Origin: an uncultured Bacillota bacterium
GTDB taxonomy: Bacteria > Bacillota > Clostridia > Oscillospirales > Oscillospiraceae
Reading direction: 5' to 3'
Length of the DNA: 64,000 bases
Assembly: GCA_947649625.1 (NCBI GenBank)
Contig: CANSSJ010000003.1
Coordinates: 2,055-66,054 of the forward strand
Within the stretch, counting starts at the first letter, position 1. Every line of letters starts with the position of its first letter. The position numbers were made by a program, and so were the translations under genes. This document shows positions 1-64,000 of this stretch, piece after piece. A model generated the notes under the pieces. That model had not been told where the DNA came from, made no database searches, and saw nothing but the letters and a program-made list of their open reading frames with translations.

Positions 1-5
1 ACCGC

Positions 6-44
6 AAAAGCGCCACAGCGGCTGTGAATATCCGCTGTGGCGCT
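6..44 (-). terminator. Intrinsic terminator for the minus-strand small-ORF transcript
   Basis: Perfect 13-bp inverted repeat AGCGCCACAGCGG (9-21) / CCGCTGTGGCGCT (32-44), followed by a T-run on the minus strand. Confidence 0.75.
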
Positions 45-85
45 GAATCATTCCTTTATCTGACTTCCCCGGACACAGTGGCCCG

Positions 86-211
86 TCACCGGTCGCTGCT
101 GTCATCGTCGCTGGCGTGACAGGCCTCGTAGTTGAAAATCAGGTCATCAATATCCCGGTCCTCCCGGACCTTGGACCAGATGCTGTTCGTTTCCCGTTTG
201 GGCATCGTCAT
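86..211 (-). CDS. Small acidic hypothetical protein, 41 aa (MTMPKRETNSIWSKVREDRDIDDLIFNYEACHASDDDSSDR)
   Basis: Strong RBS AGAAAGGAG 9 nt before the ATG at 211; terminator downstream; 3' part of track ORF 86..364. Confidence 0.6.
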   Translation of the reverse strand: MTMPKRETNSIWSKVREDRDIDDLIFNYEACHASDDDSSDR

Positions 212-305
212 AGGTGCCATCTCCTTTCTGTCATTGCTGAAAAATGGGTATAAAAATACCACCGCCTGCGCCGCAAACGATGGAGAAAAAACGTGATCAG
301 GCCGG

Positions 306-377
306 TCAGCCGCACACAATACGCTCCACTCGCCTGCAGGCAAAGAGTCCCCCCTGAGTAACATAACGCTGTTGCAT
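306..377 (-). CDS. Candidate 23-aa peptide MQQRYVTQGGLFACRRVERIVCG
   Basis: RBS AAAGAGGTG 7 nt before the ATG; lies between a sigmaA-like promoter and the 41-aa ORF; below the ORF-track cutoff. Confidence 0.4.
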   Translation of the reverse strand: MQQRYVTQGGLFACRRVERIVCG

Positions 378-452
378 CTTCACCCACCTCTTTCTCTACA
401 GAATCTCCGCCAGCTGGGGGACGCCAAAAAGTTTCCCCTTCCGGCCTTTATT

Positions 453-481
453 ATCGTAAACCAATCAGGGCTGTTTGTCAA
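453..481 (-). promoter_or_regulatory. sigmaA-like promoter TTGACA-N17-TACGAT
   Basis: Consensus -35, 17-bp spacing, near-consensus -10. Confidence 0.6.
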
Positions 482-803
482 GGGGATTTTGCAATTTTTT
501 ATAAATTTACTTTCAGTTTTCCCAATTCTATGTAACTTTTTCCAGGGCGTGCGCTCCGAAGCAGGCCGTTCTATCCCCATCTGACATACAAATGTCTTTT
601 TTACTTTTCCCTCCGCCTTCTTTTATGTATTATCTGCACAATTTTATATACTCATTTTTGTCATTATTGAACAATTCTTTTCTTGACGCGGCCCGCCCTT
701 CCCTGCTACAATACGGGCATCCGCCAGGGAGGCGGAGCCGCGGCGTCCCATCTCAGGCACCGCCCGCGGCAGGTATCGCATCCCGCGCAAGGAGGTTTTT
801 GCT

Positions 804-1025
804 ATGACAAGAGAAATTGATATCAAGAGCGAGGCCCAGGTGGAGAAGATCAACCGCCTGGCCTGTGACGCCCCTTATGAGGTCTGGCTGTTCACCGACG
901 ATATCATGCTGGACGCCCGGTCCCTGCTGGGGCTGTTCGCCCTGGTGGGCCAGCGGGCCCGCGTGGTGGTGGAGGACGACGTCCCTCCCCGCTCCCTCGA
1001 CCGGCTGGTCGCCAAAATGTCCTGA
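804..1025 (+). CDS. HPr-family protein lacking the His15 motif
   Basis: 73 aa with DARSLLGL (Ser46-region motif of HPr) but no GLHARP; RBS AAGGAGG. Confidence 0.7.
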   Translation: MTREIDIKSEAQVEKINRLACDAPYEVWLFTDDIMLDARSLLGLFALVGQRARVVVEDDVPPRSLDRLVAKMS

Positions 1026-1060
1026 AAAACGGCCGTCCGATTTGATCGGACGGCCGTTTT
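1026..1060. terminator. Bidirectional intrinsic terminator
   Basis: AAAACGGCCGTCCGAT-ttg-ATCGGACGGCCGTTTT between convergent genes. Confidence 0.85.
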
Positions 1061-1061
1061 C

Positions 1062-2498
1062 TCATGTCCTCCGCCAGGTGGAGGGACTGAACAGGACCAG
1101 GATGGGGTAGATCTCCAGCCGGCCGATGATCATGCACAGGGACATGACCCCCTTGGACAGCCCGGAGAAGGCGGCGAAGTTGCCGCTGGGACCGATGGCC
1201 TCCAGGCCGGGCCCCACGTTGCTGACGCAGGTAAGGGCGGCACTGAAGGAGACCGCAAAGGAGAAGCCGTCCAGGGAAATAATCAGCGCGGCGGAAAAAA
1301 CGGTTATCACATAGGCGCCCAGAAAGACCAGCAGGGAGTGGAGGGTGGCCTCGCTCACCAGCTTGCCGTCCAGCTTGACCACCTCCACGCTACGGGGGTG
1401 GGTGATCCGGTGGATCTCCCGGCGGACAGCCCGGAGAAGCAGCAGGATCCGGGAGCACTTCATGCCGCCGCCGGTGGAGCCCGCGCTGGCCCCGCAGAAC
1501 ATGATCAGAATGATGATCAGCTGGGAGAACTGGGGCCACAGCACAAAGTCGGCGGTGCCGAAGCCGGTGGTGGAGATGATGGAGGCCACCTGAAAGACGG
1601 TGTAGCGCAGGCTCTCCCATATGCTGGAGTACACCCCCAGATTGGCCAGGGTGAGCACTGCCGTGGCCCCGAATACCACTGTCAGGAAGAAACGCAGCTC
1701 ATCGCTGGCCAGGGCCTCCTTCCACTTTCTGGTCAGCAGCAGGAAGTAAACGGCGAAGTTGATGGAGAACAGCAGCATGAACACCGTGATGATAATGTCC
1801 ACGGGCACGCTGTCATATGCTCCCACGCTGGCGTTCCGGTTGGAGAAACCGCCGGTGCCCGCGGTGGAGAAGGAGTGGATCAGCGCGTCATACAGGGGCA
1901 TCCCCGCGATCTTCAGACAGAGGACCTCCATCGCCGTGAGGGCGAAATACATGGTATACAGGATCTTGGAGGTCTGGGACTGCTTGGGCACCAGCTTGGA
2001 GAACACCGGCCCCGGCGTCTCCGCCTGGGTGAGGTAGTGGGAGCGGATGCCCAGCTTGGGCACGATGGCGGTGGCCAGCACCAGCACCCCCATGCCTCCC
2101 AGCCAGTGGGTGAAGGCCCGCCAGAACAGGATACCCTTGGGCAGGGCCTCGATGTCGGTGAGGATGGTGGAGCCGGTAGTGGTAAAGCCGGAGCAGGACT
2201 CAAAGATAGCGTCCATGGGGGTGGCGAAGTACCCGGAGAAGAGGAAGGGCAGCGCCCCCGCCAGACCGGTAAAGATCCAGATCAGGCCCACCGCCACAAA
2301 GCCCTCCCGGGCAAAAAACTGCTGCCGGGCCGGCAGGGCGGACAGAGCCAGGCCGCAGACTCCCATGATAGCGATGGTAAGCAGAAAGGGAACGGGGCTT
2401 TCCCGGTAAATCAGGGCGGCCGTCAGAGGGACGGCCAGGGCGGCGGCCTCAATGAGCAGCACCCGCCCCACCAGCTTCAGGACCAGCTTGATGTTCAT
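1062..2498 (-). CDS. trkH: Trk potassium uptake membrane protein
   Basis: Pore-loop motifs [27 protein letters not shown]; start MNIKLVLK overlaps the trkA stop. Confidence 0.95.
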
Positions 2499-3886
2499 TT
2501 CCCACTCCCCCCCGGGGCGGCGGGCTCGGCGGTGTAGATGGCGTTCAGGTCCAGAATCCCGCTCTCCCGGGCGATAATGATGACCTGGTCCCCCTCCTGC
2601 AGGCAGGAGGAGCCCTCCGGGATGATGATATCCTTCCCCCGGACGATAACGGCCAGCAGTACGCCGGGACGCAGCTTCAAGTCCTTCAGGGGAATGCCCA
2701 GGTGCCTGGTGCCCGGCCCCACGGTGAACTCCATGGCCTCCGCCTCGCCGCCGGCGATGCGGTGGAGGGAGTTCATCACGTTGCCGTGAGTATTCTGCAT
2801 CCCGCGCACCACATGGAGGATATGGGAGGCGGTGACGAATTTGGGGGAGATGACGCTGTCCAAACCCAGAGAGCGGACAATGCCGGCGTAGTTCTGCCGG
2901 TTGCATTTGGTAATGACCTTGGACAGCCCCTGCTGCATGGCGTAGAGGGAGATAATGAGGTTGTCCTCATCCCGGTCGGTTAGAGCCACAAAAGCGTCGC
3001 TGGCGGCGAGATTCTCCGACTCCAGCAGCTCGGAGTCGGTGCCGTCGCCGCAGATAACGGTGACCCGGGGGAACCGTTCGCTGATCAGGCGGCAGCGCTC
3101 CTCGCTGCGCTCCACAATTTTCAGCTTCATCCCCATACGGTCCAAAATGTTGGCCAGATACATGGACACCTTGCCGCCCCCCAGCAGAAATACCTGCTTC
3201 ACCTTGGGGGCGTAACGGCCCAGCTGGCGGAAAAACTGGTCCAGGCTGTCCGGCCGGCCGATCATATACAGCTTGTCCCCCGCCTGGGGCACAAAGGAGC
3301 CGTTGGGAATGGAGACCTCCCCGTTCCGGTCCACGGCGCAGAACAGCAGCGACAGCTTTTTGATATGCCCAGGCAGATTGTACAGCGGCTTGCCCACCAG
3401 GAAGTCCCCCTCCTGGAGGCGGAAGCCCATCAGCTCCACGAGCCCGCGGCAGAAGGTCTCGATGTCGGCGGCGGCGGGGAAGCGGAGCAGCCGGGAGATC
3501 TCCACCGCGGTGGTGTTCTCCGGGTTGATAACCATGTCAATCTTCAGGTCCCGGCGCAGCTCGGCCACGCTGGCTGTGTACTCCTGGTTCCGGATGCGTG
3601 CGATGGTGTACTTGGTTCCCAGGCCTTTTGCGGTGAGAGAGCAGACCATGTTCACTTCGTCGGAATTGGTGGCGGCCACCAGCAGGTCGGCATCGGCGGC
3701 CCCCGCCTCCCGCAGGGTGGCGGCGGATACGCCGTTGCCCCGGACCGTCATGATGTCCAGCTGGTCCCCCGCCCGGCGCAGGGCTTCCTCCTCATTGTCC
3801 ACGATGGTGACGTCGTGCTCCTCCTTCACCAGCTGCTCGGCCAGGGTAAAGCCCACTTTGCCGCTTCCTACGATGACAATATTCAT
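2495..3886 (-). CDS. trkA: Trk potassium uptake NAD-binding regulatory subunit
   Basis: Two RCK units with GSGKVG and GGGKVS Rossmann motifs. Confidence 0.95.
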   Translation of the reverse strand: MNIVIVGSGKVGFTLAEQLVKEEHDVTIVDNEEEALRRAGDQLDIMTVRGNGVSAATLREAGAADADLLVAATNSDEVNMVCSLTAKGLGTKYTIARIRNQEYTASVAELRRDLKIDMVINPENTTAVEISRLLRFPAAADIETFCRGLVELMGFRLQEGDFLVGKPLYNLPGHIKKLSLLFCAVDRNGEVSIPNGSFVPQAGDKLYMIGRPDSLDQFFRQLGRYAPKVKQVFLLGGGKVSMYLANILDRMGMKLKIVERSEERCRLISERFPRVTVICGDGTDSELLESENLAASDAFVALTDRDEDNLIISLYAMQQGLSKVITKCNRQNYAGIVRSLGLDSVISPKFVTASHILHVVRGMQNTHGNVMNSLHRIAGGEAEAMEFTVGPGTRHLGIPLKDLKLRPGVLLAVIVRGKDIIIPEGSSCLQEGDQVIIIARESGILDLNAIYTAEPAAPGGSGK

Positions 3887-3937
3887 AGCTAAAAAGGTCC
3901 TTTCCAATTGAAACAGGCGGCTATGCCGCCTGTTTTA

Positions 3938-4684
3938 TTATATCGTCCATTCCCCGTGGACAATGCCCACCAGATACCAGTGCTCCGCCTCCGGCTGGAA
4001 CACCAGCTTGAGGGAGGACCAGTCCAGGCCATCGTTGACCGGGTCAGCGCTGGGAAAGCTGAAATCCACAAAGCGGCAGCCGGCGTACTCCTCGGTCAGG
4101 TTCTCCAGGGCATTGCCCCCGGTCATGATCCGGTCCACGCCGATCTGCGGGACCTGGGTGTAGTCCCGGTCGTAGACATACCGCTCAAAATACTGGAGGG
4201 CCGTCATCTGGATGGGATCGCCTCGGCCATCCTCAAAGCCCCAGGTGTAGACCGTCTGGTCCTGGGCCAGATTCCTAATCTGGTCGGCGGTAAAATTCAG
4301 GTCGCTGGCCGGGTCCACGGTGGAGTACGGGGTAAAGGTGACCCCCCGCTCCGGGTGGACATAGGCGGCCAGTGTGGTCCAGTCCTGACGCTGGATCGCC
4401 CGGTTGACCAGGCAGGCAGAGCCCAGCAGAGGGAAGTTCTCCGCCGGGTCCAGGGGCGCCGCGGAGGCGGCGGAAGAGGACGCGCCGCCGCTCCCGGACT
4501 GGGAGGCGCCGGGGGGCGGTGTAAAGCCGTTGGCATTGCCCGGAGCGGCGGCGGGCTTGTCGTCCTCCTGAAAATCCACAGGCAGAAGGACCCCCACCAG
4601 CAGCCCGATCACCAGGCACAGGATACAGGGAAAATAAAGGAATCGTTTCAAGCTCAAAGCCTCCTTCAGGACACAGACAGGCAT
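3938..4684 (-). CDS. Membrane-anchored/secreted hypothetical protein (start uncertain)
   Basis: N-terminal hydrophobic helix, Ala/Ser/Pro linker, globular C-domain ending DWSSLKLVF...WYLVGIVHGEWTI. Confidence 0.7.
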   Translation of the reverse strand: MPVCVLKEALSLKRFLYFPCILCLVIGLLVGVLLPVDFQEDDKPAAAPGNANGFTPPPGASQSGSGGASSSAASAAPLDPAENFPLLGSACLVNRAIQRQDWTTLAAYVHPERGVTFTPYSTVDPASDLNFTADQIRNLAQDQTVYTWGFEDGRGDPIQMTALQYFERYVYDRDYTQVPQIGVDRIMTGGNALENLTEEYAGCRFVDFSFPSADPVNDGLDWSSLKLVFQPEAEHWYLVGIVHGEWTI

Positions 4685-4817
4685 GAGACAACTCTGGTAT
4701 TGGTGATATTATAGGCCAAAACCGGGAAAAGGTCAAGTCATAAACAAAAGGAGCCTTGAAAAAAGGGGCCCTTTATGGTAAAATAGCACATAAATTTCAG
4801 GAATGGAGGTCTTCCTC

Positions 4818-5597
4818 ATGGATGAACAGACGCGGGAGCGGCAATTTCATATCCAGTGCGCCCAGGGAGAGACAGGGAAATACTGTATCCTGCCCGGCGA
4901 TCCGGGGCGGTGCCAGGCCATCGCCCGGTATTTTGATGACCCGGTCCATGTCCGGACCAACCGGGAGTACGTCACCTATACCGGAAAGCTGCTGGGGGAA
5001 CCGGTGAGCGTGGTATCCACCGGCATCGGGGGGCCCTCCGCCGCCATCGCCATGGAGGAGCTGGCCAATCTGGGCGCCCATACCTTTATCCGGGTGGGCA
5101 CCTGCGGGGGGATCGACCTGTCCGTCCGCAGCGGCGACGTGGTGGCCGCCACCGGGGCCGTCCGCATGGAAGGGACAAGCCGGGAGTATGCCCCCATCGA
5201 GTGGCCCGCCGTCCCCGACTTCACTGTCACCGCCGCCCTGGTGGAGGCGTGCGGCCGCTTGGGCTGCTCCTGGCACGCCGGGGTGGTCCAGAGCAAGGAC
5301 TCCTTCTACGGCCAGCACTCCCCGGCCCGGATGCCGGTATCCTATGAGCTGGAACAGAAATGGGAGGCCTGGAAGCGGCTGGGGGTGCTGGCCTCCGAGA
5401 TGGAGACCGCCGCCCTCTTCACCGTGGCCGCCAGCCGGCGGGTGCGGTGCGGCGCCGTCTTCCATGTCATCTGGAATCAGGAGCGGGAAAAGGCCGGCCT
5501 GGATCAGGAGGAGTCCCTCAACACCGAGGCCGCCGTCGCCGTCGGCGTGGAGGCGCTGAAGCTGCTGATTGCCCGAGATCGGGCTGAAAAGAGTTGA
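4818..5597 (+). CDS. udp: Uridine phosphorylase
   Basis: [36 protein letters not shown] motifs; promoter TTGAAA-N17-TAAAAT at 4756-4784. Confidence 0.93.
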
Positions 5598-5720
5598 CTT
5601 TTTTCAAAAGCTCTGCTATGCTGAGATAAAATCAACAAATTGAATAATAAAGAGGCGTTCATAAGTTACCCCTGTGGTATGGCGTTTGCCATATGGTAGC
5701 TTTTGGGTGCCTTTTATTTT
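5594..5720 (+). promoter_or_regulatory. MATE promoter (TTGACT-N17-TATGCT) and structured 5' leader ending in a U-tract (possible attenuator)
   Basis: Nested stems 5653-5660/5705-5712, 5664-5670/5695-5701, 5678-5683/5688-5693, then TTTTATTTT. Confidence 0.5.
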
Positions 5721-5748
5721 AATCTTCGGATGAACGGGAGGAGACGAT

Positions 5749-7053
5749 ATGAACAACGATATGACCCAGGGAAATATTGCCAGAGCGCTGACCGCCTTCA
5801 CCGTGCCTCTGATCCTCAGCGGCGTGTTCCAGCAGCTGTTCAACTGGGTGGACGCCTTCATCGTGGGCAATGTGGAGGGAGAACTGGCCCTGGCCGGGAT
5901 CGGCGCGGTCACCTCCACCTACGCCACCTTCGTCATGGTCATCGTGGGCTTTACCTCCGGGCTGTCCGTTCTGGCCGCCCAGCGGTTCGGCATGGGGCGG
6001 ACGGAGGAGCTCAAATACATCCTGTCCTCCTTCAGCCTGGCGCTGGGTGGAATATTTCTGATCGTCTGCGGGCTGGGCGCGGTGTTTGTGGAGCAGATCC
6101 TGGTCCTGCTGGACACCCCGGAGAACATCTTTCAAAGTGCAGAGACCTACCTGCGCCTCATGTTCACCGGCATCCCCTTCCTGGCGGTCTACAACACCTA
6201 TTGCGCCGTCCTGCGGGGGCTGGGGAACAGCCGGGCCCCCTTCCTGTCCGTGCTGGTGTGCTCGGTCATCAATGTGATCCTGGACCTGGCCTTTGTGGCC
6301 GGGCTGCGGTGGGGCACAGCGGGAGCCGCCATCGCCACGGTGCTGTCCCAGATCGCCATGACCGTCTATCTGATCTGCTACGCGGCGCACCGGTACCCAG
6401 CTCTGCGGTTTGGCTCTCTCCGGACGCTGTTCCATTGGGAGACAGCCGGGAACGGCACCCGTTTCGGCCTGCCGCCGGCCGTCCAGTCCGGGACCACCTC
6501 CTTTGGGAACATCGTCCTCCAGCGGTTCATGAACGGCTTCGGAGGCCAGACGGTGGCCGCCATCACCACCGCCTACCGGGTGGACACCGTACTGGTGCTG
6601 CCCATCATCAACTTCGGCTCCGGCGTGGCCACCATGGTGGCCCAGAATATCGGAGCGGGCCGGCCGGACCGGGCCAGGCAGGCGCTGAAGACCGGGGCGG
6701 CCATGATTGCCGGGGTCTCGGTTTTCCTGACCCTCCTGATCATTCTCGTTGGGAAATATCTGATCGCCATGTTTGGCCTGACTCCGGAGTCGGTAGAGAT
6801 CGGCAGGCAGTTCTTCATCCGTCTGGGCAGCTTCTATGTGGTCTACGGTCTGGCCATGGCGGTGCGGGGCTATCTGGAGGGGTTGGGGGACATGACCTTC
6901 TCCGGCATGGCGGGCATCGCCGCCTCCTACGCCTTCGCCGGGGTCTTCGGCCGGATGGTGATTGCCTACGCCGAGGGCTTCTCCTGGCTGGTTCTGCTGG
7001 GGCTGTATCTGCTGCGCTGTGTCTGGAAAAACCGAGCCCGGGCAGAGCGGTAA
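5749..7053 (+). CDS. MATE family efflux transporter
   Basis: MTQGNI...F.VPLILSGVFQQLFNWVDAFIVG start, RGLGNSRAP motif, two hydrophobic halves. Confidence 0.92.
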   Translation: MNNDMTQGNIARALTAFTVPLILSGVFQQLFNWVDAFIVGNVEGELALAGIGAVTSTYATFVMVIVGFTSGLSVLAAQRFGMGRTEELKYILSSFSLALGGIFLIVCGLGAVFVEQILVLLDTPENIFQSAETYLRLMFTGIPFLAVYNTYCAVLRGLGNSRAPFLSVLVCSVINVILDLAFVAGLRWGTAGAAIATVLSQIAMTVYLICYAAHRYPALRFGSLRTLFHWETAGNGTRFGLPPAVQSGTTSFGNIVLQRFMNGFGGQTVAAITTAYRVDTVLVLPIINFGSGVATMVAQNIGAGRPDRARQALKTGAAMIAGVSVFLTLLIILVGKYLIAMFGLTPESVEIGRQFFIRLGSFYVVYGLAMAVRGYLEGLGDMTFSGMAGIAASYAFAGVFGRMVIAYAEGFSWLVLLGLYLLRCVWKNRARAER

Positions 7054-7058
7054 ACCGG

Positions 7059-7083
7059 GTGGGGCGGCGTGAGTGCCGCCCCG
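7059..7083 (+). repeat. Solitary GTGG-tagged REP-like palindrome
   Basis: GTGGGGCGGC-GTGAGT-GCCGCCCCG just after the MATE stop; same layout as the GTAG REPs. Confidence 0.5.
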
Positions 7084-7127
7084 CCGCCCGCACCTGGGAA
7101 ATCCATCAGATTTTTACGCGAAAATCA

Positions 7128-7156
7128 TTGACATTTGGGATATAACCCGCTATCAT
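7128..7156 (+). promoter_or_regulatory. sigmaA promoter of the pot operon (TTGACA-N17-TATCAT)
   Basis: Consensus -35/-10 spacing; leaves a ~110-nt leader. Confidence 0.7.
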
Positions 7157-7274
7157 GTATCTCGCTATCCGTGAAAGCCGGTCACCGTACCGCCGTCCCC
7201 CCTGGACGGTCTGGCCGCCCGGTGAATAAATCGAGGGAGCTGACAAAGTAAAAAACAGAAATGGGGGAGGATAC

Positions 7275-8444
7275 ATGTCCAAGGAGTTGATCCGCCTGAC
7301 CGACTGCGTTATGGCGTTCGACGACGAGGTTGTACTCGACAAAATCAATTTAAGCATCAGGGATAAGGAATTCCTCACGCTGCTCGGACCCAGCGGGTGC
7401 GGCAAGACCACCACGCTCAGAATCATCGGTGGTTTTCAGACGCCCACCTCTGGAGATGTTTTGTTCGACGGGGTGAGGATTAATGCTGTCCCGCCGCATA
7501 AGAGGACCATCAACACGGTGTTCCAGAAGTACGCCCTGTTCCCGCACCTGAACGTGTATGAGAACATCGCTTTCGGCCTGCGCATCCCCAAGGCGGACGC
7601 CAAGGGGAACAAGGTGAAACTGCCCGAGGAGGAGATCGACCGGCGGGTGATGGAGATGCTGGAGATCGTCAATCTGAAGGGCTTCGAGAAGCGGCGAACC
7701 ACCCAGCTGTCCGGCGGACAGCAGCAGCGGGTGGCCATCGCCCGGGCGCTGGTGAACCGGCCCAAGGTGCTCCTGCTGGACGAGCCCCTGGGGGCGCTGG
7801 ACCTGAAGCTGCGCAAGGACATGCAGAACGAGCTCAAGCGCATCCAGAAGGCCATGGAGATCACCTTCGTCTACGTCACCCACGACCAGGAGGAGGCCCT
7901 GGCCATGTCCGACACGGTGGTGGTCATGGACGCCGGCCGCATCCAGCAGATCGGCTCCCCTGAGGACATCTACAACGAACCCAAAAACGCCTTTGTGGCC
8001 GACTTCATCGGCGAGTCCAACATCATCGACGGCGTCATGCGCGCCGACGGGGTGGTAGAGATCTTCAACCGGCGCTTCCAGTGCCTGGACGGCGGCTTTG
8101 ACAAGGACGAGCCGGTGGACGTGGTCATCCGGCCCGAGGACGTGGACATCGTCTCTGAGGACCAGGGCCAGCTCAGGGGCACCGTCACCTCGGTCACCTT
8201 CAAGGGGATGCAGTACGATATTATCGTGGACTTCTACGGCTTCAAGTGGCTCATCCAGACCACCGACCTGTCCCCCGTGGGCAGCCGCATCGGCATCAAG
8301 ATCGACCCGGACGGCATCCACGTGATGAAAAAGAGCGAGTACTCCGGGCTGTTCGGCGACTACTCCTCCTACTCCGAGGAGTACGAGGAGATCAGCGACG
8401 CCAGCTATGACCCGGAGGGGGAGGACAGCGGGGATGAAGAATAA
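7275..8444 (+). CDS. potA: Spermidine/putrescine ABC transporter ATPase
   Basis: [29 protein letters not shown] domain. Confidence 0.93.
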
Positions 8445-9270
8445 GCTGTCCTGGTTCGCCGTCCCCTATGTGGTGTGGATGGCGCTGATGGTGGTCATCC
8501 CCATCCTCATTATGGTGGTCTACTCCTTCACCACGGCGGAGTTTCAGGGGACCCTGGAGAACTTCTCCGAGATGGGCTCCTACGCCGGCGTATTCCTCCG
8601 CTCCTTCCGGCTGGCCATTGTGGCCACCCTGATCTGTCTGCTTATCGGCTACCCGGTGTCCTACTGGATGGCCCACGAGGGCCCCGGCTTCCAGCGGGTG
8701 GCCATGGCCCTGATTATGCTGCCCATGTGGATGAACTTCCTCCTGCGGACCTACTCCTGGATGTCCATTCTGGAGAATAACGGCCTGCTGAACCAGTTTT
8801 TCAGGGCCGTCGGCCTGCTGGACCTGCTGGGGGTGGAGTACATCCCCATGATCGGAACCTCCGGGGCGGTGGTGCTGGGCATGGTGTACAACTACCTGCC
8901 CTTTATGATCCTGCCCATCTACTCGGTGATCCTCAAGCTGGACCACAGCCTGCTGGAGGCCGCCCGGGACCTGGGAGCCGACAGCCAGCGGGTGTTCCGC
9001 AAGGTGATCCTGCCCCTGTCCCTGCCCGGGGTGCTGTCCGGAGTGACCATGGTCTTCGTCCCCTCGGTGTCCACCTTCGCCATCTCCCGCCTGCTGGGCG
9101 GGGGCACCCAGATGATGCTGGGCGACCTGATCGAGCAGCAGTTCCTGGGCGGGGCCTATGATCCTCACCTGGGGGCGGCCATCTCCATGGTGATGATGGT
9201 TATTGTCGTCGTCTGCATGGTGGTCATGAACCACTTCGGCGAGGGCGAGGAACAGGCGGTGATGCTATGA
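8434..9270 (+). CDS. potB: Spermidine/putrescine ABC permease
   Basis: [13 protein letters not shown] and EAARDLGA motifs. Confidence 0.92.
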
Positions 9271-11279
9271 AAAGACAAAACCGCGTGGGCAGCCGCCTGG
9301 TTATCGGCCTGATGTTCCTCTTTCTCTACGCCCCCATCCTCCTTTTGATTATCTTTTCCTTCAACGCCGGGGACTCCAGCGCCGTGTGGAAGGGCTTCTC
9401 CCTCCAGTGGTACGGCAAGCTGTTTCAGAACCGGCTGATCATGGAGAGCGTCTACACCACCCTGCTGGTCTCCCTGCTGGCCACCGCCATCGCCACCGTG
9501 GCCGGCACCTTCGCCGCCATCGGGCTGTACAGCCTGGGCCGCAAGCGGCGGGAGGCCCTGCTCACGGTGAACAACATCCCCATGATGAACGCCGACATCG
9601 TCACCGGCGTGTCCCTGTGCCTGTTCTTCGTGGCCTTTTTCCAGGGCTGGGGGACCTTCGCCCGGTGGTTCAACTCGGTCCAGAGCGCGGTGGAGCTGCC
9701 CGACCGGCTGGTGCTGGGCTTTACCACCCTGCTGCTGGCCCATATCGCCTTTGACATCCCCTATGTGATCCTCAACGTGGCCCCCAAGCTGCGGCAGATG
9801 GACCGCAACCTGATGGACGCGGCCCAGGACCTGGGCTGCACCTGGATGCAGGCCTTCTGGAAGGTGATGCTGCCCGAGATCAAGCCGGGCATCGTCTCCG
9901 GGGCGCTGATCGCCTTCACCATGTCCATCGACGACTTCATCATCTCCTACTTCACCGCCGGGTCGGCCAGCTCCACCCTGGCCATGGCCATCTACGGCAT
10001 GACCAAGAAACGGGTCACCCCGGAGGTCAACGCGGTGTCCACCATCCTGTTCCTGTCGGTGCTGTTGCTGCTGGTGCTGTCCAACATCAAGGAGGTCCGG
10101 GCCGAGGCCCGGGAGCGGCTGGGAGCCGCCCGGAAGCCCTCCGCCCTGGACAGGGCCCGGATGAAGCTGGCCGAGCCTCGGTTCAAATGGCTCCGCCGGG
10201 GGACGGCGGCGGTGCTGGCCTGCGCCTTCATCGCGTCGGTGTCCTTCCTCAGCTACGCCACCAGCTCCCGGCCGGTGGTCAACGTGTGCTCCTGGGGGGA
10301 GTACATCGACGAGGACCTTATCACTCAGTTCGAGGAGGCCACCGGCATCCGGGTGAACTACCAGACCGCCGAGAGCAACGAGGCCCTGTACTCCCTGCTC
10401 AAGAGCGGCGGGGCGGACTACGACGTGGTGGTCCCCTCCGACTATATGATCGGCCGCCTCATCGCCGAGGACATGCTGGAGCCCCTGGACTACAGCCAAA
10501 TTCCCAACTTCTCCCTCATTGACGACCGGTTCAAAAACCTGTCCTACGACCCGGACAACCGGTATACCGTCCCCTACACCTGGGGCACCCTGGGCATCAT
10601 CTACAACACCGCCATGGTGGACGGGGAGATCACCAGCTGGAGCGCCCTGTACGACGACAAATACGCCGGGAACGTCCTGCTCATCAACAACTCCCGGGAC
10701 GCCATCGGAGAGGCCCTGCTGTATCTGGGCTATTCGGTGAACACCACCGACGAGGCCCAGATCAGGGAGGCCTATGAGCTGGTGGCCGACGCCAACCGCC
10801 GGGGGGTGTTTCAGGGCCGGGTGATGGACGAGGTGTTCCAGAAGATGGAGGGGGGCAACGCCGCCATCGCCACCTACTACGCCGGGGACTACCTGTCTAT
10901 GGTGGACAACCAGGCCGAGGGTGTGGACCTGGCCTTCGTCATCCCGGAGGAGGGCTCCAACTGGTTTGTGGACGCCATGTGTATGCTCAAGGACGCCCCC
11001 CACCAGGAGGAGGCCCACAAGTGGATCAACTTCATCGCCTCCACCGAGGCCAATCTGGCCAACATGGACTATATCTGGTACGCCTCTCCCAACCGGGAGG
11101 CCCTGGAGAAATATCCCGCCTACTACGAGGAGCTCTACGGCGAGGAGCTGGACCCCGAGGTCTACGAGATCATGGCCGCGCCCCCGGAAACCCTGGAGCG
11201 GTGCGAGGCCTACCTCAATCTGCCCGCCGCCACCCTCAACCTGTACAACGCCCTGTGGACCCAGCTGGGCACCAGTTAA
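9267..11279 (+). CDS. potCD: Fused PotC permease / PotD polyamine-binding protein
   Basis: N-half FLYAPI, DAAQDLG, FTMSIDDF; C-half WGEYID, YDVVVPSDYMI, PYTWGTLGI; single 670-aa frame. Confidence 0.9.
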   Translation: MKRQNRVGSRLVIGLMFLFLYAPILLLIIFSFNAGDSSAVWKGFSLQWYGKLFQNRLIMESVYTTLLVSLLATAIATVAGTFAAIGLYSLGRKRREALLTVNNIPMMNADIVTGVSLCLFFVAFFQGWGTFARWFNSVQSAVELPDRLVLGFTTLLLAHIAFDIPYVILNVAPKLRQMDRNLMDAAQDLGCTWMQAFWKVMLPEIKPGIVSGALIAFTMSIDDFIISYFTAGSASSTLAMAIYGMTKKRVTPEVNAVSTILFLSVLLLLVLSNIKEVRAEARERLGAARKPSALDRARMKLAEPRFKWLRRGTAAVLACAFIASVSFLSYATSSRPVVNVCSWGEYIDEDLITQFEEATGIRVNYQTAESNEALYSLLKSGGADYDVVVPSDYMIGRLIAEDMLEPLDYSQIPNFSLIDDRFKNLSYDPDNRYTVPYTWGTLGIIYNTAMVDGEITSWSALYDDKYAGNVLLINNSRDAIGEALLYLGYSVNTTDEAQIREAYELVADANRRGVFQGRVMDEVFQKMEGGNAAIATYYAGDYLSMVDNQAEGVDLAFVIPEEGSNWFVDAMCMLKDAPHQEEAHKWINFIASTEANLANMDYIWYASPNREALEKYPAYYEELYGEELDPEVYEIMAAPPETLERCEAYLNLPAATLNLYNALWTQLGTS

Positions 11280-11283
11280 CGGA

Positions 11284-11314
11284 AAACCGCACGGACAGAC
11301 AGTCCGTGCGGTTT
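11284..11314 (+). terminator. Terminator of the pot operon
   Basis: AAACCGCACGGAC / GTCCGTGCGGTTT stem. Confidence 0.75.
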
Positions 11315-11356
11315 GATTTGTTCCCCAATAAGAGAGAGGCAGTGGTACGCGCCCCC

Positions 11357-11499
11357 AAAGGCCCCCTTCGCAAAGGGGGCTGGCACGGCGAAGCCGTGGC
11401 TGGGGGTTTTCTCCGAAAGAACCAGATACGTTCAAAAGGGGAAAACCCTCCACCACCGCCTGCGGCGGCGGTCCCCCTCCCTTCAAGAAGGGAGGCTTT
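11357..11499. repeat. Modular palindromic intergenic repeat, family A copy 1
   Basis: Shares long blocks with 43328-43499; made of two inverted ~60-bp units. Confidence 0.85.
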
Positions 11500-11521
11500 G
11501 CCCTGCGGGGGACAGAGATTT

Positions 11522-12520
11522 TTACCCCTCCGGGTAGCGGGTGTAGATGGCCCAGGGCTTGGCGGCAGTGGGACGCGCTGTATTGAGGCCGTCATCGGTT
11601 GGCCATTTGACCTGGGAGTTGTTGTTGCCTTCGCAGCGGGCGACGTAGTTGTACTCGTTCAGGACGCCGCTCATGGCGATGGAGACGTGGGTGGCGTTGC
11701 CGTTCTTGTCCAGGTGGACGATGATGTCGCCGGGACGGATGTCGGTCACGTCGTCGACCTTGCGGCAGGGGGCGTCGTAGCCGAAGACCCGGTCGCTGAC
11801 CATCGCGGCGAAGCCGCCGCACGCGTAGGTGGTGTTGATGCCGTATTGGCCGTGGACGACGACGTTGAAGGCGGCGCTGACCTTGTTGGGATTCTTGCCC
11901 TGAGAGCCACTCTGGTTCCACGGAGTCCCGGTGGGATACTCCCGCTCAATCTCCGCCATGATGGCGAGGACGTTGGACTCGGTGACGGGCTTCCCGTTGG
12001 CGAGGGTGGCCTCGGTGGGCTGCTCGGGCTCCACCGGCGCGGCGGCCCCGCCGGTCTCGATCATCACGCCCTGGCCGGCGGCCCAATCCACCTGGAAGTC
12101 CAGGGCCTTGCCCAGGTCCCGGAGCTTGAAATAGTTGCTCCCGCCGATCTTGTAGACGGTGAGGCTGGCCTCTGTTCCGTCGATGATAATGGAATCGCTG
12201 GAACGGGAGGCGGTCCGGCTCTCAGAGGGGGCCCCCGCCAGCTCCTTGCCGGTGGCCTCGTAGGGCTGGCCGGAGGTAACCGTCACCTTGCCGTTGCTGT
12301 AGCCCACGGAAAATTGTTTTTCGGTGCCGTTGAGCACGGCGGCCACGTCCCGGATCTTGAAATAGTTGCTCCCCCCGATCTTGTACACGGTGGGGGTTTG
12401 CTCCACGCCGTCCACCGTCAGCCTGTCGTTGGTGGGATTGGCTGTCTCCGCCGCCAGGGCGGGGACGGTCAGCCCCAGGCACAGGGCCAGGGCAAGGAAA
12501 CACGAAACTGCTTTTTTCAT
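11522..12520 (-). CDS. Secreted cell-surface protein: two tandem N-terminal repeats plus a C-terminal CHAP/NlpC-like cysteine hydrolase domain
   Basis: Signal peptide ending ALA; duplicated TVYKIGGSNYFK(I/L)RD; YACGGFA...THVSIA...CEGNNN; promoter TTGCCT-N17-TATAAT. Confidence 0.65.
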   Translation of the reverse strand: MKKAVSCFLALALCLGLTVPALAAETANPTNDRLTVDGVEQTPTVYKIGGSNYFKIRDVAAVLNGTEKQFSVGYSNGKVTVTSGQPYEATGKELAGAPSESRTASRSSDSIIIDGTEASLTVYKIGGSNYFKLRDLGKALDFQVDWAAGQGVMIETGGAAAPVEPEQPTEATLANGKPVTESNVLAIMAEIEREYPTGTPWNQSGSQGKNPNKVSAAFNVVVHGQYGINTTYACGGFAAMVSDRVFGYDAPCRKVDDVTDIRPGDIIVHLDKNGNATHVSIAMSGVLNEYNYVARCEGNNNSQVKWPTDDGLNTARPTAAKPWAIYTRYPEG

Positions 12521-12586
12521 TCGGAGAGACCTCCCTGTCTTTAGATAGCCCCATTATACCACCCCTCCGGTGGGAAGGCAATAGGA

Positions 12587-12621
12587 ACCGGCCCCGCCTG
12601 TCCATCACAGGCGGGGCCGGT
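12587..12621 (-). terminator. Terminator-like hairpin after msmX
   Basis: ACCGGCCCCGCCTGT / ACAGGCGGGGCCGGT 15-bp stem. Confidence 0.7.
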
Positions 12622-12646
12622 ATGTTCCGTGGGAGGAAGAATGTGC

Positions 12647-13837
12647 TTAGAATTCCAGGTTTTTACCGTCCTTGGCAAAGACGTGGCAGACGTTGCCGCT
12701 GAAGGTGAGGTTGAGCTTATCCCCGGCGTGGAAGGAGTCGATCCGCTCGCCGTTGGCGTCCATGGTGGGCACGATGATGACCACGTCCTTGCCCTCGGCG
12801 TTGGCGTGGAAGTGGACCTCGCTGCCCATCAGCTCGGACACGTCGATGATGGCGGACAGGGTGTTCTCCGGGGTCTTGGACAGGACCATGTGGCTGGGAC
12901 GCACGCCCAGGGTGATGTCCTGCGCCGCCACGCTGTGGGAGGCCAGATTCTTCTGCTTCTCGTCAGACAGCTCCACCTTGCAGCCGCCCACGCTGACGAA
13001 GTACTTCCCGCCCTCGCTGAGCAGCTTGGCGTTGAAGAAGTTCATCTGAGGCATGCCGATGAAGCCGGCCACGAACAGATTGGCGGGGTGGTCGAAGACC
13101 TCCTGGGGGGTGCCGATCTGCTGGATGTAGCCGTCCTTCATGATGACGATCCGGTCGCCCAGAGTCATAGCCTCGGTCTGGTCGTGGGTGACGTAGATGA
13201 AGGTGGTGTTGATCTTCTGGCGCAGCTTGATGATCTCGGCGCGCATCTGGTTACGGAGCTTGGCGTCCAGGTTGGACAGAGGCTCGTCCATCAGCAGCAC
13301 CTTGGGCTCGCGGACGATGGCGCGGCCGATGGCCACACGCTGCCGCTGACCGCCGGACAGAGCCTTGGGCTTCCGGTCCAGATACTGGGTGATGTCCAGG
13401 ATCTCGGCCGCCTCTTTCACCCGGCGGTCGATCTCGTCCTTGTCCATCTTGCGCAGCTTCAGGGGGAAGGCCATGTTCTCATACACCGTCATGTGGGGAT
13501 ACAGAGCGTAGCTCTGGAACACCATGGCGATGTCCCGGTTCTTGGGCTCCACGTCGTTCATCAGCTTGCCGTCAATGTACAGCTCGCCGCCGCTGATCTC
13601 CTCCAGGCCGGCCACCATCCGCAGGGTGGTGGATTTGCCGCAGCCGGAAGGTCCGACCAGCACGATGAACTCCTTGTCGGCGATGTCCAGGTTGAACTGC
13701 TGGACGGCGATGACGCCCTGTTCGGTCACCTGAAGATTGGTCTTCTTCTCAGGCTCGCCCTTTTTCTTCTTCGCCTTCTTCTGGTCTCCGCTGTGGGGAT
13801 AGATCTTGGTGATGCCCTTCAGATTCAGAGTTGCCAT
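12647..13837 (-). CDS. msmX: Stand-alone sugar ABC transporter ATPase (MsmX/MsmK/MalK type)
   Basis: [39 protein letters not shown]. Confidence 0.85.
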
Positions 13838-14088
13838 TTGCGTTCGGCTTTGATGAAACGGCCTCCGCCATTTCACCTCGCCCTGGAGCAGCATAGTCCC
13901 CAGGGGCTTTACGACAGGTCTCCACACTGCCGTACCGCAAGCCGCAGCGGTCTTTTTCCTCCTTTTTGTTTGGTGCCGGACGCTATAGTGATGGAGTAGC
14001 GGCCCGGCCCGTGGATTATATTTGGAAAGGCGGGCGGACCCGCCCGTTCCAACGGGGGGGGGGGTGTGGCGGCGATGCGCCGTTCCGT

Positions 14089-14213
14089 GTAGGGCGGGAC
14101 GACTCGGCCCGCCGTCTTATTTGATCGCGGGGCACCGAGGTCGTCGCCCCCTACAGGATCGCAATGTAGGGGCGGATATCATCCGCCCGCGGGCGCATAA
14201 TATGCGCCCCTAC
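14089..14213. repeat. Two tandem inverted pairs of GTAG-tagged REP palindromes (14089-14154, 14166-14213)
   Basis: GTAGGGCGGGACGACTCGGCCCGCC...GTCGTCGCCCCCTAC and GTAGGGGCGGATATCATCCGCCCG-CGGGCGCATAATATGCGCCCCTAC. Confidence 0.85.
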
Positions 14214-15337
14214 ACGGGTTTGCCCTTAAACACAATGGCCTTGATGGACAGGTCCTGCTCGTCCAGCAGGACGGCGCTGGCCTCCTTGCCGACGTCCAGG
14301 GTGCCCACCCGGTCCTCGATGCCGATGGACTTGGCCGGGTTATAGGTGCAGGCCCGCACCGCGTCGGCCACAGGGATACCGAAGGACACCGCCTGACGCA
14401 GGCAGCCCATCAGGCTGGTGACCGACCCGGCCAGTGTCTCCGGATGGCCCAGGATGGTAGCCCGGTTTCCGTGGACCTCGATCATCTGGCCGCCGAAGGG
14501 GTACTCGCCGTCTGGCATTCCGGTGGCCCGGAGGGAGTCGGAAATAATGATCATCCGCTCCTTCCCGAACAGCCCGAAGGTGAGGCGGACCACTGCCGGG
14601 TGGATGTGGATGCCGTCGCAGATCAGCTCGGGCATGACGGCGGGGACCTCCCAGGCCGCGCCGATGACGCCCGGGTCCCGGTGGGCCAGGGGGGGCATGG
14701 CATTATAGAGGTGGGTGGCGTGGTCCGCCCCCGCCTCAAAGGCGGCCCTAGCGGTGTCGTAATTGGCGACGGTGTGGCCCACCGAGACGTGGATACCCAT
14801 TTCCTTCGCAGCCTTGATAAACTCCACGGAGCCCGGCTGCTCGGGGGCCAGGGTGACCAGACGGACACAGCCCTCCGCCGCCTCCTGGAGGCGCTTCAGC
14901 ATAGCGGCGTCCGGGTCGTGGAGGTAGTCGCCGTTCTGGGCGCCCTTCTTGGCCATGCACAGGAAGGGGCCTTCCAGGTGGGCACCCACCACCTCCGCGC
15001 CCCCGGCGTTTTTCTTCCGGTGGGCGGCGGTGGTCTTGCAGATGGCGGTGAGCTGGTCCTCGGGGAGGGTCATGCCGGCGGGGCAGATATAGGTAACTCC
15101 CTGAGACAGCTCATAGTCGGCGATTTTTTGTAGGCCGTCGGGGGTGGCGTCGGAAAAGTCCTCCCCCACGCAGCCGTGGAAGTGGACGTCCACCAGCCCG
15201 GGAATGACGTAGCAGCCCTTGGCGTCCAGGACTTCTCCGTCCCCGCTGCTCTCAGAGATCAGCGCGCCGTCGGTGAACACATCCCGGCCGACAAAGCCCT
15301 GTTCCAGGTCGAAGACCTGTCCGTTGGTAATTCTCAT
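14210..15337 (-). CDS. nagA: N-acetylglucosamine-6-phosphate deacetylase
   Basis: PGLVDVHFHG, HLEGPF, THLYNAM, DGIHIHP, LAGS. Confidence 0.95.
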   Translation of the reverse strand: MRITNGQVFDLEQGFVGRDVFTDGALISESSGDGEVLDAKGCYVIPGLVDVHFHGCVGEDFSDATPDGLQKIADYELSQGVTYICPAGMTLPEDQLTAICKTTAAHRKKNAGGAEVVGAHLEGPFLCMAKKGAQNGDYLHDPDAAMLKRLQEAAEGCVRLVTLAPEQPGSVEFIKAAKEMGIHVSVGHTVANYDTARAAFEAGADHATHLYNAMPPLAHRDPGVIGAAWEVPAVMPELICDGIHIHPAVVRLTFGLFGKERMIIISDSLRATGMPDGEYPFGGQMIEVHGNRATILGHPETLAGSVTSLMGCLRQAVSFGIPVADAVRACTYNPAKSIGIEDRVGTLDVGKEASAVLLDEQDLSIKAIVFKGKPV

Positions 15338-16080
15338 GCCTGGAACCCGGCGGCGGCCAGCTTGCTGAAAGCGGCCTCGTCAACGACCACGACCACGTCG
15401 GGGTGGAGCTGGAGGATGGAGCCGGGGCACTCGGGAGTGATAGGCCCGCAGACAGAGCGGCAGATGGCGTCGGCCTTCTCCTCGCCGCTGGCGCACAGCA
15501 GCACCTTCTTGGCCCCCATGATGGCCTCCATGCCCATACTGATGGCCTGCCTGGGCACGTCGTCCCGGCTGGCGAAGAAGCGGGCGTTGGCGTCGATGGT
15601 GCTCTCGGCCAGGTCCACCACGTGGGTTTCCTTCACGAAGCAGTCCCCCGGCTCGTTGAAGCCGATGTGGCCGTTACGGCCGATGCCCAGCAGCTGCAGG
15701 TCCACATAGCCCTGGCTGCGGATATAGGCGTCGTACTCGTCGCAGAAGGCCTTGGGGTCCTTAGTCAGCCCATCGGGCACCCGGGTGTGCTCAGGGCTAA
15801 TATCCACATGGTCGAACAGATTGCTCTGCATGAAGTAACGGTAGCTCTGGTCGTGGTCGGGGGCCAGACCCACATACTCGTCCAGGTTGACACTGAGAAC
15901 ATCCTTGAAACTGAGCAGCCCCTGCTTATACCAGTCCACCAGATAGCGGTAGGCCCCCTCGGGGGTGGAGCCGGTGGCCAAACCCAGCAGGCAGGCGGGA
16001 TTATGGGTGACCTCTGCGGCGATGATCTGGGCCGCGCGGCGGCTCATGGCCTCATAGTCTTTCTCACGATAGATTCTCAT
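15334..16080 (-). CDS. nagB: Glucosamine-6-phosphate deaminase
   Basis: LGLATGSTP, NLDEYVGL, LLGIGRNGHIGFNEP. Confidence 0.96.
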   Translation of the reverse strand: MRIYREKDYEAMSRRAAQIIAAEVTHNPACLLGLATGSTPEGAYRYLVDWYKQGLLSFKDVLSVNLDEYVGLAPDHDQSYRYFMQSNLFDHVDISPEHTRVPDGLTKDPKAFCDEYDAYIRSQGYVDLQLLGIGRNGHIGFNEPGDCFVKETHVVDLAESTIDANARFFASRDDVPRQAISMGMEAIMGAKKVLLCASGEEKADAICRSVCGPITPECPGSILQLHPDVVVVVDEAAFSKLAAAGFQA

Positions 16081-16279
16081 AACGCATTACTCCTTCTCAA
16101 AAATATTGAGGTAACCGCTTTGCTATCATCATACCACGCCTCGCGGGACAAGTCCAGTCATATCTTCAAAAAATTCCGATATTTTCATTGTGTTTTTGTC
16201 CACTTTATAGTATAATCATCCGTAACAAAAAATCACTCCGTCCGGCGGAACACGCCGGCCGGAATCAAGGGGAGAAATT

Positions 16280-17611
16280 ATGAGTAAAGACAACAAAAAA
16301 CACCGGTTTTCCAGCGGCTGGGGCTTTGTCCTCTCGGCGGTGGGCTCGGCGGTGGGCATGGCCAACGTGTGGGGCTTTCCCGCCAAGATGGGCAGCAACG
16401 GCGGCGGGGCCTTCCTGCTGGCCTACCTGTTTTTCATTATGCTCTTCGGCACGGTGGGCCTGTCCGCCGAGTATGCCGTGGGCCGCCGGGCCCACACCGG
16501 CACCCTGGGCTCCTATGAGATGGCCTGGGCCAACCGGAAGCCCGCACTGGGAAAGGCGGGCGGGATCGTGGGCTGGCTGCCCCTGGCCGGCTCCATGTGT
16601 ATCGCCCTGGGCTACGCCGTCATCATCGCCTACGTGCTCAAGGCCTTCGCCGCCTCGGTGGGCGGGTCGCTGATGACGGTGGACCCCGGCCCCTGGTTTG
16701 AGTCCTTCTCCCTCCACGACTACTCAGTGGTCCCCTTCCATGTGATCGTGGTGGTGGGCACCCTGCTCACCCTCCTGCTGGGAGCCAGGAGCATTGAGAA
16801 GTCCAACAAGGTGATGATGCCGCTGTTTTTCATCATCTTCCTCATTCTGGCCGTCCGGGTGGCCCTCCTGCCCGGAGCCATTGAGGGTTATAAATATATG
16901 TTCACCCCTCGGTGGAAAGACCTCCTCAACCCCATGGTATGGATCTGGGCTATGGGACAGGCTTTTTTCTCCCTGTCCATCACGGGCAGCGGCATGATTG
17001 TCTACGGGGCCTACCTGTCCCCGGAGGAGGACGTGGTGTCCCTGGCCAAGCAGACCGCCCTCTTTGACACCATCGCCGCCCTGGTGGCCGCCCTGGTGAT
17101 TATCCCCGCCTGCTTCGCCTACGGACTGGACGTGGGGTCCGGGCCTTCCCTGCTCTTTGTCACCCTGCCCCATATCTTGCAGGATATCCCCCTGGGGCGG
17201 CTCTTTGCTGTGATCCTGTACACCGCCATGGTGTTCGCCGGGGTGAGCTCTCTGCAAAACATGTTCGAGGCGGTGGGCGAGTCCCTCCTCCACCGCTTCC
17301 CCAGACTGAACCGGAAGGTGATGCTGGCCATTCTGTGCGTCATCTGCCTGGGTATCGGCCTGAACATGGAGCCCATCTTTAAATGGGGGCCCTGGATGGA
17401 TATTGTTTCCATTTATATCATCCCCATCGGTGCCACCCTGGGGGCCGTGTCCTGGTTCTGGATCATGAAGCGGGACGCGCTGATGGACGAGATCGGCCGG
17501 GGCGCGAAAAAGCCCGCCGGCCAGCTGTGGTACAACGTGGGCCGGTATCTCTACGTCCCCTGCGCCATCATCCTGTGCTGTGTGGCCCTGTTCCTCAAAG
17601 TAGCGTTTTAA
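16280..17611 (+). CDS. Sodium-dependent transporter, neurotransmitter:sodium symporter family
   Basis: GSAVGMANVWGFP, GGGAFL, GQAFFSLS. Confidence 0.92.
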   Translation: MSKDNKKHRFSSGWGFVLSAVGSAVGMANVWGFPAKMGSNGGGAFLLAYLFFIMLFGTVGLSAEYAVGRRAHTGTLGSYEMAWANRKPALGKAGGIVGWLPLAGSMCIALGYAVIIAYVLKAFAASVGGSLMTVDPGPWFESFSLHDYSVVPFHVIVVVGTLLTLLLGARSIEKSNKVMMPLFFIIFLILAVRVALLPGAIEGYKYMFTPRWKDLLNPMVWIWAMGQAFFSLSITGSGMIVYGAYLSPEEDVVSLAKQTALFDTIAALVAALVIIPACFAYGLDVGSGPSLLFVTLPHILQDIPLGRLFAVILYTAMVFAGVSSLQNMFEAVGESLLHRFPRLNRKVMLAILCVICLGIGLNMEPIFKWGPWMDIVSIYIIPIGATLGAVSWFWIMKRDALMDEIGRGAKKPAGQLWYNVGRYLYVPCAIILCCVALFLKVAF

Positions 17612-17626
17612 GACGGGAGGCAGTCA

Positions 17627-18493
17627 ATGACATTTGAGCTGAAAAAAGGCGGTCTGCGAGGCATAGCCCGGACGAAAGGCGGGGAGCTGGTCTCCCTGAG
17701 AGACGGGGAGGGCCGGGAGTATATCTGGGAGGGGAACCCGGCCTTCTGGTCGGGGCAGAACCCCATCCTCTTCCCCATCGTGGGCTCTCTGAAAGACGGA
17801 AAGGTGGACATCGGTGGAACGATCTATGCGATGGGCCGCCACGGCTTCGCCCGGGGGGCGGAGTTCGCCCCTGTGGAACAGGGGGAGGGCTTCGTCACCC
17901 TGGAGCTGCGGGAAAATGAGGAGACTCTAAAGTGCTATCCCTTCCCCTTCTCCCTCAAAGTGACCCACCGGCTGCTGGAGGACGGCTTTTCCACCACTTT
18001 CTCCGTAACCAACACCGGAACCGCCCCCATGCCCTTCTGCGTGGGCGGGCACACCGCCATTCGGGTCCCCGATGGGGAGCGCTTCGAGGACTACGAGCTG
18101 GTATTCGACGTGCTGGAACAGGCGGACAGCCACCTGCTCAACAGCCAGGGCATCATCCGCCACGACGGCCGGAAGCCCATGCTGGACGGGAACCGAATCG
18201 CCCTGGACTACGACACCTTCGCCCAGCTGGACACCATCATTTTCAGTATGCTCCGCTCCGGGAATGTGTCCCTGGTTCACCGGGAGACGGGGAAAGGGGT
18301 ACGGCTGGACTTCCACGAGTTCCCCATGGTGGCCTTCTGGACCAAGCCGGGGGCACCCTTCCTGTGCCTGGAGCCCTGGCAGGGCTGCGCCGCCTGGGAC
18401 AACGAGACCGGAAAATTTGAGGATAAGCCCTTCTGCACCGTCCTCCAGCCGGGAAGTGAAAAAAGTATCTCCTGCGCCTTCTATATCCAGTAA
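17627..18493 (+). CDS. Aldose 1-epimerase family protein (LacX-like)
   Basis: YIWEG...W.GQNPILFPIVG, RHGFAR, GGHTA, LCLEPW. Confidence 0.88.
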   Translation: MTFELKKGGLRGIARTKGGELVSLRDGEGREYIWEGNPAFWSGQNPILFPIVGSLKDGKVDIGGTIYAMGRHGFARGAEFAPVEQGEGFVTLELRENEETLKCYPFPFSLKVTHRLLEDGFSTTFSVTNTGTAPMPFCVGGHTAIRVPDGERFEDYELVFDVLEQADSHLLNSQGIIRHDGRKPMLDGNRIALDYDTFAQLDTIIFSMLRSGNVSLVHRETGKGVRLDFHEFPMVAFWTKPGAPFLCLEPWQGCAAWDNETGKFEDKPFCTVLQPGSEKSISCAFYIQ

Positions 18494-18604
18494 CCTTGCG
18501 GCCCTCCCCGGCGGGGAGGGCCCATTCTTTTCTCTTGCCAAACCTGTCCCGACGGCGTATAATGGGGAAAACCCGGCGGACAAGCCCATTGGAGGGAGCT
18601 TTTT

Positions 18605-19363
18605 ATGGTTTTCATTTCCTGGAACGTCAACGGCCTGCGGGCCTGCTTGAAAAAGGGATTCACTGACTTCTATCAGGCCTACGCGCCCGACTTCCTCTGC
18701 CTCCAGGAGACCAAGATGGAACAGGGCCAGGCGGACGTCCCCCTGGGGGACGGTGTGCTGGAGTACTGGAACTCGGCGGAGAAGAAGGGCTACTCCGGCA
18801 CCGCGGTCTTCACTCCCCACGCCCCCATCGACACCGCCTACGGCATGGACATCGACATGCACGACCACGAGGGGCGGCTCATCACCCTGGAGTATGAGAA
18901 GTTCTATCTGGTGTGCTGCTACACCCCCAACGCCCAGGACGGCCTGAAACGGCTGGACTACCGGATGGAATGGGAGGATGACCTGCGGGAGTATCTCATG
19001 TCGCTGGACAGGACCAAGCCGGTGATCTACTGCGGCGACCTGAACGTGGCCCATGAGGAGATCGACCTGAAAAACCCGAAGGCGAACCGGGGAAACGCCG
19101 GCTTCTCCGACCAGGAGCGGGAGAAAATGACCGCCCTGCTCTCCTCTGGGTTTACCGACACCTTCCGGCACCTTTACCCGGACGTGACCGGGGCCTACTC
19201 CTGGTGGTCCTACCGCTTCAACGCCCGAAAGAACAACGCAGGGTGGCGTATCGACTACTTCATCGTCTCCGACCGCCTGCGAGACAAGATTCTCCGGGCG
19301 GAGATCCTCTCCGACATAGAGGGCAGCGATCATTGTCCGGTTCTATTGGAATTGGATATTTAA
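18605..19363 (+). CDS. xth: Exodeoxyribonuclease III / AP endonuclease
   Basis: SWNVNGLRA, LQETK, GDLNVAH, WRIDYF, SDHCP; promoter TTGCCA-N17-TATAAT at 18535-18563. Confidence 0.95.
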   Translation: MVFISWNVNGLRACLKKGFTDFYQAYAPDFLCLQETKMEQGQADVPLGDGVLEYWNSAEKKGYSGTAVFTPHAPIDTAYGMDIDMHDHEGRLITLEYEKFYLVCCYTPNAQDGLKRLDYRMEWEDDLREYLMSLDRTKPVIYCGDLNVAHEEIDLKNPKANRGNAGFSDQEREKMTALLSSGFTDTFRHLYPDVTGAYSWWSYRFNARKNNAGWRIDYFIVSDRLRDKILRAEILSDIEGSDHCPVLLELDI

Positions 19364-19388
19364 CAGATAACAGAAAGAAGAGATCGTG

Positions 19389-20255
19389 ATGAAACTTTAC
19401 GAACTGTTCGGCAAGAGAAAGACCGTCTTTTCCTGCGAGGTCTTCCCGCCCAAGAAAAATGATCCCATTGACAGCATCTACAAGACCCTGGACGGGCTGA
19501 AAGACATCCGTCCCGACTTTATCAGCGTCACCTTCGGGGCTGGAGGCTCCCAGGTGAACCAGACCACCCGGGACATCGCCGCCCTCATCGAGAACCAGTA
19601 TCACATCCCCGCCATGGCCCACCTCACCTGCGTGGCCGCCGGGAAGGAGGACGTGGACCGGCTGCTGGCCGACCTGAAGGCCGACGGGGTGGAGAACGTG
19701 CTGGCCCTCCGCGGGGACGTAAACCCGGACTATCCCCCCAAGACCGATTTTAAATATGCCAGCGAGCTGGTCAGCTACATCCGGGCCCGGGGAGACTTCG
19801 GCGTGTCCGCTGCCTGCTACCCCGAGGGGCACCTGGAGAGCCCAGACCTGGTGAGCGACATCCGGCACCTGAAGGAGAAGGTGGACGCCGGGGCCCAGCA
19901 CCTGGTCAGCCAGCTGTTCTTCGACAACGAGGATTTCTTCCGCTTTCTGGAGCGCTGCCGCATCGCCGGGATCAGCGTGCCCATTGAGGCGGGCATCATG
20001 CCGGTGCTCAGCGCCAGGTCCATCCAGCGGATGGTGTCCATGTGCGGGGCCAGCCTGCCCGCCAAGCTCACCCGCATCCTGGCCCGGTACGGCGACCACC
20101 CCGACGCCCTGCGGGAGGCGGGCATCGCCTACGCCATCGACCAGATCTCCGACCTCATCGCCGGCGGGGTGGATGGCATCCACCTGTACACCATGAACAA
20201 CCCCGACGTGGCCCGGCAGATCGCCGGGAGCATCTCCTCCATCCGCAAAGTATAG
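19389..20255 (+). CDS. metF: Methylenetetrahydrofolate reductase
   Basis: SCEVFPPK, SVTFGAGG, AHLTC, LALRGD, SQLFFDN, HLYTMN. Confidence 0.94.
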   Translation: MKLYELFGKRKTVFSCEVFPPKKNDPIDSIYKTLDGLKDIRPDFISVTFGAGGSQVNQTTRDIAALIENQYHIPAMAHLTCVAAGKEDVDRLLADLKADGVENVLALRGDVNPDYPPKTDFKYASELVSYIRARGDFGVSAACYPEGHLESPDLVSDIRHLKEKVDAGAQHLVSQLFFDNEDFFRFLERCRIAGISVPIEAGIMPVLSARSIQRMVSMCGASLPAKLTRILARYGDHPDALREAGIAYAIDQISDLIAGGVDGIHLYTMNNPDVARQIAGSISSIRKV

Positions 20256-20374
20256 CTGATGCGGGCCGCCAGAAGGCGGCCCCTTCACAATTTCTTCACG
20301 AAAATTTAAGGAGATTTTTGTCGTATTCCCGCCGCCGGTGTGTTACAATACCTCCCGTGAACGGAGGCCTTTCC

Positions 20375-21073
20375 ATGAAGAACAGACAGAAAATCCTTGT
20401 TTTGATCGCCGTCCTCCTGCTGCTCACCGGCGGCGGGTGGTTTTTATATGCCACCGGCTTTTTCCAGGCGGTCCGCTCCCTGGACAGCCTGCGGACCTAC
20501 ATCGCCGATTTCACACCATACTCCCACCTGCTGTTCTTCCTGGTCCAGTTCCTGTCGGTGGTGCTGGCCCCCATTCCCAGCAACATCACCGCCGCCGCGG
20601 GCGGTCTTCTCTTCGGCACCTGGCCCGCCTTTCTGCTCACCTTCGGGGCGGTGGCGGCCGGGTCGCTGCTCACCTTCTCCCTGGCCCGGGCCCTGGGACG
20701 GGACTTCGCCGACCGGCTGGTGAGCAGAAAGCTGTCGGAGAAGTATCAGGACGTCCTGCGGGCCAAGGCGCCGGTCTTTCTGGTGCTGGCCTTCCTCTTC
20801 CCCTTCTTCCCTGACGATATGCTGTGCATCCTGGCCGGGCTTACCAACCTCTCTTTCCGCCGTTTCGCCATCATCGTCCTGCTCACCCGGCCCTGGGGGC
20901 TGCTCTTTGCCAGCGCCCTGGGCGGTTCCACCCTGGGCCTTCCCCCCTGGGTGATGGTCCCCGTCGGGCTGGCTGGACTGGCCCTGTTCCTGCTGGGGAT
21001 GAAATACGGCGACCGGCTGGAAGAATCCATTCTCAGCCGTTTGAAGGAGCAAAAACATGGGAAAACTGAATAG
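20375..21073 (+). CDS. TVP38/TMEM64 (VTT/DedA-like) membrane protein
   Basis: QFLSVVLAPIPS, FLFPFFPDDMLC, LLTRP. Confidence 0.85.
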   Translation: MKNRQKILVLIAVLLLLTGGGWFLYATGFFQAVRSLDSLRTYIADFTPYSHLLFFLVQFLSVVLAPIPSNITAAAGGLLFGTWPAFLLTFGAVAAGSLLTFSLARALGRDFADRLVSRKLSEKYQDVLRAKAPVFLVLAFLFPFFPDDMLCILAGLTNLSFRRFAIIVLLTRPWGLLFASALGGSTLGLPPWVMVPVGLAGLALFLLGMKYGDRLEESILSRLKEQKHGKTE

Positions 21074-21078
21074 GCGCC

Positions 21079-21108
21079 AAAAAATTGGGGCGCACGCCCC
21101 AATTTTTT
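21079..21108 (+). terminator. Intrinsic terminator
   Basis: AAAAAATTGGGGCG / CGCCCCAATTTTTT. Confidence 0.75.
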
Positions 21109-21120
21109 CCCTTTTTCCCC

Positions 21121-21149
21121 TTTACAAACTGCCATAGTTGTGATATGAT
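21121..21149 (+). promoter_or_regulatory. sigmaA promoter of the perR operon (TTTACA-N17-TATGAT, extended -10)
   Basis: Motif and spacing. Confidence 0.55.
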
Positions 21150-21190
21150 TCCAGCATAACAAGAATAAATATCGTTAAGGGAGGCGGCAC

Positions 21191-21610
21191 ATGGAGCGCG
21201 CGATCCGTTACAGCAAAAAACGGGAGGCTATCCTGGCCGCCATCCGGGGGACAAGCTGCCATCCCTCCGCCGAGTGGGTATACCAGCGGCTGCGGCCTCT
21301 CCACCCGGACCTCAGCCTGGGAACGGTCTACCGCAATCTGACCTTTTTCCGGGCGCATGGCCTGGTCCAAAGCGTGGGGGTCGTGCAGGGACAGGAGCGG
21401 TTCGACGCTATCACTGTCCCCCACAGTCACTTTGTTTGCAACTGCTGCGGCACCGTCTTAGACCTTCCGGATATCCGTCCGGAGCGGGACCTGGAGCGGA
21501 CCGTCAGCGCGCAATACGGGTTTGCAGTAGAACGCTGCGAGCTCACTTTTCATGGTCTGTGCCCCAACTGCACAGATCAACAAAATTTTAAGGAGGAACC
21601 ATTATCATGA
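21191..21610 (+). CDS. perR: Fur-family regulator, PerR-like
   Basis: [29 protein letters not shown]; coupled to rubrerythrin. Confidence 0.8.
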
Positions 21611-22149
21611 AAAAGTTTGTCTGTTCCGTCTGCGGCTACGTCTATGAGGGCGAATCCGCTCCCGCCAAGTGCCCCCAGTGCGGCGTAGGCCCCGAGAAGT
21701 TCGTGGAGCAGAAGGGCGAGATGTCCTGGGCCGCCGAGCATATCGTGGGCGTCGCTCAGGGCGTTGATCCTCAGATCATCGAGGGCCTGCGCGCCAACTT
21801 CCAGGGCGAGTGCACCGAGGTCGGCATGTACCTGGCCATGGCCCGCGTGGCCCACCGCGAGGGCTATCCCGAGATCGGCCTGTACTGGGAGAAGGCCGCC
21901 TTGGAGGAGGCCGAGCACGCCGCCAAGTTCGCCGAGCTGCTGGGCGAGGTGGTCACCGACTCCACCAAGAAGAACCTGGAGATGCGCGTCGAGGCCGAGA
22001 ACGGCGCTACCGCCGGCAAGGTCGCCCTGGCCAAGATGGCCAAGGAGCAGAACCTGGACGCTATCCATGACACCGTCCACGAGATGGCCCGTGACGAGGC
22101 CCGCCACGGCAAGGCCTTCAAGGGCCTGCTGGAGCGGTACTTCGGCTGA
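21607..22149 (+). CDS. Reverse rubrerythrin (N-terminal rubredoxin domain plus ferritin-like domain)
   Basis: CSVCGY...CPQCG, then ECTE, EEAEHA, EAENGA, DEARH diiron ligands. Confidence 0.92.
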
Positions 22150-22173
22150 GCCGCCTGACAGGAGGAACACACC

Positions 22174-22329
22174 ATGGACAAATATGTGTGCCCCTGCGGC
22201 TATGAGTACGATCCCGCTGTGGGAGACCCCGACAACGGCGTCGCCCCCGGCACTCCCTGGGAAAATGTTCCCGAGGATTGGGTCTGCCCCATCTGCGGGA
22301 TGGGCAAGGATGTCTTTGAAAAGGCTTAA
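22174..22329 (+). CDS. Rubredoxin, 51 aa, with atypical first metal loop CPCG
   Basis: [51 protein letters not shown]; RBS AGGAGG; absent from the ORF track. Confidence 0.92.
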
Positions 22330-22345
22330 ATCACATCATTTACTG

Positions 22346-22376
22346 AGTGGAACAGGGAGACCTGTTCCACTTTTTT
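22346..22376 (+). terminator. Terminator of the oxidative-stress operon
   Basis: AGTGGAACAGG-gaga-CCTGTTCCACT plus T-run. Confidence 0.85.
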
Positions 22377-22425
22377 GTTTTCCCCCCTGGCCGCCCTCTC
22401 CAGGCAAAAAATTTTTGCTTTTCTC

Positions 22426-22483
22426 TTGACAACAGAATTTCGGTGCAGTATAATAACACCAACATATGAACAAATGCTCATAT
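22426..22483 (+). promoter_or_regulatory. Perfect sigmaA promoter (TTGACA-N17-TATAAT) and ArsR/SmtB operator ATATGAACAAATGCTCATAT
   Basis: Consensus hexamers at 22426-31 and 22449-54; palindrome at 22464-22483. Confidence 0.85.
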
Positions 22484-22500
22484 ATCAAGAGGAGGTGCCT

Positions 22501-22860
22501 ATGGAACGGAAAACGGTCCCCTGCTGTGAGGAGAATCTGGTCCACACCGGCGCGGTAGAGCAGGTCCGGGCCCAGCTTCCCCCCGACGAGCAGCTCTACG
22601 ATCTGGCGGAGCTGTTCAAAATTTTCGGCGACAGCACCCGGGTGAAGATCCTCTACGCCCTGCTGGAGGCGGAGCTGTGCGTGTGCGACATCGCCAGGCT
22701 GATGGAGGTCACCCAGTCCGCCGTGTCCCACCAGCTGCGGGTGCTGAAAAACAGCAAGCTGGTCAAATTCCGCCGGGAGGGCAAAACGGTGTACTACTCC
22801 CTGGCCGACGACCACGTCATTCATATCCTGGCTCAGGGTATGGAGCATATTTTAGAGTAA
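22501..22860 (+). CDS. ArsR/SmtB family metal-sensing repressor (CadC/CzrA-like)
   Basis: LAELFKIFGDSTR, ELCVCDIA, SAVSHQLRVL, DDHVIH. Confidence 0.92.
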   Translation: MERKTVPCCEENLVHTGAVEQVRAQLPPDEQLYDLAELFKIFGDSTRVKILYALLEAELCVCDIARLMEVTQSAVSHQLRVLKNSKLVKFRREGKTVYYSLADDHVIHILAQGMEHILE

Positions 22861-22876
22861 GAAAGGACGTATCACC

Positions 22877-23095
22877 ATGAAAAAAACCTTCAAGCTCATC
22901 GACCTGGACTGCGCCAACTGTGCCGCCAAAATGGAGACTGCCATCAAAAAGATCGACGGGGTAGTGGACGCCACCGTGTCCTTTATGACTCAGAAAATGA
23001 CCGTGGAGGCCGACGACGCCCGGTTCGACGCCATCATGAAGCAGGTGGTCAAGGCCTGCAAAAAGGTGGAGCCGGACTGCGAGATCGTGCTGTGA
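22877..23095 (+). CDS. Stand-alone heavy-metal-associated (HMA) domain protein
   Basis: DLDCANCAAK motif, 72 aa. Confidence 0.88.
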   Translation: MKKTFKLIDLDCANCAAKMETAIKKIDGVVDATVSFMTQKMTVEADDARFDAIMKQVVKACKKVEPDCEIVL

Positions 23096-23706
23096 GCACC
23101 TTCTGGGACCGCTGGGCCCGATTCTACGACCTGGCGGAGCGGAGCAACCGAACAGTAAACCAGGCCGCCGCGTCCCGGGTGGGGTCGCTGGTCCCCGCCG
23201 GGGCCAAAGTGCTGGACTGCGCCGCCGGGACGGGTGAATTTTCTCTGGCGGCGGCGGAAAAAGCCGCTTCGGTGCTGTGTACCGACCAGTCCCCGGAAAT
23301 GCTGAAACAGGCCCAAAAGAAGACAAAAAAGCGGGGTCTGGACAATATCAGCTTTGCCCGGCGGGATATTACCGCCCTGTCCGACCCGGACGGCAGCTTC
23401 GACGTGGTGATTGCCGCCAATGTGCTGCACCTGCTCCCCGAACCGGAGAAGGCGGTGCGGGAGCTGTGGCGGGTGGCCGCCCCTGGGGGGCGGCTCATCC
23501 TGCCCACCTACCTCCAGGGCCGGGCGGGGACGGCCTACGGGGCCATGATTAAGATTTATCAGGGCGTGGGCTTCCACTATGAGCACGCCTTCACCCCGGA
23601 GACCTACCGGATGTCCCTGGAGCGCCTGGATTTGGCCCCGGTGGCGCTGGAGGTCATCCCGGGTGGGGTGCCCGAGGGTATCGCCGTGCTAAAGAAACCT
23701 CTGTAG
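23092..23706 (+). CDS. Class I SAM-dependent methyltransferase
   Basis: VLDCAAGTG, FDVVIAANVLH, PGGRL; GTGA overlap with the HMA gene. Confidence 0.88.
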   Translation: MSTFWDRWARFYDLAERSNRTVNQAAASRVGSLVPAGAKVLDCAAGTGEFSLAAAEKAASVLCTDQSPEMLKQAQKKTKKRGLDNISFARRDITALSDPDGSFDVVIAANVLHLLPEPEKAVRELWRVAAPGGRLILPTYLQGRAGTAYGAMIKIYQGVGFHYEHAFTPETYRMSLERLDLAPVALEVIPGGVPEGIAVLKKPL

Positions 23707-23773
23707 GGGCGGTCTGTGGCCGCCCGTGAACAGGTAACCGAATCTTGGACGGGCGGCCACAGGCCGCCCCTAC
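23703..23773. repeat. Inverted pair of GTAG REPs
   Basis: GTAGGGGCGGTCTGTGGCCGCCCG ... CGGGCGGCCACAGGCCGCCCCTAC. Confidence 0.88.
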
Positions 23774-23790
23774 GAAATGAGGCGTTTGTT

Positions 23791-25638
23791 ATGACCCGGA
23801 AACAAAAAAAGATGCTCTACCGCATCCTGGCTGCGTCCGTGCTGTTTGTGGTTTCCCTCCTCCTGCCCGTGACGGGCCCGGCCCGGCTGGCGGTGTTTCT
23901 AATCCCCTACCTCGTCATCGGCTGGGACGTGCTCTGGAAGGCGGTTCGGAACATCAAAAACGGCCAAGTCTTTGATGAGAACTTCCTCATGTGCGTGGCC
24001 ACCATCGGGGCGCTGATTATCGGCGAATTTCCCGAGGCGGTGGCGGTGATGCTGTTCTATCAGGTGGGCGAGCTGTTCCAGAACGTGGCCGTCTCCCGGT
24101 CCCGGCAGTCCATCTCCGCCCTGATGGACATTCGCCCCGACTACGCCAACATGGAGCGGGACGGCCAGCTGGTCCAGGTGGACCCGGAGGCGGTGGCGGT
24201 GGGGGAGACCATCGTCATCAAGGCCGGGGAGCGGGTGCCCCTGGACGGGACCGTCCTGGAGGGGGCCTCCGCCCTGGACACCGCCGCCCTCACCGGCGAG
24301 TCCCTGCCCCGGGACGTGGCCCCGGGAGACGAGGTGATCTCGGGCTGCGTCAACCTGTCCGGGCTGCTCCATGTGAAAGTGTCCAAGCCCTTCGGGCAGT
24401 CCACCGTGGCCCGTATCCTGGACCTGGTGGAGAACTCCAGCGAGAAGAAGGCCCAGGCGGAGCACTTCATCACCAAATTTGCCCGGTACTACACCCCCAT
24501 CGTGGTCTTCGCCGCCCTGGCCCTGGCTGTGATCCCCTCCGCGCTCACCGGCCAGTGGGGCGTCTGGGTGCCCCGGGCGCTGAACTTCCTGGTGGTGTCC
24601 TGCCCCTGCGCCCTGGTGATCTCCATCCCCCTCAGCTTCTTCGGCGGCATCGGCGGGGCCTCCAGACAGGGCATCCTGGTGAAGGGCAGCAACTATCTGG
24701 AGGCCCTGGCCCAGGCGGGGATCGTGGTCTTTGACAAGACAGGCACCCTCACCCAGGGGAAATTTTCCGTCACCGCCGTCCACCCGGAGGAGGGTATGGC
24801 GGGGAGCGAGCTGCTGAAGCTGGCCGCCCTGGCGGAGCAGTTCTCCACCCATCCCATCTCCCGGTCCATCGTTGACGCCTGGGGCGGGACGCTCCAGCAG
24901 GACCGGGTGACCGGCGTGGAGGAGATCGCCGGACACGGTGTCCGGGCAGTGATCGACGGCCGGCAGATCCTGGCGGGCAACTGGAAGCTGATGGACCGGG
25001 AAAACATCCCCATCACCTCGAACCACGACCACCTGGGCACCATCATCCATGTGGCAGTAGAGGGCAGATACGCCGGACATCTGGTCATCGCCGACCAGCC
25101 CAAGGAGACCTCCGCCCAGGCGGTGGCCGGGCTGAAGGCGGCGGGGGTGCGGCAGACCGTCATGCTCACCGGCGACGCCGAGAGGACCGCCCAGGCGGTG
25201 GCCGACGGGCTGAAGCTGGATAAATATTACGCCCAGCTCCTGCCTGCGGACAAGGTGGAGCGGGTGGAGGAGCTGCTGGCGGAGAAAAGCCCAAAGGAAA
25301 AGCTGGTCTTCGTGGGGGACGGCATCAACGACGCCCCCGTCCTCTCCCGGGCGGATATCGGGGTGGCCATGGGAGCCCTGGGCTCCGACGCGGCCATTGA
25401 GGCGGCGGATATCGTCCTTATGGACGACGACCTGCTCAAGCTCACGGCGGCGGTGCGCATCGCCCGGAAAACCCTGTCAATCGTGCGGCAGAATGTGGTC
25501 TTTGCCCTGGGGGTGAAGCTGCTGGTGCTGATCCTCTCCGCCGCGGGGCTGGCCAACATGTGGGCCGCTGTCTTTGCCGACGTGGGGGTGTCCGTGCTGG
25601 CCATCCTCAACGCCAGCCGGATGCTGAACGTGAAATGA
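23791..25638 (+). CDS. cadA: P1B-type Cd/Zn-translocating ATPase without an N-terminal metal-binding domain
   Basis: LTGES, SCPCAL, DKTGTLT, GDGINDAP. Confidence 0.9.
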   Translation: MTRKQKKMLYRILAASVLFVVSLLLPVTGPARLAVFLIPYLVIGWDVLWKAVRNIKNGQVFDENFLMCVATIGALIIGEFPEAVAVMLFYQVGELFQNVAVSRSRQSISALMDIRPDYANMERDGQLVQVDPEAVAVGETIVIKAGERVPLDGTVLEGASALDTAALTGESLPRDVAPGDEVISGCVNLSGLLHVKVSKPFGQSTVARILDLVENSSEKKAQAEHFITKFARYYTPIVVFAALALAVIPSALTGQWGVWVPRALNFLVVSCPCALVISIPLSFFGGIGGASRQGILVKGSNYLEALAQAGIVVFDKTGTLTQGKFSVTAVHPEEGMAGSELLKLAALAEQFSTHPISRSIVDAWGGTLQQDRVTGVEEIAGHGVRAVIDGRQILAGNWKLMDRENIPITSNHDHLGTIIHVAVEGRYAGHLVIADQPKETSAQAVAGLKAAGVRQTVMLTGDAERTAQAVADGLKLDKYYAQLLPADKVERVEELLAEKSPKEKLVFVGDGINDAPVLSRADIGVAMGALGSDAAIEAADIVLMDDDLLKLTAAVRIARKTLSIVRQNVVFALGVKLLVLILSAAGLANMWAAVFADVGVSVLAILNASRMLNVK

Positions 25639-25643
25639 CAGAA

Positions 25644-25671
25644 AACCGCCTCCCCGGCCGGGGAGGCGGTT
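25644..25671. terminator. Bidirectional terminator
   Basis: AACCGCCTCCCC-ggcc-GGGGAGGCGGTT between convergent genes. Confidence 0.8.
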
Positions 25672-25679
25672 CCGCTTTT

Positions 25680-26528
25680 TTATCGTTCCCAGGGAAATCC
25701 GTACTTGGGCCGGGGCAGCTCCAGACCGCTGTAGTCCATCTCCGCCGGGCGGCTGAGGGACAGCGGGCAGTCCTCGGTGTCCAGCTCCACCTTCATCCCA
25801 CGGCGCATGGCGATTTTGGCGCAGGCGATGGCGTGCCAGTCCATCAAATTATACCTGTCCCGGTTGGAGCGCTCATAGCTGATAGACTCCTTCAAATGCT
25901 CGTCCAGCGCCCCTTCGTCCCCGTTCAAAATATCCAGCAGGATGCGCAGTTCCACCGGCGCCCCCTTTCGGACACTCTTCAAGCTCTCCAGATCGGCCAG
26001 CGCCTGTTCCACCTGGGCGCGGATAACAGCCTCATCCTCCCCCAGGGCCAGTGCGACAAACGCCCTGTACCCGGACAGTCCGGCGTTGACGGCTTTGATC
26101 TTGAAATTGGGCTGGTACTCCGGCCGGCGGAGCAGGTCGCCAAATTCTTTCAGAAATCCGGGGGCCGCGTCCGCGATGACCGCGCCCCAAAAATAGACCA
26201 TCCTTGCTCCATTGAACTGGGCCATACTGCCATTGACCGCCTGATCCGGCCAGCGGCACACCGCCCACTGGCACCAGGCGGCCCGGTACATGTTCTCCTT
26301 GCACAGCCGGGTATCCCCCCGGTGGAGCTGCCAATACTCCGCCATGATCCGGTAGTTTCCGGCCAGCGTGGACAGCGCGCCGCAGCACATGCGGGGGGTA
26401 TTGGAGTTTTCGGTTTCTCCCAGCTTGTCCAGCCAGCGCACAATGCTCCTCTCCACTCCGGAGGGCTCCCAGTTTGCCCGCCAGTCCTCAATGCGCTTAG
26501 TGGTCTTGGCCAGCTTCTTGACGCTCAT
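25680..26528 (-). CDS. Imm49-like polymorphic-toxin immunity protein (orphan)
   Basis: All-helical pattern; C-terminal ILNGDEGALDEHL...HAIACAKIAMRRGMKVELDTEDCP resembles the Imm49 terminal signature; recognised by eye. Confidence 0.5.
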   Translation of the reverse strand: MSVKKLAKTTKRIEDWRANWEPSGVERSIVRWLDKLGETENSNTPRMCCGALSTLAGNYRIMAEYWQLHRGDTRLCKENMYRAAWCQWAVCRWPDQAVNGSMAQFNGARMVYFWGAVIADAAPGFLKEFGDLLRRPEYQPNFKIKAVNAGLSGYRAFVALALGEDEAVIRAQVEQALADLESLKSVRKGAPVELRILLDILNGDEGALDEHLKESISYERSNRDRYNLMDWHAIACAKIAMRRGMKVELDTEDCPLSLSRPAEMDYSGLELPRPKYGFPWER

Positions 26529-27568
26529 GCCTGGGTCCCCTCCTTGGCCGGGGTGTCCAGCCGCATGAGGTCGATATTTTTGGTGATATCCTCAATCAGC
26601 CCGGAGGCGGCGAAGTCCCTGGCCTGACGGACGGCGTTCTGGATGGCGTAGGCGTCGGAAGAGCCGTGGGCCTTGATAACCGGCCTGGAGATGCCCACCA
26701 GGGCGGTGCCCCCCACCTCGCCGGCGTCCATCAGCTTCTTGAAGTCCTTCAGGCCGCCGGAGACCAGCAGGGCGGACAGCTTGGTGACGGCGTTCTTTTT
26801 GAACATCTTCTTGATCTCCCGGGCCAGAAACAGCCCGGTGCCCTCCATGGTTTTCAGGAAGATATTCCCCGAGTAGCCGTCGGCCACGATGACGTCCACC
26901 GCGCCCTCCACCGCCTCCCGGGCCTCCACGTTGCCCGTGAAGTTGATGCGCCCGGCCTCTCCCGCCGCCTCCAGCATGGGGTAGACGGTGGTCTGGAGGC
27001 TGGTGCCCTTGGAGGGCTCGGCGCCGATGTTCAAAAGACCCACCTTGGGGTTGGGCCGGCCCAGCACCTTCTCGGCGTAGTAGGAGCCCATGTAGGCGAA
27101 TTGCAGTAAGTACTCCGGGGGGCACTCGGCGTTGGCCCCGCAGTCGATGAGCACCGCCCCGCCGTTCCCGGTGGGCACCACGGGAGCCAGGGCGGCCCGG
27201 CGGATGCCCTTGATCCGCTTGGTCACCAGGGTGGCCCCAGACAGCAGCGCCCCGGTGGAGCCGGCGGAGACGAACGCGTCCCCCGCCCCCTCCTTGAGCA
27301 GGTTCAGCCCCACGGTGAGGGAGGAGTCCTTCTTCTTCCGGAAGGCGGTGGCCGGGTCGTCGCACATTTCCACCACCTCGCTGGCGTGGGTCACCGCCAC
27401 CCCGGAAGGCAGGTCGCTGATGCCGTTGTCAGCCAGAGTTTTGAGGATGTCCTCCCCCCGGCCCACCAGGATAATGTCCACTCCGTACTCCCGGTTGGCC
27501 TGGATGGCCCCCATCACCGGGGCCTGGGGCGCGTTGTCCCCGCCCATGGCGTCTACGATGATTTTCAT
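26525..27568 (-). CDS. plsX: Phosphate acyltransferase
   Basis: IIVDAMGGDNAP, SAGSTGA, DCGANA, DVIVADG, KAHGSS. Confidence 0.96.
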   Translation of the reverse strand: MKIIVDAMGGDNAPQAPVMGAIQANREYGVDIILVGRGEDILKTLADNGISDLPSGVAVTHASEVVEMCDDPATAFRKKKDSSLTVGLNLLKEGAGDAFVSAGSTGALLSGATLVTKRIKGIRRAALAPVVPTGNGGAVLIDCGANAECPPEYLLQFAYMGSYYAEKVLGRPNPKVGLLNIGAEPSKGTSLQTTVYPMLEAAGEAGRINFTGNVEAREAVEGAVDVIVADGYSGNIFLKTMEGTGLFLAREIKKMFKKNAVTKLSALLVSGGLKDFKKLMDAGEVGGTALVGISRPVIKAHGSSDAYAIQNAVRQARDFAASGLIEDITKNIDLMRLDTPAKEGTQA

Positions 27569-27810
27569 GGCGTACCTTCTTTCTGTAAGGGTCGCGGCTC
27601 GTCGATGAGCCCCAGCAGATAGTCGGCGGATACGTTGTAGTGCTGACAGATAATTGTCAGCTTTTCAAATGTCGTTGTTTTACGGCCATTTTCCATTTCG
27701 ACAATCTGATTCGGCTTTACACCCAGCAGCGCGGCAAGGTCGGCCTGCTTCTCCCCCGCCTGATTTCTCAGTTTTTTCAAGCGGAGCCCGTATAAATCTT
27801 TATGAAACAT
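27565..27810 (-). CDS. XRE-family HTH transcriptional regulator, 81 aa
   Basis: RLKKLR...QADLAALLGV...EMENG...YNVSADYLLGL. Confidence 0.88.
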   Translation of the reverse strand: MFHKDLYGLRLKKLRNQAGEKQADLAALLGVKPNQIVEMENGRKTTTFEKLTIICQHYNVSADYLLGLIDEPRPLQKEGTP

Positions 27811-27822
27811 AGCCTGCCCCCC

Positions 27823-27871
27823 TTGACAACCACACCAAAAGAGTGTATATTGGATACACCCTTTTAGTGTG
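27823..27871. promoter_or_regulatory. Promoter TTGACA-N17-TATATT overlapped by twin ACAC-N7-GTGT operators forming an 18-bp inverted repeat
   Basis: CACACCAAAAGAGTGTAT-attgg-ATACACCCTTTTAGTGTG (2 mismatches). Confidence 0.7.
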
Positions 27872-27881
27872 GTGATAATCT

Positions 27882-28106
27882 ATGGACAAACAACTCAAAG
27901 AATTCTTCTTCGACGAAGTAGAGCGTGCGCATTTGAATTTCGAGGCATTCCCGGAATACAACGACCTGATGGATCGGAGCCTGTCCCTGTTTCCCAACGG
28001 AGACCTGCCCAAGCCGCTCTTTGATCTGCTGGAGACCGCCAACTGCATCTCCTTCGCCCACGGGCTCAAATTGGGGCTGCGGCTGCGGGAGTGGGCGGCT
28101 TTGTAG
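27882..28106 (+). CDS. Small hypothetical protein, 74 aa (DUF6809-like C-terminus)
   Basis: RBS GGTGA; C-terminal SFAHGLKLGLRL helix; divergent from the XRE gene. Confidence 0.6.
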   Translation: MDKQLKEFFFDEVERAHLNFEAFPEYNDLMDRSLSLFPNGDLPKPLFDLLETANCISFAHGLKLGLRLREWAAL

Positions 28107-28207
28107 GGGCGCGCAGTGCGCGCCCGCGGGCGGACAATACCCGCAAGGGGTACGCCGCATCCGTAAGGCGGCAAAGCCGCCAACGGCTGCGCAGTGTCCG
28201 CCCCTAC
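28103..28207. repeat. Inverted GTAG REP pair with a ~55-bp hairpin element inserted in the right-hand REP loop
   Basis: GTAGGGGCGCGCAGTGCGCGCCCG then CGGGCGGACA[insert]CAGTGTCCGCCCCTAC. Confidence 0.8.
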
Positions 28208-29505
28208 ACCCCCAGCCTGTCCAGCGCCTCCAGGGCGCGTTTGGAAATCTCGGCGTTTTTGTTCCGCTTGCCCTTCACCCGGTAGCCCAGGGGCGGGATC
28301 AGGCCGAAATTGATGTTCATCGGTTGAAAGTTTACCACACTTTGGTCGCTGATGTAAAGGACCAATGCGCCCATAGCGGTCTCCTGGGGGAAATTAACAG
28401 GGGATTTCCCCTCCAGCCGCCGGGCCAGCTCCACCGCGGCCAGGCACCCGGAGGCGGTGGACTCCACATAGCCCTCCACCCCGGTGATCTGCCCGGCGAA
28501 CATCAGCCGCTCGTTCCCCCGCACCCGGTAGTACCGGTCCAGCAGCCGGGGGGAGTCCAGGAAGGTGTTCCGGTGCATCACCCCATAGCGGACGTACTCG
28601 GCGTTTTTCAGGGCGGGGATCATGGAAAACACCCGCTTCTGCTCCGGGAATTTCAGGTGGGTCTGGAAGCCCACCATATTGTAGATGGACCCCTGGGCGT
28701 TGTCCTTGCGCAGCTGGACCACGGCGAAGGGCTCCCGCCCCGTCCTGGGGTCCTTGAGCCCCACCGGCTTCAGGGGCCCATAGCACAGGGTATCCCGCCC
28801 TCGGCGGGCCATCACCTCAACAGGCATACAGCCCTCAAAGACCCCCGCGTCCTCAAAGCCGTGGACCTCCGCCTCCTGGGCGGTGGTCAGTTCCCGCCAG
28901 AAGGCGTCGTACTCCTCCGCCGTCAGGGGGCAGTTGATGTAGTCCGGCGTGCCCCGGTCGTACCGGGAGGCGAACCAGGCGCTGTCCATGTCGACGCTGT
29001 CGAAGGTGACCAGCGGAGCGGCGGCGTCGAAGAAGTTGAGATATTTGCTGTCGGGGAACAGCGCCCCGATCTTCTCCGACAGGGCCTCAGAGGTCAGGGG
29101 GCCGGTGGCAATGATGACGTTCCCCTCCGCCGGGATCTCGGTGACCTCCCCCTCCGCGACGGTGATGTTGGGGTGGGTTTTTATTTTTTCGGTGATGGCG
29201 GCGGCAAAGGCGTGGCGGTCCACCGCCAGTGCGCCCCCCGCCTCCACCCGATGGGCGTCGGCACAGGCCATGATGAGGGAATTACACCGGCGCAGCTCCT
29301 CCTTGAGGAGGCCCACCGCGTTCTCCAGCTGGTCGGACCGCAGGGAGTTGGAGCACACCAGCTCCCCGAAATACTCCGTGTGGTGGGCGGGGGACATCTT
29401 CGCGGGCTTCATCTCCCGCAGTTCCACGGGAATCCCCCGCCGGGCCAGCTGCCAGGCCGCCTCGCTCCCCGCCAGCCCCGCGCCGATGACGGTTACTTTG
29501 TCCAT
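28204..29505 (-). CDS. trmFO: FAD/folate-dependent tRNA m5U54 methyltransferase
   Basis: VIGAGLAGSEAA, ELVCSNS, YGPLKPVGL, YGVMHRN, AGQITGVEGY. Confidence 0.96.
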   Translation of the reverse strand: MDKVTVIGAGLAGSEAAWQLARRGIPVELREMKPAKMSPAHHTEYFGELVCSNSLRSDQLENAVGLLKEELRRCNSLIMACADAHRVEAGGALAVDRHAFAAAITEKIKTHPNITVAEGEVTEIPAEGNVIIATGPLTSEALSEKIGALFPDSKYLNFFDAAAPLVTFDSVDMDSAWFASRYDRGTPDYINCPLTAEEYDAFWRELTTAQEAEVHGFEDAGVFEGCMPVEVMARRGRDTLCYGPLKPVGLKDPRTGREPFAVVQLRKDNAQGSIYNMVGFQTHLKFPEQKRVFSMIPALKNAEYVRYGVMHRNTFLDSPRLLDRYYRVRGNERLMFAGQITGVEGYVESTASGCLAAVELARRLEGKSPVNFPQETAMGALVLYISDQSVVNFQPMNINFGLIPPLGYRVKGKRNKNAEISKRALEALDRLGV

Positions 29506-29517
29506 TTGGATCTCCTT

Positions 29518-29593
29518 GTAAGGGCCGCCGCCCTCGGCGGCCCGATTCTCATATTTAGCACCGTTACGGGGCGGCGAGGGCGCCGCCCCCTAC
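29518..29593. repeat. Inverted REP pair (GTAA and GTAG variants) between topA and trmFO
   Basis: GTAAGGGCCGCCGCCCTCGGCGGCCCG ... CGGGGCGGCGAGGGCGCCGCCCCCTAC. Confidence 0.75.
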
Positions 29594-29594
29594 A

Positions 29595-31886
29595 TTACGT
29601 CTTCTTGGCAGTCGTCGCTTTCTTGGTGGCTGCTTTTTTTGTTGTGGTCTTTTTGGCGGCGGACTTTTTTGCTGCGGGCTTCTTGGCAGCGGTTTTCTTG
29701 GGCTTCTCCGCCGGTTCGGCGGGGGCGGACTCCTTCTTCTTCCATCCGCCCCGCTTGTCCTCGGGGGTGAAGTTGGCACACTTCTCGTTGACGCAGAAGG
29801 GCTTCTTGGCCCCCCGGCCCGACTTTTTGAACATGGTCTGACCGCAGACGGGACAGTTATCCTTTACGGGCACGTCGAAGGTGACAAACTCGCACCGCTG
29901 ACCCTCGTCCTTGCTGCTCCGGCGCTCACAGCAGTAGTAGGTGTACTGCTTGCCTGTCTTCTTGCTCTTTCCGGTGCGCTTGAACAGCCGCCCGCCGCAC
30001 AGGGGGCACTTGCCCGGCATCTCCACCACCAGGGGCATGGTGAAGTCGCACTCCGGCCAGCCGGGGCAGGCTAGGAACCGGCCAAACCGGCCCGACTTGA
30101 TGACCAGATTCCGCCCGCACTGAGGACAGATCTCCTCAGAAACCTCGTCGGGCACCTTGATCCGGGCCCCGTCCAGTTCCTGCTCCGCTTTTTTCAGTTC
30201 GGCGTCGAAATTCTTGTAGAAGTCGGCAAGAAGGGCCTTCCAGTCGGCAGTTCCCTCTTCCACCTTATCCAGCCGCTGCTCCATCTGGGCGGTAAAGTCG
30301 TAGTCCACGATATCGTGGAACTTATCCTTCATCAGGCCGGTGACCACCTCCCCCAGCGGGGTGGGGCGCAGGGCCTTGCCCCCCTCCTTTACCACGTATT
30401 CCCGGTTCAGGATGGTGGTAATGGTGGGGGCGTAGGTGGAGGGCCGGCCAATACCCTGCTCCTCCAGGGCCCGGATGAGGCTGGCCTCAGAGTAGCGGGC
30501 GGGGGGCTGGGTAAAGTGCTGGTCTCTGGTAAGTTTCTTGTGGGTGAGGATCTCCCCCTCCTTCAGGTCGGGCAGGGGAGAGGACTTTTTCTCCTCCTCT
30601 TCCTCGTCCCTCCCCTCCTCATAGACGGCGGTGAAGCCGGAGAATTTCAGGGAGGAGTGGCTGGCCCGGAAGATATATCCGGAGTTTTCCACGTCGATGG
30701 ACAGGCTGTCGTAGACGGCGTTGGCCATCTGGCAGGCCAGAAACCGGGACCAAATCAGCCTGTACAGCCGGAACTGCTCGGCGGTCAGGTCCTTCTTGAT
30801 GTCCTCGGGGACCAGGGTAACGTCGGAGGGGCGGATGGCCTCGTGGGCATCCTGGGCGTTCCCCTTGGTCTTGAATCTTCGGGGCTGGGCGGGGCAGTAG
30901 GCTCCGCCATACCGCTGGCTGATAAAACCCCGGGCCGCGGCCACCGCCTCGTCGGACAGGCGCAGGGAGTCGGTACGCATATAGGTGATGAGGCCCACGG
31001 CCCCCTGGCCGGCAACGTCGATACCCTCATAGAGCTGCTGGGCCACCGCCATAGTGCGGGCGGGGGACATGTTCAGCTTGCGGCTGGCCTCCTGCTGGAG
31101 AGTCGAGGTGGTAAAGGGAGGAGCCGGCTGGCGGCTTTTCTCCTGCCGCTTCACCTTGGCCACCGACCAGCTCCCTTGGGAGACGGCGGCGATCACGTCC
31201 TCCGCCTCCTGCTGGCTGTGGAGCTCCATTTTCCTGTCCCGGCCGTGGAACTGGGCCTTGAAGGCGCCTGTATGGGGGCTTACCCGCTCCAGGTCGGCCT
31301 CGATGGACCAGTACTCCTGGGGGACAAAGGCCCGGATCTCCAGCTCCCGCTCCACCACAAGGCGGGTGGCGACAGACTGTACCCGGCCGGCGGACAGCCC
31401 CTGGCGGATCTTCTTCCACAGCAGAGGGGAGAGCTGGTAGCCCACGATCCGGTCCAGGATGCGCCGGGCCTGCTGGGCGTCCACCAGATTCTGGTCGATG
31501 GCCCGGGGGGCGGCGATGGACTGATTGACCACATTTTTGGTGATCTCGTTGAAGGTCACCCGGTAGGTCTTGTCGTCCGGGATGTTGAGCAGCTCCTTCA
31601 GATGCCAGGAGATGGCCTCCCCCTCCCGGTCAGGGTCGGTGGCCAGATAGACCTTGTCGGAGCGTTTGGCCGCCTTTTTCAGGTCGCTGATGACATCCTC
31701 TTTGCCCTTGATGGGCTGGTAGTCGGGGACGAAGCCGTGCTCGATGTCCACGCTCAGTTTGCTCTTGGGCAGGTCCCGGACATGTCCCATGGACGCCTTC
31801 ACCTCATACCCCGGTCCCAGGTACTTGCCGATGGTCTTGGCCTTGGACGGGGACTCTACGATCACTAAGTCAGTCTTATTTGCCAC
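29595..31886 (-). CDS. topA: DNA topoisomerase I with three Zn ribbons and a Lys/Ala-rich tail
   Basis: VESPSKAK, ATDPDREGE, GRVQS, ITYMRTDS; GTG start. Confidence 0.97.
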   Translation of the reverse strand: MANKTDLVIVESPSKAKTIGKYLGPGYEVKASMGHVRDLPKSKLSVDIEHGFVPDYQPIKGKEDVISDLKKAAKRSDKVYLATDPDREGEAISWHLKELLNIPDDKTYRVTFNEITKNVVNQSIAAPRAIDQNLVDAQQARRILDRIVGYQLSPLLWKKIRQGLSAGRVQSVATRLVVERELEIRAFVPQEYWSIEADLERVSPHTGAFKAQFHGRDRKMELHSQQEAEDVIAAVSQGSWSVAKVKRQEKSRQPAPPFTTSTLQQEASRKLNMSPARTMAVAQQLYEGIDVAGQGAVGLITYMRTDSLRLSDEAVAAARGFISQRYGGAYCPAQPRRFKTKGNAQDAHEAIRPSDVTLVPEDIKKDLTAEQFRLYRLIWSRFLACQMANAVYDSLSIDVENSGYIFRASHSSLKFSGFTAVYEEGRDEEEEEKKSSPLPDLKEGEILTHKKLTRDQHFTQPPARYSEASLIRALEEQGIGRPSTYAPTITTILNREYVVKEGGKALRPTPLGEVVTGLMKDKFHDIVDYDFTAQMEQRLDKVEEGTADWKALLADFYKNFDAELKKAEQELDGARIKVPDEVSEEICPQCGRNLVIKSGRFGRFLACPGWPECDFTMPLVVEMPGKCPLCGGRLFKRTGKSKKTGKQYTYYCCERRSSKDEGQRCEFVTFDVPVKDNCPVCGQTMFKKSGRGAKKPFCVNEKCANFTPEDKRGGWKKKESAPAEPAEKPKKTAAKKPAAKKSAAKKTTTKKAATKKATTAKKT

Positions 31887-31918
31887 GTTGGATTTACCTC
31901 CAGAGATTGATTACGAAT

Positions 31919-33136
31919 TCAGTTTTCCAGCTCCACCGCCGCGTAGAACCTGCGGCCGGGGCGCTCCTCCACCGCCCCCTGGATCTGGAGCATGGTAAGG
32001 GCGGACAGCACCCGCTTGGCGGGGATCTGGGTCCTCTCCACGATCTCATCGGCGGTGAGGGCCGTCTTGGCGGCGGCTAAAATCGCCAGCTCATCGTCGG
32101 TAAAGCGGGTCTTCTGCTGCTCCCGGGGGACAATCTCCCGGGCCGATGGGGAGGGTTCCGCCTTTTTCCGGACCTCCGGGGCGGGCTTGTCCTCCGCCGG
32201 GGCGGACAGCCGCGCCTCAGCCACCGCCCGGGGCAGCGGGGCCAGCGCCGCCAGCCTGGAAGGGAACAGCTCCACAAAGTCCTCCAGGATGTCCTCCGCC
32301 TTCTCCGCCAGCTTGGCTCTCCGCTCTTTAATCAGCCAGTTGGTCCCCCGGGCGCACTCCTCGTCCAGACCGATTGGGATGGCGTACACCTCCCGGCCCT
32401 GCTCCAGGGCGTGGTTGACGGTGAGCATGGTGCCGCCGCTGGGCTGGCACTCCACGGCCAGCACGCCTAGACACAGGCCGCTCAAAATGCGGTTGCGAGG
32501 GTTAAAGTGACTGCCCTTGTGGGGCGTGCCCGGCGGGTACTCGGAGATGAGTGCCCCCGCGGCGGCCACATCCTCAAACAGATAGCGGTTCTCCCAGGGG
32601 AAGGGCACGTCCACGCCCCCGGCCAGCAGGGAGACCACCGGCCCGCCCCCCTTGAGGGCGCCCCGAACGGCGCAGCAGTCGATGCCCTCGGCGATGCCGG
32701 ACACCACCAGCGCCCCGTTAGCGGCCAGCTCCATGCCGAACCGCTCCGCCCGGGTCTGGCTCACCTGGGCGCATTTGCGCATTCCCACCACGGCGATAGC
32801 CGGCTCCTCGTCAAAGCGGAAGGCCTTCCCCCGGATATACAGCACCACCGGCGGCACGCCGATCTGCCGCAGCCGCTGGGGATAGTCCGCATCCTGAAAG
32901 GTCATGACCCGCACGCCCAGCCGGTCGCAGTCCCCCAGAATCTTATTGGGTTCGTCCATGCTCTTGTCCAACAGGGACTGCCGGGCGAAGGGGGGCAGAG
33001 GCAGGGCGTCGTAGTCCTCCTTCTCCCCGTAGTAGGCCCGCTCCGGGGTGATAAAATGGTCTATCACCGCCAGCGCCCCCGCCGGGCCCAGCCCCTTCCG
33101 GGTGGTCAGCCACAGCCAGTATTCCAGCTCCGCCAT
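31919..33136 (-). CDS. dprA: DNA processing protein DprA/Smf
   Basis: VVSGIAEGID, LISEYPPG, RNRILSGL, C-terminal winged helix. Confidence 0.94.
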   Translation of the reverse strand: MAELEYWLWLTTRKGLGPAGALAVIDHFITPERAYYGEKEDYDALPLPPFARQSLLDKSMDEPNKILGDCDRLGVRVMTFQDADYPQRLRQIGVPPVVLYIRGKAFRFDEEPAIAVVGMRKCAQVSQTRAERFGMELAANGALVVSGIAEGIDCCAVRGALKGGGPVVSLLAGGVDVPFPWENRYLFEDVAAAGALISEYPPGTPHKGSHFNPRNRILSGLCLGVLAVECQPSGGTMLTVNHALEQGREVYAIPIGLDEECARGTNWLIKERRAKLAEKAEDILEDFVELFPSRLAALAPLPRAVAEARLSAPAEDKPAPEVRKKAEPSPSAREIVPREQQKTRFTDDELAILAAAKTALTADEIVERTQIPAKRVLSALTMLQIQGAVEERPGRRFYAAVELEN

Positions 33137-33218
33137 CGGTCGCTCCCCCTCTCCGTCAAATTGTTCTTTACAAATTTCCCATTCCAGAGTATGGTTATTC
33201 CGTTAGGAAGTGATTTTT

Positions 33219-34424
33219 ATGTCCAACCGTCCCCACTACGCCTGGCTGGTCTGCCTGGGCGGGGCGCTGGCCCTGTTCGCGGTGATGGGCCTGGGGGTCA
33301 ATGTCTTCTCGGTCTATCAGCCGGAGATCATCCGCCTGAACGGCTTCACTGACGCCCAGGGCTCCTGGATCACCACCACCCGCAGCCTGTTCATCCTGGC
33401 CGCCCTGCTGTGCGTCAACCAGCTGTGCACCCGGTTCGGCCTGCGGCGGATCATGAGCGCCGGCGTCCTTCTGGTGGGTCTCTCCTGCGTCTGCTTCGCC
33501 TACGCCGGTAGCTTCCCCATGTACTGCGCGGCCGCCGCCCTCACCGGGGTCGGCTACTGCTGGGGCGGGATGGTGCCCATCTCCCTGGCCATCGGCCGGT
33601 GGTTCCGTGACCGGCGGGGGCTGGCTCTGGGGCTGGCCTCAGCGGGCAGCGGGGTCTCCACCGTCTTCGCCCCGGTGCTCCTCACCCGGCTCATGGAACG
33701 CCGCGGGATGCGGGCCGCCTTCCTGTGGGAGGGGGCCGTCGTCTTCCTGTGCGCCGTTCTGGTGTGGCGGCTGGTGCGGGACGACCCGGCCAAACTGGGC
33801 CTGGCCCCCTACGGCCGCTCCGGCCCTCAGCCGCCGGAGGAGGCCGCCGGCCAAAAGAGCGGCGCGGGGCTGTCCGGAGGGCGGTGGACGCTCCTCCTGC
33901 TGGCCGCCCTGTTCGTGGGGGCCACCGGCGGGCCGGGCTTTTCCCACCTGACCATGCTCTATACATCCTCCGGCTGCGACAGTCTCTTTGTGGCCGGACT
34001 GCTGTCCTGGCTGGGGGCCGCGATCAGCCTGGGCAAGATCCTCTGCGGCCAGGTCTACGACCGTCTGGGGGGCCGGGGCGGCAACCGCTTTACCTTCGGC
34101 ACCCTGCTGGTCTCTCTGGTCCTGTGCTGTCTGGCCCCTGCGGGCGGCGTGCTCCTCCCCGTTCTGGCCATTACGGCCTTCGGGCTGGGTATGTCCATCA
34201 CCGCCGTCTCCCCCGCCCGGTGGGCGGCCGACCTGTGCGCCGACTACGAGAGCGCGGTACGCACCATCACGGTGGCCTTCACGGCGGGCATCTTCGTCTT
34301 CGGACCGCTGCCCGGCCTGCTGGCCGGCCGGCTGGGCAGCTATGTCCCCGCCTATATCGTCTTTTTCGTCCTGTTATTGGCCGCCTTTCTGATCCTACAG
34401 GGGCTGTACCGGAAAAGAACCTAG
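33219..34424 (+). CDS. MFS transporter
   Basis: About 12 TM helices; RWFRDRRGLALGLASAGSG; YDRLG. Confidence 0.88.
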   Translation: MSNRPHYAWLVCLGGALALFAVMGLGVNVFSVYQPEIIRLNGFTDAQGSWITTTRSLFILAALLCVNQLCTRFGLRRIMSAGVLLVGLSCVCFAYAGSFPMYCAAAALTGVGYCWGGMVPISLAIGRWFRDRRGLALGLASAGSGVSTVFAPVLLTRLMERRGMRAAFLWEGAVVFLCAVLVWRLVRDDPAKLGLAPYGRSGPQPPEEAAGQKSGAGLSGGRWTLLLLAALFVGATGGPGFSHLTMLYTSSGCDSLFVAGLLSWLGAAISLGKILCGQVYDRLGGRGGNRFTFGTLLVSLVLCCLAPAGGVLLPVLAITAFGLGMSITAVSPARWAADLCADYESAVRTITVAFTAGIFVFGPLPGLLAGRLGSYVPAYIVFFVLLLAAFLILQGLYRKRT

Positions 34425-35173
34425 CGGCCCATCTCCCACAGCACGACGGCGGCGGCCGCCGCCGCGTTCAGCGATTCGCACCGCTCCCGCATGGGAATTT
34501 TAATCGTCTTTTCACTCAGGCGGAGCAGCTCCGGGGAGACCCCTCTCCCCTCGCTCCCGATCACGACGGCGCAGCGGCTGAGCTGTGCCGTTTTGATATC
34601 TACGGTGTCCTCCCGCAGGGCGGTGGCGTACAGGGGCAGGCCGGACCGCTCCAGCAGCTCCGGAAGCTCCTCCGCCTCCACCTCGTAGAGGGGCAGGCGG
34701 AAGCAGGCCCCCATGGTGGAGCGTACCGTCTTGGGGGAGAAGGGGTCGGCACAGCGGTTCGTGAGGATCAGGCCGTCCGCCCCCAGGGCGTCGGCGGTGC
34801 GCCAGATGGTCCCCACGTTGCCCGGGTCCTGGAGGCCGTCCAGCACCAGCCAGCGGTCCCCTTCCAGCCGCTCCGGCGGCGTGGTATCCGGCATCTGAGC
34901 CAGAAACAGCACCCCCTGGGGGGTCTGGGTATCGCACAGACTCTTGAGCAGGTCGGAGGGGACCTCCACCCGCCGGGCATTTTCCGGGCAGACCGTCTCT
35001 GTCCCCCCGGCGGTGACGACGGTGTGGATAACTGCCCCCACCTTTGCCGCCTCCTCCAGCAGTTTAGGCCCCTCAGCGGAAAACAGCCCCGCCTCCCGCC
35101 GGGCGGACCGGGAACTGTTCAGCCTGCGGATCTGGGCCGCCAACGGATTTTGGCGGCTGGTGATGATTTCCAA
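34421..35173 (-). CDS. TrmH/SpoU family RNA methyltransferase
   Basis: TTG start after AAAGGAGG; LQDPGNVGTI, GSEGRGV, IPMRERCESLN. Confidence 0.9.
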   Translation of the reverse strand: MEIITSRQNPLAAQIRRLNSSRSARREAGLFSAEGPKLLEEAAKVGAVIHTVVTAGGTETVCPENARRVEVPSDLLKSLCDTQTPQGVLFLAQMPDTTPPERLEGDRWLVLDGLQDPGNVGTIWRTADALGADGLILTNRCADPFSPKTVRSTMGACFRLPLYEVEAEELPELLERSGLPLYATALREDTVDIKTAQLSRCAVVIGSEGRGVSPELLRLSEKTIKIPMRERCESLNAAAAAAVVLWEMGR

Positions 35174-35252
35174 GGGAGTCCGCCTCCTTTTGGACACGAT
35201 TCTTATATGATAAAGGTATCCCCCCCGGTTGTCAAGAAAAGTTTTTTGTCGA

Positions 35253-36038
35253 TTATGGGAGTTCCCCCTCAAACACCGTCCGGGCGGGACCGGTCATGAA
35301 GATGTTCTCCCCCCGTTTTTCCAGGCTAAGAACGCCCCCGGGCAGGGCGGCCTCCACCCTTGCGCCGCAGCGGTTTTCCTCCAGGGCGGCGGTGAAGGAG
35401 GCGCAGGCCCCGGTGCCGCAGGCCAGGGTAATGCCGCTCCCCCGCTCCCACACCCGGAGGGTGATATGCTCCCGGTCCGGACAGGACACAAACTCGATGT
35501 TCCGCCGTTCCCCCAGGACGGGGTGGACCTCCAGGACGGGCCCCAGCCGCTCCAGGTCAATCTTCCCCGGGTCGGGACAGAAGACTACCCCGTGGGGGTT
35601 GCCCACATTCACGGGGATCACGGTAAACATCTCTCCCAGCGCCTCCACCTCCACAGAATCGCCCACCCGGGCCGCCCCCATGTCCACTGTCACCGCGTCC
35701 ACCTGCCCGCCCAGAACATGGAGCTCCAGCCGCCGGGGGCCCGCCCCGGTATCGACGGTAAGGCAGGTCTTGCGGGTAAGGCCTCTGTCGTAGACGTACC
35801 TGCCCACGCAGCGGATGCCGTTGCCGCACATGGCCCCCCTGGAGCCGTCGGCGTTGTACATCTCCATGGTAAAGTCCCCGGTCCGGCCCGGTTTGATGCA
35901 GATGATCCCGTCCGCTCCCACGCCGAAGTGCCGGTCGGACAGCCGGACTGCCAGGGCGGGCAGGTCCTCCGGCACCTCCTCCAGACAATTGAGGTAGATG
36001 TAGTCGTTGCCCAGGCCCTCCATTTTCGTGAAACGCAT
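35253..36038 (-). CDS. dapF: Diaminopimelate epimerase
   Basis: GLGNDY, MCGNGIRC, GNPHGV, WERGSGITLACGTG. Confidence 0.95.
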   Translation of the reverse strand: MRFTKMEGLGNDYIYLNCLEEVPEDLPALAVRLSDRHFGVGADGIICIKPGRTGDFTMEMYNADGSRGAMCGNGIRCVGRYVYDRGLTRKTCLTVDTGAGPRRLELHVLGGQVDAVTVDMGAARVGDSVEVEALGEMFTVIPVNVGNPHGVVFCPDPGKIDLERLGPVLEVHPVLGERRNIEFVSCPDREHITLRVWERGSGITLACGTGACASFTAALEENRCGARVEAALPGGVLSLEKRGENIFMTGPARTVFEGELP

Positions 36039-36088
36039 ATGATCGCCCCTTTCCGATTCCAGCCTATGCTCCTATTCCCATAGAAAGA

Positions 36089-36114
36089 CCGGGGATGGCG
36101 GCAGCCATCCCCGG
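36089..36114 (-). terminator. Hairpin after glnA
   Basis: CCGGGGATGGC-ggca-GCCATCCCCGG; no clear U-tract. Confidence 0.55.
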
Positions 36115-36121
36115 CGGGATC

Positions 36122-37453
36122 TCAATAGATGACCAGATACTTTTCCAGCTCCCAGCTGGACACGCGGGTCTGGTACTCGTCCCACTCCCGCAGCTTGCCC
36201 TTGATATAGTGCTCGGCCACATGCTGGCCCAGCACGTCCAGGATGAGGGCGTCCTTTTCCAGCTCGTCCAGGGCATCTTTCAGGGTGTCGGGCAGGGTGT
36301 GGATGCCGTTGGACTCCCGGACAGCGTCGTCCATGGCGTAGATGTCGCCGGTGATCTCGGGGGGCGGGGTGAGACCCCGGGCGATACCGTCCAGACCGGC
36401 GGCCAGGCACACGGCCACCGCCAGATAGGGGTTGCAGGCGGGGTCGGGGGAGCGCAGCTCCACCCGGGTGGCCTGGCCCCGGGCGGCGGGGATGCGGATG
36501 AGGGCGGACCGGTTGGAGGCCGACCAGGCCCGGTAGCGGGGGGCCTCATGTCCGGCGCCCAGCCGCTTATAGGAGTTGACCAGGGGGTTGGTCACCGCCG
36601 TGAAGCCCTGAACGTGGTCCAGCAGGCCCGCGATGAAGGAGTAGGCCGTCTTGGACAGCCCCCGCTCCCCGTTGGCGTCGTAGAACACATTTTTCCCGTC
36701 CTTGAACAGGGACATGTTCAGGTGCATACCGCTGCCGGCGATGTCGTAGATGGGCTTGGGCATAAAGGTGGCGTGGAGGCCGTTCTTCTGGGCGATGCTC
36801 TTGGCGGTGAGCTTGAAGGTCATGATCTTGTCCGCCCCATCCAGGGCGTTGTTGTACTTGAAGTCGATCTCGTGCTGGGCCACGGCGCATTCGTGGTGGC
36901 TGGCCTCGATCTCAAAGCCCATCTTCTCCAGGTTCAGGCAGATCTCCTGGCGGGTGGACTCGCCGTGGTCCAGGGGGCCCAGATCGAAGTAGGCGGCCTC
37001 GTCCTTGGTGCGGGTGGTGGCCCGGCCGTTCTCGTCGGTCTCAAAGAGGAAGAACTCCAGCTCGGGGCCGATGTTGAACACGTCGAAGCCCATGGACTCC
37101 GCCCGGCGGAGCACCCGGCGCAGCACCCCCCGGGGGTCGCCCACGAAGGGGGTGCCGTCGGTGTTGTACACGTCGCAGAACATCCGGGCCACCCGGCCCC
37201 CGGCCACCTTCTCCGGGACGACGATAAAGCTGTCCAGGTCGGGGTAGAGGCACTGGTCCGACTCGTGGATGCGGGTGAAGCCCTCGATGGAGGAGCCGTC
37301 GAACATGATCTGGTTGTTCACCGCCTTCTCCACCTGGGAGGCGGTGATGGCCACATTTTTCATCTGGCCGAAAATATCGGTAAACTGCATCCGGATAAAT
37401 TCGATCTTCTCGTCCCGGACAATGCGGATAATGTCCTCTCTGGTATAGGCCAT
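36122..37453 (-). CDS. glnA: Glutamine synthetase type I
   Basis: MFDGSSIEGF, GPELEFF, HHECA, FMPKP, GSGMH, ELRSPDP. Confidence 0.96.
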   Translation of the reverse strand: MAYTREDIIRIVRDEKIEFIRMQFTDIFGQMKNVAITASQVEKAVNNQIMFDGSSIEGFTRIHESDQCLYPDLDSFIVVPEKVAGGRVARMFCDVYNTDGTPFVGDPRGVLRRVLRRAESMGFDVFNIGPELEFFLFETDENGRATTRTKDEAAYFDLGPLDHGESTRQEICLNLEKMGFEIEASHHECAVAQHEIDFKYNNALDGADKIMTFKLTAKSIAQKNGLHATFMPKPIYDIAGSGMHLNMSLFKDGKNVFYDANGERGLSKTAYSFIAGLLDHVQGFTAVTNPLVNSYKRLGAGHEAPRYRAWSASNRSALIRIPAARGQATRVELRSPDPACNPYLAVAVCLAAGLDGIARGLTPPPEITGDIYAMDDAVRESNGIHTLPDTLKDALDELEKDALILDVLGQHVAEHYIKGKLREWDEYQTRVSSWELEKYLVIY

Positions 37454-37596
37454 AAGCGAAACCCCTCACTTTTTTAAATTTCGGTCTTTAGTATCGCATT
37501 GACAGGGCGGTATTGTCAAGGAATTTTATTGACAAATCGACGTAAATTAGATAGACTGTCTGTTGCCTTATATACAGAAAAGGAGCGATCAGCCCT

Positions 37597-38856
37597 ATGA
37601 AAAAGCCTTTTGTCACCCTGGAGCAGCTCCAGGAGATCGTAAAAGTCTACCCCACCCCCTTCCACCTCTACGACGAGCGGGGCATCCGGGAAAACGCCCG
37701 GGCGGTGGCTCGGGCCTTCTCCTGGAACCCCGGTTTTAAGGAATATTTCGCCGTCAAGGCCACTCCCAACCCCCAGATTTTGAAAATCCTCCGGGAGGAG
37801 GGCTGCGGGGTGGACTGCTCCTCCCTCACCGAGCTGATGATGTCTGAGCGCTGCGGGTTCACAGGCGGGGAGATCATGTTCTCCTCCAACGACACCCCGG
37901 CGGAGGAGTTTGAACTGGCCGCCAAGCTGGGGGCCGCCATCAACCTGGATGACATCACCCATATCGACTTTCTGAAAAACACCATCGGTTATATCCCGAA
38001 AAAAATCTCCTGCCGGTATAACCCCGGCGGCACCTTCACCCTGGGGGAGAGCAAGGAGGGCTTCCAGGTGATGGACAACCCGGGCGACGCCAAGTACGGC
38101 ATGACCCGGCCCCAGATGACCGAGGCCTTCCGCCGTCTGAAGGAACTGGGGGCGGAGGAGTTCGGCATCCACGCCTTTCTGGCCTCCAACACCATCTCCA
38201 ACGACTACTTCCCCGCCCTGGCCGCTATCCTGTTCAAGACGGCCGTGGAGCTGAAAAACGAGACAGGGGCCCACATCACCTTCATCAACCTGTCCGGCGG
38301 TGTGGGAATCCCCTACCGCCCTGACCAGCCCGCCAACGACATCGCTGCCATCGGCCAGGGGGTGCGCCGCGCCTATGAGGAGATTCTGGTCCCCGCAGGT
38401 ATGGGGGATGTGTCCATCTGTACCGAGCTGGGCCGGTTCATGCTGGCCCCCTACGGCCATCTGGTGACGAAGGTGCTCCACCAGAAGCATATCCATAAGG
38501 AGTATATCGGGGTGGACGCATGCGCCGCCAACCTGATGCGCCCCGCCATCTATGGGGCCTACCACCATATTACCGTCATGGGCAAAGAGGGCGCCCCCTG
38601 TGACCACAAGTACGACGTGACCGGCTCCCTGTGTGAGAACTCCGACAAGTTCGCCGTGGACCGGATGCTGCCTGAGATCGAGATCGGCGACCTGCTGATC
38701 ATCCACGACACCGGGGCCCACGGCCACGCCATGGGCTACCAGTACAACGGCCGGCTGCGCTCTGCCGAGGTGCTCCTGTGCCAGGACGGCTCCACCCGCC
38801 TCATCCGCCGGGCCGAGACCCCCGAGGACTACTTTGCCACGGCGATATGGGACTGA
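37597..38856 (+). CDS. lysA: Diaminopimelate decarboxylase
   Basis: FAVKATPN (PLP lysine), NLSGGVG, ELGRF, GSLCENSD; promoter TTGACA-N17-TAGACT at 37529-37557. Confidence 0.93.
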   Translation: MKKPFVTLEQLQEIVKVYPTPFHLYDERGIRENARAVARAFSWNPGFKEYFAVKATPNPQILKILREEGCGVDCSSLTELMMSERCGFTGGEIMFSSNDTPAEEFELAAKLGAAINLDDITHIDFLKNTIGYIPKKISCRYNPGGTFTLGESKEGFQVMDNPGDAKYGMTRPQMTEAFRRLKELGAEEFGIHAFLASNTISNDYFPALAAILFKTAVELKNETGAHITFINLSGGVGIPYRPDQPANDIAAIGQGVRRAYEEILVPAGMGDVSICTELGRFMLAPYGHLVTKVLHQKHIHKEYIGVDACAANLMRPAIYGAYHHITVMGKEGAPCDHKYDVTGSLCENSDKFAVDRMLPEIEIGDLLIIHDTGAHGHAMGYQYNGRLRSAEVLLCQDGSTRLIRRAETPEDYFATAIWD

Positions 38857-38875
38857 CCCGCCGCCAAACCGGCTC

Positions 38876-38894
38876 TGTCAACCTGAGGTTGACA
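38876..38894. promoter_or_regulatory. Perfect palindrome TGTCAACCT-G-AGGTTGACA, candidate operator
   Basis: 9-bp inverted repeat about 19 bp upstream of a TTGTGG-N17-TATACT promoter of the XRE gene. Confidence 0.5.
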
Positions 38895-38978
38895 CATTTC
38901 CAGTTCTTCTTTCTTGTGGCGTCCGTCTGTTTTTGATATACTGAGCCCACATCGAACGAAAACGGAGGGTAATGCTCT

Positions 38979-39701
38979 ATGGAATTGAAGGATCGGATCG
39001 CCCTGGCCCGGAAGCAGGCGGGGTTGTCTCAGGAACAGCTGGGGGACCAGCTGGGGGTGTCCCGGCAGGCGGTGAGCAAGTGGGAGGCGGGCCAAGCCAA
39101 CCCGGACGTGACCTATGTCGCCGCCATGTGCCGGCTGTTTGGCGTGTCCTCCGACTGGCTGCTGCTGGGGGAGGAGAACGCCCAGTCTGCTGCTCCGGCC
39201 CGCTGTCCCGGCTGTCAGGCCATCGTCACCGGACTGGACCGCTTCTGCCCCTCCTGCGGCCGGAATCTGCGCAGCGGGGCCCAGCCCCTTATCACCTCCT
39301 ATACCCTTGTTCTGAAGGGGGCCCAAAACCCCGGCGAACTGAACGGCGCCGCCGACCTGATCCGCCTGTCTAACAGCGGCTGCTTTTCCGAGGACTCTCC
39401 CCTGGCCCAGCCCCTCCAATATGAGGAGGCGGAACGGCTTACCGCCTCCGCCCCTCTGATCCTGGGCACGGGCCTGTCCAGGGAGCAGGCCTGTGAGCTT
39501 CTGGACAGGTGCATTTACTCCAACGCCTTTCTTGTCCTTCAGGACAGTGAGGAGACCGACCCCCAGGTTCTGGCCTCCCAGCCCGGCTTCAGCCTGTCTG
39601 TCCTGCGGCCCAAACAGCGGGAGCCGCTGTCCTTCGGCATGGTGGTGCTGGCGGTGGTCCTGGGGGTGGCGGGGGCGATCTTCCTGCTGTCCTTCCTGTG
39701 A
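38979..39701 (+). CDS. Membrane-anchored XRE regulator with double Zn-ribbon and L7/L12-C-like segment
   Basis: N-terminal HTH (SQEQL...VSRQAVSKWE), CPGC..CPSC, EEAERLTASAPLILGTGLSREQA, C-terminal TM helix. Confidence 0.75.
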   Translation: MELKDRIALARKQAGLSQEQLGDQLGVSRQAVSKWEAGQANPDVTYVAAMCRLFGVSSDWLLLGEENAQSAAPARCPGCQAIVTGLDRFCPSCGRNLRSGAQPLITSYTLVLKGAQNPGELNGAADLIRLSNSGCFSEDSPLAQPLQYEEAERLTASAPLILGTGLSREQACELLDRCIYSNAFLVLQDSEETDPQVLASQPGFSLSVLRPKQREPLSFGMVVLAVVLGVAGAIFLLSFL

Positions 39702-40063
39702 GCCGGAACAAACTGAACCTGTCCGTCCTGCTGGGGGCGGGAGGCTTCTACCTGCTGAACCGCCTCTGGCTGGCCCGGGCCGTCCGGGGCTGGCCGGGCT
39801 GGTTTCTCCGCTGCTACGCCAACGACCTGTGGGCCGGGGCGGCCATCCTGGCCTGGGCCGACCTCCTGCTGGGCTGGGGCCGGCTCCCCAGGCTGAGCCG
39901 GCCGGGGCAGACCGTCCCCCTCCTGCTGGCCTGCGGGCTGGTGTGGGAGGTGCTGGCCCCCCTGTGGAAGCCGGGGGCGGTGTTCGACCCCTGGGACTTC
40001 CTGGCCTATCAGCTGGGCGGGCTGTGCTGGCTGTGGGCAGCAAAATTTTTCCCTTCGAGGTGA
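39698..40063 (+). CDS. Small membrane protein (3-4 TM)
   Basis: Hydrophobic; WEVLAP...AVFDPWDFLAY; GTGA overlap. Confidence 0.7.
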   Translation: MSRNKLNLSVLLGAGGFYLLNRLWLARAVRGWPGWFLRCYANDLWAGAAILAWADLLLGWGRLPRLSRPGQTVPLLLACGLVWEVLAPLWKPGAVFDPWDFLAYQLGGLCWLWAAKFFPSR

Positions 40064-40069
40064 AGCTGT

Positions 40070-40438
40070 TTGAACATCATGGGCGAGCTGACCATTATCT
40101 TTGGCCTGTGCCTTGTCTCCGAGGGCATATCCGCCCTCATTCCGATGGCCTTCCCGGCCAGCGTCATCGCGCTGCTGCTTTTGTCCCTGCTGCTGTTCAC
40201 AAAGGTCCTCAAGCCGGAGCATATCCGGCGTGTCAGCACCTTTCTGGTGGCCAATATGGCCTTTTTCTTCCTCCCCTCCTGCGTAGAGGTGATGGAGCAC
40301 GCCCCAGCCATCCTGGGCCAGCTTGCCCCCTTTCTGCTCATCAGCTTCCTCACCGTTCCGCTGATCTACGGCGTCACCGCCTGGGTGGTTCAGCTCCTCA
40401 TCCGCCGGATGGGAAAGGGGGGCGGTCCCCATGTTTGA
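40070..40438 (+). CDS. CidA/LrgA family holin-like protein
   Basis: FPASVIALLLL, MAFFFLPSCV; TTG start; adjacent to LrgB. Confidence 0.88.
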   Translation: MNIMGELTIIFGLCLVSEGISALIPMAFPASVIALLLLSLLLFTKVLKPEHIRRVSTFLVANMAFFFLPSCVEVMEHAPAILGQLAPFLLISFLTVPLIYGVTAWVVQLLIRRMGKGGGPHV

Positions 40439-41105
40439 CGCCATGCTCTCCTCCCCCCTGTTCGGGCTGACCCTCTCCGCCGCCGCCTGGTGCGCGGGCC
40501 TCCAGGTACAGAAAAAAATAGGGCGGCTGCCCCCTCTGCTCACCGCCGCCGCCCTGATCATCGCGGTGCTGGCCCTCTTCCGCATCCCCTATTCCCACTA
40601 CGCCGCCGGAGGTAATTTCATCAAGCTGATGCTGGGCCCCGTCACCGCCGTGCTGGCCCTGAACATCTACAACCAGCGGATCGTTCTGAAGGAGCATTTT
40701 ATCCCTGTGCTGGCCGGCTGTCTGGCCGGCAGCCTCACCAGCGTGGACAGCATCCTGCTGCTGTGCCGGGCCTTCCATGTAGACGACGCCCTGGCCGCCT
40801 CCCTCCTGCCCAAGAGCGTCACCACCGCCATCGCCATCGGCATCGCCGAGAGCCGGGGCGGCGTGGGGGGCATCGCGGCGGCGGCGGTGATGGTGGCCGG
40901 CCTCACCGGAGCGGTATTCGCCCCTCTCTTCGCCAGGCTGTTCCATATCACCGACCCGGTGGCGGAGGGGCTGGCCATCGGGGCCTGTTCCCACGCCCTG
41001 GGCACCACCCGGGCTATGGAGATCGGCCCGGTCCAGGGGGCCATGAGTTCCATCGCCATCTGTGTCTGCGGTATTCTGACCTCGATCCTGGTCCTGTTTC
41101 TATGA
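40431..41105 (+). CDS. LrgB/CidB family protein
   Basis: LGPVTAVLA, PKSVTTAIA, GLAIGACSHALGT. Confidence 0.92.
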   Translation: MFDAMLSSPLFGLTLSAAAWCAGLQVQKKIGRLPPLLTAAALIIAVLALFRIPYSHYAAGGNFIKLMLGPVTAVLALNIYNQRIVLKEHFIPVLAGCLAGSLTSVDSILLLCRAFHVDDALAASLLPKSVTTAIAIGIAESRGGVGGIAAAAVMVAGLTGAVFAPLFARLFHITDPVAEGLAIGACSHALGTTRAMEIGPVQGAMSSIAICVCGILTSILVLFL

Positions 41106-41108
41106 AAA

Positions 41109-41133
41109 ACCGCCCTGCCATCGGCAGGGCGGT
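41109..41133. terminator. Terminator between lrgB and ftsZ
   Basis: ACCGCCCTGCC-atc-GGCAGGGCGGT. Confidence 0.75.
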
Positions 41134-41138
41134 CAAAT

Positions 41139-42293
41139 TTATCTCTTCCGGTTGAAAATGCGCTCCAGCATATCCCAGTCGTCGTCGGCCACGGCGGGCT
41201 TGGGGGCCTCGGGGACGGGCTCCGGTTCAGGCTCAGGCTCCGGTTCAGGCTCCGGAGCGGGCTCCTCCGCCGCGGGGGCGGGAGCCGCGGGCTGGTAAGC
41301 CGGCTGCTCCTGCATGTAGGGGAAGGGGACGGCCTGGTCCTCCTCAAAGCCGGTGGCGATCACCGTGACCCGGATCTCGTCCTCCAGCGTCTCGTCGAAG
41401 GCGGCGCCGAAGATGATGTTGGCGTCGGGATAGGCGGCCTCCTGTACCAGATTGGCGGCGGTCTCTACCTCCTCCAATCCCATGTCCATAGAGCCGGTGA
41501 CGTTGATCAGCACGCCCCGGGCCCCGTTGATGGACGTCTCCAGCAGAGGGCTGGAGATGGCCATTTTCGCGGCCTCCTCCGCCTTGTTCTTGCCGGCGGC
41601 CCGGCCCACGCCCATGTGCGCCCGGCCGGCGTCCTTCATCACGGCGGACACGTCGGCAAAATCCTGGTTGATAAAGCCGGTATTTTTGATGAGGTCGGAG
41701 ATGGACTGGACGGCCTGCTGGAGCACGTCGTCGGCGATCTCAAAGGCGTTTGCCAGGGTGATCTTCTGATCGCTGGCCAGCTTCAGCCGCTCGTTGGGGA
41801 TGATGACCAGAGAGTCCACCTTGGAGCGCAGCTCAGCGATGCCCGCCTCAGCCTGACGCATCCGGCGGGGGCCCTCAAAGCGGAAAGGTTTGGTGACCAC
41901 GCCCACGGTGAGGATGCCCTGCTCCTTGGCGATATCGGCCACGATGGGGGCCGCGCCTGTACCGGTGCCGCCGCCCATGCCTGCGGTGATGAACACCATG
42001 TCGGTATTCTCCAGGGTCTCCGAGATCTGCTTGCGGCTCTCCTCGGCGGACTTGCGGCCCACCTCGGGGTCAGCGCCGGCGCCCTGGCCGTTGGTCAGCT
42101 TCTCCCCGATCTGAATCTTATTGGTGGCGCTGGAGGCCTCCAGCGCCTGCTTGTCCGTGTTGACGGCGATAAAGTCCACGCCCTTGGTCCCCGTGCGGAC
42201 CATGCGGTTGACCACATTGTTTCCGCCGCCGCCCACGCCGATCACCTTGATGCTGACCACGCTTTCAGGGCCCATATCCAATCCAAACGCCAT
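41139..42293 (-). CDS. ftsZ: Cell division protein FtsZ
   Basis: [17 protein letters not shown], (PE)n linker; own promoter TTGACC-N17-TACAAT at 42371-42399. Confidence 0.97.
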
Positions 42294-42445
42294 TGCTTTT
42301 CCTCCTATGTACAGCGGGGCCGCCGCAAGGTCTTGTGAGCCGCTCCCGGTTTTAATCAAGATTTTGTTTCATTGTACCGCAGTTTTTTCCATAGGTCAAG
42401 AGGAAATCATACATCCGACTAAAGTTTCCACATTTTTCATTCCAG

Positions 42446-43300
42446 TCAGTTCTCCGGCTTGGCCGGCGAGTAGACCGCCTCGTGTTTTTCCTGGGTCAGA
42501 TCAATGGAGCCGGCGGCCTCGGGGCCGTATTTCCCCTCCATCTGCTCCCGGACGGCCTGCATCAGCCGGATATTGTAGTCAAAGTCCGCGTTCAGCCGCA
42601 TTTTAACGTCGAAGCGGCCCGCATACCGCAGAGTCAGCCGGGTGGTCTCCAGGCGGATCTGAGCCACCTGGTCAAACAGGTCCGCTTCCTCTACCGCCTG
42701 CAGCAGAGCCGTGAGGGCCTCCAGCCTGGTCGCCTCCCCCTCCGGCACCCGCAGCATCTCCCCCGCCTGGGGCGCAATGGCGGTCAGGCCGGTGACCACG
42801 ATGGCCTGGCTGTCCGCCGGGGCCTGCTCCAGCAGCTTGCCCCTCACGCTGATGAGCCAGGGCTCCTGGGCCAGGGGCACTGGCTCCGCGCCCTCTTGTC
42901 CCCCGGTCAGGTCCTCCTGGGCCGCCGCCGCCTGCTCCGGGTCCGGCACGGCCACCTGGGCCACTGCCTCCCACTCGGTCACATTGATGAGGATGGTGCT
43001 GGGCAGAGCCCGGTTGATGGACAGCTCCCCCACATAGGGCAGCTGAGTCCGGATTTTTCGGTCGATGCGCACCTTATTCAAAGCGTAGAGATTATCGCCC
43101 ATCTGGATACCGGAGGCCGCGATGATCTCCTCCTGAGTGTAGCGCTGATTGCCGGTCACCGTCACCGTCTCCACCCGGAAGAATACCGTGGCCCCTCCCG
43201 TCAGCGCCACCACTACCGCCAGCACACACAGCAGCTTGAACAGAGGCCCGAACCGGCCCCTGTTCCTCCTGCGTGTTCTGCTGCGGCTGCGTCTTGACAT
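42446..43300 (-). CDS. ftsQ: Cell division protein FtsQ/DivIB
   Basis: Basic N-tail, single TM, POTRA domain (VTGNQRY), dcw position. Confidence 0.85.
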   Translation of the reverse strand: MSRRSRSRTRRRNRGRFGPLFKLLCVLAVVVALTGGATVFFRVETVTVTGNQRYTQEEIIAASGIQMGDNLYALNKVRIDRKIRTQLPYVGELSINRALPSTILINVTEWEAVAQVAVPDPEQAAAAQEDLTGGQEGAEPVPLAQEPWLISVRGKLLEQAPADSQAIVVTGLTAIAPQAGEMLRVPEGEATRLEALTALLQAVEEADLFDQVAQIRLETTRLTLRYAGRFDVKMRLNADFDYNIRLMQAVREQMEGKYGPEAAGSIDLTQEKHEAVYSPAKPEN

Positions 43301-43327
43301 GGTGGTTCTCCTTGGTTCGTTAGGATC

Positions 43328-43499
43328 AAGGCCCCCTTCGCAAAGGGCCGACTCCCCCTGTCAGGGGGAGATGTCGCGAAGCGACAGAGGGGGTAGGGGG
43401 CTGGCACGGCGAAGCCGTGACTGGGGGTTTTCTGTAGATAAACCCTCCACCACCGGGCTTCGCCCGGCGGTCCCCCTCCCTTTCCGAAGGGAGGCTTTT
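43328..43499. repeat. Modular palindromic repeat, family A copy 2, with an extra ~45-bp module
   Basis: Shared blocks with 11357-11499; insert CCGACTCCCCCTGTCAGGGGGAGATGTCGCGAAGCGACAGAGGGGGTA. Confidence 0.85.
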
Positions 43500-43506
43500 T
43501 GCGCGC

Positions 43507-44766
43507 TTACGGCACTTCCCGGATGTCCGCCCCCAGGGCCCGCAGATTTTTGTCCAGCGCCTGGTAGCCCCGGCGGATGTGCCGCAGCCCTGACACCTGG
43601 GTGGTCCCCTCCGCTCCTAATGCGGCCACCACAAGGGCGGCCCCGCCCCGCAGATCGGGGGAGCGGACGGCGGCCCCATGGAGCCGCCCCACACCGGACA
43701 CCATGGCCGCCCGGCCGGCAACCTGAATATCCGCTCCCATCCGGCGCAGCTCATCCACGTGGCGGTAGCGGCTGTCGAAGATGTTCTCCACAAAGAGGGT
43801 GGCCCCCTCTCCCCCCGCCAGAGCCGCCATAAGGACGGCCTGGGCGTCGGTGGGAAAGCCGGGGTAGGGCGCGGTGCGCACAGGGGAAATGCTCCGCAGG
43901 GATGGCCCTCCGGCCAGAGCAATCCGGTCCGGCCCGGTATGTATCGTACAGCCCGCCTCCTCCAGACAAGTCAGAACGGCGGTGAGGTGGTCGGGCAGGA
44001 CACCGGTAAGCTCCACCTCTCCCCCGGCGGCCGCCGCGCCGCACAGGTAGGTGGCGGCCGCGATGCGGTCGCCCATCACCCGGTACTCCGCCGGATGGAG
44101 GGACGCGCCCCCCTGGATGGCGATGACCGGGGTGCCCGCGCCCTTGACCTCCGCCCCCAGACTGCGGAGGAAATTCTGCAGATCAATGATTTCCGGCTCT
44201 CGAGCCGCCCCCACCACAGTAGTCAGGCCGGGGCAGCCGCAGGCAGCCAGCATAATGTTTTCGGTGGCCCCCACGCTGGGGATAGACAGGCAGATCTCCC
44301 GGCCGCTCAGCCCTCCCTGCCCCCGGCAGCAGCACAGAGCGCCCTGTTCCTCCCAGATCTCGGCCCCCAGGGTCCGAAGGGCGGACAGGTGCAGGTCAAT
44401 GGGCCGGGGCCCCAGCTCACAGCCCCCAGGATAGGACAGCTCCGCCGTCCCCAGCCGGGCCAGCAGGGCCCCCAGGAAGATCACCGAAGAGCGCATCTCC
44501 CGCATGAGATGCTCCGGGATGTCGCTACGGCCCAGGGCAGAGGCATCAATCAAGACAGTGTCTCCCTCCCGGTCCGCCCTGCACCCCAGCAGGCGCAGGA
44601 TATCCAGGGTGACGGACACGTCGGACAGGTCGGGGCAGTTGTGGATCACGCTCTGCCCGGGTGCCAGCAGGCAGGCGGCCAGTATGGGCAGGACGCTGTT
44701 CTTGGCCCCGTGGATGGCCAGGGTCCCCCCCAGGGGCCGTCCGCCCTGAATTTCGTAATAGCTCAT
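43507..44766 (-). CDS. murA: UDP-GlcNAc 1-carboxyvinyltransferase
   Basis: GAKNS, PGGCELGPRPIDLH, SVGATEN, PYPGFPTD. Confidence 0.95.
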   Translation of the reverse strand: MSYYEIQGGRPLGGTLAIHGAKNSVLPILAACLLAPGQSVIHNCPDLSDVSVTLDILRLLGCRADREGDTVLIDASALGRSDIPEHLMREMRSSVIFLGALLARLGTAELSYPGGCELGPRPIDLHLSALRTLGAEIWEEQGALCCCRGQGGLSGREICLSIPSVGATENIMLAACGCPGLTTVVGAAREPEIIDLQNFLRSLGAEVKGAGTPVIAIQGGASLHPAEYRVMGDRIAAATYLCGAAAAGGEVELTGVLPDHLTAVLTCLEEAGCTIHTGPDRIALAGGPSLRSISPVRTAPYPGFPTDAQAVLMAALAGGEGATLFVENIFDSRYRHVDELRRMGADIQVAGRAAMVSGVGRLHGAAVRSPDLRGGAALVVAALGAEGTTQVSGLRHIRRGYQALDKNLRALGADIREVP

Positions 44767-44799
44767 GGGATAGCCCTCCAAATCGTTGGAATCTGGGCT

Positions 44800-44826
44800 A
44801 TCCTATGCGAAAGTCCGCAATATGGT
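44800..44826 (-). promoter_or_regulatory. Mother-cell sigma (sigmaK/E)-like promoter before murA: AC-N17-CATAGGAT
   Basis: Matches the sigmaK consensus; same CGCATAGGATAG 12-mer as before the sleC locus. Confidence 0.45.
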
Positions 44827-45947
44827 TATTTCATAATCTCCCTCAGCGTCTCGTAAATCTTCTCCCCGGCGTCGGGGACGGCCATGGCCCGCAGGGCGGC
44901 GGCTATGCTCTCCCGGCGTTCCCGCTCTCGAAGAAGGAGGGCGGCTTCGTCATAGAGGGTATTTTCCACACAGTCGGCCTCCCGCAGGAGAACGGCGGCC
45001 CCCTGGTCGGAGAGCACCCGGGCGTTTTTCTCCTGGTGGTTGGCGGTGACGTTGGGGGAGGGCACCAGCACCGCCGGCTTGGCGATGGCGGTGAGCTCCG
45101 AGATTGTGGAGGCCCCCGCCCGGCACAGCACCAGGTCGGCGGCGGCCATCACCAGGGGCATGTCGTAGATATACTCCCGGACCTCCACCCCGTTGTCCCC
45201 CAGCTTCAGCCCCCGGCGGAGCAGCTCCTCCTGCATCCAGGGGTAATCCCGCCCCGCGCCGTGGATGTGCCGCCAGGGAGCGCCCTCGTAGCACTCCTTG
45301 GCCAGGAAATCCACCATCTTCTGGTTCATCACCTCCGCCCCCAGGGAACCCCAGTAGGACAGCAGCAGGGGCCGGTCGTCGGCAAAGCCCAGCTTTTGAC
45401 GGGCCTCCTGACGGGTGTACTTGAAAAAGTCCCCCCGCACCGGGGTGCCGGTGACCACCACCTTCTCGGGGTGCTCGTAATGCTCCCGGCTCTCCTCAAA
45501 GCCCACCATCACCCGGTCCACCACTTTGGACAGGGCCTTGGTGGTCAGTCCGGGAACGGCGTTGGACTCGTGGACGGCGGTGGGGATGCCCCGATGGGCC
45601 GCCTCGTTGACCACAGGGAAGGAGGCATAACCCCCGGTGCCCACCACCAGATCGGGCTGGAATTCGTCCAGGATGGCCTGGGCCTGCTTTTTGGACTTGC
45701 CCAGGTTCACCAGGGTGCCCAGATTGTGGACGATCTCGGCGGGGGCAAAGGAGCGGTGGAAGTTGGTGATGGTCACCGTCCGGATCTGATAGCCCTCCTT
45801 GGGCACCAGCTTGTTCTCCATGCCCCCGTCCGCTCCCACAAAGAGGACGCGGCAGCCGGGGTGCCGCTCCTGAAAGATGCGGGCCAGGGCCACCGCCGGG
45901 TTCACATGTCCGGCCGTGCCACCGCAGGTAAACAGTACGTTCATCAT
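44826..45947 (-). CDS. murG: Lipid II GlcNAc transferase
   Basis: GGTAGHVNP, HESN, GSLGA, RAGAST, NHQEKNA. Confidence 0.96.
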   Translation of the reverse strand: MMNVLFTCGGTAGHVNPAVALARIFQERHPGCRVLFVGADGGMENKLVPKEGYQIRTVTITNFHRSFAPAEIVHNLGTLVNLGKSKKQAQAILDEFQPDLVVGTGGYASFPVVNEAAHRGIPTAVHESNAVPGLTTKALSKVVDRVMVGFEESREHYEHPEKVVVTGTPVRGDFFKYTRQEARQKLGFADDRPLLLSYWGSLGAEVMNQKMVDFLAKECYEGAPWRHIHGAGRDYPWMQEELLRRGLKLGDNGVEVREYIYDMPLVMAAADLVLCRAGASTISELTAIAKPAVLVPSPNVTANHQEKNARVLSDQGAAVLLREADCVENTLYDEAALLLRERERRESIAAALRAMAVPDAGEKIYETLREIMK

Positions 45948-45956
45948 AACACCTCG

Positions 45957-47189
45957 TCAATCCTTTCTGGGCGCCGGTATCTGTCGTGAAATGCTCAATA
46001 TCATGCCCATCTCCGCCAGATGGATCATCAGGGCGGTGCCGCCGTAGCTGAAGAAGGGCAGGGAGATGCCGGTGTTGGGAATCAGTCCGGTAACCACGCC
46101 GATGTTGAAAAACACCTGGGCGGCCAGCAGGGTGACGATGCCCACCACGGTGAGCATCCCGAATTTGTCCCGGGCGTGGAGGGCGATCCAGTAGCCCCGG
46201 AGGATGAGCAGAGAGAACAGGATCAGGATGAGGTAGCCCCCCACCAGCCCCAGCTCCTCCACCCCGATGGAGAAGATCATGTCGTTCTCCGGCTCGGGGA
46301 CAAAGCCGTATTTCTGGTTGCTCTCCCCCAGCCCCCGGCCCAGCAGACCGCCGGAGGCGATGGAGTAGATGCCCTGGCGGAACTGGAAGCCCTCCACCTG
46401 GGGATCGGCCGACCAGGGGTCCAGCCAGAGGGCAAACTTTTTTCTGACATAGGCCGTTGTCATATACATGATACCCACCAAGGCGACACCCAGCCCCCCC
46501 AGGCCAAAGAACCACCAAAGGCTGATGCCGGACACCAGCAGGACGGCGGCGGCTCCCACCGCCACCAGCAGCGCGCCGGAGACATGGCGCTCAAAGGCCA
46601 CCAGGCCCAGTACGGTCACCAGCACCAGACCGTAGGGCACCAGCTCCAGAAAACCGATCTTTTCCAGCCAGTTCAGCAGCCGCCCGGTGGTGGTGCGCTT
46701 GGTGAAGCGCTTTTTGTGCTCGGTGTCCCGCTTGCACAGCCGGGCGGAGAAGAAGAGCACCACCGCCACCTTGGCCACCTCCGAGGGCTGGAAGGTGGGG
46801 CCCTTGGGGATGACCAGCAGGACGTAGAGCCAGCGGCGCTGGTGGTTGATCCTGACCCCCAGGGGGGTGTAGCAGAGAATCAGCAGTACAATCGCGACGC
46901 CCAAGGCCAGAGGGGCCATCCAGCGGAAGTGCTGGTAGTTGATACGGGAAATGAGGTACATCGCCGCCACGCCCGCCGCAGCGTAGAGGGCCTGGCGGGT
47001 GATGTAGAAATAGGGGTTGTTGTTCACCGGGGGCTTGGAGTCCCGGAATGCGGTGTAGTAGGAGGCGGAGAAGAGCATCACCAGCCCGATCCCCAGCAGC
47101 AGGAGCACCAGCATGAGAAAGGGCAGGTCCAGCGGCCCCCGGGCCAGCTGCTCCTCCATGGTCAGATCGCGTTTCGCTTTGCGGGCCAA
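45957..47189 (-). CDS. ftsW: SEDS peptidoglycan polymerase FtsW/SpoVE
   Basis: FQPSEVAK, PEPENDMIF, P.TGISLPFFSYGG; TTG start after AGAAAGGAGG. Confidence 0.9.
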   Translation of the reverse strand: MARKAKRDLTMEEQLARGPLDLPFLMLVLLLLGIGLVMLFSASYYTAFRDSKPPVNNNPYFYITRQALYAAAGVAAMYLISRINYQHFRWMAPLALGVAIVLLILCYTPLGVRINHQRRWLYVLLVIPKGPTFQPSEVAKVAVVLFFSARLCKRDTEHKKRFTKRTTTGRLLNWLEKIGFLELVPYGLVLVTVLGLVAFERHVSGALLVAVGAAAVLLVSGISLWWFFGLGGLGVALVGIMYMTTAYVRKKFALWLDPWSADPQVEGFQFRQGIYSIASGGLLGRGLGESNQKYGFVPEPENDMIFSIGVEELGLVGGYLILILFSLLILRGYWIALHARDKFGMLTVVGIVTLLAAQVFFNIGVVTGLIPNTGISLPFFSYGGTALMIHLAEMGMILSISRQIPAPRKD

Positions 47190-47335
47190 GGGCTTCGCCT
47201 CCTTTCTCGTCGTCGCAAAGTCCGCTTCATTCGGAGCACCCTGTCGGGTATTCCTCATTACGCTCCCTTGCTCCTCCTCTCCAAACGCGACCCGCTGGCG
47301 CTGGGCTCGCGTTTGGGAGCGGCCTACGGCCGCTT
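47190..47335. other. Structured intergenic element between mraY and ftsW (probable interspersed repeat); supplies the ftsW RBS
   Basis: Stems CCAAACGCGA/TCGCGTTTGG (47281-47316) and AGCGGCC-tac-GGCCGCT; single copy in this window. Confidence 0.45.
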
Positions 47336-47345
47336 TTTGTCCCTT

Positions 47346-48332
47346 CTACATCGGATATCTGTACATGACCCCCAGAAAGCCCAGACAGCACAGGGCCAGG
47401 GTGACGCCGGAGAAGACGCAGAACAGCTTGGTTTCGCTCCAGCCGCCCATCTCAAAGTGGTGGTGGAGGGGGGCCATGCGGAAAAACCGCTTGCCGTGGG
47501 TCTTTTTGAAATAAATCACCTGGATGATGTCGGACAGCACCTCGGCCACATAGACCAGCCCCACAATCGGGATCACCAGGGGGATATCCAGGGCGAAGGC
47601 CAGGCCGCACACCATCCCGCCCAGGAACAGTGAGCCGGTGTCGCCCATAAAGACCTTGGCCGGGTGGAAGTTGTAGATCAGGAAGGCGGCCAGTCCTCCC
47701 GCCAGGGCGGCGGACAGGATTGCCAGATCGTTCCGGCCGAACCAGGCGGCCACCGCCATGTAAAACAGGGCAACGGGGATGGTGACACCGGTGGCCAGCC
47801 CGTCGATGCCGTCGGTGAGGTTGACGGCGTTCACCGTGCCCACCATGACAAAGGCGGCAAAGACCATGTACACCACCCAGGGCAGGGGGAAGGTCACGTT
47901 AAAAAAGGGAATAAACAGGTTGGGGGTCAGGTAGCCCTCCCCACGCATGAGCACCGTGAAGGCGATGGCCGCCGCCAGCTGAAGGAGAAACTTCTGGGCG
48001 GCGGTGAGGCCCTCGTTGGCGTGGTGGCGCAGCTTCTGGAAGTCGTCGATCATGCCGATGACCCCGAACACCAGAGCGAAGAGGAACACATACAGGTGCT
48101 TATAGTTCCCACCCCGGATCTCCTCCCAGCCGGCCACCACGCAGGCCGCGCCGATGGCCAGGATGAACATGATCCCTCCCATGGTGGGGGTGCCCTGCTT
48201 GGACATGTGCCAGGTGGGGCCGTCCGCCCGGATGGACTGGCCCGCCTTCAGCCGGCGCAGCAGCGGAATCAGAATCTGCCCCACGATGGCGGCCACGCCG
48301 AAGGCCACAATAAAGCTGAGGATATATGTCAT
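47346..48332 (-). CDS. mraY: Phospho-MurNAc-pentapeptide transferase
   Basis: KQGTPTMGG, NAVNLTDGIDGL, FMGDTGS, MAPLHHH. Confidence 0.97.
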   Translation of the reverse strand: MTYILSFIVAFGVAAIVGQILIPLLRRLKAGQSIRADGPTWHMSKQGTPTMGGIMFILAIGAACVVAGWEEIRGGNYKHLYVFLFALVFGVIGMIDDFQKLRHHANEGLTAAQKFLLQLAAAIAFTVLMRGEGYLTPNLFIPFFNVTFPLPWVVYMVFAAFVMVGTVNAVNLTDGIDGLATGVTIPVALFYMAVAAWFGRNDLAILSAALAGGLAAFLIYNFHPAKVFMGDTGSLFLGGMVCGLAFALDIPLVIPIVGLVYVAEVLSDIIQVIYFKKTHGKRFFRMAPLHHHFEMGGWSETKLFCVFSGVTLALCCLGFLGVMYRYPM

Positions 48333-48379
48333 GGTAAACCCTCCCGGTCTCTCTCTTTTGAATCACACAAGGCAGCCGA

Positions 48380-49870
48380 TTATATCATATCTGCCGGAAC
48401 TTTTCCAGTCATTTTTTGCCGGCCGGCCGCCTCGTCGAACCAGTCCGCCACAATTTCCCGCTCGTCCATGTGGTACTGAACGCCGCTGATCTCCTGATAG
48501 GTCTCATGGCCCTTGCCGGCCAGCACGATCACGTCCCCCGGCCTGCCCTGCTCCAGGGCCCAGCCTATGGCCGCCCGGCGGTCGGGCTCCACATGAATGG
48601 CGGCCTCCGCCCCCTCCATGCCCGCCAGGATGCCGCCGATGATGGCCTCCGGGTCCTCGGTGCGGGGGTTGTCGGAGGTGACCACCGCCACGTCGGCCAG
48701 TTCCCCGGCAATGGCTCCCATGATGGGCCGCTTGGTCCTGTCCCGGTCGCCGCCGCAGCCGAACACACAGATCAGCCGTCCGGCGGTGAAGTCCCGGGCG
48801 GTGGCAAGGATGTTCTCAAGGGCGTTGGGGGTGTGGGCGTAGTCGATGATGACGGTGTAGGCCCGGGGGACGGGCACCACCTCCACCCTGCCCTTCACCC
48901 CCCGGACAGAGGGCATCACCCGGGCCATGTCCTCCAGCTCCAGGCCCAGACACAGTCCGGCAGACAGGGCGGCCAGGGCGTTGTAGATGGAGAAGCCCCC
49001 CGGAATAGGCAGATGCACCCGGCAGAGCCGGCCCACCATGAGGGCCTCAAACTCCACATGGCTGGGGAACAGGCGGATATTCTGGGCGGACAGGTCGGCC
49101 CCGGCCCTGTTCTCCGAGTAGGTGAAGATGGGGCAGCTCACCTGGTCCCGATACCACCGGCCCGCCTGGTCGTCCAGGTTGAGCACCGCTTTTTTACACT
49201 GGCCGAAAAGCAGGCCCTTGGCGTCCCGGTACTCCTCCATGGTGTGGTGGTAGTCCAGGTGGTCCTGGGTCAGGTTGGTGAACACCCCCGCGTCGAAGGC
49301 GAGCCCCGCCGTCCGGCGCTGGGCCAGGGCGTGGGAGGAGGCCTCCATCACCACATAGGCGCACCCCTCGTCGGCCATCCGGCGCAGGAGGGATTGAAGC
49401 TCCCAGCTCTCCGGCGTGGTACGGTGGGCGGGCAGTTCCTCATCCCCAATCATGTTCCGGTTGGTGCCGATGAGGCCCACCTTGGCCCCGGTCACCCGCT
49501 CCAGCAGCTCCTTGAGCAGGCTGGTGGTGGTGGTCTTGCCGTTGGTGCCGGTGACGGCCGCCAGGGTCATTTTTTCTCCGGGCCGGCCAAACCAGTTGGC
49601 CGAGACCAGGGCCAGGGCATAGCGGCTGTCCTCCGTCACCAGCCAGGGACCGGGCTCCTCCGGGGCACGCTCACACAGGACGGCGGCGGCCCCCTTCTCC
49701 AGTGCGGTTTGGATGTACAGGTGGCCGTCCGTCTTGTCGCCGGACAGGGCCACGAAGAGGGCTCCCGGCTCCAGCGTCCGCGTGTCGTAGGATATGGAAG
49801 AAATTTCCACGTCCAGGCCGGTACTCTCCCCCGTGAGGGGGACGCCGGCCAAAAGGTCGCGCAGGATCAT
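48380..49870 (-). CDS. murE: UDP-MurNAc-Ala-Glu:meso-DAP ligase
   Basis: VTGTNGKTT, MEASSH, DYAHTP, SDNPR (DAP specificity), AGKGHETYQ. Confidence 0.95.
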   Translation of the reverse strand: MILRDLLAGVPLTGESTGLDVEISSISYDTRTLEPGALFVALSGDKTDGHLYIQTALEKGAAAVLCERAPEEPGPWLVTEDSRYALALVSANWFGRPGEKMTLAAVTGTNGKTTTTSLLKELLERVTGAKVGLIGTNRNMIGDEELPAHRTTPESWELQSLLRRMADEGCAYVVMEASSHALAQRRTAGLAFDAGVFTNLTQDHLDYHHTMEEYRDAKGLLFGQCKKAVLNLDDQAGRWYRDQVSCPIFTYSENRAGADLSAQNIRLFPSHVEFEALMVGRLCRVHLPIPGGFSIYNALAALSAGLCLGLELEDMARVMPSVRGVKGRVEVVPVPRAYTVIIDYAHTPNALENILATARDFTAGRLICVFGCGGDRDRTKRPIMGAIAGELADVAVVTSDNPRTEDPEAIIGGILAGMEGAEAAIHVEPDRRAAIGWALEQGRPGDVIVLAGKGHETYQEISGVQYHMDEREIVADWFDEAAGRQKMTGKVPADMI

Positions 49871-49909
49871 GGTGTCACCCCTCACGGGTGCAGTTTCATT
49901 TTCTATAAG

Positions 49910-50040
49910 AAGCGCCGAATCCCCGAGCAGGGGAGCTTGGAACGAAGCGAGGAATACAAACCAAGCGCCGCGCAGCGGGGCTGTTTGTGTTCCGAGTCGG
50001 AGCGAAAGCGACCCGGCCGCGAGGGGACCGAGGCGTGACA
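49910..50040. other. Structured intergenic element between the PBP gene and murE (probable interspersed repeat)
   Basis: GGAATACAAAC/GTTTGTGTTCC stem, CGAAGCG and GCGAAAGCG motifs; single copy here. Confidence 0.4.
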
Positions 50041-50045
50041 ACATC

Positions 50046-52490
50046 CTATCCTACATACCCGTCCTCCACTACGTTGAAGAACCGGACGTCCACCACGGTG
50101 CCGATGGCGGCCACGTCGCCGCCCGCCACGCTCTGACCCTCGGCGGTGGTGGTGTTGCCGTAGTAGGTGGATACGCCGGAGGCCCGCATGAAGAAGCCCG
50201 CCTTCTCCAGGGCATTCCTGGCCCCCTCGTAGGTCATGCCGGTGACGTCGGGAACGGCGGCGCTCTCTTCCGGGGCGGCGTCGCCCAGGTACAGGATCAC
50301 GGTGGAGCCGCCGGGAATGCTGGTGCTGGCGGCGGGGACCTGCCGGGAGACGGCGTCCCCCTCGCCGATGGTGCGGAATTTCAGGTTCTTCTTTTTCAGG
50401 GCGCTCTCCGCGTTGGCCAGGGACATACCGGTCACCTTGGGCATGGACACATCCACCGCGGCCGACTCGTCGGCGCTGTACACCTTCTCGATGCCCATGT
50501 AGTCCAAAATCTGGGCGATGAGGGGGCCGGCCTTCTTGGCGGCCATGTTGCCGCCGCTGATGTAGACGCCGGTGGTGGACCAGTCGCTCCCCGGCTCTTT
50601 GGGCTGGGGCCGATCATAGGCCAGGAGGACGATCACCTGGGGGTCGTCTGCGGGGGCGTAGCCCATGAAGGAGACCAGGGTGTGGTCGCCCGTTACACCC
50701 ACCTCGGAGGAACCGGTCTTGCCGCCGATGCGGTAGCCCGCCACATAGGCGTTGCCGCCGGTCCCCTCAGACACCACTTTTTCCAGAATATCAGCGGCCC
50801 GCTGGCTGGTCTGCTGGCTGATCACCTGCCGAATCACCTCGGTCTGGGTGTTCTGGATGACGGTGCCGTCCTGAGCGGCCACTGTCTGGACCACATAGGG
50901 CTTTACCAGGTTGCCTCCGTTGATGACGGCGGAAAAGGCGCAGATCATCTGGAGGGGGGTCACTTCAAAACGCTGGCCGAAGGAAGCGGTGGCCAACTCC
51001 ACCTCGCCCATCTTGTCCTTATCCCAGATGGCGCCCTTCAGGCTGGCCTCGCCGGGCAGGTCAATGCCTGTGTTTTCCATCAGGCCAAAGGCCTCAAAGT
51101 ACTGGTAAAATTTATCTTTGCCCAGCCGCTGGCCGATCTCCATAAAGGCGGGGTTGCAGGAGTTGCCCACCGCTCTGGTCAGATCCTGGTCCTTGTGGCC
51201 GCTTTTTTTGGAGCATTGGATTTCCCGGTCCGCTACTTTTTTGACGCCGGAACAGAAGAAATGGTCACTCTCTTTCACCACCCCCTCCTCCAGGGCGGAG
51301 GCCAGCACCACCGCCTTGAAGACGGAGCCCGGCTCATAGCGGGAGTCAATGGCCCGGCTGCGCCACTGGGTGTTCACCGCGTTGGAGTAGGCCTGGGCCT
51401 CCGCCTTGCTCATCAGCTCGCTGTCGGTGAGATTCTCGGTGTTGGCCGCCTTCAGCTTTTCAAATATCTCGTTTTTGTCCGTCTCCATCTGGGCGAGGAG
51501 CCGTTCGTCGGTGACCTTGGAATAGCTGTTGGGGTCAAATTCCGGGGAGCTGGCGATGCCTAAGATCGCCCCCGTCTTGGGGTTCATGGCGATGGCGAAG
51601 GCCCCCTCCTGCACGTCGAAGTCCACGATCCCCTCCTCCAGGGTCTTTTCCAGGTAGGACTGAATGGTGGCGTCGATGGTGAGGGTCAGGTCGTAGCCGT
51701 CCACCGCGTCGATATATTGGGCGTAAGTATTGAACCGCTCGGTGCCCCCGGCGGTGCGGGTGGTGTATACCCGGCCGGCGGTCCCCTCCAGCAGCTCGTT
51801 GTACACCGCCTCGATGCCATAGGCCCCCCCGTTGTCGTTGACAAAGCCCAGGGCCTGGGCGGCCAGGCCGGAGTATGGGTAATAGCGCTTGGTGCTGGTA
51901 ATCAGATATAGGTAGGAGGCCGTCTTGTTTTCGGCGATGTAGGCCCGCAGGGCCTCGGCCTCCTCCTCCTCAATGTTGGTCTTGACCTCCCAGTAGGCCG
52001 CCTTGGTGTTGTGGACCTGTTTGGTCACCCGCTCCCGGTCCAGCGTGGGCACCAGGGCCATCAGCTCCTCCACCATCTGGTCCTGGCGGGCGGCCACCCT
52101 GGCCTGGTATATCTCCTCGGGCAGGGGCTTGCCGTCCTCGTCCTTGTTGGACACACTCTTCATCAGGTCCAGGGGGGACAGAATCAGCTTATAGACCGTG
52201 GCCGACATCGCCATCATATTGCCGTTCCGGTCGTAGATGTTGCCCCGCCGGGCGGAGATGGCATAGTCCTTGGTCTGCTGCTGGGCTGCCAGCTTCTGGT
52301 ACTCGTCGTGGTGGACGATGGCAATATCCCACAGCCGCCACGCCAGCGGAATGAACATCAGCACGCCGCACACCCCCATCAGGAAGATGGTGCGCCGGAA
52401 GATCGCCCGTTTGGAATGGCTTCCCCGGGTAGCCCCCGTGGGCGCGCCCGCCCAGCCGATACCCTGCTCGTATTTTCTTCTGGTTCGCAT
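50046..52490 (-). CDS. Class B penicillin-binding protein with two PASTA domains (SpoVD/FtsI-like)
   Basis: EPGSVFK (SxxK), SCN, KTG motifs; dcw position. Confidence 0.9.
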   Translation of the reverse strand: MRTRRKYEQGIGWAGAPTGATRGSHSKRAIFRRTIFLMGVCGVLMFIPLAWRLWDIAIVHHDEYQKLAAQQQTKDYAISARRGNIYDRNGNMMAMSATVYKLILSPLDLMKSVSNKDEDGKPLPEEIYQARVAARQDQMVEELMALVPTLDRERVTKQVHNTKAAYWEVKTNIEEEEAEALRAYIAENKTASYLYLITSTKRYYPYSGLAAQALGFVNDNGGAYGIEAVYNELLEGTAGRVYTTRTAGGTERFNTYAQYIDAVDGYDLTLTIDATIQSYLEKTLEEGIVDFDVQEGAFAIAMNPKTGAILGIASSPEFDPNSYSKVTDERLLAQMETDKNEIFEKLKAANTENLTDSELMSKAEAQAYSNAVNTQWRSRAIDSRYEPGSVFKAVVLASALEEGVVKESDHFFCSGVKKVADREIQCSKKSGHKDQDLTRAVGNSCNPAFMEIGQRLGKDKFYQYFEAFGLMENTGIDLPGEASLKGAIWDKDKMGEVELATASFGQRFEVTPLQMICAFSAVINGGNLVKPYVVQTVAAQDGTVIQNTQTEVIRQVISQQTSQRAADILEKVVSEGTGGNAYVAGYRIGGKTGSSEVGVTGDHTLVSFMGYAPADDPQVIVLLAYDRPQPKEPGSDWSTTGVYISGGNMAAKKAGPLIAQILDYMGIEKVYSADESAAVDVSMPKVTGMSLANAESALKKKNLKFRTIGEGDAVSRQVPAASTSIPGGSTVILYLGDAAPEESAAVPDVTGMTYEGARNALEKAGFFMRASGVSTYYGNTTTAEGQSVAGGDVAAIGTVVDVRFFNVVEDGYVG

Positions 52491-52516
52491 GGGCAATCCC
52501 CTCCCTTTGCGGAAAA

Positions 52517-52626
52517 GGGCGCAAGAAACACACTTTCTTGCGCCCGAAATTCTCTATTTACCGGTGAGCTTGCGCGCCTGCCCAACCGCCCGTATCCACT
52601 CTATGTACGGGTCAGCGGAAATATTC
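52517..52626 (-). promoter_or_regulatory. sigmaE-like promoter GAATATT-N14-CATAGAGT (52598-52626) followed by a 12-bp hairpin with U-run (52513-52545)
   Basis: Matches the B. subtilis sigmaE consensus spacing; GGGCGCAAGAAA/TTTCTTGCGCCC. Confidence 0.45.
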
Positions 52627-53178
52627 TGTAATACTGACAAAAATGCTTCCGATCCCATGCACAATGGCCTGGAAGCCGGAGCCTCCCTTTTCCTCCTGAA
52701 AAACGATTACGGTATCCGGTTCGGACAGGTCGATATAGACCACCTGATCCCCCGTGGGACGCACCATGGTGTCCTCCACCGCCTTCTGGATAGTGGCCAG
52801 GTCAAAGACCTTTTCATACTGGGCGGACAGGGTCACATTTTCCTCTTTCAGCTCGGACAGCTCCCGGCGCAGGGAGACCATCTCGTCGTTGGCCACCGTC
52901 AGCTGGGCATAGCTGGTAATCAGCATCACGGCGAAGACGGCCACCGCGAGAAAGCCGACCACCGCGAAGGGGGCGATCTGTCCCGCCTGCCGCACCTCCA
53001 CCCGGGCCCGCTCATGGCGGCGGACCTGCTCCCGCCGTCTGGGCTGGGGGACGGGGAGCCGATCCAGCTCCTCCTCTCTGCGGGGGACGCGGGCCGCGTT
53101 TCCGTCGTAGAGGGGGGAGTAGGCCGCGCTGCCGTATGTGCTGTATGCAGTTGTGGTACGGCGTCGGTTGGCGGCCAT
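52612..53178 (-). CDS. ftsL: FtsL-like cell division protein
   Basis: One TM plus coiled coil; between rsmH and the PBP gene. Confidence 0.75.
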   Translation of the reverse strand: MAANRRRTTTAYSTYGSAAYSPLYDGNAARVPRREEELDRLPVPQPRRREQVRRHERARVEVRQAGQIAPFAVVGFLAVAVFAVMLITSYAQLTVANDEMVSLRRELSELKEENVTLSAQYEKVFDLATIQKAVEDTMVRPTGDQVVYIDLSEPDTVIVFQEEKGGSGFQAIVHGIGSIFVSITEYFR

Positions 53179-53191
53179 GGTGTGTTCTCCT

Positions 53192-54127
53192 TTACAGTTT
53201 CTCGGCCACCCGCAGCTTGGAGCTGCGGGCCCGGGGATTTTCTTCAATTTCCCGCTCACTGGGCAGGATGGGCTTTTTATTCACCAGTCTGATATCCGGG
53301 GTCCTCCCGCAGACGCATACCGGGAAGTCCGGGGGACAGGTGCAGCCCCGGGCAAACTCGGCCAGACCGGTCTTGACAATGCGGTCCTCCAGGGAGTGGA
53401 AGGTGATCACGGCCAGCCGTCCGCCCCGGTTCAGCCGGGGGACAGCCCGCCGGAGCATCCGCTCCACCGAGGCCAGCTCGTCGTTGACGGCGATGCGGAT
53501 GGCCTGGAAGGTGCGCTTGGCGGGGTGCTGCTTCTCCCGCAGGGCCTTTCCCGGCATGGCGCTTTTGATGACCTCCACCAGCTCCAGGGTGGTGGTAATG
53601 GGCTTGTCCTCCCGGCGGCGGACGATGGCCCCGGCGATCTGGGGGGCGTACCGCTCCTCCCCGTACCGGGATATGATCCGGCGCAGCTCCTCCTGAGGCC
53701 AGGTGTTGACAATATCGGCGGCGGTGAGTCCCTCCCCCCGGTCCATCCGCATGTCCAGGGGGGCGTCGGTCATATAGGAGAAGCCTCGGGCCCCGTCGTC
53801 CAGCTGGGGGGAGGACACCCCCAGATCGAAGAGCATCCCGTCCACACCGGGCAGGGACAGCCCGTCCAATATCCCGTCCACCCGGTCAAAATTGCTGTGG
53901 ACCAGAGTCACCCAGTCCATCCAGGGGGCCAGCCGCTCCCGGGCGGCGTCCAGCGCCGCCTGATCCCGGTCCACACAGATGAGCCGTCCGGCGGTCAGCC
54001 GCCGGGCGATCTCCCGGCTGTGGCCCGCCCGACCCAGGGTGCCGTCCAGATAGATCCCGTCCGGGCGGATGTTCAGCGCCTCAATGCACTCGTCCAGCAG
54101 CACCGGGCGGTGGGTAAACTCACTCAT
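53192..54127 (-). CDS. rsmH: 16S rRNA m4C1402 methyltransferase
   Basis: HRPVLL, DGTLGRAGH, DLGVSSPQLD, TFHSLEDR, NPRARS. Confidence 0.97.
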   Translation of the reverse strand: MSEFTHRPVLLDECIEALNIRPDGIYLDGTLGRAGHSREIARRLTAGRLICVDRDQAALDAARERLAPWMDWVTLVHSNFDRVDGILDGLSLPGVDGMLFDLGVSSPQLDDGARGFSYMTDAPLDMRMDRGEGLTAADIVNTWPQEELRRIISRYGEERYAPQIAGAIVRRREDKPITTTLELVEVIKSAMPGKALREKQHPAKRTFQAIRIAVNDELASVERMLRRAVPRLNRGGRLAVITFHSLEDRIVKTGLAEFARGCTCPPDFPVCVCGRTPDIRLVNKKPILPSEREIEENPRARSSKLRVAEKL

Positions 54128-54128
54128 G

Positions 54129-54545
54129 TCAGAACCCCAGCTCAGCCATACAGGCGGCCATCTTCTCGGGGGTCATCTCTTCCTCCTCCTGGGCGTTCCA
54201 GGCGGCAGCCGACCAGATCTCCGCCCGATCGTGGACGCCGATGATAACGGCGTCCTTCTCCAGCCCGGCGTATTTCCGCAGCTTCTGGGGGATGACAATG
54301 CGGCCCTGGCTGTCCGGCTCACACCTGGCGGCGTTGGCAAACAGGGGGCGCATGGCCTTGGACTGGCTCATGGGCAGGGAGGCAAACTTTTCGGTAAAGC
54401 GGTCCCATGTGGACTGGGGATAGACGGCCAGGCACGCGTCCACGCCCATGGCCAGATAGAAGGACACGCCCAGCTCTTCCCGGAGTCTGGAGGGGATGAA
54501 CAACCGGCCCTTGGCGTCGATGCTGTGCTCATATGTGCCGGTCAC
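54129..54545 (-). CDS. mraZ: Division/cell wall cluster transcriptional repressor
   Basis: IDAKGRLFIP, DSQGRIVIP, GVHDRAEIW. Confidence 0.96.
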   Translation of the reverse strand: MTGTYEHSIDAKGRLFIPSRLREELGVSFYLAMGVDACLAVYPQSTWDRFTEKFASLPMSQSKAMRPLFANAARCEPDSQGRIVIPQKLRKYAGLEKDAVIIGVHDRAEIWSAAAWNAQEEEEMTPEKMAACMAELGF

Positions 54546-54551
54546 CGCTCC

Positions 54552-54620
54552 TCACCTCTCCCCACTCTGGCATTATTTTCAGGGATTTTACTCCACTTTG
54601 CTCCACTTTGCTTCTCCAGT
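54552..54620 (-). promoter_or_regulatory. MraZ binding repeats
   Basis: 10-bp direct repeats CAAAGTGGAG x2 (54591-54610) plus GTGGGGAGAGGTGAG, matching the known GTGG-N6 periodicity. Confidence 0.7.
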
Positions 54621-54962
54621 ATAAATCGTGTTGACATAAAAAGCAAGTGTTTTTTTCTGCCTCTTTTGTTTCAAACTCCGCAATTTCCACGAAAAACTTG
54701 CGTTTTTTTCATCAAAAACGTATGTTCTATTTCTCTCGGAAATCCTCCTTTTTCTTCTCCGGATACAAGATATGTGTTACATGCATCTCCAGGCCGTCAA
54801 CATCTTGTATCCTCTTCCAAAGCCCATCGTCCCCCCTATATTCCAAAAGCCGCCAAAAAAGTTATAAATATTTTTTTACACACCCGTTTTTATTAAAAAA
54901 ATCTTCCCCAGCGGCAAAAAATATGGTATACTGAGTCAAAATCTGCATCGGGAGGAAACAAT

Positions 54963-55538
54963 ATGCTGTACAACGATTGGACGGCGCTGGAACAGGCCTG
55001 TCTGTCCTGCCAGAAGTGCGCCCTGGCCGGCACCCGGCACAATGTGGTCTTCGGCACCGGCCCCCGGGACGCTGAGGTGATGTGCATCGGCGAGGGCCCC
55101 GGAGAGAACGAGGACCTCCAGGGCCAGCCCTTTGTGGGCCGGGGGGGCAAGCTGCTGGACGACATGCTGGAGATGGTAGACCTGAGCCGGGAGAAGAATG
55201 TCTACATCGCCAACATGGTCAAGTGCCGCCCGCCCCAGAACCGGGACCCCCTGAACACCGAGCAGGAGGCCTGCATCGACTACCTGCGCAGCCAGGTGGC
55301 CCTCATCCGGCCCAAGATCATCGTCTGCCTGGGCCGCATTGCCGCCTGCAAGCTCATTAAAGAGGACTTCAAGATCACCCGGGAGCACGGCCAGTGGTTT
55401 GAGAAAAACGGCGTGTGGATGACCGCCCTGTTCCACCCCGCCGCCATCCTCCGGGACCCCCGCCGCCGCCCCGAGACCTTCGAGGACCTGAAGGCCATCC
55501 AGGCCAAGATCCGGGAGGTCTGCACGCATACATATTAA
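54963..55538 (+). CDS. udg: Family 4 uracil-DNA glycosylase (Fe-S)
   Basis: CQKC, GEGPG, GQPFVG, KCRPPQNR, FHPAA. Confidence 0.93.
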   Translation: MLYNDWTALEQACLSCQKCALAGTRHNVVFGTGPRDAEVMCIGEGPGENEDLQGQPFVGRGGKLLDDMLEMVDLSREKNVYIANMVKCRPPQNRDPLNTEQEACIDYLRSQVALIRPKIIVCLGRIAACKLIKEDFKITREHGQWFEKNGVWMTALFHPAAILRDPRRRPETFEDLKAIQAKIREVCTHTY

Positions 55539-55554
55539 AAAACGGGGCATACTG
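55526..55554 (+). promoter_or_regulatory. sigmaG-like promoter GCATA-N17-CATACTG
   Basis: Near-consensus GHATR / CATAHTA just upstream of the small ORF. Confidence 0.4.
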
Positions 55555-55570
55555 GCGTCGAGGTGATTGT

Positions 55571-55756
55571 ATGGACGTCAATATGAATGCAGCCGTTACC
55601 TTCGGGGAACTGCTGCAAAAGAACCCCCAGGCCGCCGCCTACTACGACCGCTGCACCCCCGAGCAGCGGAACGCCATCCTGCTCCAGCTGGGCCAGGTGA
55701 CCAGCCAGTCCCAGCTGCGGGCCTTTGTGGACAACCTGCCCAGCGCATCGCTCTAA
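55571..55756 (+). CDS. Small helical hypothetical protein, 61 aa
   Basis: RBS GAGGTG; MDVNMNAAVTFGELLQKNPQAAAYYDRCTPEQRNAILLQLGQVTSQSQLRAFVDNLPSASL; terminator follows. Confidence 0.7.
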   Translation: MDVNMNAAVTFGELLQKNPQAAAYYDRCTPEQRNAILLQLGQVTSQSQLRAFVDNLPSASL

Positions 55757-55789
55757 AAAATTTCCCGCCCTGTGGGCGGGAAATTTTTT
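55755..55789. terminator. Bidirectional terminator
   Basis: AAAAATTTCCCGCCC-tgt-GGGCGGGAAATTTTT. Confidence 0.85.
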
Positions 55790-56366
55790 ATCCCCAGCCG
55801 CCGGTAAAGGCGGGCTGGCAGTCGGTGTCCTGGACCACAAAAATCTCATAGAGATGGGACAGGGCGTCCCAGGTGGCGGTGTCCATACAGCCTGTCTGGG
55901 GCAGGCCCGCCGCCTTTTGCAGCCAGCGGATGTTGTCGGCTGAGGCGGGGCCGTTACAGCCGTCGGCAGGGCAGGGGGTGACCCCCTCAAACTGACCGGC
56001 CAGTATATTGAACATGGTCTGTGGGACGATCAGGTACTCCTTGGTCTCCCCCTCATGGACCTGGATACCCTCTGAGGGAAAGATGCGGGTGGCCCGGGAG
56101 TAGCCGGTCCTGGGCCGCTGGGCCAGCCAGCAGTTCCGGATGGCTTCCCAGGTGGCCTGGTCCACCGTTCCGGTGACGGGCAGGCCCGCCTCCCGCTGGA
56201 AGCACATCACCGCCTCCAGGGTCCGTTCACCAAACACGCCGTCCACCGCCACCTGGGGCAGGAATTTATAGGTTTTGGATAGCTGACGCAGCATATATTG
56301 AAGACTCATAACCGGGTTGGCTACCATCTCCCGCTCCAGCAGCTCCCGGTTCAAATCAAAATTCAT
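55788..56366 (-). CDS. Peptidoglycan-binding domain protein (two PG_binding_1-like units)
   Basis: VDGVFGERTLEAV..FQREAGLPVTGTVDQATW; WLQKAAGLPQTG.MD.ATW. Confidence 0.85.
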   Translation of the reverse strand: MNFDLNRELLEREMVANPVMSLQYMLRQLSKTYKFLPQVAVDGVFGERTLEAVMCFQREAGLPVTGTVDQATWEAIRNCWLAQRPRTGYSRATRIFPSEGIQVHEGETKEYLIVPQTMFNILAGQFEGVTPCPADGCNGPASADNIRWLQKAAGLPQTGCMDTATWDALSHLYEIFVVQDTDCQPAFTGGWG

Positions 56367-57619
56367 ACCTCCACTCCTCTCCGTCTGCCTTTTGGGCCGT
56401 CTCTCTGGCCCGGCCTCATGGGGCTGCCCTGGTACTGGCCCAGCCGGGGGGTGGCGGCCCAGCGGTCCGGGCCCTGCTCCGGAAGCGCCTGCCCCATCAC
56501 GGGAACGGCATCCTCCCCCAGGGACTGGGCCCGCACCGTATCCCGGCGGAACTGATAATCCGCCGTCACAAAGCTGTCATAGATCGAGTTCCAGGTGCGC
56601 TCCTCCACCACCCCGTCGGGGGTGAGGCCCGCCCACACCTGATAGGTGCGCACCGCCCGGTCGGTGACCGGGCCGAAGTCGCCGTCAATGGCGGGGGCCT
56701 GCAGCGTGTCGGAAAACTGGGCCAGCATGGAGAGCATATATTGCAGCACCTCCACCTCCGGCCCGGAGTCCCCCTGGGCCAGCACCCCGGGGAACTGGAA
56801 CTGGAAGGCGTAGAAGGTCTGCCCCTGGCTCACCAGCTCGGCCAGCTGCCGCACCCCCACATAGAGGTATACCAGCTTATACCAGGTGGCCTTGCCCACG
56901 ATGCCGTCCTGGGCCAGGCTGAAGATGCGCTGGAAGGTGCGCACGGCGGACTCGGTCTCCGCTCCGAAGGCGCCGGTGGCCGGCACCTTGGGGATGGCGG
57001 GGTAGTTTTGGGAGATACGGTTCAGCATGGCCTGCACCACCGATACCTCCGGCCCCGCCGACCCCAGGCGCAGCGGAGTCCCGGGATAGGAGGTAATCAG
57101 GTCCTGAATGGGGGCGTCCACCACCAGCTCGATGTCGTCCCCGTAGTAGTAGCGGAGGATCTCCATGGAGTTCAGGCCGTCCTGGGCCAGCTCCTGGCTG
57201 CCCCACTGGGACAGGCCGTCGCAGGTGGAGGTAGTGCCGTTGCAGAACTTGGCGGCCAGGGGCTCCACAAAGCCCTGGCGGCGGATATAGTCGTTGAAGA
57301 TCTCGTCCACCAGCTGGCTGATATTTTCAAAGATGTTCCGTCCCGGAATAAATTTCTGGTCGTACTGGGTGGTGGAGGTGATCTGAAAGTCGTAGCCCTG
57401 ACTGGGGTAGAACTCGGTGTACACCCGGTTCAGGGCGAAGGAGATGATGGCCAGCACGTTGGCCCGGATGGCGGCGGGCTCCCAGGTGGGGTAAATCTCG
57501 CTGGAGGCCACGTTCTTCACGTAGTCGGGAAAGGTGACCGTCACATTTTCCGCCCACTGGCTGGGCAGGCCCAGATGCACGGTGATGGTGCGGGGGACAT
57601 ATGGAATGATAACTGGCAT
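56363..57619 (-). CDS. sleC: Spore cortex-lytic enzyme SleC-like (SpoIID/LytB domain plus two PG-binding domains), no pro-region
   Basis: ITVHLG, YVKNVASSEIYPTW, NRVYTEFY, FCNGTTSTCDGLSQWGS. Confidence 0.85.
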   Translation of the reverse strand: MPVIIPYVPRTITVHLGLPSQWAENVTVTFPDYVKNVASSEIYPTWEPAAIRANVLAIISFALNRVYTEFYPSQGYDFQITSTTQYDQKFIPGRNIFENISQLVDEIFNDYIRRQGFVEPLAAKFCNGTTSTCDGLSQWGSQELAQDGLNSMEILRYYYGDDIELVVDAPIQDLITSYPGTPLRLGSAGPEVSVVQAMLNRISQNYPAIPKVPATGAFGAETESAVRTFQRIFSLAQDGIVGKATWYKLVYLYVGVRQLAELVSQGQTFYAFQFQFPGVLAQGDSGPEVEVLQYMLSMLAQFSDTLQAPAIDGDFGPVTDRAVRTYQVWAGLTPDGVVEERTWNSIYDSFVTADYQFRRDTVRAQSLGEDAVPVMGQALPEQGPDRWAATPRLGQYQGSPMRPGQRDGPKGRRRGVEV

Positions 57620-57629
57620 GGCGCTCCCC

Positions 57630-58031
57630 TCACAGGTTCTGGGCTGGGATATCCCGCTCGTCCCGCTGCTGCAGGCTGCAAAGCCCCTGAGGCAGAGGGA
57701 TCAGCTCCATATCCTGCATGGTCTCCACCCCGGGGAAAATCTGCACGCCGTTTACCCGGAGCATGGCGTAGCCCGGCTGTTCGGCCCACACGTCGCACAG
57801 GGCGAAGGGCAGGCCGGGACCGGGCAGGCCGCCGGGAGAGGTGCTCTCCGCCGGGACGGGGGCGTCGATGGTCACCGGGCGAATCAGCCCGCTGCTGTCG
57901 GTGTTCTGTATGGAGAGCAGCTTCCACTTGCCCTCCTCCCCCGGCGCGGCCACCACCACCGTGGCTCCCTCCAGGGGAATCTGCGCCCGGGAGGTGAACA
58001 CCCGGACACTTAAGGTTCCTGTTGCTTGCAT
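57630..58031 (-). CDS. SleC pro-region-like beta-sandwich protein encoded as a separate gene
   Basis: GTLSVRV..S..IPLEGATV, TDSSG, NGVQIFPG. Confidence 0.65.
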   Translation of the reverse strand: MQATGTLSVRVFTSRAQIPLEGATVVVAAPGEEGKWKLLSIQNTDSSGLIRPVTIDAPVPAESTSPGGLPGPGLPFALCDVWAEQPGYAMLRVNGVQIFPGVETMQDMELIPLPQGLCSLQQRDERDIPAQNL

Positions 58032-58082
58032 AGTTAAAGTACCTCCTGCGGCAGACTCCTCCGGGAGTCTGCCGTCCGCTCT

Positions 58083-58109
58083 ATCCTATGCGGGGCAGGT
58101 CTTCCCCGT
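58083..58109 (-). promoter_or_regulatory. sigmaK-like promoter AC-N17-CATAGGAT of the sleC locus
   Basis: Consensus match; 11-bp hairpin (58049-58074) just before the RBS. Confidence 0.5.
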
Positions 58110-58177
58110 CCCCCTTGCAATCCCTGCACATTTATAGTACAATAAAGCGATATTGGCAAAAGAAGGTGAGCGTATCC

Positions 58178-59554
58178 ATGAGCATGACGGCCGTGAAGTC
58201 GGTGGAGCCCCGCAGTCCCGCCCGCCGGGCAGGGGTCCGGGCGGGGGATACCCTTACCCACATCAACGGCCATCCAATCGTGGACGTGCTGGACTACAAA
58301 TTTTACAGCTACGACCCCCGGCTGGAACTGACTCTGCGCGCGGCGGACGGGACATCCCGCACCCTGCGCGTCCGGAAGTCCGAGGGGGAGGATCTGGGGC
58401 TGGAATTTGAGACCTACCTGATGGATCGGGCCCGGTCCTGCGCCAACCGGTGCATCTTCTGCTTTGTGGATCAGATGCCCCCCGGGATGCGGCCCTCCCT
58501 CTACTTCAAGGACGACGACGCCCGGCTCAGCTTCCTGCTGGGCAACTACCTCACCCTGACCAACCTCTCCCCCCGGGAGGTGCAGCGGATCATCGACCTG
58601 CGCATCTCCCCCATCAATATCTCCGTCCACACCACCGACCGGGCGCTGCGGGCCGAGATGCTGAAAAATCCCCGGGCCGGGGAGGGCATCGACATCATGG
58701 AGCGGTTCGCTCAAAACCGCATCACCATGAACTGCCAGATCGTCTCCTGCCCCGGCGTCAACGACGGTCCAGCCCTGGACAAAACCCTGAACGACCTGGC
58801 TGCGATGTTTCCCTCTGTCAACAGTGTATCGGTGGTGCCGGTGGGGGTGACCAAATACCGGGAGGGGCTGTATCCCCTCAAAACCTATACCCAGGAGACC
58901 GCCTCCGCCCTCATCGACCAGGTGGAGGCTTTCGCCGCCCGGCATTTGGAGGAGCATGGAACAAGGCTGGTCTGGTGCTCCGACGAGTTCTATCTGCTGG
59001 CCGGCCGGGAGCTGCCCGGCGAGGACTATTTTGAGGACTTCACCCAGCTGGACAACGGGGTAGGGATGCTCACCCTCCTGATGAAGGAGTTCGGCCGGGC
59101 CCTGGACCTGATGGAGCCCGGGGATCTGGCGGGAGCCGTCCCCTTCTCCATTGCCACCGGCGTTTCCGCCGCCCCGTTTTTGGCAAAATTGGTGGGACAG
59201 GCCCGTGAAAAATGTGGTACAATAGAGGGTAAGGTCTATGCCATTGTCAACCGCTTCTTCGGGGAGACCATCACCGTGGCCGGGCTGGTCACCGGGGGCG
59301 ACCTGATCGACCAGCTCCGGGGGAAGGAGCTGGGACAGCGCCTGCTCATCCCCGCCTCCATGCTCCGGTCGGGGGAAAACGTCTTTCTGGACGACGTGAC
59401 CACCGATGACGTGGAGCGGGAGCTGGGCGTGCCCGTGGTCCCCGTCCCCCAGGACGGCTACGAGCTGCTGGACGCCATCTGTGGCATTGCGCTCACCCCC
59501 GAGACCCAGCGCCTAGCCTGGGAGAATGAGGAATTTTACCGGTATAATCCGTAA
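58178..59554 (+). CDS. PDZ + radical SAM + DUF512 protein
   Basis: CANRCIFC, YFKDDDARLSF, QLDNGVG; promoter TTGCAA-N17-TACAAT at 58115-58143. Confidence 0.88.
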   Translation: MSMTAVKSVEPRSPARRAGVRAGDTLTHINGHPIVDVLDYKFYSYDPRLELTLRAADGTSRTLRVRKSEGEDLGLEFETYLMDRARSCANRCIFCFVDQMPPGMRPSLYFKDDDARLSFLLGNYLTLTNLSPREVQRIIDLRISPINISVHTTDRALRAEMLKNPRAGEGIDIMERFAQNRITMNCQIVSCPGVNDGPALDKTLNDLAAMFPSVNSVSVVPVGVTKYREGLYPLKTYTQETASALIDQVEAFAARHLEEHGTRLVWCSDEFYLLAGRELPGEDYFEDFTQLDNGVGMLTLLMKEFGRALDLMEPGDLAGAVPFSIATGVSAAPFLAKLVGQAREKCGTIEGKVYAIVNRFFGETITVAGLVTGGDLIDQLRGKELGQRLLIPASMLRSGENVFLDDVTTDDVERELGVPVVPVPQDGYELLDAICGIALTPETQRLAWENEEFYRYNP

Positions 59555-59568
59555 AGGAAGTGAGACCT

Positions 59569-60894
59569 ATGAAACCCTTAGTCGCCATTGTGGGCCGGCC
59601 CAACGTGGGCAAGTCCATGCTGTTCAACAAGCTGTGCGGGCAGCGGCTGTCCATTGTTGAGGACACCCCCGGCGTCACCCGGGACCGGCTGTACGCCCAG
59701 TGTGAGTGGCGCAACCGGGTCTTCGACATCGTGGACACCGGCGGCATCGAGCCGGGCACCGACGACCAAATTTTGTCCTTTATGCGGGAGCAGGCGGAAA
59801 TCGCCATTGGGACCGCTACCGTGATTGTCTTTGTCTGCGACATCAAAACGGGCGTGACCGCCTCCGACCAGGAGGTGGCCAACATGCTGCTGCGCTCCGG
59901 CAAGCCGGTGGTGCTGGCGGTGAACAAGGCCGACCAGACCGGCCGGGAGAACCCGGACATCTACGAGTTCTACAACCTGGGTCTGGGGGACCCCATCGCC
60001 GTCTCCGCCGTCCACGGCCACGGCACCGGCGACCTCCTCGATGCCTGCTTTGAGTACTTCCCCCCCGAAGACGAGGAGGAAGAGGAAGACGACGTCATCA
60101 AGGTGGCCGTCATCGGCAAGCCCAACGTGGGCAAGTCCTCCCTGGTAAACCGGATTCTGGGGGAGGAGCGGGTCATCGTCTCCAACGTGGCCGGCACCAC
60201 CCGGGACGCGGTGGACAGCTTCTTCGAGAACGACAAGGGCAAGTTCCTGTTCATCGACACCGCCGGGATGCGGAAGAAGTCCAAGGTGGACGACCGCATT
60301 GAGAAGTTCTCCGTCCTCCGGGCCACCATGGCCATTGAGCGCAGCGACGTGTGCCTCATCATGATTGACGCCCAGGAGGGGGTCACGGAACAGGACACGA
60401 AAGTGGCCGGGCTGGCCCACGAGGCGGGCAAGGCCTGCATCATCGTGGTCAACAAGTGGGACGCCATCGAGAAGGACGGCAAGACCATGGATAAAATGCG
60501 TCAGGACGTGATGCGGGACCTGTCCTACATGACCTACGCCCCCATTGTGTTCATCTCCGCCCTCACGGGCCAGCGGGTGGACCGGCTGTTTGAGCTCATC
60601 AACTACGTGAACAACCAGGCCGCCATGCGGATTACCACCGGGATGCTCAACTCCCTGCTGGCCGACGCCACCGCCAGGGTCCAGCCCCCCACCGACAAGG
60701 GCCGGCGGCTGAAGGTCTACTATATGACCCAGGTGGGGGTCAAGCCCCCCCACTTCGTCTGCTTCTGCAACGACGCCCGGCTGTTCCACTTCTCCTACCA
60801 GCGGTATCTTGAGAACCAGATCCGCTCCACCTTCGGCCTGGAGGGCACCCCCGTCCGCCTCACCGTCCGGGAGCGGGGCGAGAAGGAGGGGTAG
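59569..60894 (+). CDS. der: Ribosome biogenesis GTPase Der/EngA
   Basis: Two GTPase domains GRPNVGKS and GKPNVGKS; DTGG, DTAG. Confidence 0.97.
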   Translation: MKPLVAIVGRPNVGKSMLFNKLCGQRLSIVEDTPGVTRDRLYAQCEWRNRVFDIVDTGGIEPGTDDQILSFMREQAEIAIGTATVIVFVCDIKTGVTASDQEVANMLLRSGKPVVLAVNKADQTGRENPDIYEFYNLGLGDPIAVSAVHGHGTGDLLDACFEYFPPEDEEEEEDDVIKVAVIGKPNVGKSSLVNRILGEERVIVSNVAGTTRDAVDSFFENDKGKFLFIDTAGMRKKSKVDDRIEKFSVLRATMAIERSDVCLIMIDAQEGVTEQDTKVAGLAHEAGKACIIVVNKWDAIEKDGKTMDKMRQDVMRDLSYMTYAPIVFISALTGQRVDRLFELINYVNNQAAMRITTGMLNSLLADATARVQPPTDKGRRLKVYYMTQVGVKPPHFVCFCNDARLFHFSYQRYLENQIRSTFGLEGTPVRLTVRERGEKEG

Positions 60895-60896
60895 AT

Positions 60897-61595
60897 ATGT
60901 ATGATAAGCTGACAGAGCTTTTTCGTCCCGTTTATGCCTTTATCATGGCGGTCAGCGCGGCGTATCTTCTCTGGATTATGGCGTTGATCGCCGTTCCCGC
61001 CTACCTTCTGGGCTGTTTCAACGGAGCGGTGATCGTCTCCAAATATATCCTCCGGGACGACATCCGCACCCACGGCAGCGGAAACGCCGGGCTGACCAAC
61101 TTCTACCGCACCTTTGGCGGGCCCTTGACGCTGGGCGTCATCCTGTGCGATGTAATTAAGGCGGTCCTGTCCATTCTGATCGGCGTGCTGATTGTCTCTA
61201 TGACCATTGGCAGCAATGGGATGTACGGCGCATACGCAAAATACTGGGCCGGCCTGTGGTGCCTGCTGGGCCATATGTTCCCCTGCATGTTCCACTTCAA
61301 GGGCGGCAAGGGGATTCTGTCCGGCGGGACCATCGCCATCATGATCGACTGGCGGATCGCCCTCGTCGTCTGGGGCGGGTTTATCCTGCTGGCGGTGTTG
61401 ACCCGGTACGTCTCCCTGGGTTCCTGCTGGGCGGGGGCGTCCTTCCCCTTCGCCACCTGGTTTGTCTACCAGGACGTGATTCTCCTGGTCTTGTCCATCG
61501 TCATCGGCGGGCTCATCCTCTACATGCACCGGGGGAATATTAAACGGCTGTTGACCGGGACGGAGAGTAAATTTAGCCTGCATAAGAAGGCGTAG
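60897..61595 (+). CDS. plsY: Glycerol-3-phosphate acyltransferase
   Basis: HGSGNAGLTN, GHMFP, FKGGKG, HRGNI. Confidence 0.94.
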   Translation: MYDKLTELFRPVYAFIMAVSAAYLLWIMALIAVPAYLLGCFNGAVIVSKYILRDDIRTHGSGNAGLTNFYRTFGGPLTLGVILCDVIKAVLSILIGVLIVSMTIGSNGMYGAYAKYWAGLWCLLGHMFPCMFHFKGGKGILSGGTIAIMIDWRIALVVWGGFILLAVLTRYVSLGSCWAGASFPFATWFVYQDVILLVLSIVIGGLILYMHRGNIKRLLTGTESKFSLHKKA

Positions 61596-61657
61596 GGGCG
61601 CACATTGTGCGCCCGCATAGTCTGTCTTTATTTCGGGCGCACAATGTGCGCCCCTAC
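61592..61657. repeat. Perfect inverted pair of 24-bp GTAG REPs
   Basis: GTAGGGGCGCACATTGTGCGCCCG ... CGGGCGCACAATGTGCGCCCCTAC. Confidence 0.9.
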
Positions 61658-61680
61658 AAAATGATTTGGGAGGTAATGTA

Positions 61681-62682
61681 ATGAAAATCACAGTCCTTGG
61701 CAGCGGCGCGTGGGGGACGGCCCTGGCGCTCCTGCTGCTGGAAAACGGCAACGACGTGACCCTGTGGTCCTACACTGAGGATGAGTCCAAGGTCCTGCGG
61801 GAGACCCGGGAGAACCCCATGTTGAAGGGAGTTCCCCTGCCCGATGGGCTGAAGCTCACCACCGACATGGCCGCCGTGAAGGGCTGCGGCCTGGTGGTGG
61901 TGGCAACGCCGTCCTTTGCGGTGCGGTCCACCGCAAGGCAGCTCAAGGAGCTGGCCGATCCGGGCACCATCCTGGTCTCCGTTTCCAAGGGCATCGAGAA
62001 GGACTCCTCCCTGCGGCTGAGTCAGGTCATCGAGGAGGAGGTTCAGGGCAAGTGTCCGGTGGTGGTGCTGTCCGGGCCCTCCCACGCCGAGGAGGTGGGC
62101 CGGAACATCCCCACGGGGGTAGTGGTGGCCTCCGAAAACCCGGAGATCGCCGAGAAGGTCCAGGACCTGTTTATGAACCACCGGTTCCGGGTGTACACCA
62201 GCGACGACAAGGTGGGCACTGAAATCTGCGCCGCTCTGAAAAACATCATCGCCCTGTGCGCCGGCTGCTGCGACGGCATGGGCTGCGGGGACAACACCAA
62301 AGCCTTGCTCATGACCCGGGGGCTGGCGGAGATGGCCCGGCTGGGGGTGGCCCTGGGGGGCCGGAAAGACACTTTTACAGGCCTTGCAGGCGTGGGCGAC
62401 CTGATCGTCACCTGCTGCTCCATGCACTCCCGGAACCGCCGCTGCGGCATCCTCATCGGCCAGGGCGTGCCGGTGGACGAGGCCAGAAAACAGATCGGTG
62501 CGGTGGTGGAGGGCTACTACGCCGCCGCCAACGCCCGCACCCTGGCCCAAAAGGCGGGGGTGGAGATGCCCATTGCCCAGGCGGCCTACGAGGTGCTCTA
62601 CCAGGGCCGGGACGTCCATACCGTCGTAGAAAACCTGATGCAGCGGGCCAAGCGGTCCGAGCGGGATGAGAGCTATCTATGA
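61681..62682 (+). CDS. gpsA: NAD(P)H-dependent glycerol-3-phosphate dehydrogenase
   Basis: GSGAWGTA, SKGIE, GPSHAEEV, ALKN, GDLIVTC, SRNR. Confidence 0.96.
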   Translation: MKITVLGSGAWGTALALLLLENGNDVTLWSYTEDESKVLRETRENPMLKGVPLPDGLKLTTDMAAVKGCGLVVVATPSFAVRSTARQLKELADPGTILVSVSKGIEKDSSLRLSQVIEEEVQGKCPVVVLSGPSHAEEVGRNIPTGVVVASENPEIAEKVQDLFMNHRFRVYTSDDKVGTEICAALKNIIALCAGCCDGMGCGDNTKALLMTRGLAEMARLGVALGGRKDTFTGLAGVGDLIVTCCSMHSRNRRCGILIGQGVPVDEARKQIGAVVEGYYAAANARTLAQKAGVEMPIAQAAYEVLYQGRDVHTVVENLMQRAKRSERDESYL

Positions 62683-63866
62683 CGGAAAAACTCTATGAAC
62701 AGGACGCCTTCCTCGTCAAATTTGAGGCAAAAGTAATTTCCTGTGAGAAGGGCAAAAAGGGCTTCGACATTGTTCTGGACCGCACCGCTTTCTACCCCGA
62801 GGGGGGCGGCCAGCCCTGGGATACCGGGCGGCTGGAGGCAGACGGGAACCGGGTCAAGGTGCTTGAAGTCCACAGCCGGGACGGCGAGGTGGTCCACATT
62901 TGCAACCACCCCCTGGAGGAGGGTACAGCCGTCACCGGCGTGATCGACTGGGACCGGCGGTTCGACCTGATGCAGCAGCACTCGGGGGAGCACATCGTTT
63001 CCGGCCTGGCCCATTACCTGTGGGGCTGTGAGAACGTGGGCTTCCACCTGGGGGCGGAGGTGGTCACCATCGACTTAGACCGCCCCCTCACCCAGGAGCA
63101 GTTTGTCACCCTGGAGAAGACCGCCAACTGGCACCTCTGGCAAATCAATTCACCGGTGGAGATCACCTACCCCTCCCCAGAGGAGCTGGAACACATCCAC
63201 TACCGGAGCAAAAAGGCGCTCACCGGACAGGTGCGCATTGTGGAGTTCCCCGGGGCGGACTGCTGCGCCTGCTGCGGCACCCATGTGAAATCACCTGCCC
63301 AGGTGGGGCTGGTGAAGCTGTTGTCCATGCAGAAGTTCCGGGAGGGGGTGCGCATCGAGCTGGTGTGCGGCGACCGGGCTTTCCGGTATCTCAGCCGGGC
63401 GTTGGAGCAAAACGCCCAGGTATCCCACCTGCTGTCCGCCAAGGTCTTTGAGACAGGGGCAGCGGTGGAGCGGCTTTTAGCGGAGAACGAGTCCCTGAAA
63501 TCCCGGCTCATGTCCCTGGAGGAGGCCCGTTTTGCCGCCCTGGCCGCACAGTACACCGGGGCCGGGGATGTGGTCCTCTTTGAGGACGGCCTGTCCCCCG
63601 ACGGACTGCGCCGGCTGTGCGGGGCGGTGCTCCACAGCTGCGGCGGCCGGTGCGCCTGCTTCTCCGGAGACGACGACTCCGGGTACAAATACGCCGCCGG
63701 CCAGCTGGACGGCGACCTGCGGAGCTTTGTCAAGGAGCTGAATCTGGCTCTGAATGGCCGGGGAGGCGGCAAGCCGGATTTCGTCCAGGGTTCCGTCCAG
63801 GCGTCCCGGCAGGAAATCGAGGCCTTCTTTCAACGCATCTTCAGCGAAGGGGTGTATCTGCTGTGA
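62679..63866 (+). CDS. AlaX-type alanyl-tRNA editing protein with C-terminal DHHA1 domain
   Basis: FYPEGGGQPWD, QQHSGEH, CCGTHV, GRGGGKP..VQG. Confidence 0.85.
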   Translation: MTEKLYEQDAFLVKFEAKVISCEKGKKGFDIVLDRTAFYPEGGGQPWDTGRLEADGNRVKVLEVHSRDGEVVHICNHPLEEGTAVTGVIDWDRRFDLMQQHSGEHIVSGLAHYLWGCENVGFHLGAEVVTIDLDRPLTQEQFVTLEKTANWHLWQINSPVEITYPSPEELEHIHYRSKKALTGQVRIVEFPGADCCACCGTHVKSPAQVGLVKLLSMQKFREGVRIELVCGDRAFRYLSRALEQNAQVSHLLSAKVFETGAAVERLLAENESLKSRLMSLEEARFAALAAQYTGAGDVVLFEDGLSPDGLRRLCGAVLHSCGGRCACFSGDDDSGYKYAAGQLDGDLRSFVKELNLALNGRGGGKPDFVQGSVQASRQEIEAFFQRIFSEGVYLL

Positions 63867-64000
63867 ACCGCATTTTCTGTCTGGTGGGCAAAAGCTGCTC
63901 CGGAAAGGACACCCTCTATACCCATATTTTAGAGCGCCACCCGGAACTGTTTCCGGTTATTCCCCACACCACCCGCCCCCGGCGGACGGGGGAGGCGGAC
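63863..64000 (+). CDS. Guanylate kinase-like protein (truncated by window end)
   Basis: MNRIFCLVGKSCSGKDT P-loop and HTTRPRR.GE; GTGA overlap. Confidence 0.75.
   Translation, partial: MNRIFCLVGKSCSGKDTLYTHILERHPELFPVIPHTTRPRRTGEAD

Follow-up and report, generated by a model that had tools for sequence, protein, structure and literature searches.

Within the 64-kb stretch of DNA analysed here (the window), G+C-rich hairpins that begin with GTAG lie so close to gene ends that the TAG of the tag is read as a stop codon. What are these repeats, and did the stop codons come with them? Judging by the names of its nearest relatives, the host is an Oscillospiraceae of the Lawsonibacter/Colidextribacter group, and work on REP/RAYT systems has to our knowledge been confined almost entirely to Proteobacteria. 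The reading that best explains the whole is very probably that the window repeats are REPs of the GT[AG]G-tagged superfamily, with RAYT-type enzymes, which supply TAG stops to the genes they adjoin.

Tagged hairpins in the window and across the genome

The initial annotation placed six inverted doublets in the window, and all six (6/6) were recovered at the same positions; GTAGGGGCG occurs eight times here against 0.78 expected (none of 100 shuffles reached eight) and 102 times in the 2.24-Mb genome. A family B doublet with arms of unlike subtype (14089..14154; left arm GTAGGGCGGGACGACTCGGCCCGCC, right arm, as reverse complement, GTAGGGGGCGACGACCTCGGTGCCCC) neighbours a family A doublet with abutting arms (14166..14213; stems GGATATCATCC and GCATATTATGC; right-hand TAG at 14210-14212, minus strand), whose predicted RNA fold has an energy of -37.5 kcal/mol (z = -6.0). 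Two further family A doublets have their arms set apart: one at 23703..23773 with GGCC-type stems, a 22-nt spacer and its TAG at 23704-23706 (-63 kcal/mol, z = -10.5; absent from the terminator-scan calls), the other at 61592..61657, between plsY and gpsA, with GCACATTGTGC stems, a 20-nt spacer and its TAG at 61593-61595 (-54.2 kcal/mol, z = -10.5, the UAG being paired within the helix).

The other two doublets are less regular than first described. That at 28103..28207 is indeed a doublet, but not a plain one: its family A arms abut, and the loop of the right arm holds a foreign insert of ~52-57 nt (about 28139-28193). A second copy of this composite, which carries TAGs at 28104-28106 on the left and at 28204-28206 (minus strand) on the right, was found by blastn at G000:C74. 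The family C doublet at 29518..29593 folds into two separate hairpins because its arms differ, and its left tag is a degenerate GTAA, whereas the description of the doublets as GTAG-tagged holds generally. Its right arm (GTAGGGGGCGGCGCCCTCGCCGCCCC, minus strand) ends at 29593, 1 nt before the topA stop codon (29595-29597), in agreement with the initial annotation. The GTGG singlet also reported there, a GC-rich hairpin at 7059..7085 (plus strand, 6 nt past the stop of ORF 5749-7053), had to be dropped as a family member: its fold reaches a z of only -2.7, and it has no second copy in the genome at up to two mismatches.

Genome-wide, the repeats fall into three families of GT[AG]G-tagged hairpins with 191 strict units (A 70, B 77, C 44), or about 190-220 in total. 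In each unit, a G+C-rich hairpin, its stem 8-9 bp long, comes directly after the tag; tag counts were 73 GTAG for family A, 69 GTAG and 16 GTGG for family B, and 19 GTAG and two GTGG for family C, with a T preceding the tag in 64-87% of units. Only two positions separate family C from one of the family B variants. Head-out inverted doublets (GTAG...CTAC; n = 67) contain 131 of the 191 units, and double-foot units occur at G000:C14:38449-38475, G000:C17:24086-24112 and G000:C17:35933-35962. Stems were said to diverge while keeping their pairing; across 20 distinct family A variants all 160 cells (100%) are paired, none being broken, and four of eight pairs vary on both sides, i.e. in a compensatory manner. 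Identical copies are found by the tens at unrelated loci. Most doublets sit between co-directional genes and 87% of units in tandem intergenic regions; some copies lie in frame within genes, although scores of 'inside a gene' are mostly artefacts of over-long start calls. The repeats thus combine what marks out the GTAG-tagged REP superfamily: the G+C-rich palindromic stems have a conserved GT[AG]G directly at their foot, copy number is high, most units are extragenic and inverted dimers are frequent.

The doublets had also been termed REPINs. In the strict sense of a doublet copied as a unit, with arms and spacer shared with a master doublet, the term does not apply. Among the 67 doublets, 57 have a spacer of 12 nt or more, and these resemble one another no more than shuffled controls do, overlap artefacts aside; the spacers being unrelated, the doublets are neither classical REPINs nor copies of a master element. 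Moreover, the two arms are systematically unlike in families B (0 of 25 doublets with identical arms) and C, neither of which has an identical-arm doublet, matching arms being confined to family A.

Stop codons supplied by the tags

Both the ORF table and NCBIfam agree that tags provide the stops of the five window genes named initially: nagA (14210-15337, minus strand), the class I SAM methyltransferase (23092-23706), a 74-aa ORF with no family match (27882-28106), trmFO (28204-29505, minus strand) and plsY (60897-61595). In the whole genome, the TAG of 26 units is a stop, so that REPs supply ~11% of all TAG stops (26/240). When the 86 units facing a gene 3′ end were arranged by offset, with gene ends from our own crude gene caller, 24 lay at -3 (TAG = stop), whereas positions -2 to +1 were empty and no other position had more than six. 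This is the strong genome-wide enrichment to be expected from the proposed overlap of GTAG with stops (P ~2e-9 with two in-frame positions pooled), even though the peak is partly an accounting effect, since insertions that land in frame before the old stop all count as overlaps.

Comparison with REP-free genomes points the same way. Orthologues of trmFO, plsY, nagA, leuC and larC that lack a REP mostly have TAA or TGA as their stop, at the corresponding codon or one next to it, and the TAG has therefore usually arrived with the REP. In plsY, nagA and leuC, the REP-borne TAG occupies the same codon as the stop of the REP-free orthologues, and in trmFO it lies within one codon. For instance, nagA orthologues without a REP keep the stop codon position, with TAA or TAG, and those of trmFO read ...KLDL[SE]* followed by TGA, TAA or TAG. 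The suggestion that C-termini are rewritten proved right for the last residue or residues of some genes: with a REP, trmFO ends in ...LGV* instead of ...DLS*, and the final K of plsY is replaced by A, T, S or G.

Precise removal of GTAG...CTAC was rejected as the reversal of insertion. Excision in silico from 16 stop-overlapping doublets restored no nearby in-frame stop, and no target site or duplication could be deduced; excision keeping 'GT' gave T+A[AG] in 10 of 16 cases, compared with ~8 predicted from flank composition (T at -1, base mix at -2).

A hairpin might alternatively insert 3′ of a resident GTAG, genes ending in G-TAG being harmless targets. IS608, for example, inserts 3′ of TTAC. 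Such a landing pad would account for both the stop overlap and the reuse of sites by several families. It fits with a tag common to all families, with the colonisation of the same gene ends by different families, with the share of G-TAG genes that carry a REP (26 of 106; 25%), and with certain REP-free orthologues that do end in G-TAG (trmFO in L098, L099 and L103; nagA in L156; larC in L222). However, only ~7 of ~88 REP-free orthologous gene ends (hand count) have G-TAG, near the background of 106 in ~1,900 genes, the remainder being mostly TAA or TGA, and a single pre-existing target leaves the tags on both outer sides of the doublets unexplained. Given the rarity of G-TAG in REP-free orthologues, we rejected a pre-existing GTAG as the landing pad and regard this model as unlikely.

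It is quite improbable, too, that the overlap is a counting effect plus chance, with in-frame landings upstream of the old stop collapsing into one class. An effect of this kind follows from the definition of an ORF and is favoured by the crudeness of the gene caller and by the two reading frames other than that of the TAG, which run through REPs without a stop. Yet REP stops fall at the same or an adjacent codon, so few positions are pooled, and the excess persists with two to three pooled positions (P = 2e-9 to 3e-6).

RAYT-like genes and REP turnover among relatives

The absence of a RAYT gene from the window, noted initially, was confirmed, and two RAYT-like ORFs lie elsewhere in the genome: one of 175 aa (G000:C24:5619-6146, plus strand) and one of 194 aa (G000:C55:1677-2261, minus strand), with 31% mutual identity. 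Together with the tagged hairpin families, they uphold the proposal of a GTAG REP/RAYT-type system in a Firmicute. Both have NF047646 ('REP-associated tyrosine transposase') and PF01797 as their nearest families, with scores that overall fall short of the curated RAYT cut-offs: 63.6 and 69.7 bits for NF047646, both under the 80-bit equivalog cut-off, and 17.6 bits (under the 23-bit cut-off) and 24.0 bits (over) for PF01797. The REPs expected to flank the two genes lie inside them instead. In a profile search, E. coli TnpA_REP (4ER8) was the sole PDB relative (E = 1.3e-8), its HUH motif and YIxxNP tyrosine being aligned; PNHIH and PDHVH motifs are present, and the Y of (E)YIxxNP is invariant in 12 sequences, as in a Y1 fold akin to that of the E. 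coli enzyme. On sequence grounds, the C24 and C55 proteins are distant members of the RAYT/TnpA_REP family.

Each of the two ORFs embeds, in frame, an inverted pair of its own REP type around the HUH motif. Of 69 parsed RAYT ORFs with a GTAG...CTAC pair (92 loci examined), 67 have the pair inside the ORF, with arms identical at 18-26 of 26 positions, mostly at least 22; lineages differ in their stems, and translation passes through the left REP in either of two frames. A third RAYT belonging to family C was considered and rejected, since tblastn with both RAYTs found none in the assembly (94.6% complete).

Across 41 related genomes, RAYT presence tracks REP abundance. REP-A copy number ranges from 0 to 245 within one genus, and of 14 genomes with 20 copies or more, 12 encode a RAYT, the other two being 58% and 80% complete, whereas none of the 17 genomes without any copy has one; this co-occurrence and the embedded REP types link the RAYTs to their cognate REPs. 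REPs are also gained and lost between species, and it is in this sense only that the system might be called 'active'. In relatives, the plsY-gpsA junction either has no REP (13-21 nt) or carries REPs of four or more other types, the same gene ends hold different REP families in different species, and across the whole genus the hairpins were not seen to be fixed at shared sites.

The last alternative, that the hairpins are RNA elements of the host of an ordinary kind (for instance stabilisers of the 3′ end or intrinsic terminators, vertically inherited under selection and non-mobile), is largely refuted and highly improbable: it would suit a location downstream of genes, the very stable folds, and orthologous doublets in three species (L125-L127) whose REP arms are identical while spacers have diverged, implying constraint or homogenisation on the arms, but it is opposed by the missing U-tract beside the G+C-rich stems, the absence of REP sites from the 36 terminator-like sites called in 13900-30000 (T-run terminators were found nearby), the tandem setting with no excess in convergent regions, the tens of identical copies over unrelated loci, the in-frame copies inside genes and the variable, RAYT-tied copy number.

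For mobile REPs, a mechanism may be sketched by analogy with E. coli TnpA_REP (4ER8). RAYT would recognise the hairpin and its GTAG foot on single-stranded DNA, cut and rejoin, and thereby spread and turn over the REPs. An element carrying its own TAG would land at a gene end or about a codon inside it, the G of the tag becoming the third base of the last sense codon and TAG supplanting the old TAA or TGA; landing inside the end would rewrite the last one or two residues in some genes. In a compact genome, with co-transcribed genes down to 13-21 nt apart, such gaps would make the stop codon nearly the sole tolerated place for a 50-70-nt insert, and stop-overlapping insertions would therefore survive, possibly aided by an insertion bias. 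As RNA, the hairpin would start at UAG, which in same-type doublets is buried in a 24-26 bp helix, and may delay termination, alter the coupling with the gene that follows or shield the 3′ end. Liang, Rudd and Deutscher reportedly addressed REPs near stop codons and ribosome stalling in 2015.

A bolder version, which we offer as a tentative conjecture, is that insertion is biased to the stop codon itself, beyond any filter by selection; housekeeping stops (plsY, leuC, trmFO, larC) would then be recurrent docking sites for successive families, and the hairpin starting at the UAG could be a tunable brake on termination and on translational coupling with the gene that follows. If so, REP turnover would be a source of heritable expression variation within operons.

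Independently of this conjecture, a rich three-family REP/RAYT system in abundant gut Oscillospiraceae, in which the ends of essential genes are struck repeatedly, is of consequence in that the repeats may shape the evolution of expression within operons. It also has practical bearing: ORFs read through REPs in two of three frames, so that their starts and ends are easily miscalled in annotation, and the assembly of metagenome-derived genomes meets hundreds of near-identical 24-70-nt palindromes.

Comparison with known REP and Y1 transposase systems

Like IS200/IS605 elements (IS608, ISDra2), the system would use a Y1 HUH enzyme on single-stranded hairpins that have a tetranucleotide at their foot. 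In contrast to these elements, RAYT is not mobile with its repeats, and there is no sign here of a left-end/right-end architecture or of insertion 3′ of a fixed target. Pseudomonas REPINs, reportedly described by Bertels and Rainey in 2011, are likewise inverted REP doublets able to fold as one long hairpin and accompanied by a single-copy RAYT; they differ in that the doublet replicates as a whole and its copies have a recognisable spacer in common, whereas here the spacers are unrelated and arms match in family A only.

E. coli REPs and BIMEs with TnpA_REP (YafM/RayT; 4ER8, PMC3479197) share the GTAG plus hairpin and include the only solved relative of the enzymes. Their unlike REP types (Y/Z) in opposite orientation recall families B and C, but in our genome the arms are joined without conserved linker motifs, the stems are shorter and lack a bulge, and the REPs lie within the RAYT gene rather than flanking it.

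A literature search for RAYT in Firmicutes returned unrelated word matches only. TAG stops from GTAG REPs and REPs inside subclass 2.4 tnpA_REP genes are already published (Di Nocera 2013; Quentin 2018), and knowledge of how REPs work is unchanged by the present system. Di Nocera, De Gregorio and Rocco (2013; PMC3733652) reported that GTAG REP termini often supply the TAG stop of flanking ORFs; their superfamily also shares the unpaired GTAG foot beside a G+C-rich palindrome, inverted dimers downstream of ORFs and some copies within ORFs. Their main text is without Firmicutes or Clostridia, whereas here three families co-reside in an Oscillospiraceae, with stop overlap quantified and set against other species.

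By their motifs, both RAYTs fit subclass 2.4 of Quentin, Siguier, Chandler et al. (2018; PMC6006769), equivalent to RAYT group 4: NH[IFV]H, WQ and YIxNNP are present in proteins of ~175-194 aa, and the long and 'double foot' GT[AG]G...C[TC]AC REPs as well as the in-frame REPs inside the tnpA_REP gene are shared. That subclass was described mainly from Cyanobacteria and Bacteroidetes, its insertions lying 'generally between HuH and Y', while the motif-assigned Oscillospiraceae genes hold an inverted pair with one arm on each side of HUH. Bertels et al. (2017; PMC5581495) found only modest repeat numbers with group 4; here the units number ~200.

Repeat families, hairpins and doublets

A genome-wide scan for hairpins preceded by GTAG, with the matches sorted into families, yielded three groups of REPs: family A (GTAG-GGGCGnnn-nnn-nnnCGCCC-G; 8-bp stem, 3-nt loop; 70 strict units), family B (GTAGGGCG[CGT]GACGACC(Y)CGGC...GCC; 77 strict units) and family C (GTAGGGGCCGCCG-CCCT-CGGCGGCCC; 9-bp stem, 4-nt loop; 44 strict units). 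Genome-wide, tags of all three families were mainly GTAG, with GTGG as a minority, and T preceded the tag in 64–87% of units; double-foot units were likewise found. The sequence GTAGGGGCG occurred eight times in the window (C3:2055–66054; 0.78 expected; 0 of 100 shuffles reached eight) and 102 times in the entire assembly (2.24 Mb, 137 contigs, 61% G+C). As the initial annotation had held, stems diverge while pairing is kept: the family A stem covaries, with 160 of 160 cells paired over 20 distinct variants, four of its eight pairs changed on both sides and none broken.

The six doublets of the window (14089–14154, family B; 14166–14213, 23703–23773, the composite 28103–28207 and 61592–61657, family A; 29518–29593, family C) lay exactly where first annotated. 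Two details required correction: the left tag of the doublet at 29518 reads GTAA, not GTAG, and a GTGG hairpin at 7059, previously counted as a member of the repeat, has no second copy in the genome within 2 mismatches.

Across the genome, 131 of 191 units sat in 67 head-out doublets (GTAG...CTAC), 63 of them same-family pairs. Spacers in family A measured either 0–2 nt or 18–26 nt, clustering at 22–24 nt. Among spacers of 12 nt or longer (n = 57), similarity did not exceed that of shuffled controls; the doublets are therefore not copies of one master REPIN. The two arms of a family A doublet were more alike than expected under random pairing (P = 0.0005); those of families B and C were never identical within one doublet and less similar than random pairs, recalling the unlike Y and Z REP types of E. 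coli BIMEs. In three species (L125–L127), orthologous doublets retained identical arms and their spacers diverged, which shows the arms to be under constraint or homogenisation.

As RNA, same-type doublets were predicted to form a single long helix that includes the UAG (−54 to −63 kcal/mol, z ~ −10.5), and the unlike arms of 29518–29593 two hairpins. None of the REPs carries a T-tail. A role as terminators was rejected, as no REP was among 36 terminator-like sites called in 13900–30000 by a scan that does recover genuine ones (e.g. 25644–25671). REP-containing intergenic regions lay between co-directional genes in 87% of cases, and convergent intergenic regions held no REP excess genome-wide.

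The loop of the right arm of 28103–28207 contains a module of ~52–57 nt (CCCGCAAGGGGTACGCCGCATCCGTAAGGCGGCAAAGCCGCCAACGGCTGCGCAG; 28139–28193) with small hairpins. The same composite of REP and module recurs elsewhere in the host assembly (G000:C74:7066–7144), and the module also occurs in another hairpin context (G000:C65:883–942); it resembles a second small element lodged within loops of hairpins. In relatives (L137–L139, L146, L155, L164, L166, L185, L191, L192), intergenic regions downstream of the orthologous genes compared below carry another modular repeat, AAAAGCCTCCC...GGGAGG followed by more small hairpins, which may be akin to this module.

REP tags as stop codons

The ORF table and NCBIfam matches bear out the claim that five ORFs in the window end at the TAG of a REP tag: nagA (14210–15337, minus strand), a class I SAM methyltransferase gene (23092–23706), a 74-aa ORF without family match (27882–28106), trmFO (28204–29505, minus strand) and plsY (60897–61595). 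The family C copy at the topA end finishes one base short of the topA stop codon (29595–29597). Just upstream of the 74-aa ORF, at 27823–27851, is a near-consensus promoter-like site (TTGACA-17-TATATT).

Genome-wide, with genes taken from our own simple codon-bias caller (1,991 genes; stops TGA 865, TAA 789, TAG 240), the REP TAG ended a called gene in 26 of 191 units. Among 86 units with their outer side toward a gene 3′ end, 24 lay at offset −3, where TAG and gene stop coincide; offsets −2 to +1 were empty, and no other offset held more than six. The peak is partly an accounting effect, because every insertion that is in frame and 5′ of the former stop is scored as overlap. Since orthologue comparisons place the REP stop at or near the old codon, few positions are pooled at this offset; the excess holds with two or three in-frame positions pooled (local density 2.6 per position, P = 2e-9 to 3e-6).

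Comparison with REP-free orthologues revealed gains and losses of REPs at orthologous sites, with a stop that was mostly TAA or TGA replaced by the REP TAG in plsY, trmFO, nagA, leuC and larC. REP-free relatives have 13–21 nt between plsY and gpsA and a plsY tail ...HKKK* ending in TAA or TGA. Over eight REP-bearing relatives, this junction holds at least four different REP types, the TAG falling at the same codon in seven and the last residue becoming A, T, S or G (codons NCG or GGG). The stop position is unchanged in nagA and leuC, the trmFO C-terminus goes from ...KLDL[SE]* to ...LGV* or ...DLGV*, and larC follows the same pattern in five REP-bearing species. A pre-existing G-TAG as target was also considered. 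By hand count, only about 7 of ~88 REP-free orthologous ends have G-TAG, near the genome background (106 in about 1,900 genes); the TAG therefore usually comes with the REP and is not there beforehand as a target.

Single gene ends carry different REP families by species (plsY-gpsA, L125–L130, L140 and L142; leuC, L187–L194; larC, L216–L223). One of these, a GTAGGGACGCTTCACGAAGCGTCC family, is missing from the host genome; in some relatives ATAG replaces GTAG and the TAG stop is kept. REPs are also translated in frame within large genes of the host: a 1,227-aa ORF (G000:C2:42220–45900) holds a complete family A doublet (CRGGLWPP-DTGAEDQK-RAATGRPY), a 941-aa ORF (G000:C6:41592–44414) a family C unit close to its C-terminus (VGAAALGGPS), and a 497-aa ORF (G000:C1:49784–51274) a REP-coded terminal tail (CRGGHCPPAGA*).

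Cognate RAYT genes and co-distribution

The window is indeed devoid of RAYT genes, yet a PF01797 search of the genome revealed two outside it: G000:C24:5619–6146 (L003:1501–2028; plus strand, 175 aa) and G000:C55:1677–2261 (L001; minus strand, 194 aa), 31% identical. Their best-matching families were NF047646 ('REP-associated tyrosine transposase'; 63.6 and 69.7 bits, both below the cut-off of 80) and PF01797 (17.6 and 24.0 bits, one below and one above the cut-off of 23). The only solved structure matched by a profile of 12 relatives was that of E. coli TnpA_REP (4ER8; E = 1.3e-8); the HUH motifs align, as does the YIxxNP tyrosine.

In both genes, REPs lie inside the ORF as an in-frame inverted pair flanking the HUH motif, and C55 has a third copy immediately 5′ of its start. 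The embedded arms are family A in C24 (encoding CRGAHCAPA and GRAMRAPT) and family B-like in C55 (VGPDHLGGPS and PPRWSGPT). Of 92 RAYT loci surveyed in relatives and named Clostridia (including Clostridium argentinense and Geosporobacter ferrireducens), 72 had a parsed ORF and 69 of these a GTAG...CTAC pair; in 67 of the 69, the pair was 173–220 nt apart with arms identical at 18–26 of 26 positions, mostly at least 22. Embedded stems vary between RAYT lineages, and the left REP is translated in either of two frames; the constraint is therefore on DNA.

Across 41 related genomes, family A pattern counts ranged from 0 to 245 within the same genus, which the names of its closest relatives place in the Lawsonibacter / Colidextribacter / Flavonifractor group of Oscillospiraceae; the pattern extends to two further families of the order, and its reversed form, as control, gave 0–1 matches per genome. 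Of 14 genomes with 20 or more copies, 12 had RAYT relatives (the other two being 58% and 80% complete), against 0 of 17 genomes with zero copies.

Proposed mechanism and relation to known systems

By analogy to the biochemistry of the family (4ER8, PMC3479197, PMC8266576), the RAYT would recognise the hairpin and its GTAG foot on single-stranded DNA, and cut and rejoin there, such that REPs spread and turn over. Where co-transcribed genes are tightly packed, the stop codon is probably nearly the sole site at which a 50–70-nt insert survives, and the REP brings its own in-frame stop; together, these two features probably account for the overlap of REPs and stops. A true insertion bias toward stop codons appears unlikely. 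Liang, Rudd and Deutscher (2015) reportedly found that E. coli REPs lying within ~15 nt of a stop codon cause ribosome stalling and reduced expression, and the same would be the natural expectation for stop-adjacent REPs here.

TnpA_REP subclass 2.4 (group 4 of Bertels), as set out by Quentin, Siguier, Chandler et al. (2018, PMC6006769), has the motifs NH[IFV]H, WQ and YIxNNP, REPs of the 'double foot' type and in-frame insertion of REPs into the gene itself. By motifs, the present RAYTs fit this subclass (PNHIH / PDHVH, WQ, YIDTNP / YIQNNP), and the layout of REPs inside RAYT genes is not new. The GT[AG]G tag equals the foot of published REPs. Di Nocera et al. (2013, PMC3733652) had already described GTAG REP ends as a frequent source of the TAG stop of neighbouring ORFs; their main text mentions neither Firmicutes nor Clostridia, and Bertels et al. 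(2017; PMC5581495) tied abundant repeats to groups 2 and 3 only. To these accounts, the present analysis adds a rich three-family REP system in gut Oscillospiraceae, figures for the overlap of REPs with stop codons, and the finding that different REP families have repeatedly colonised the same gene ends.
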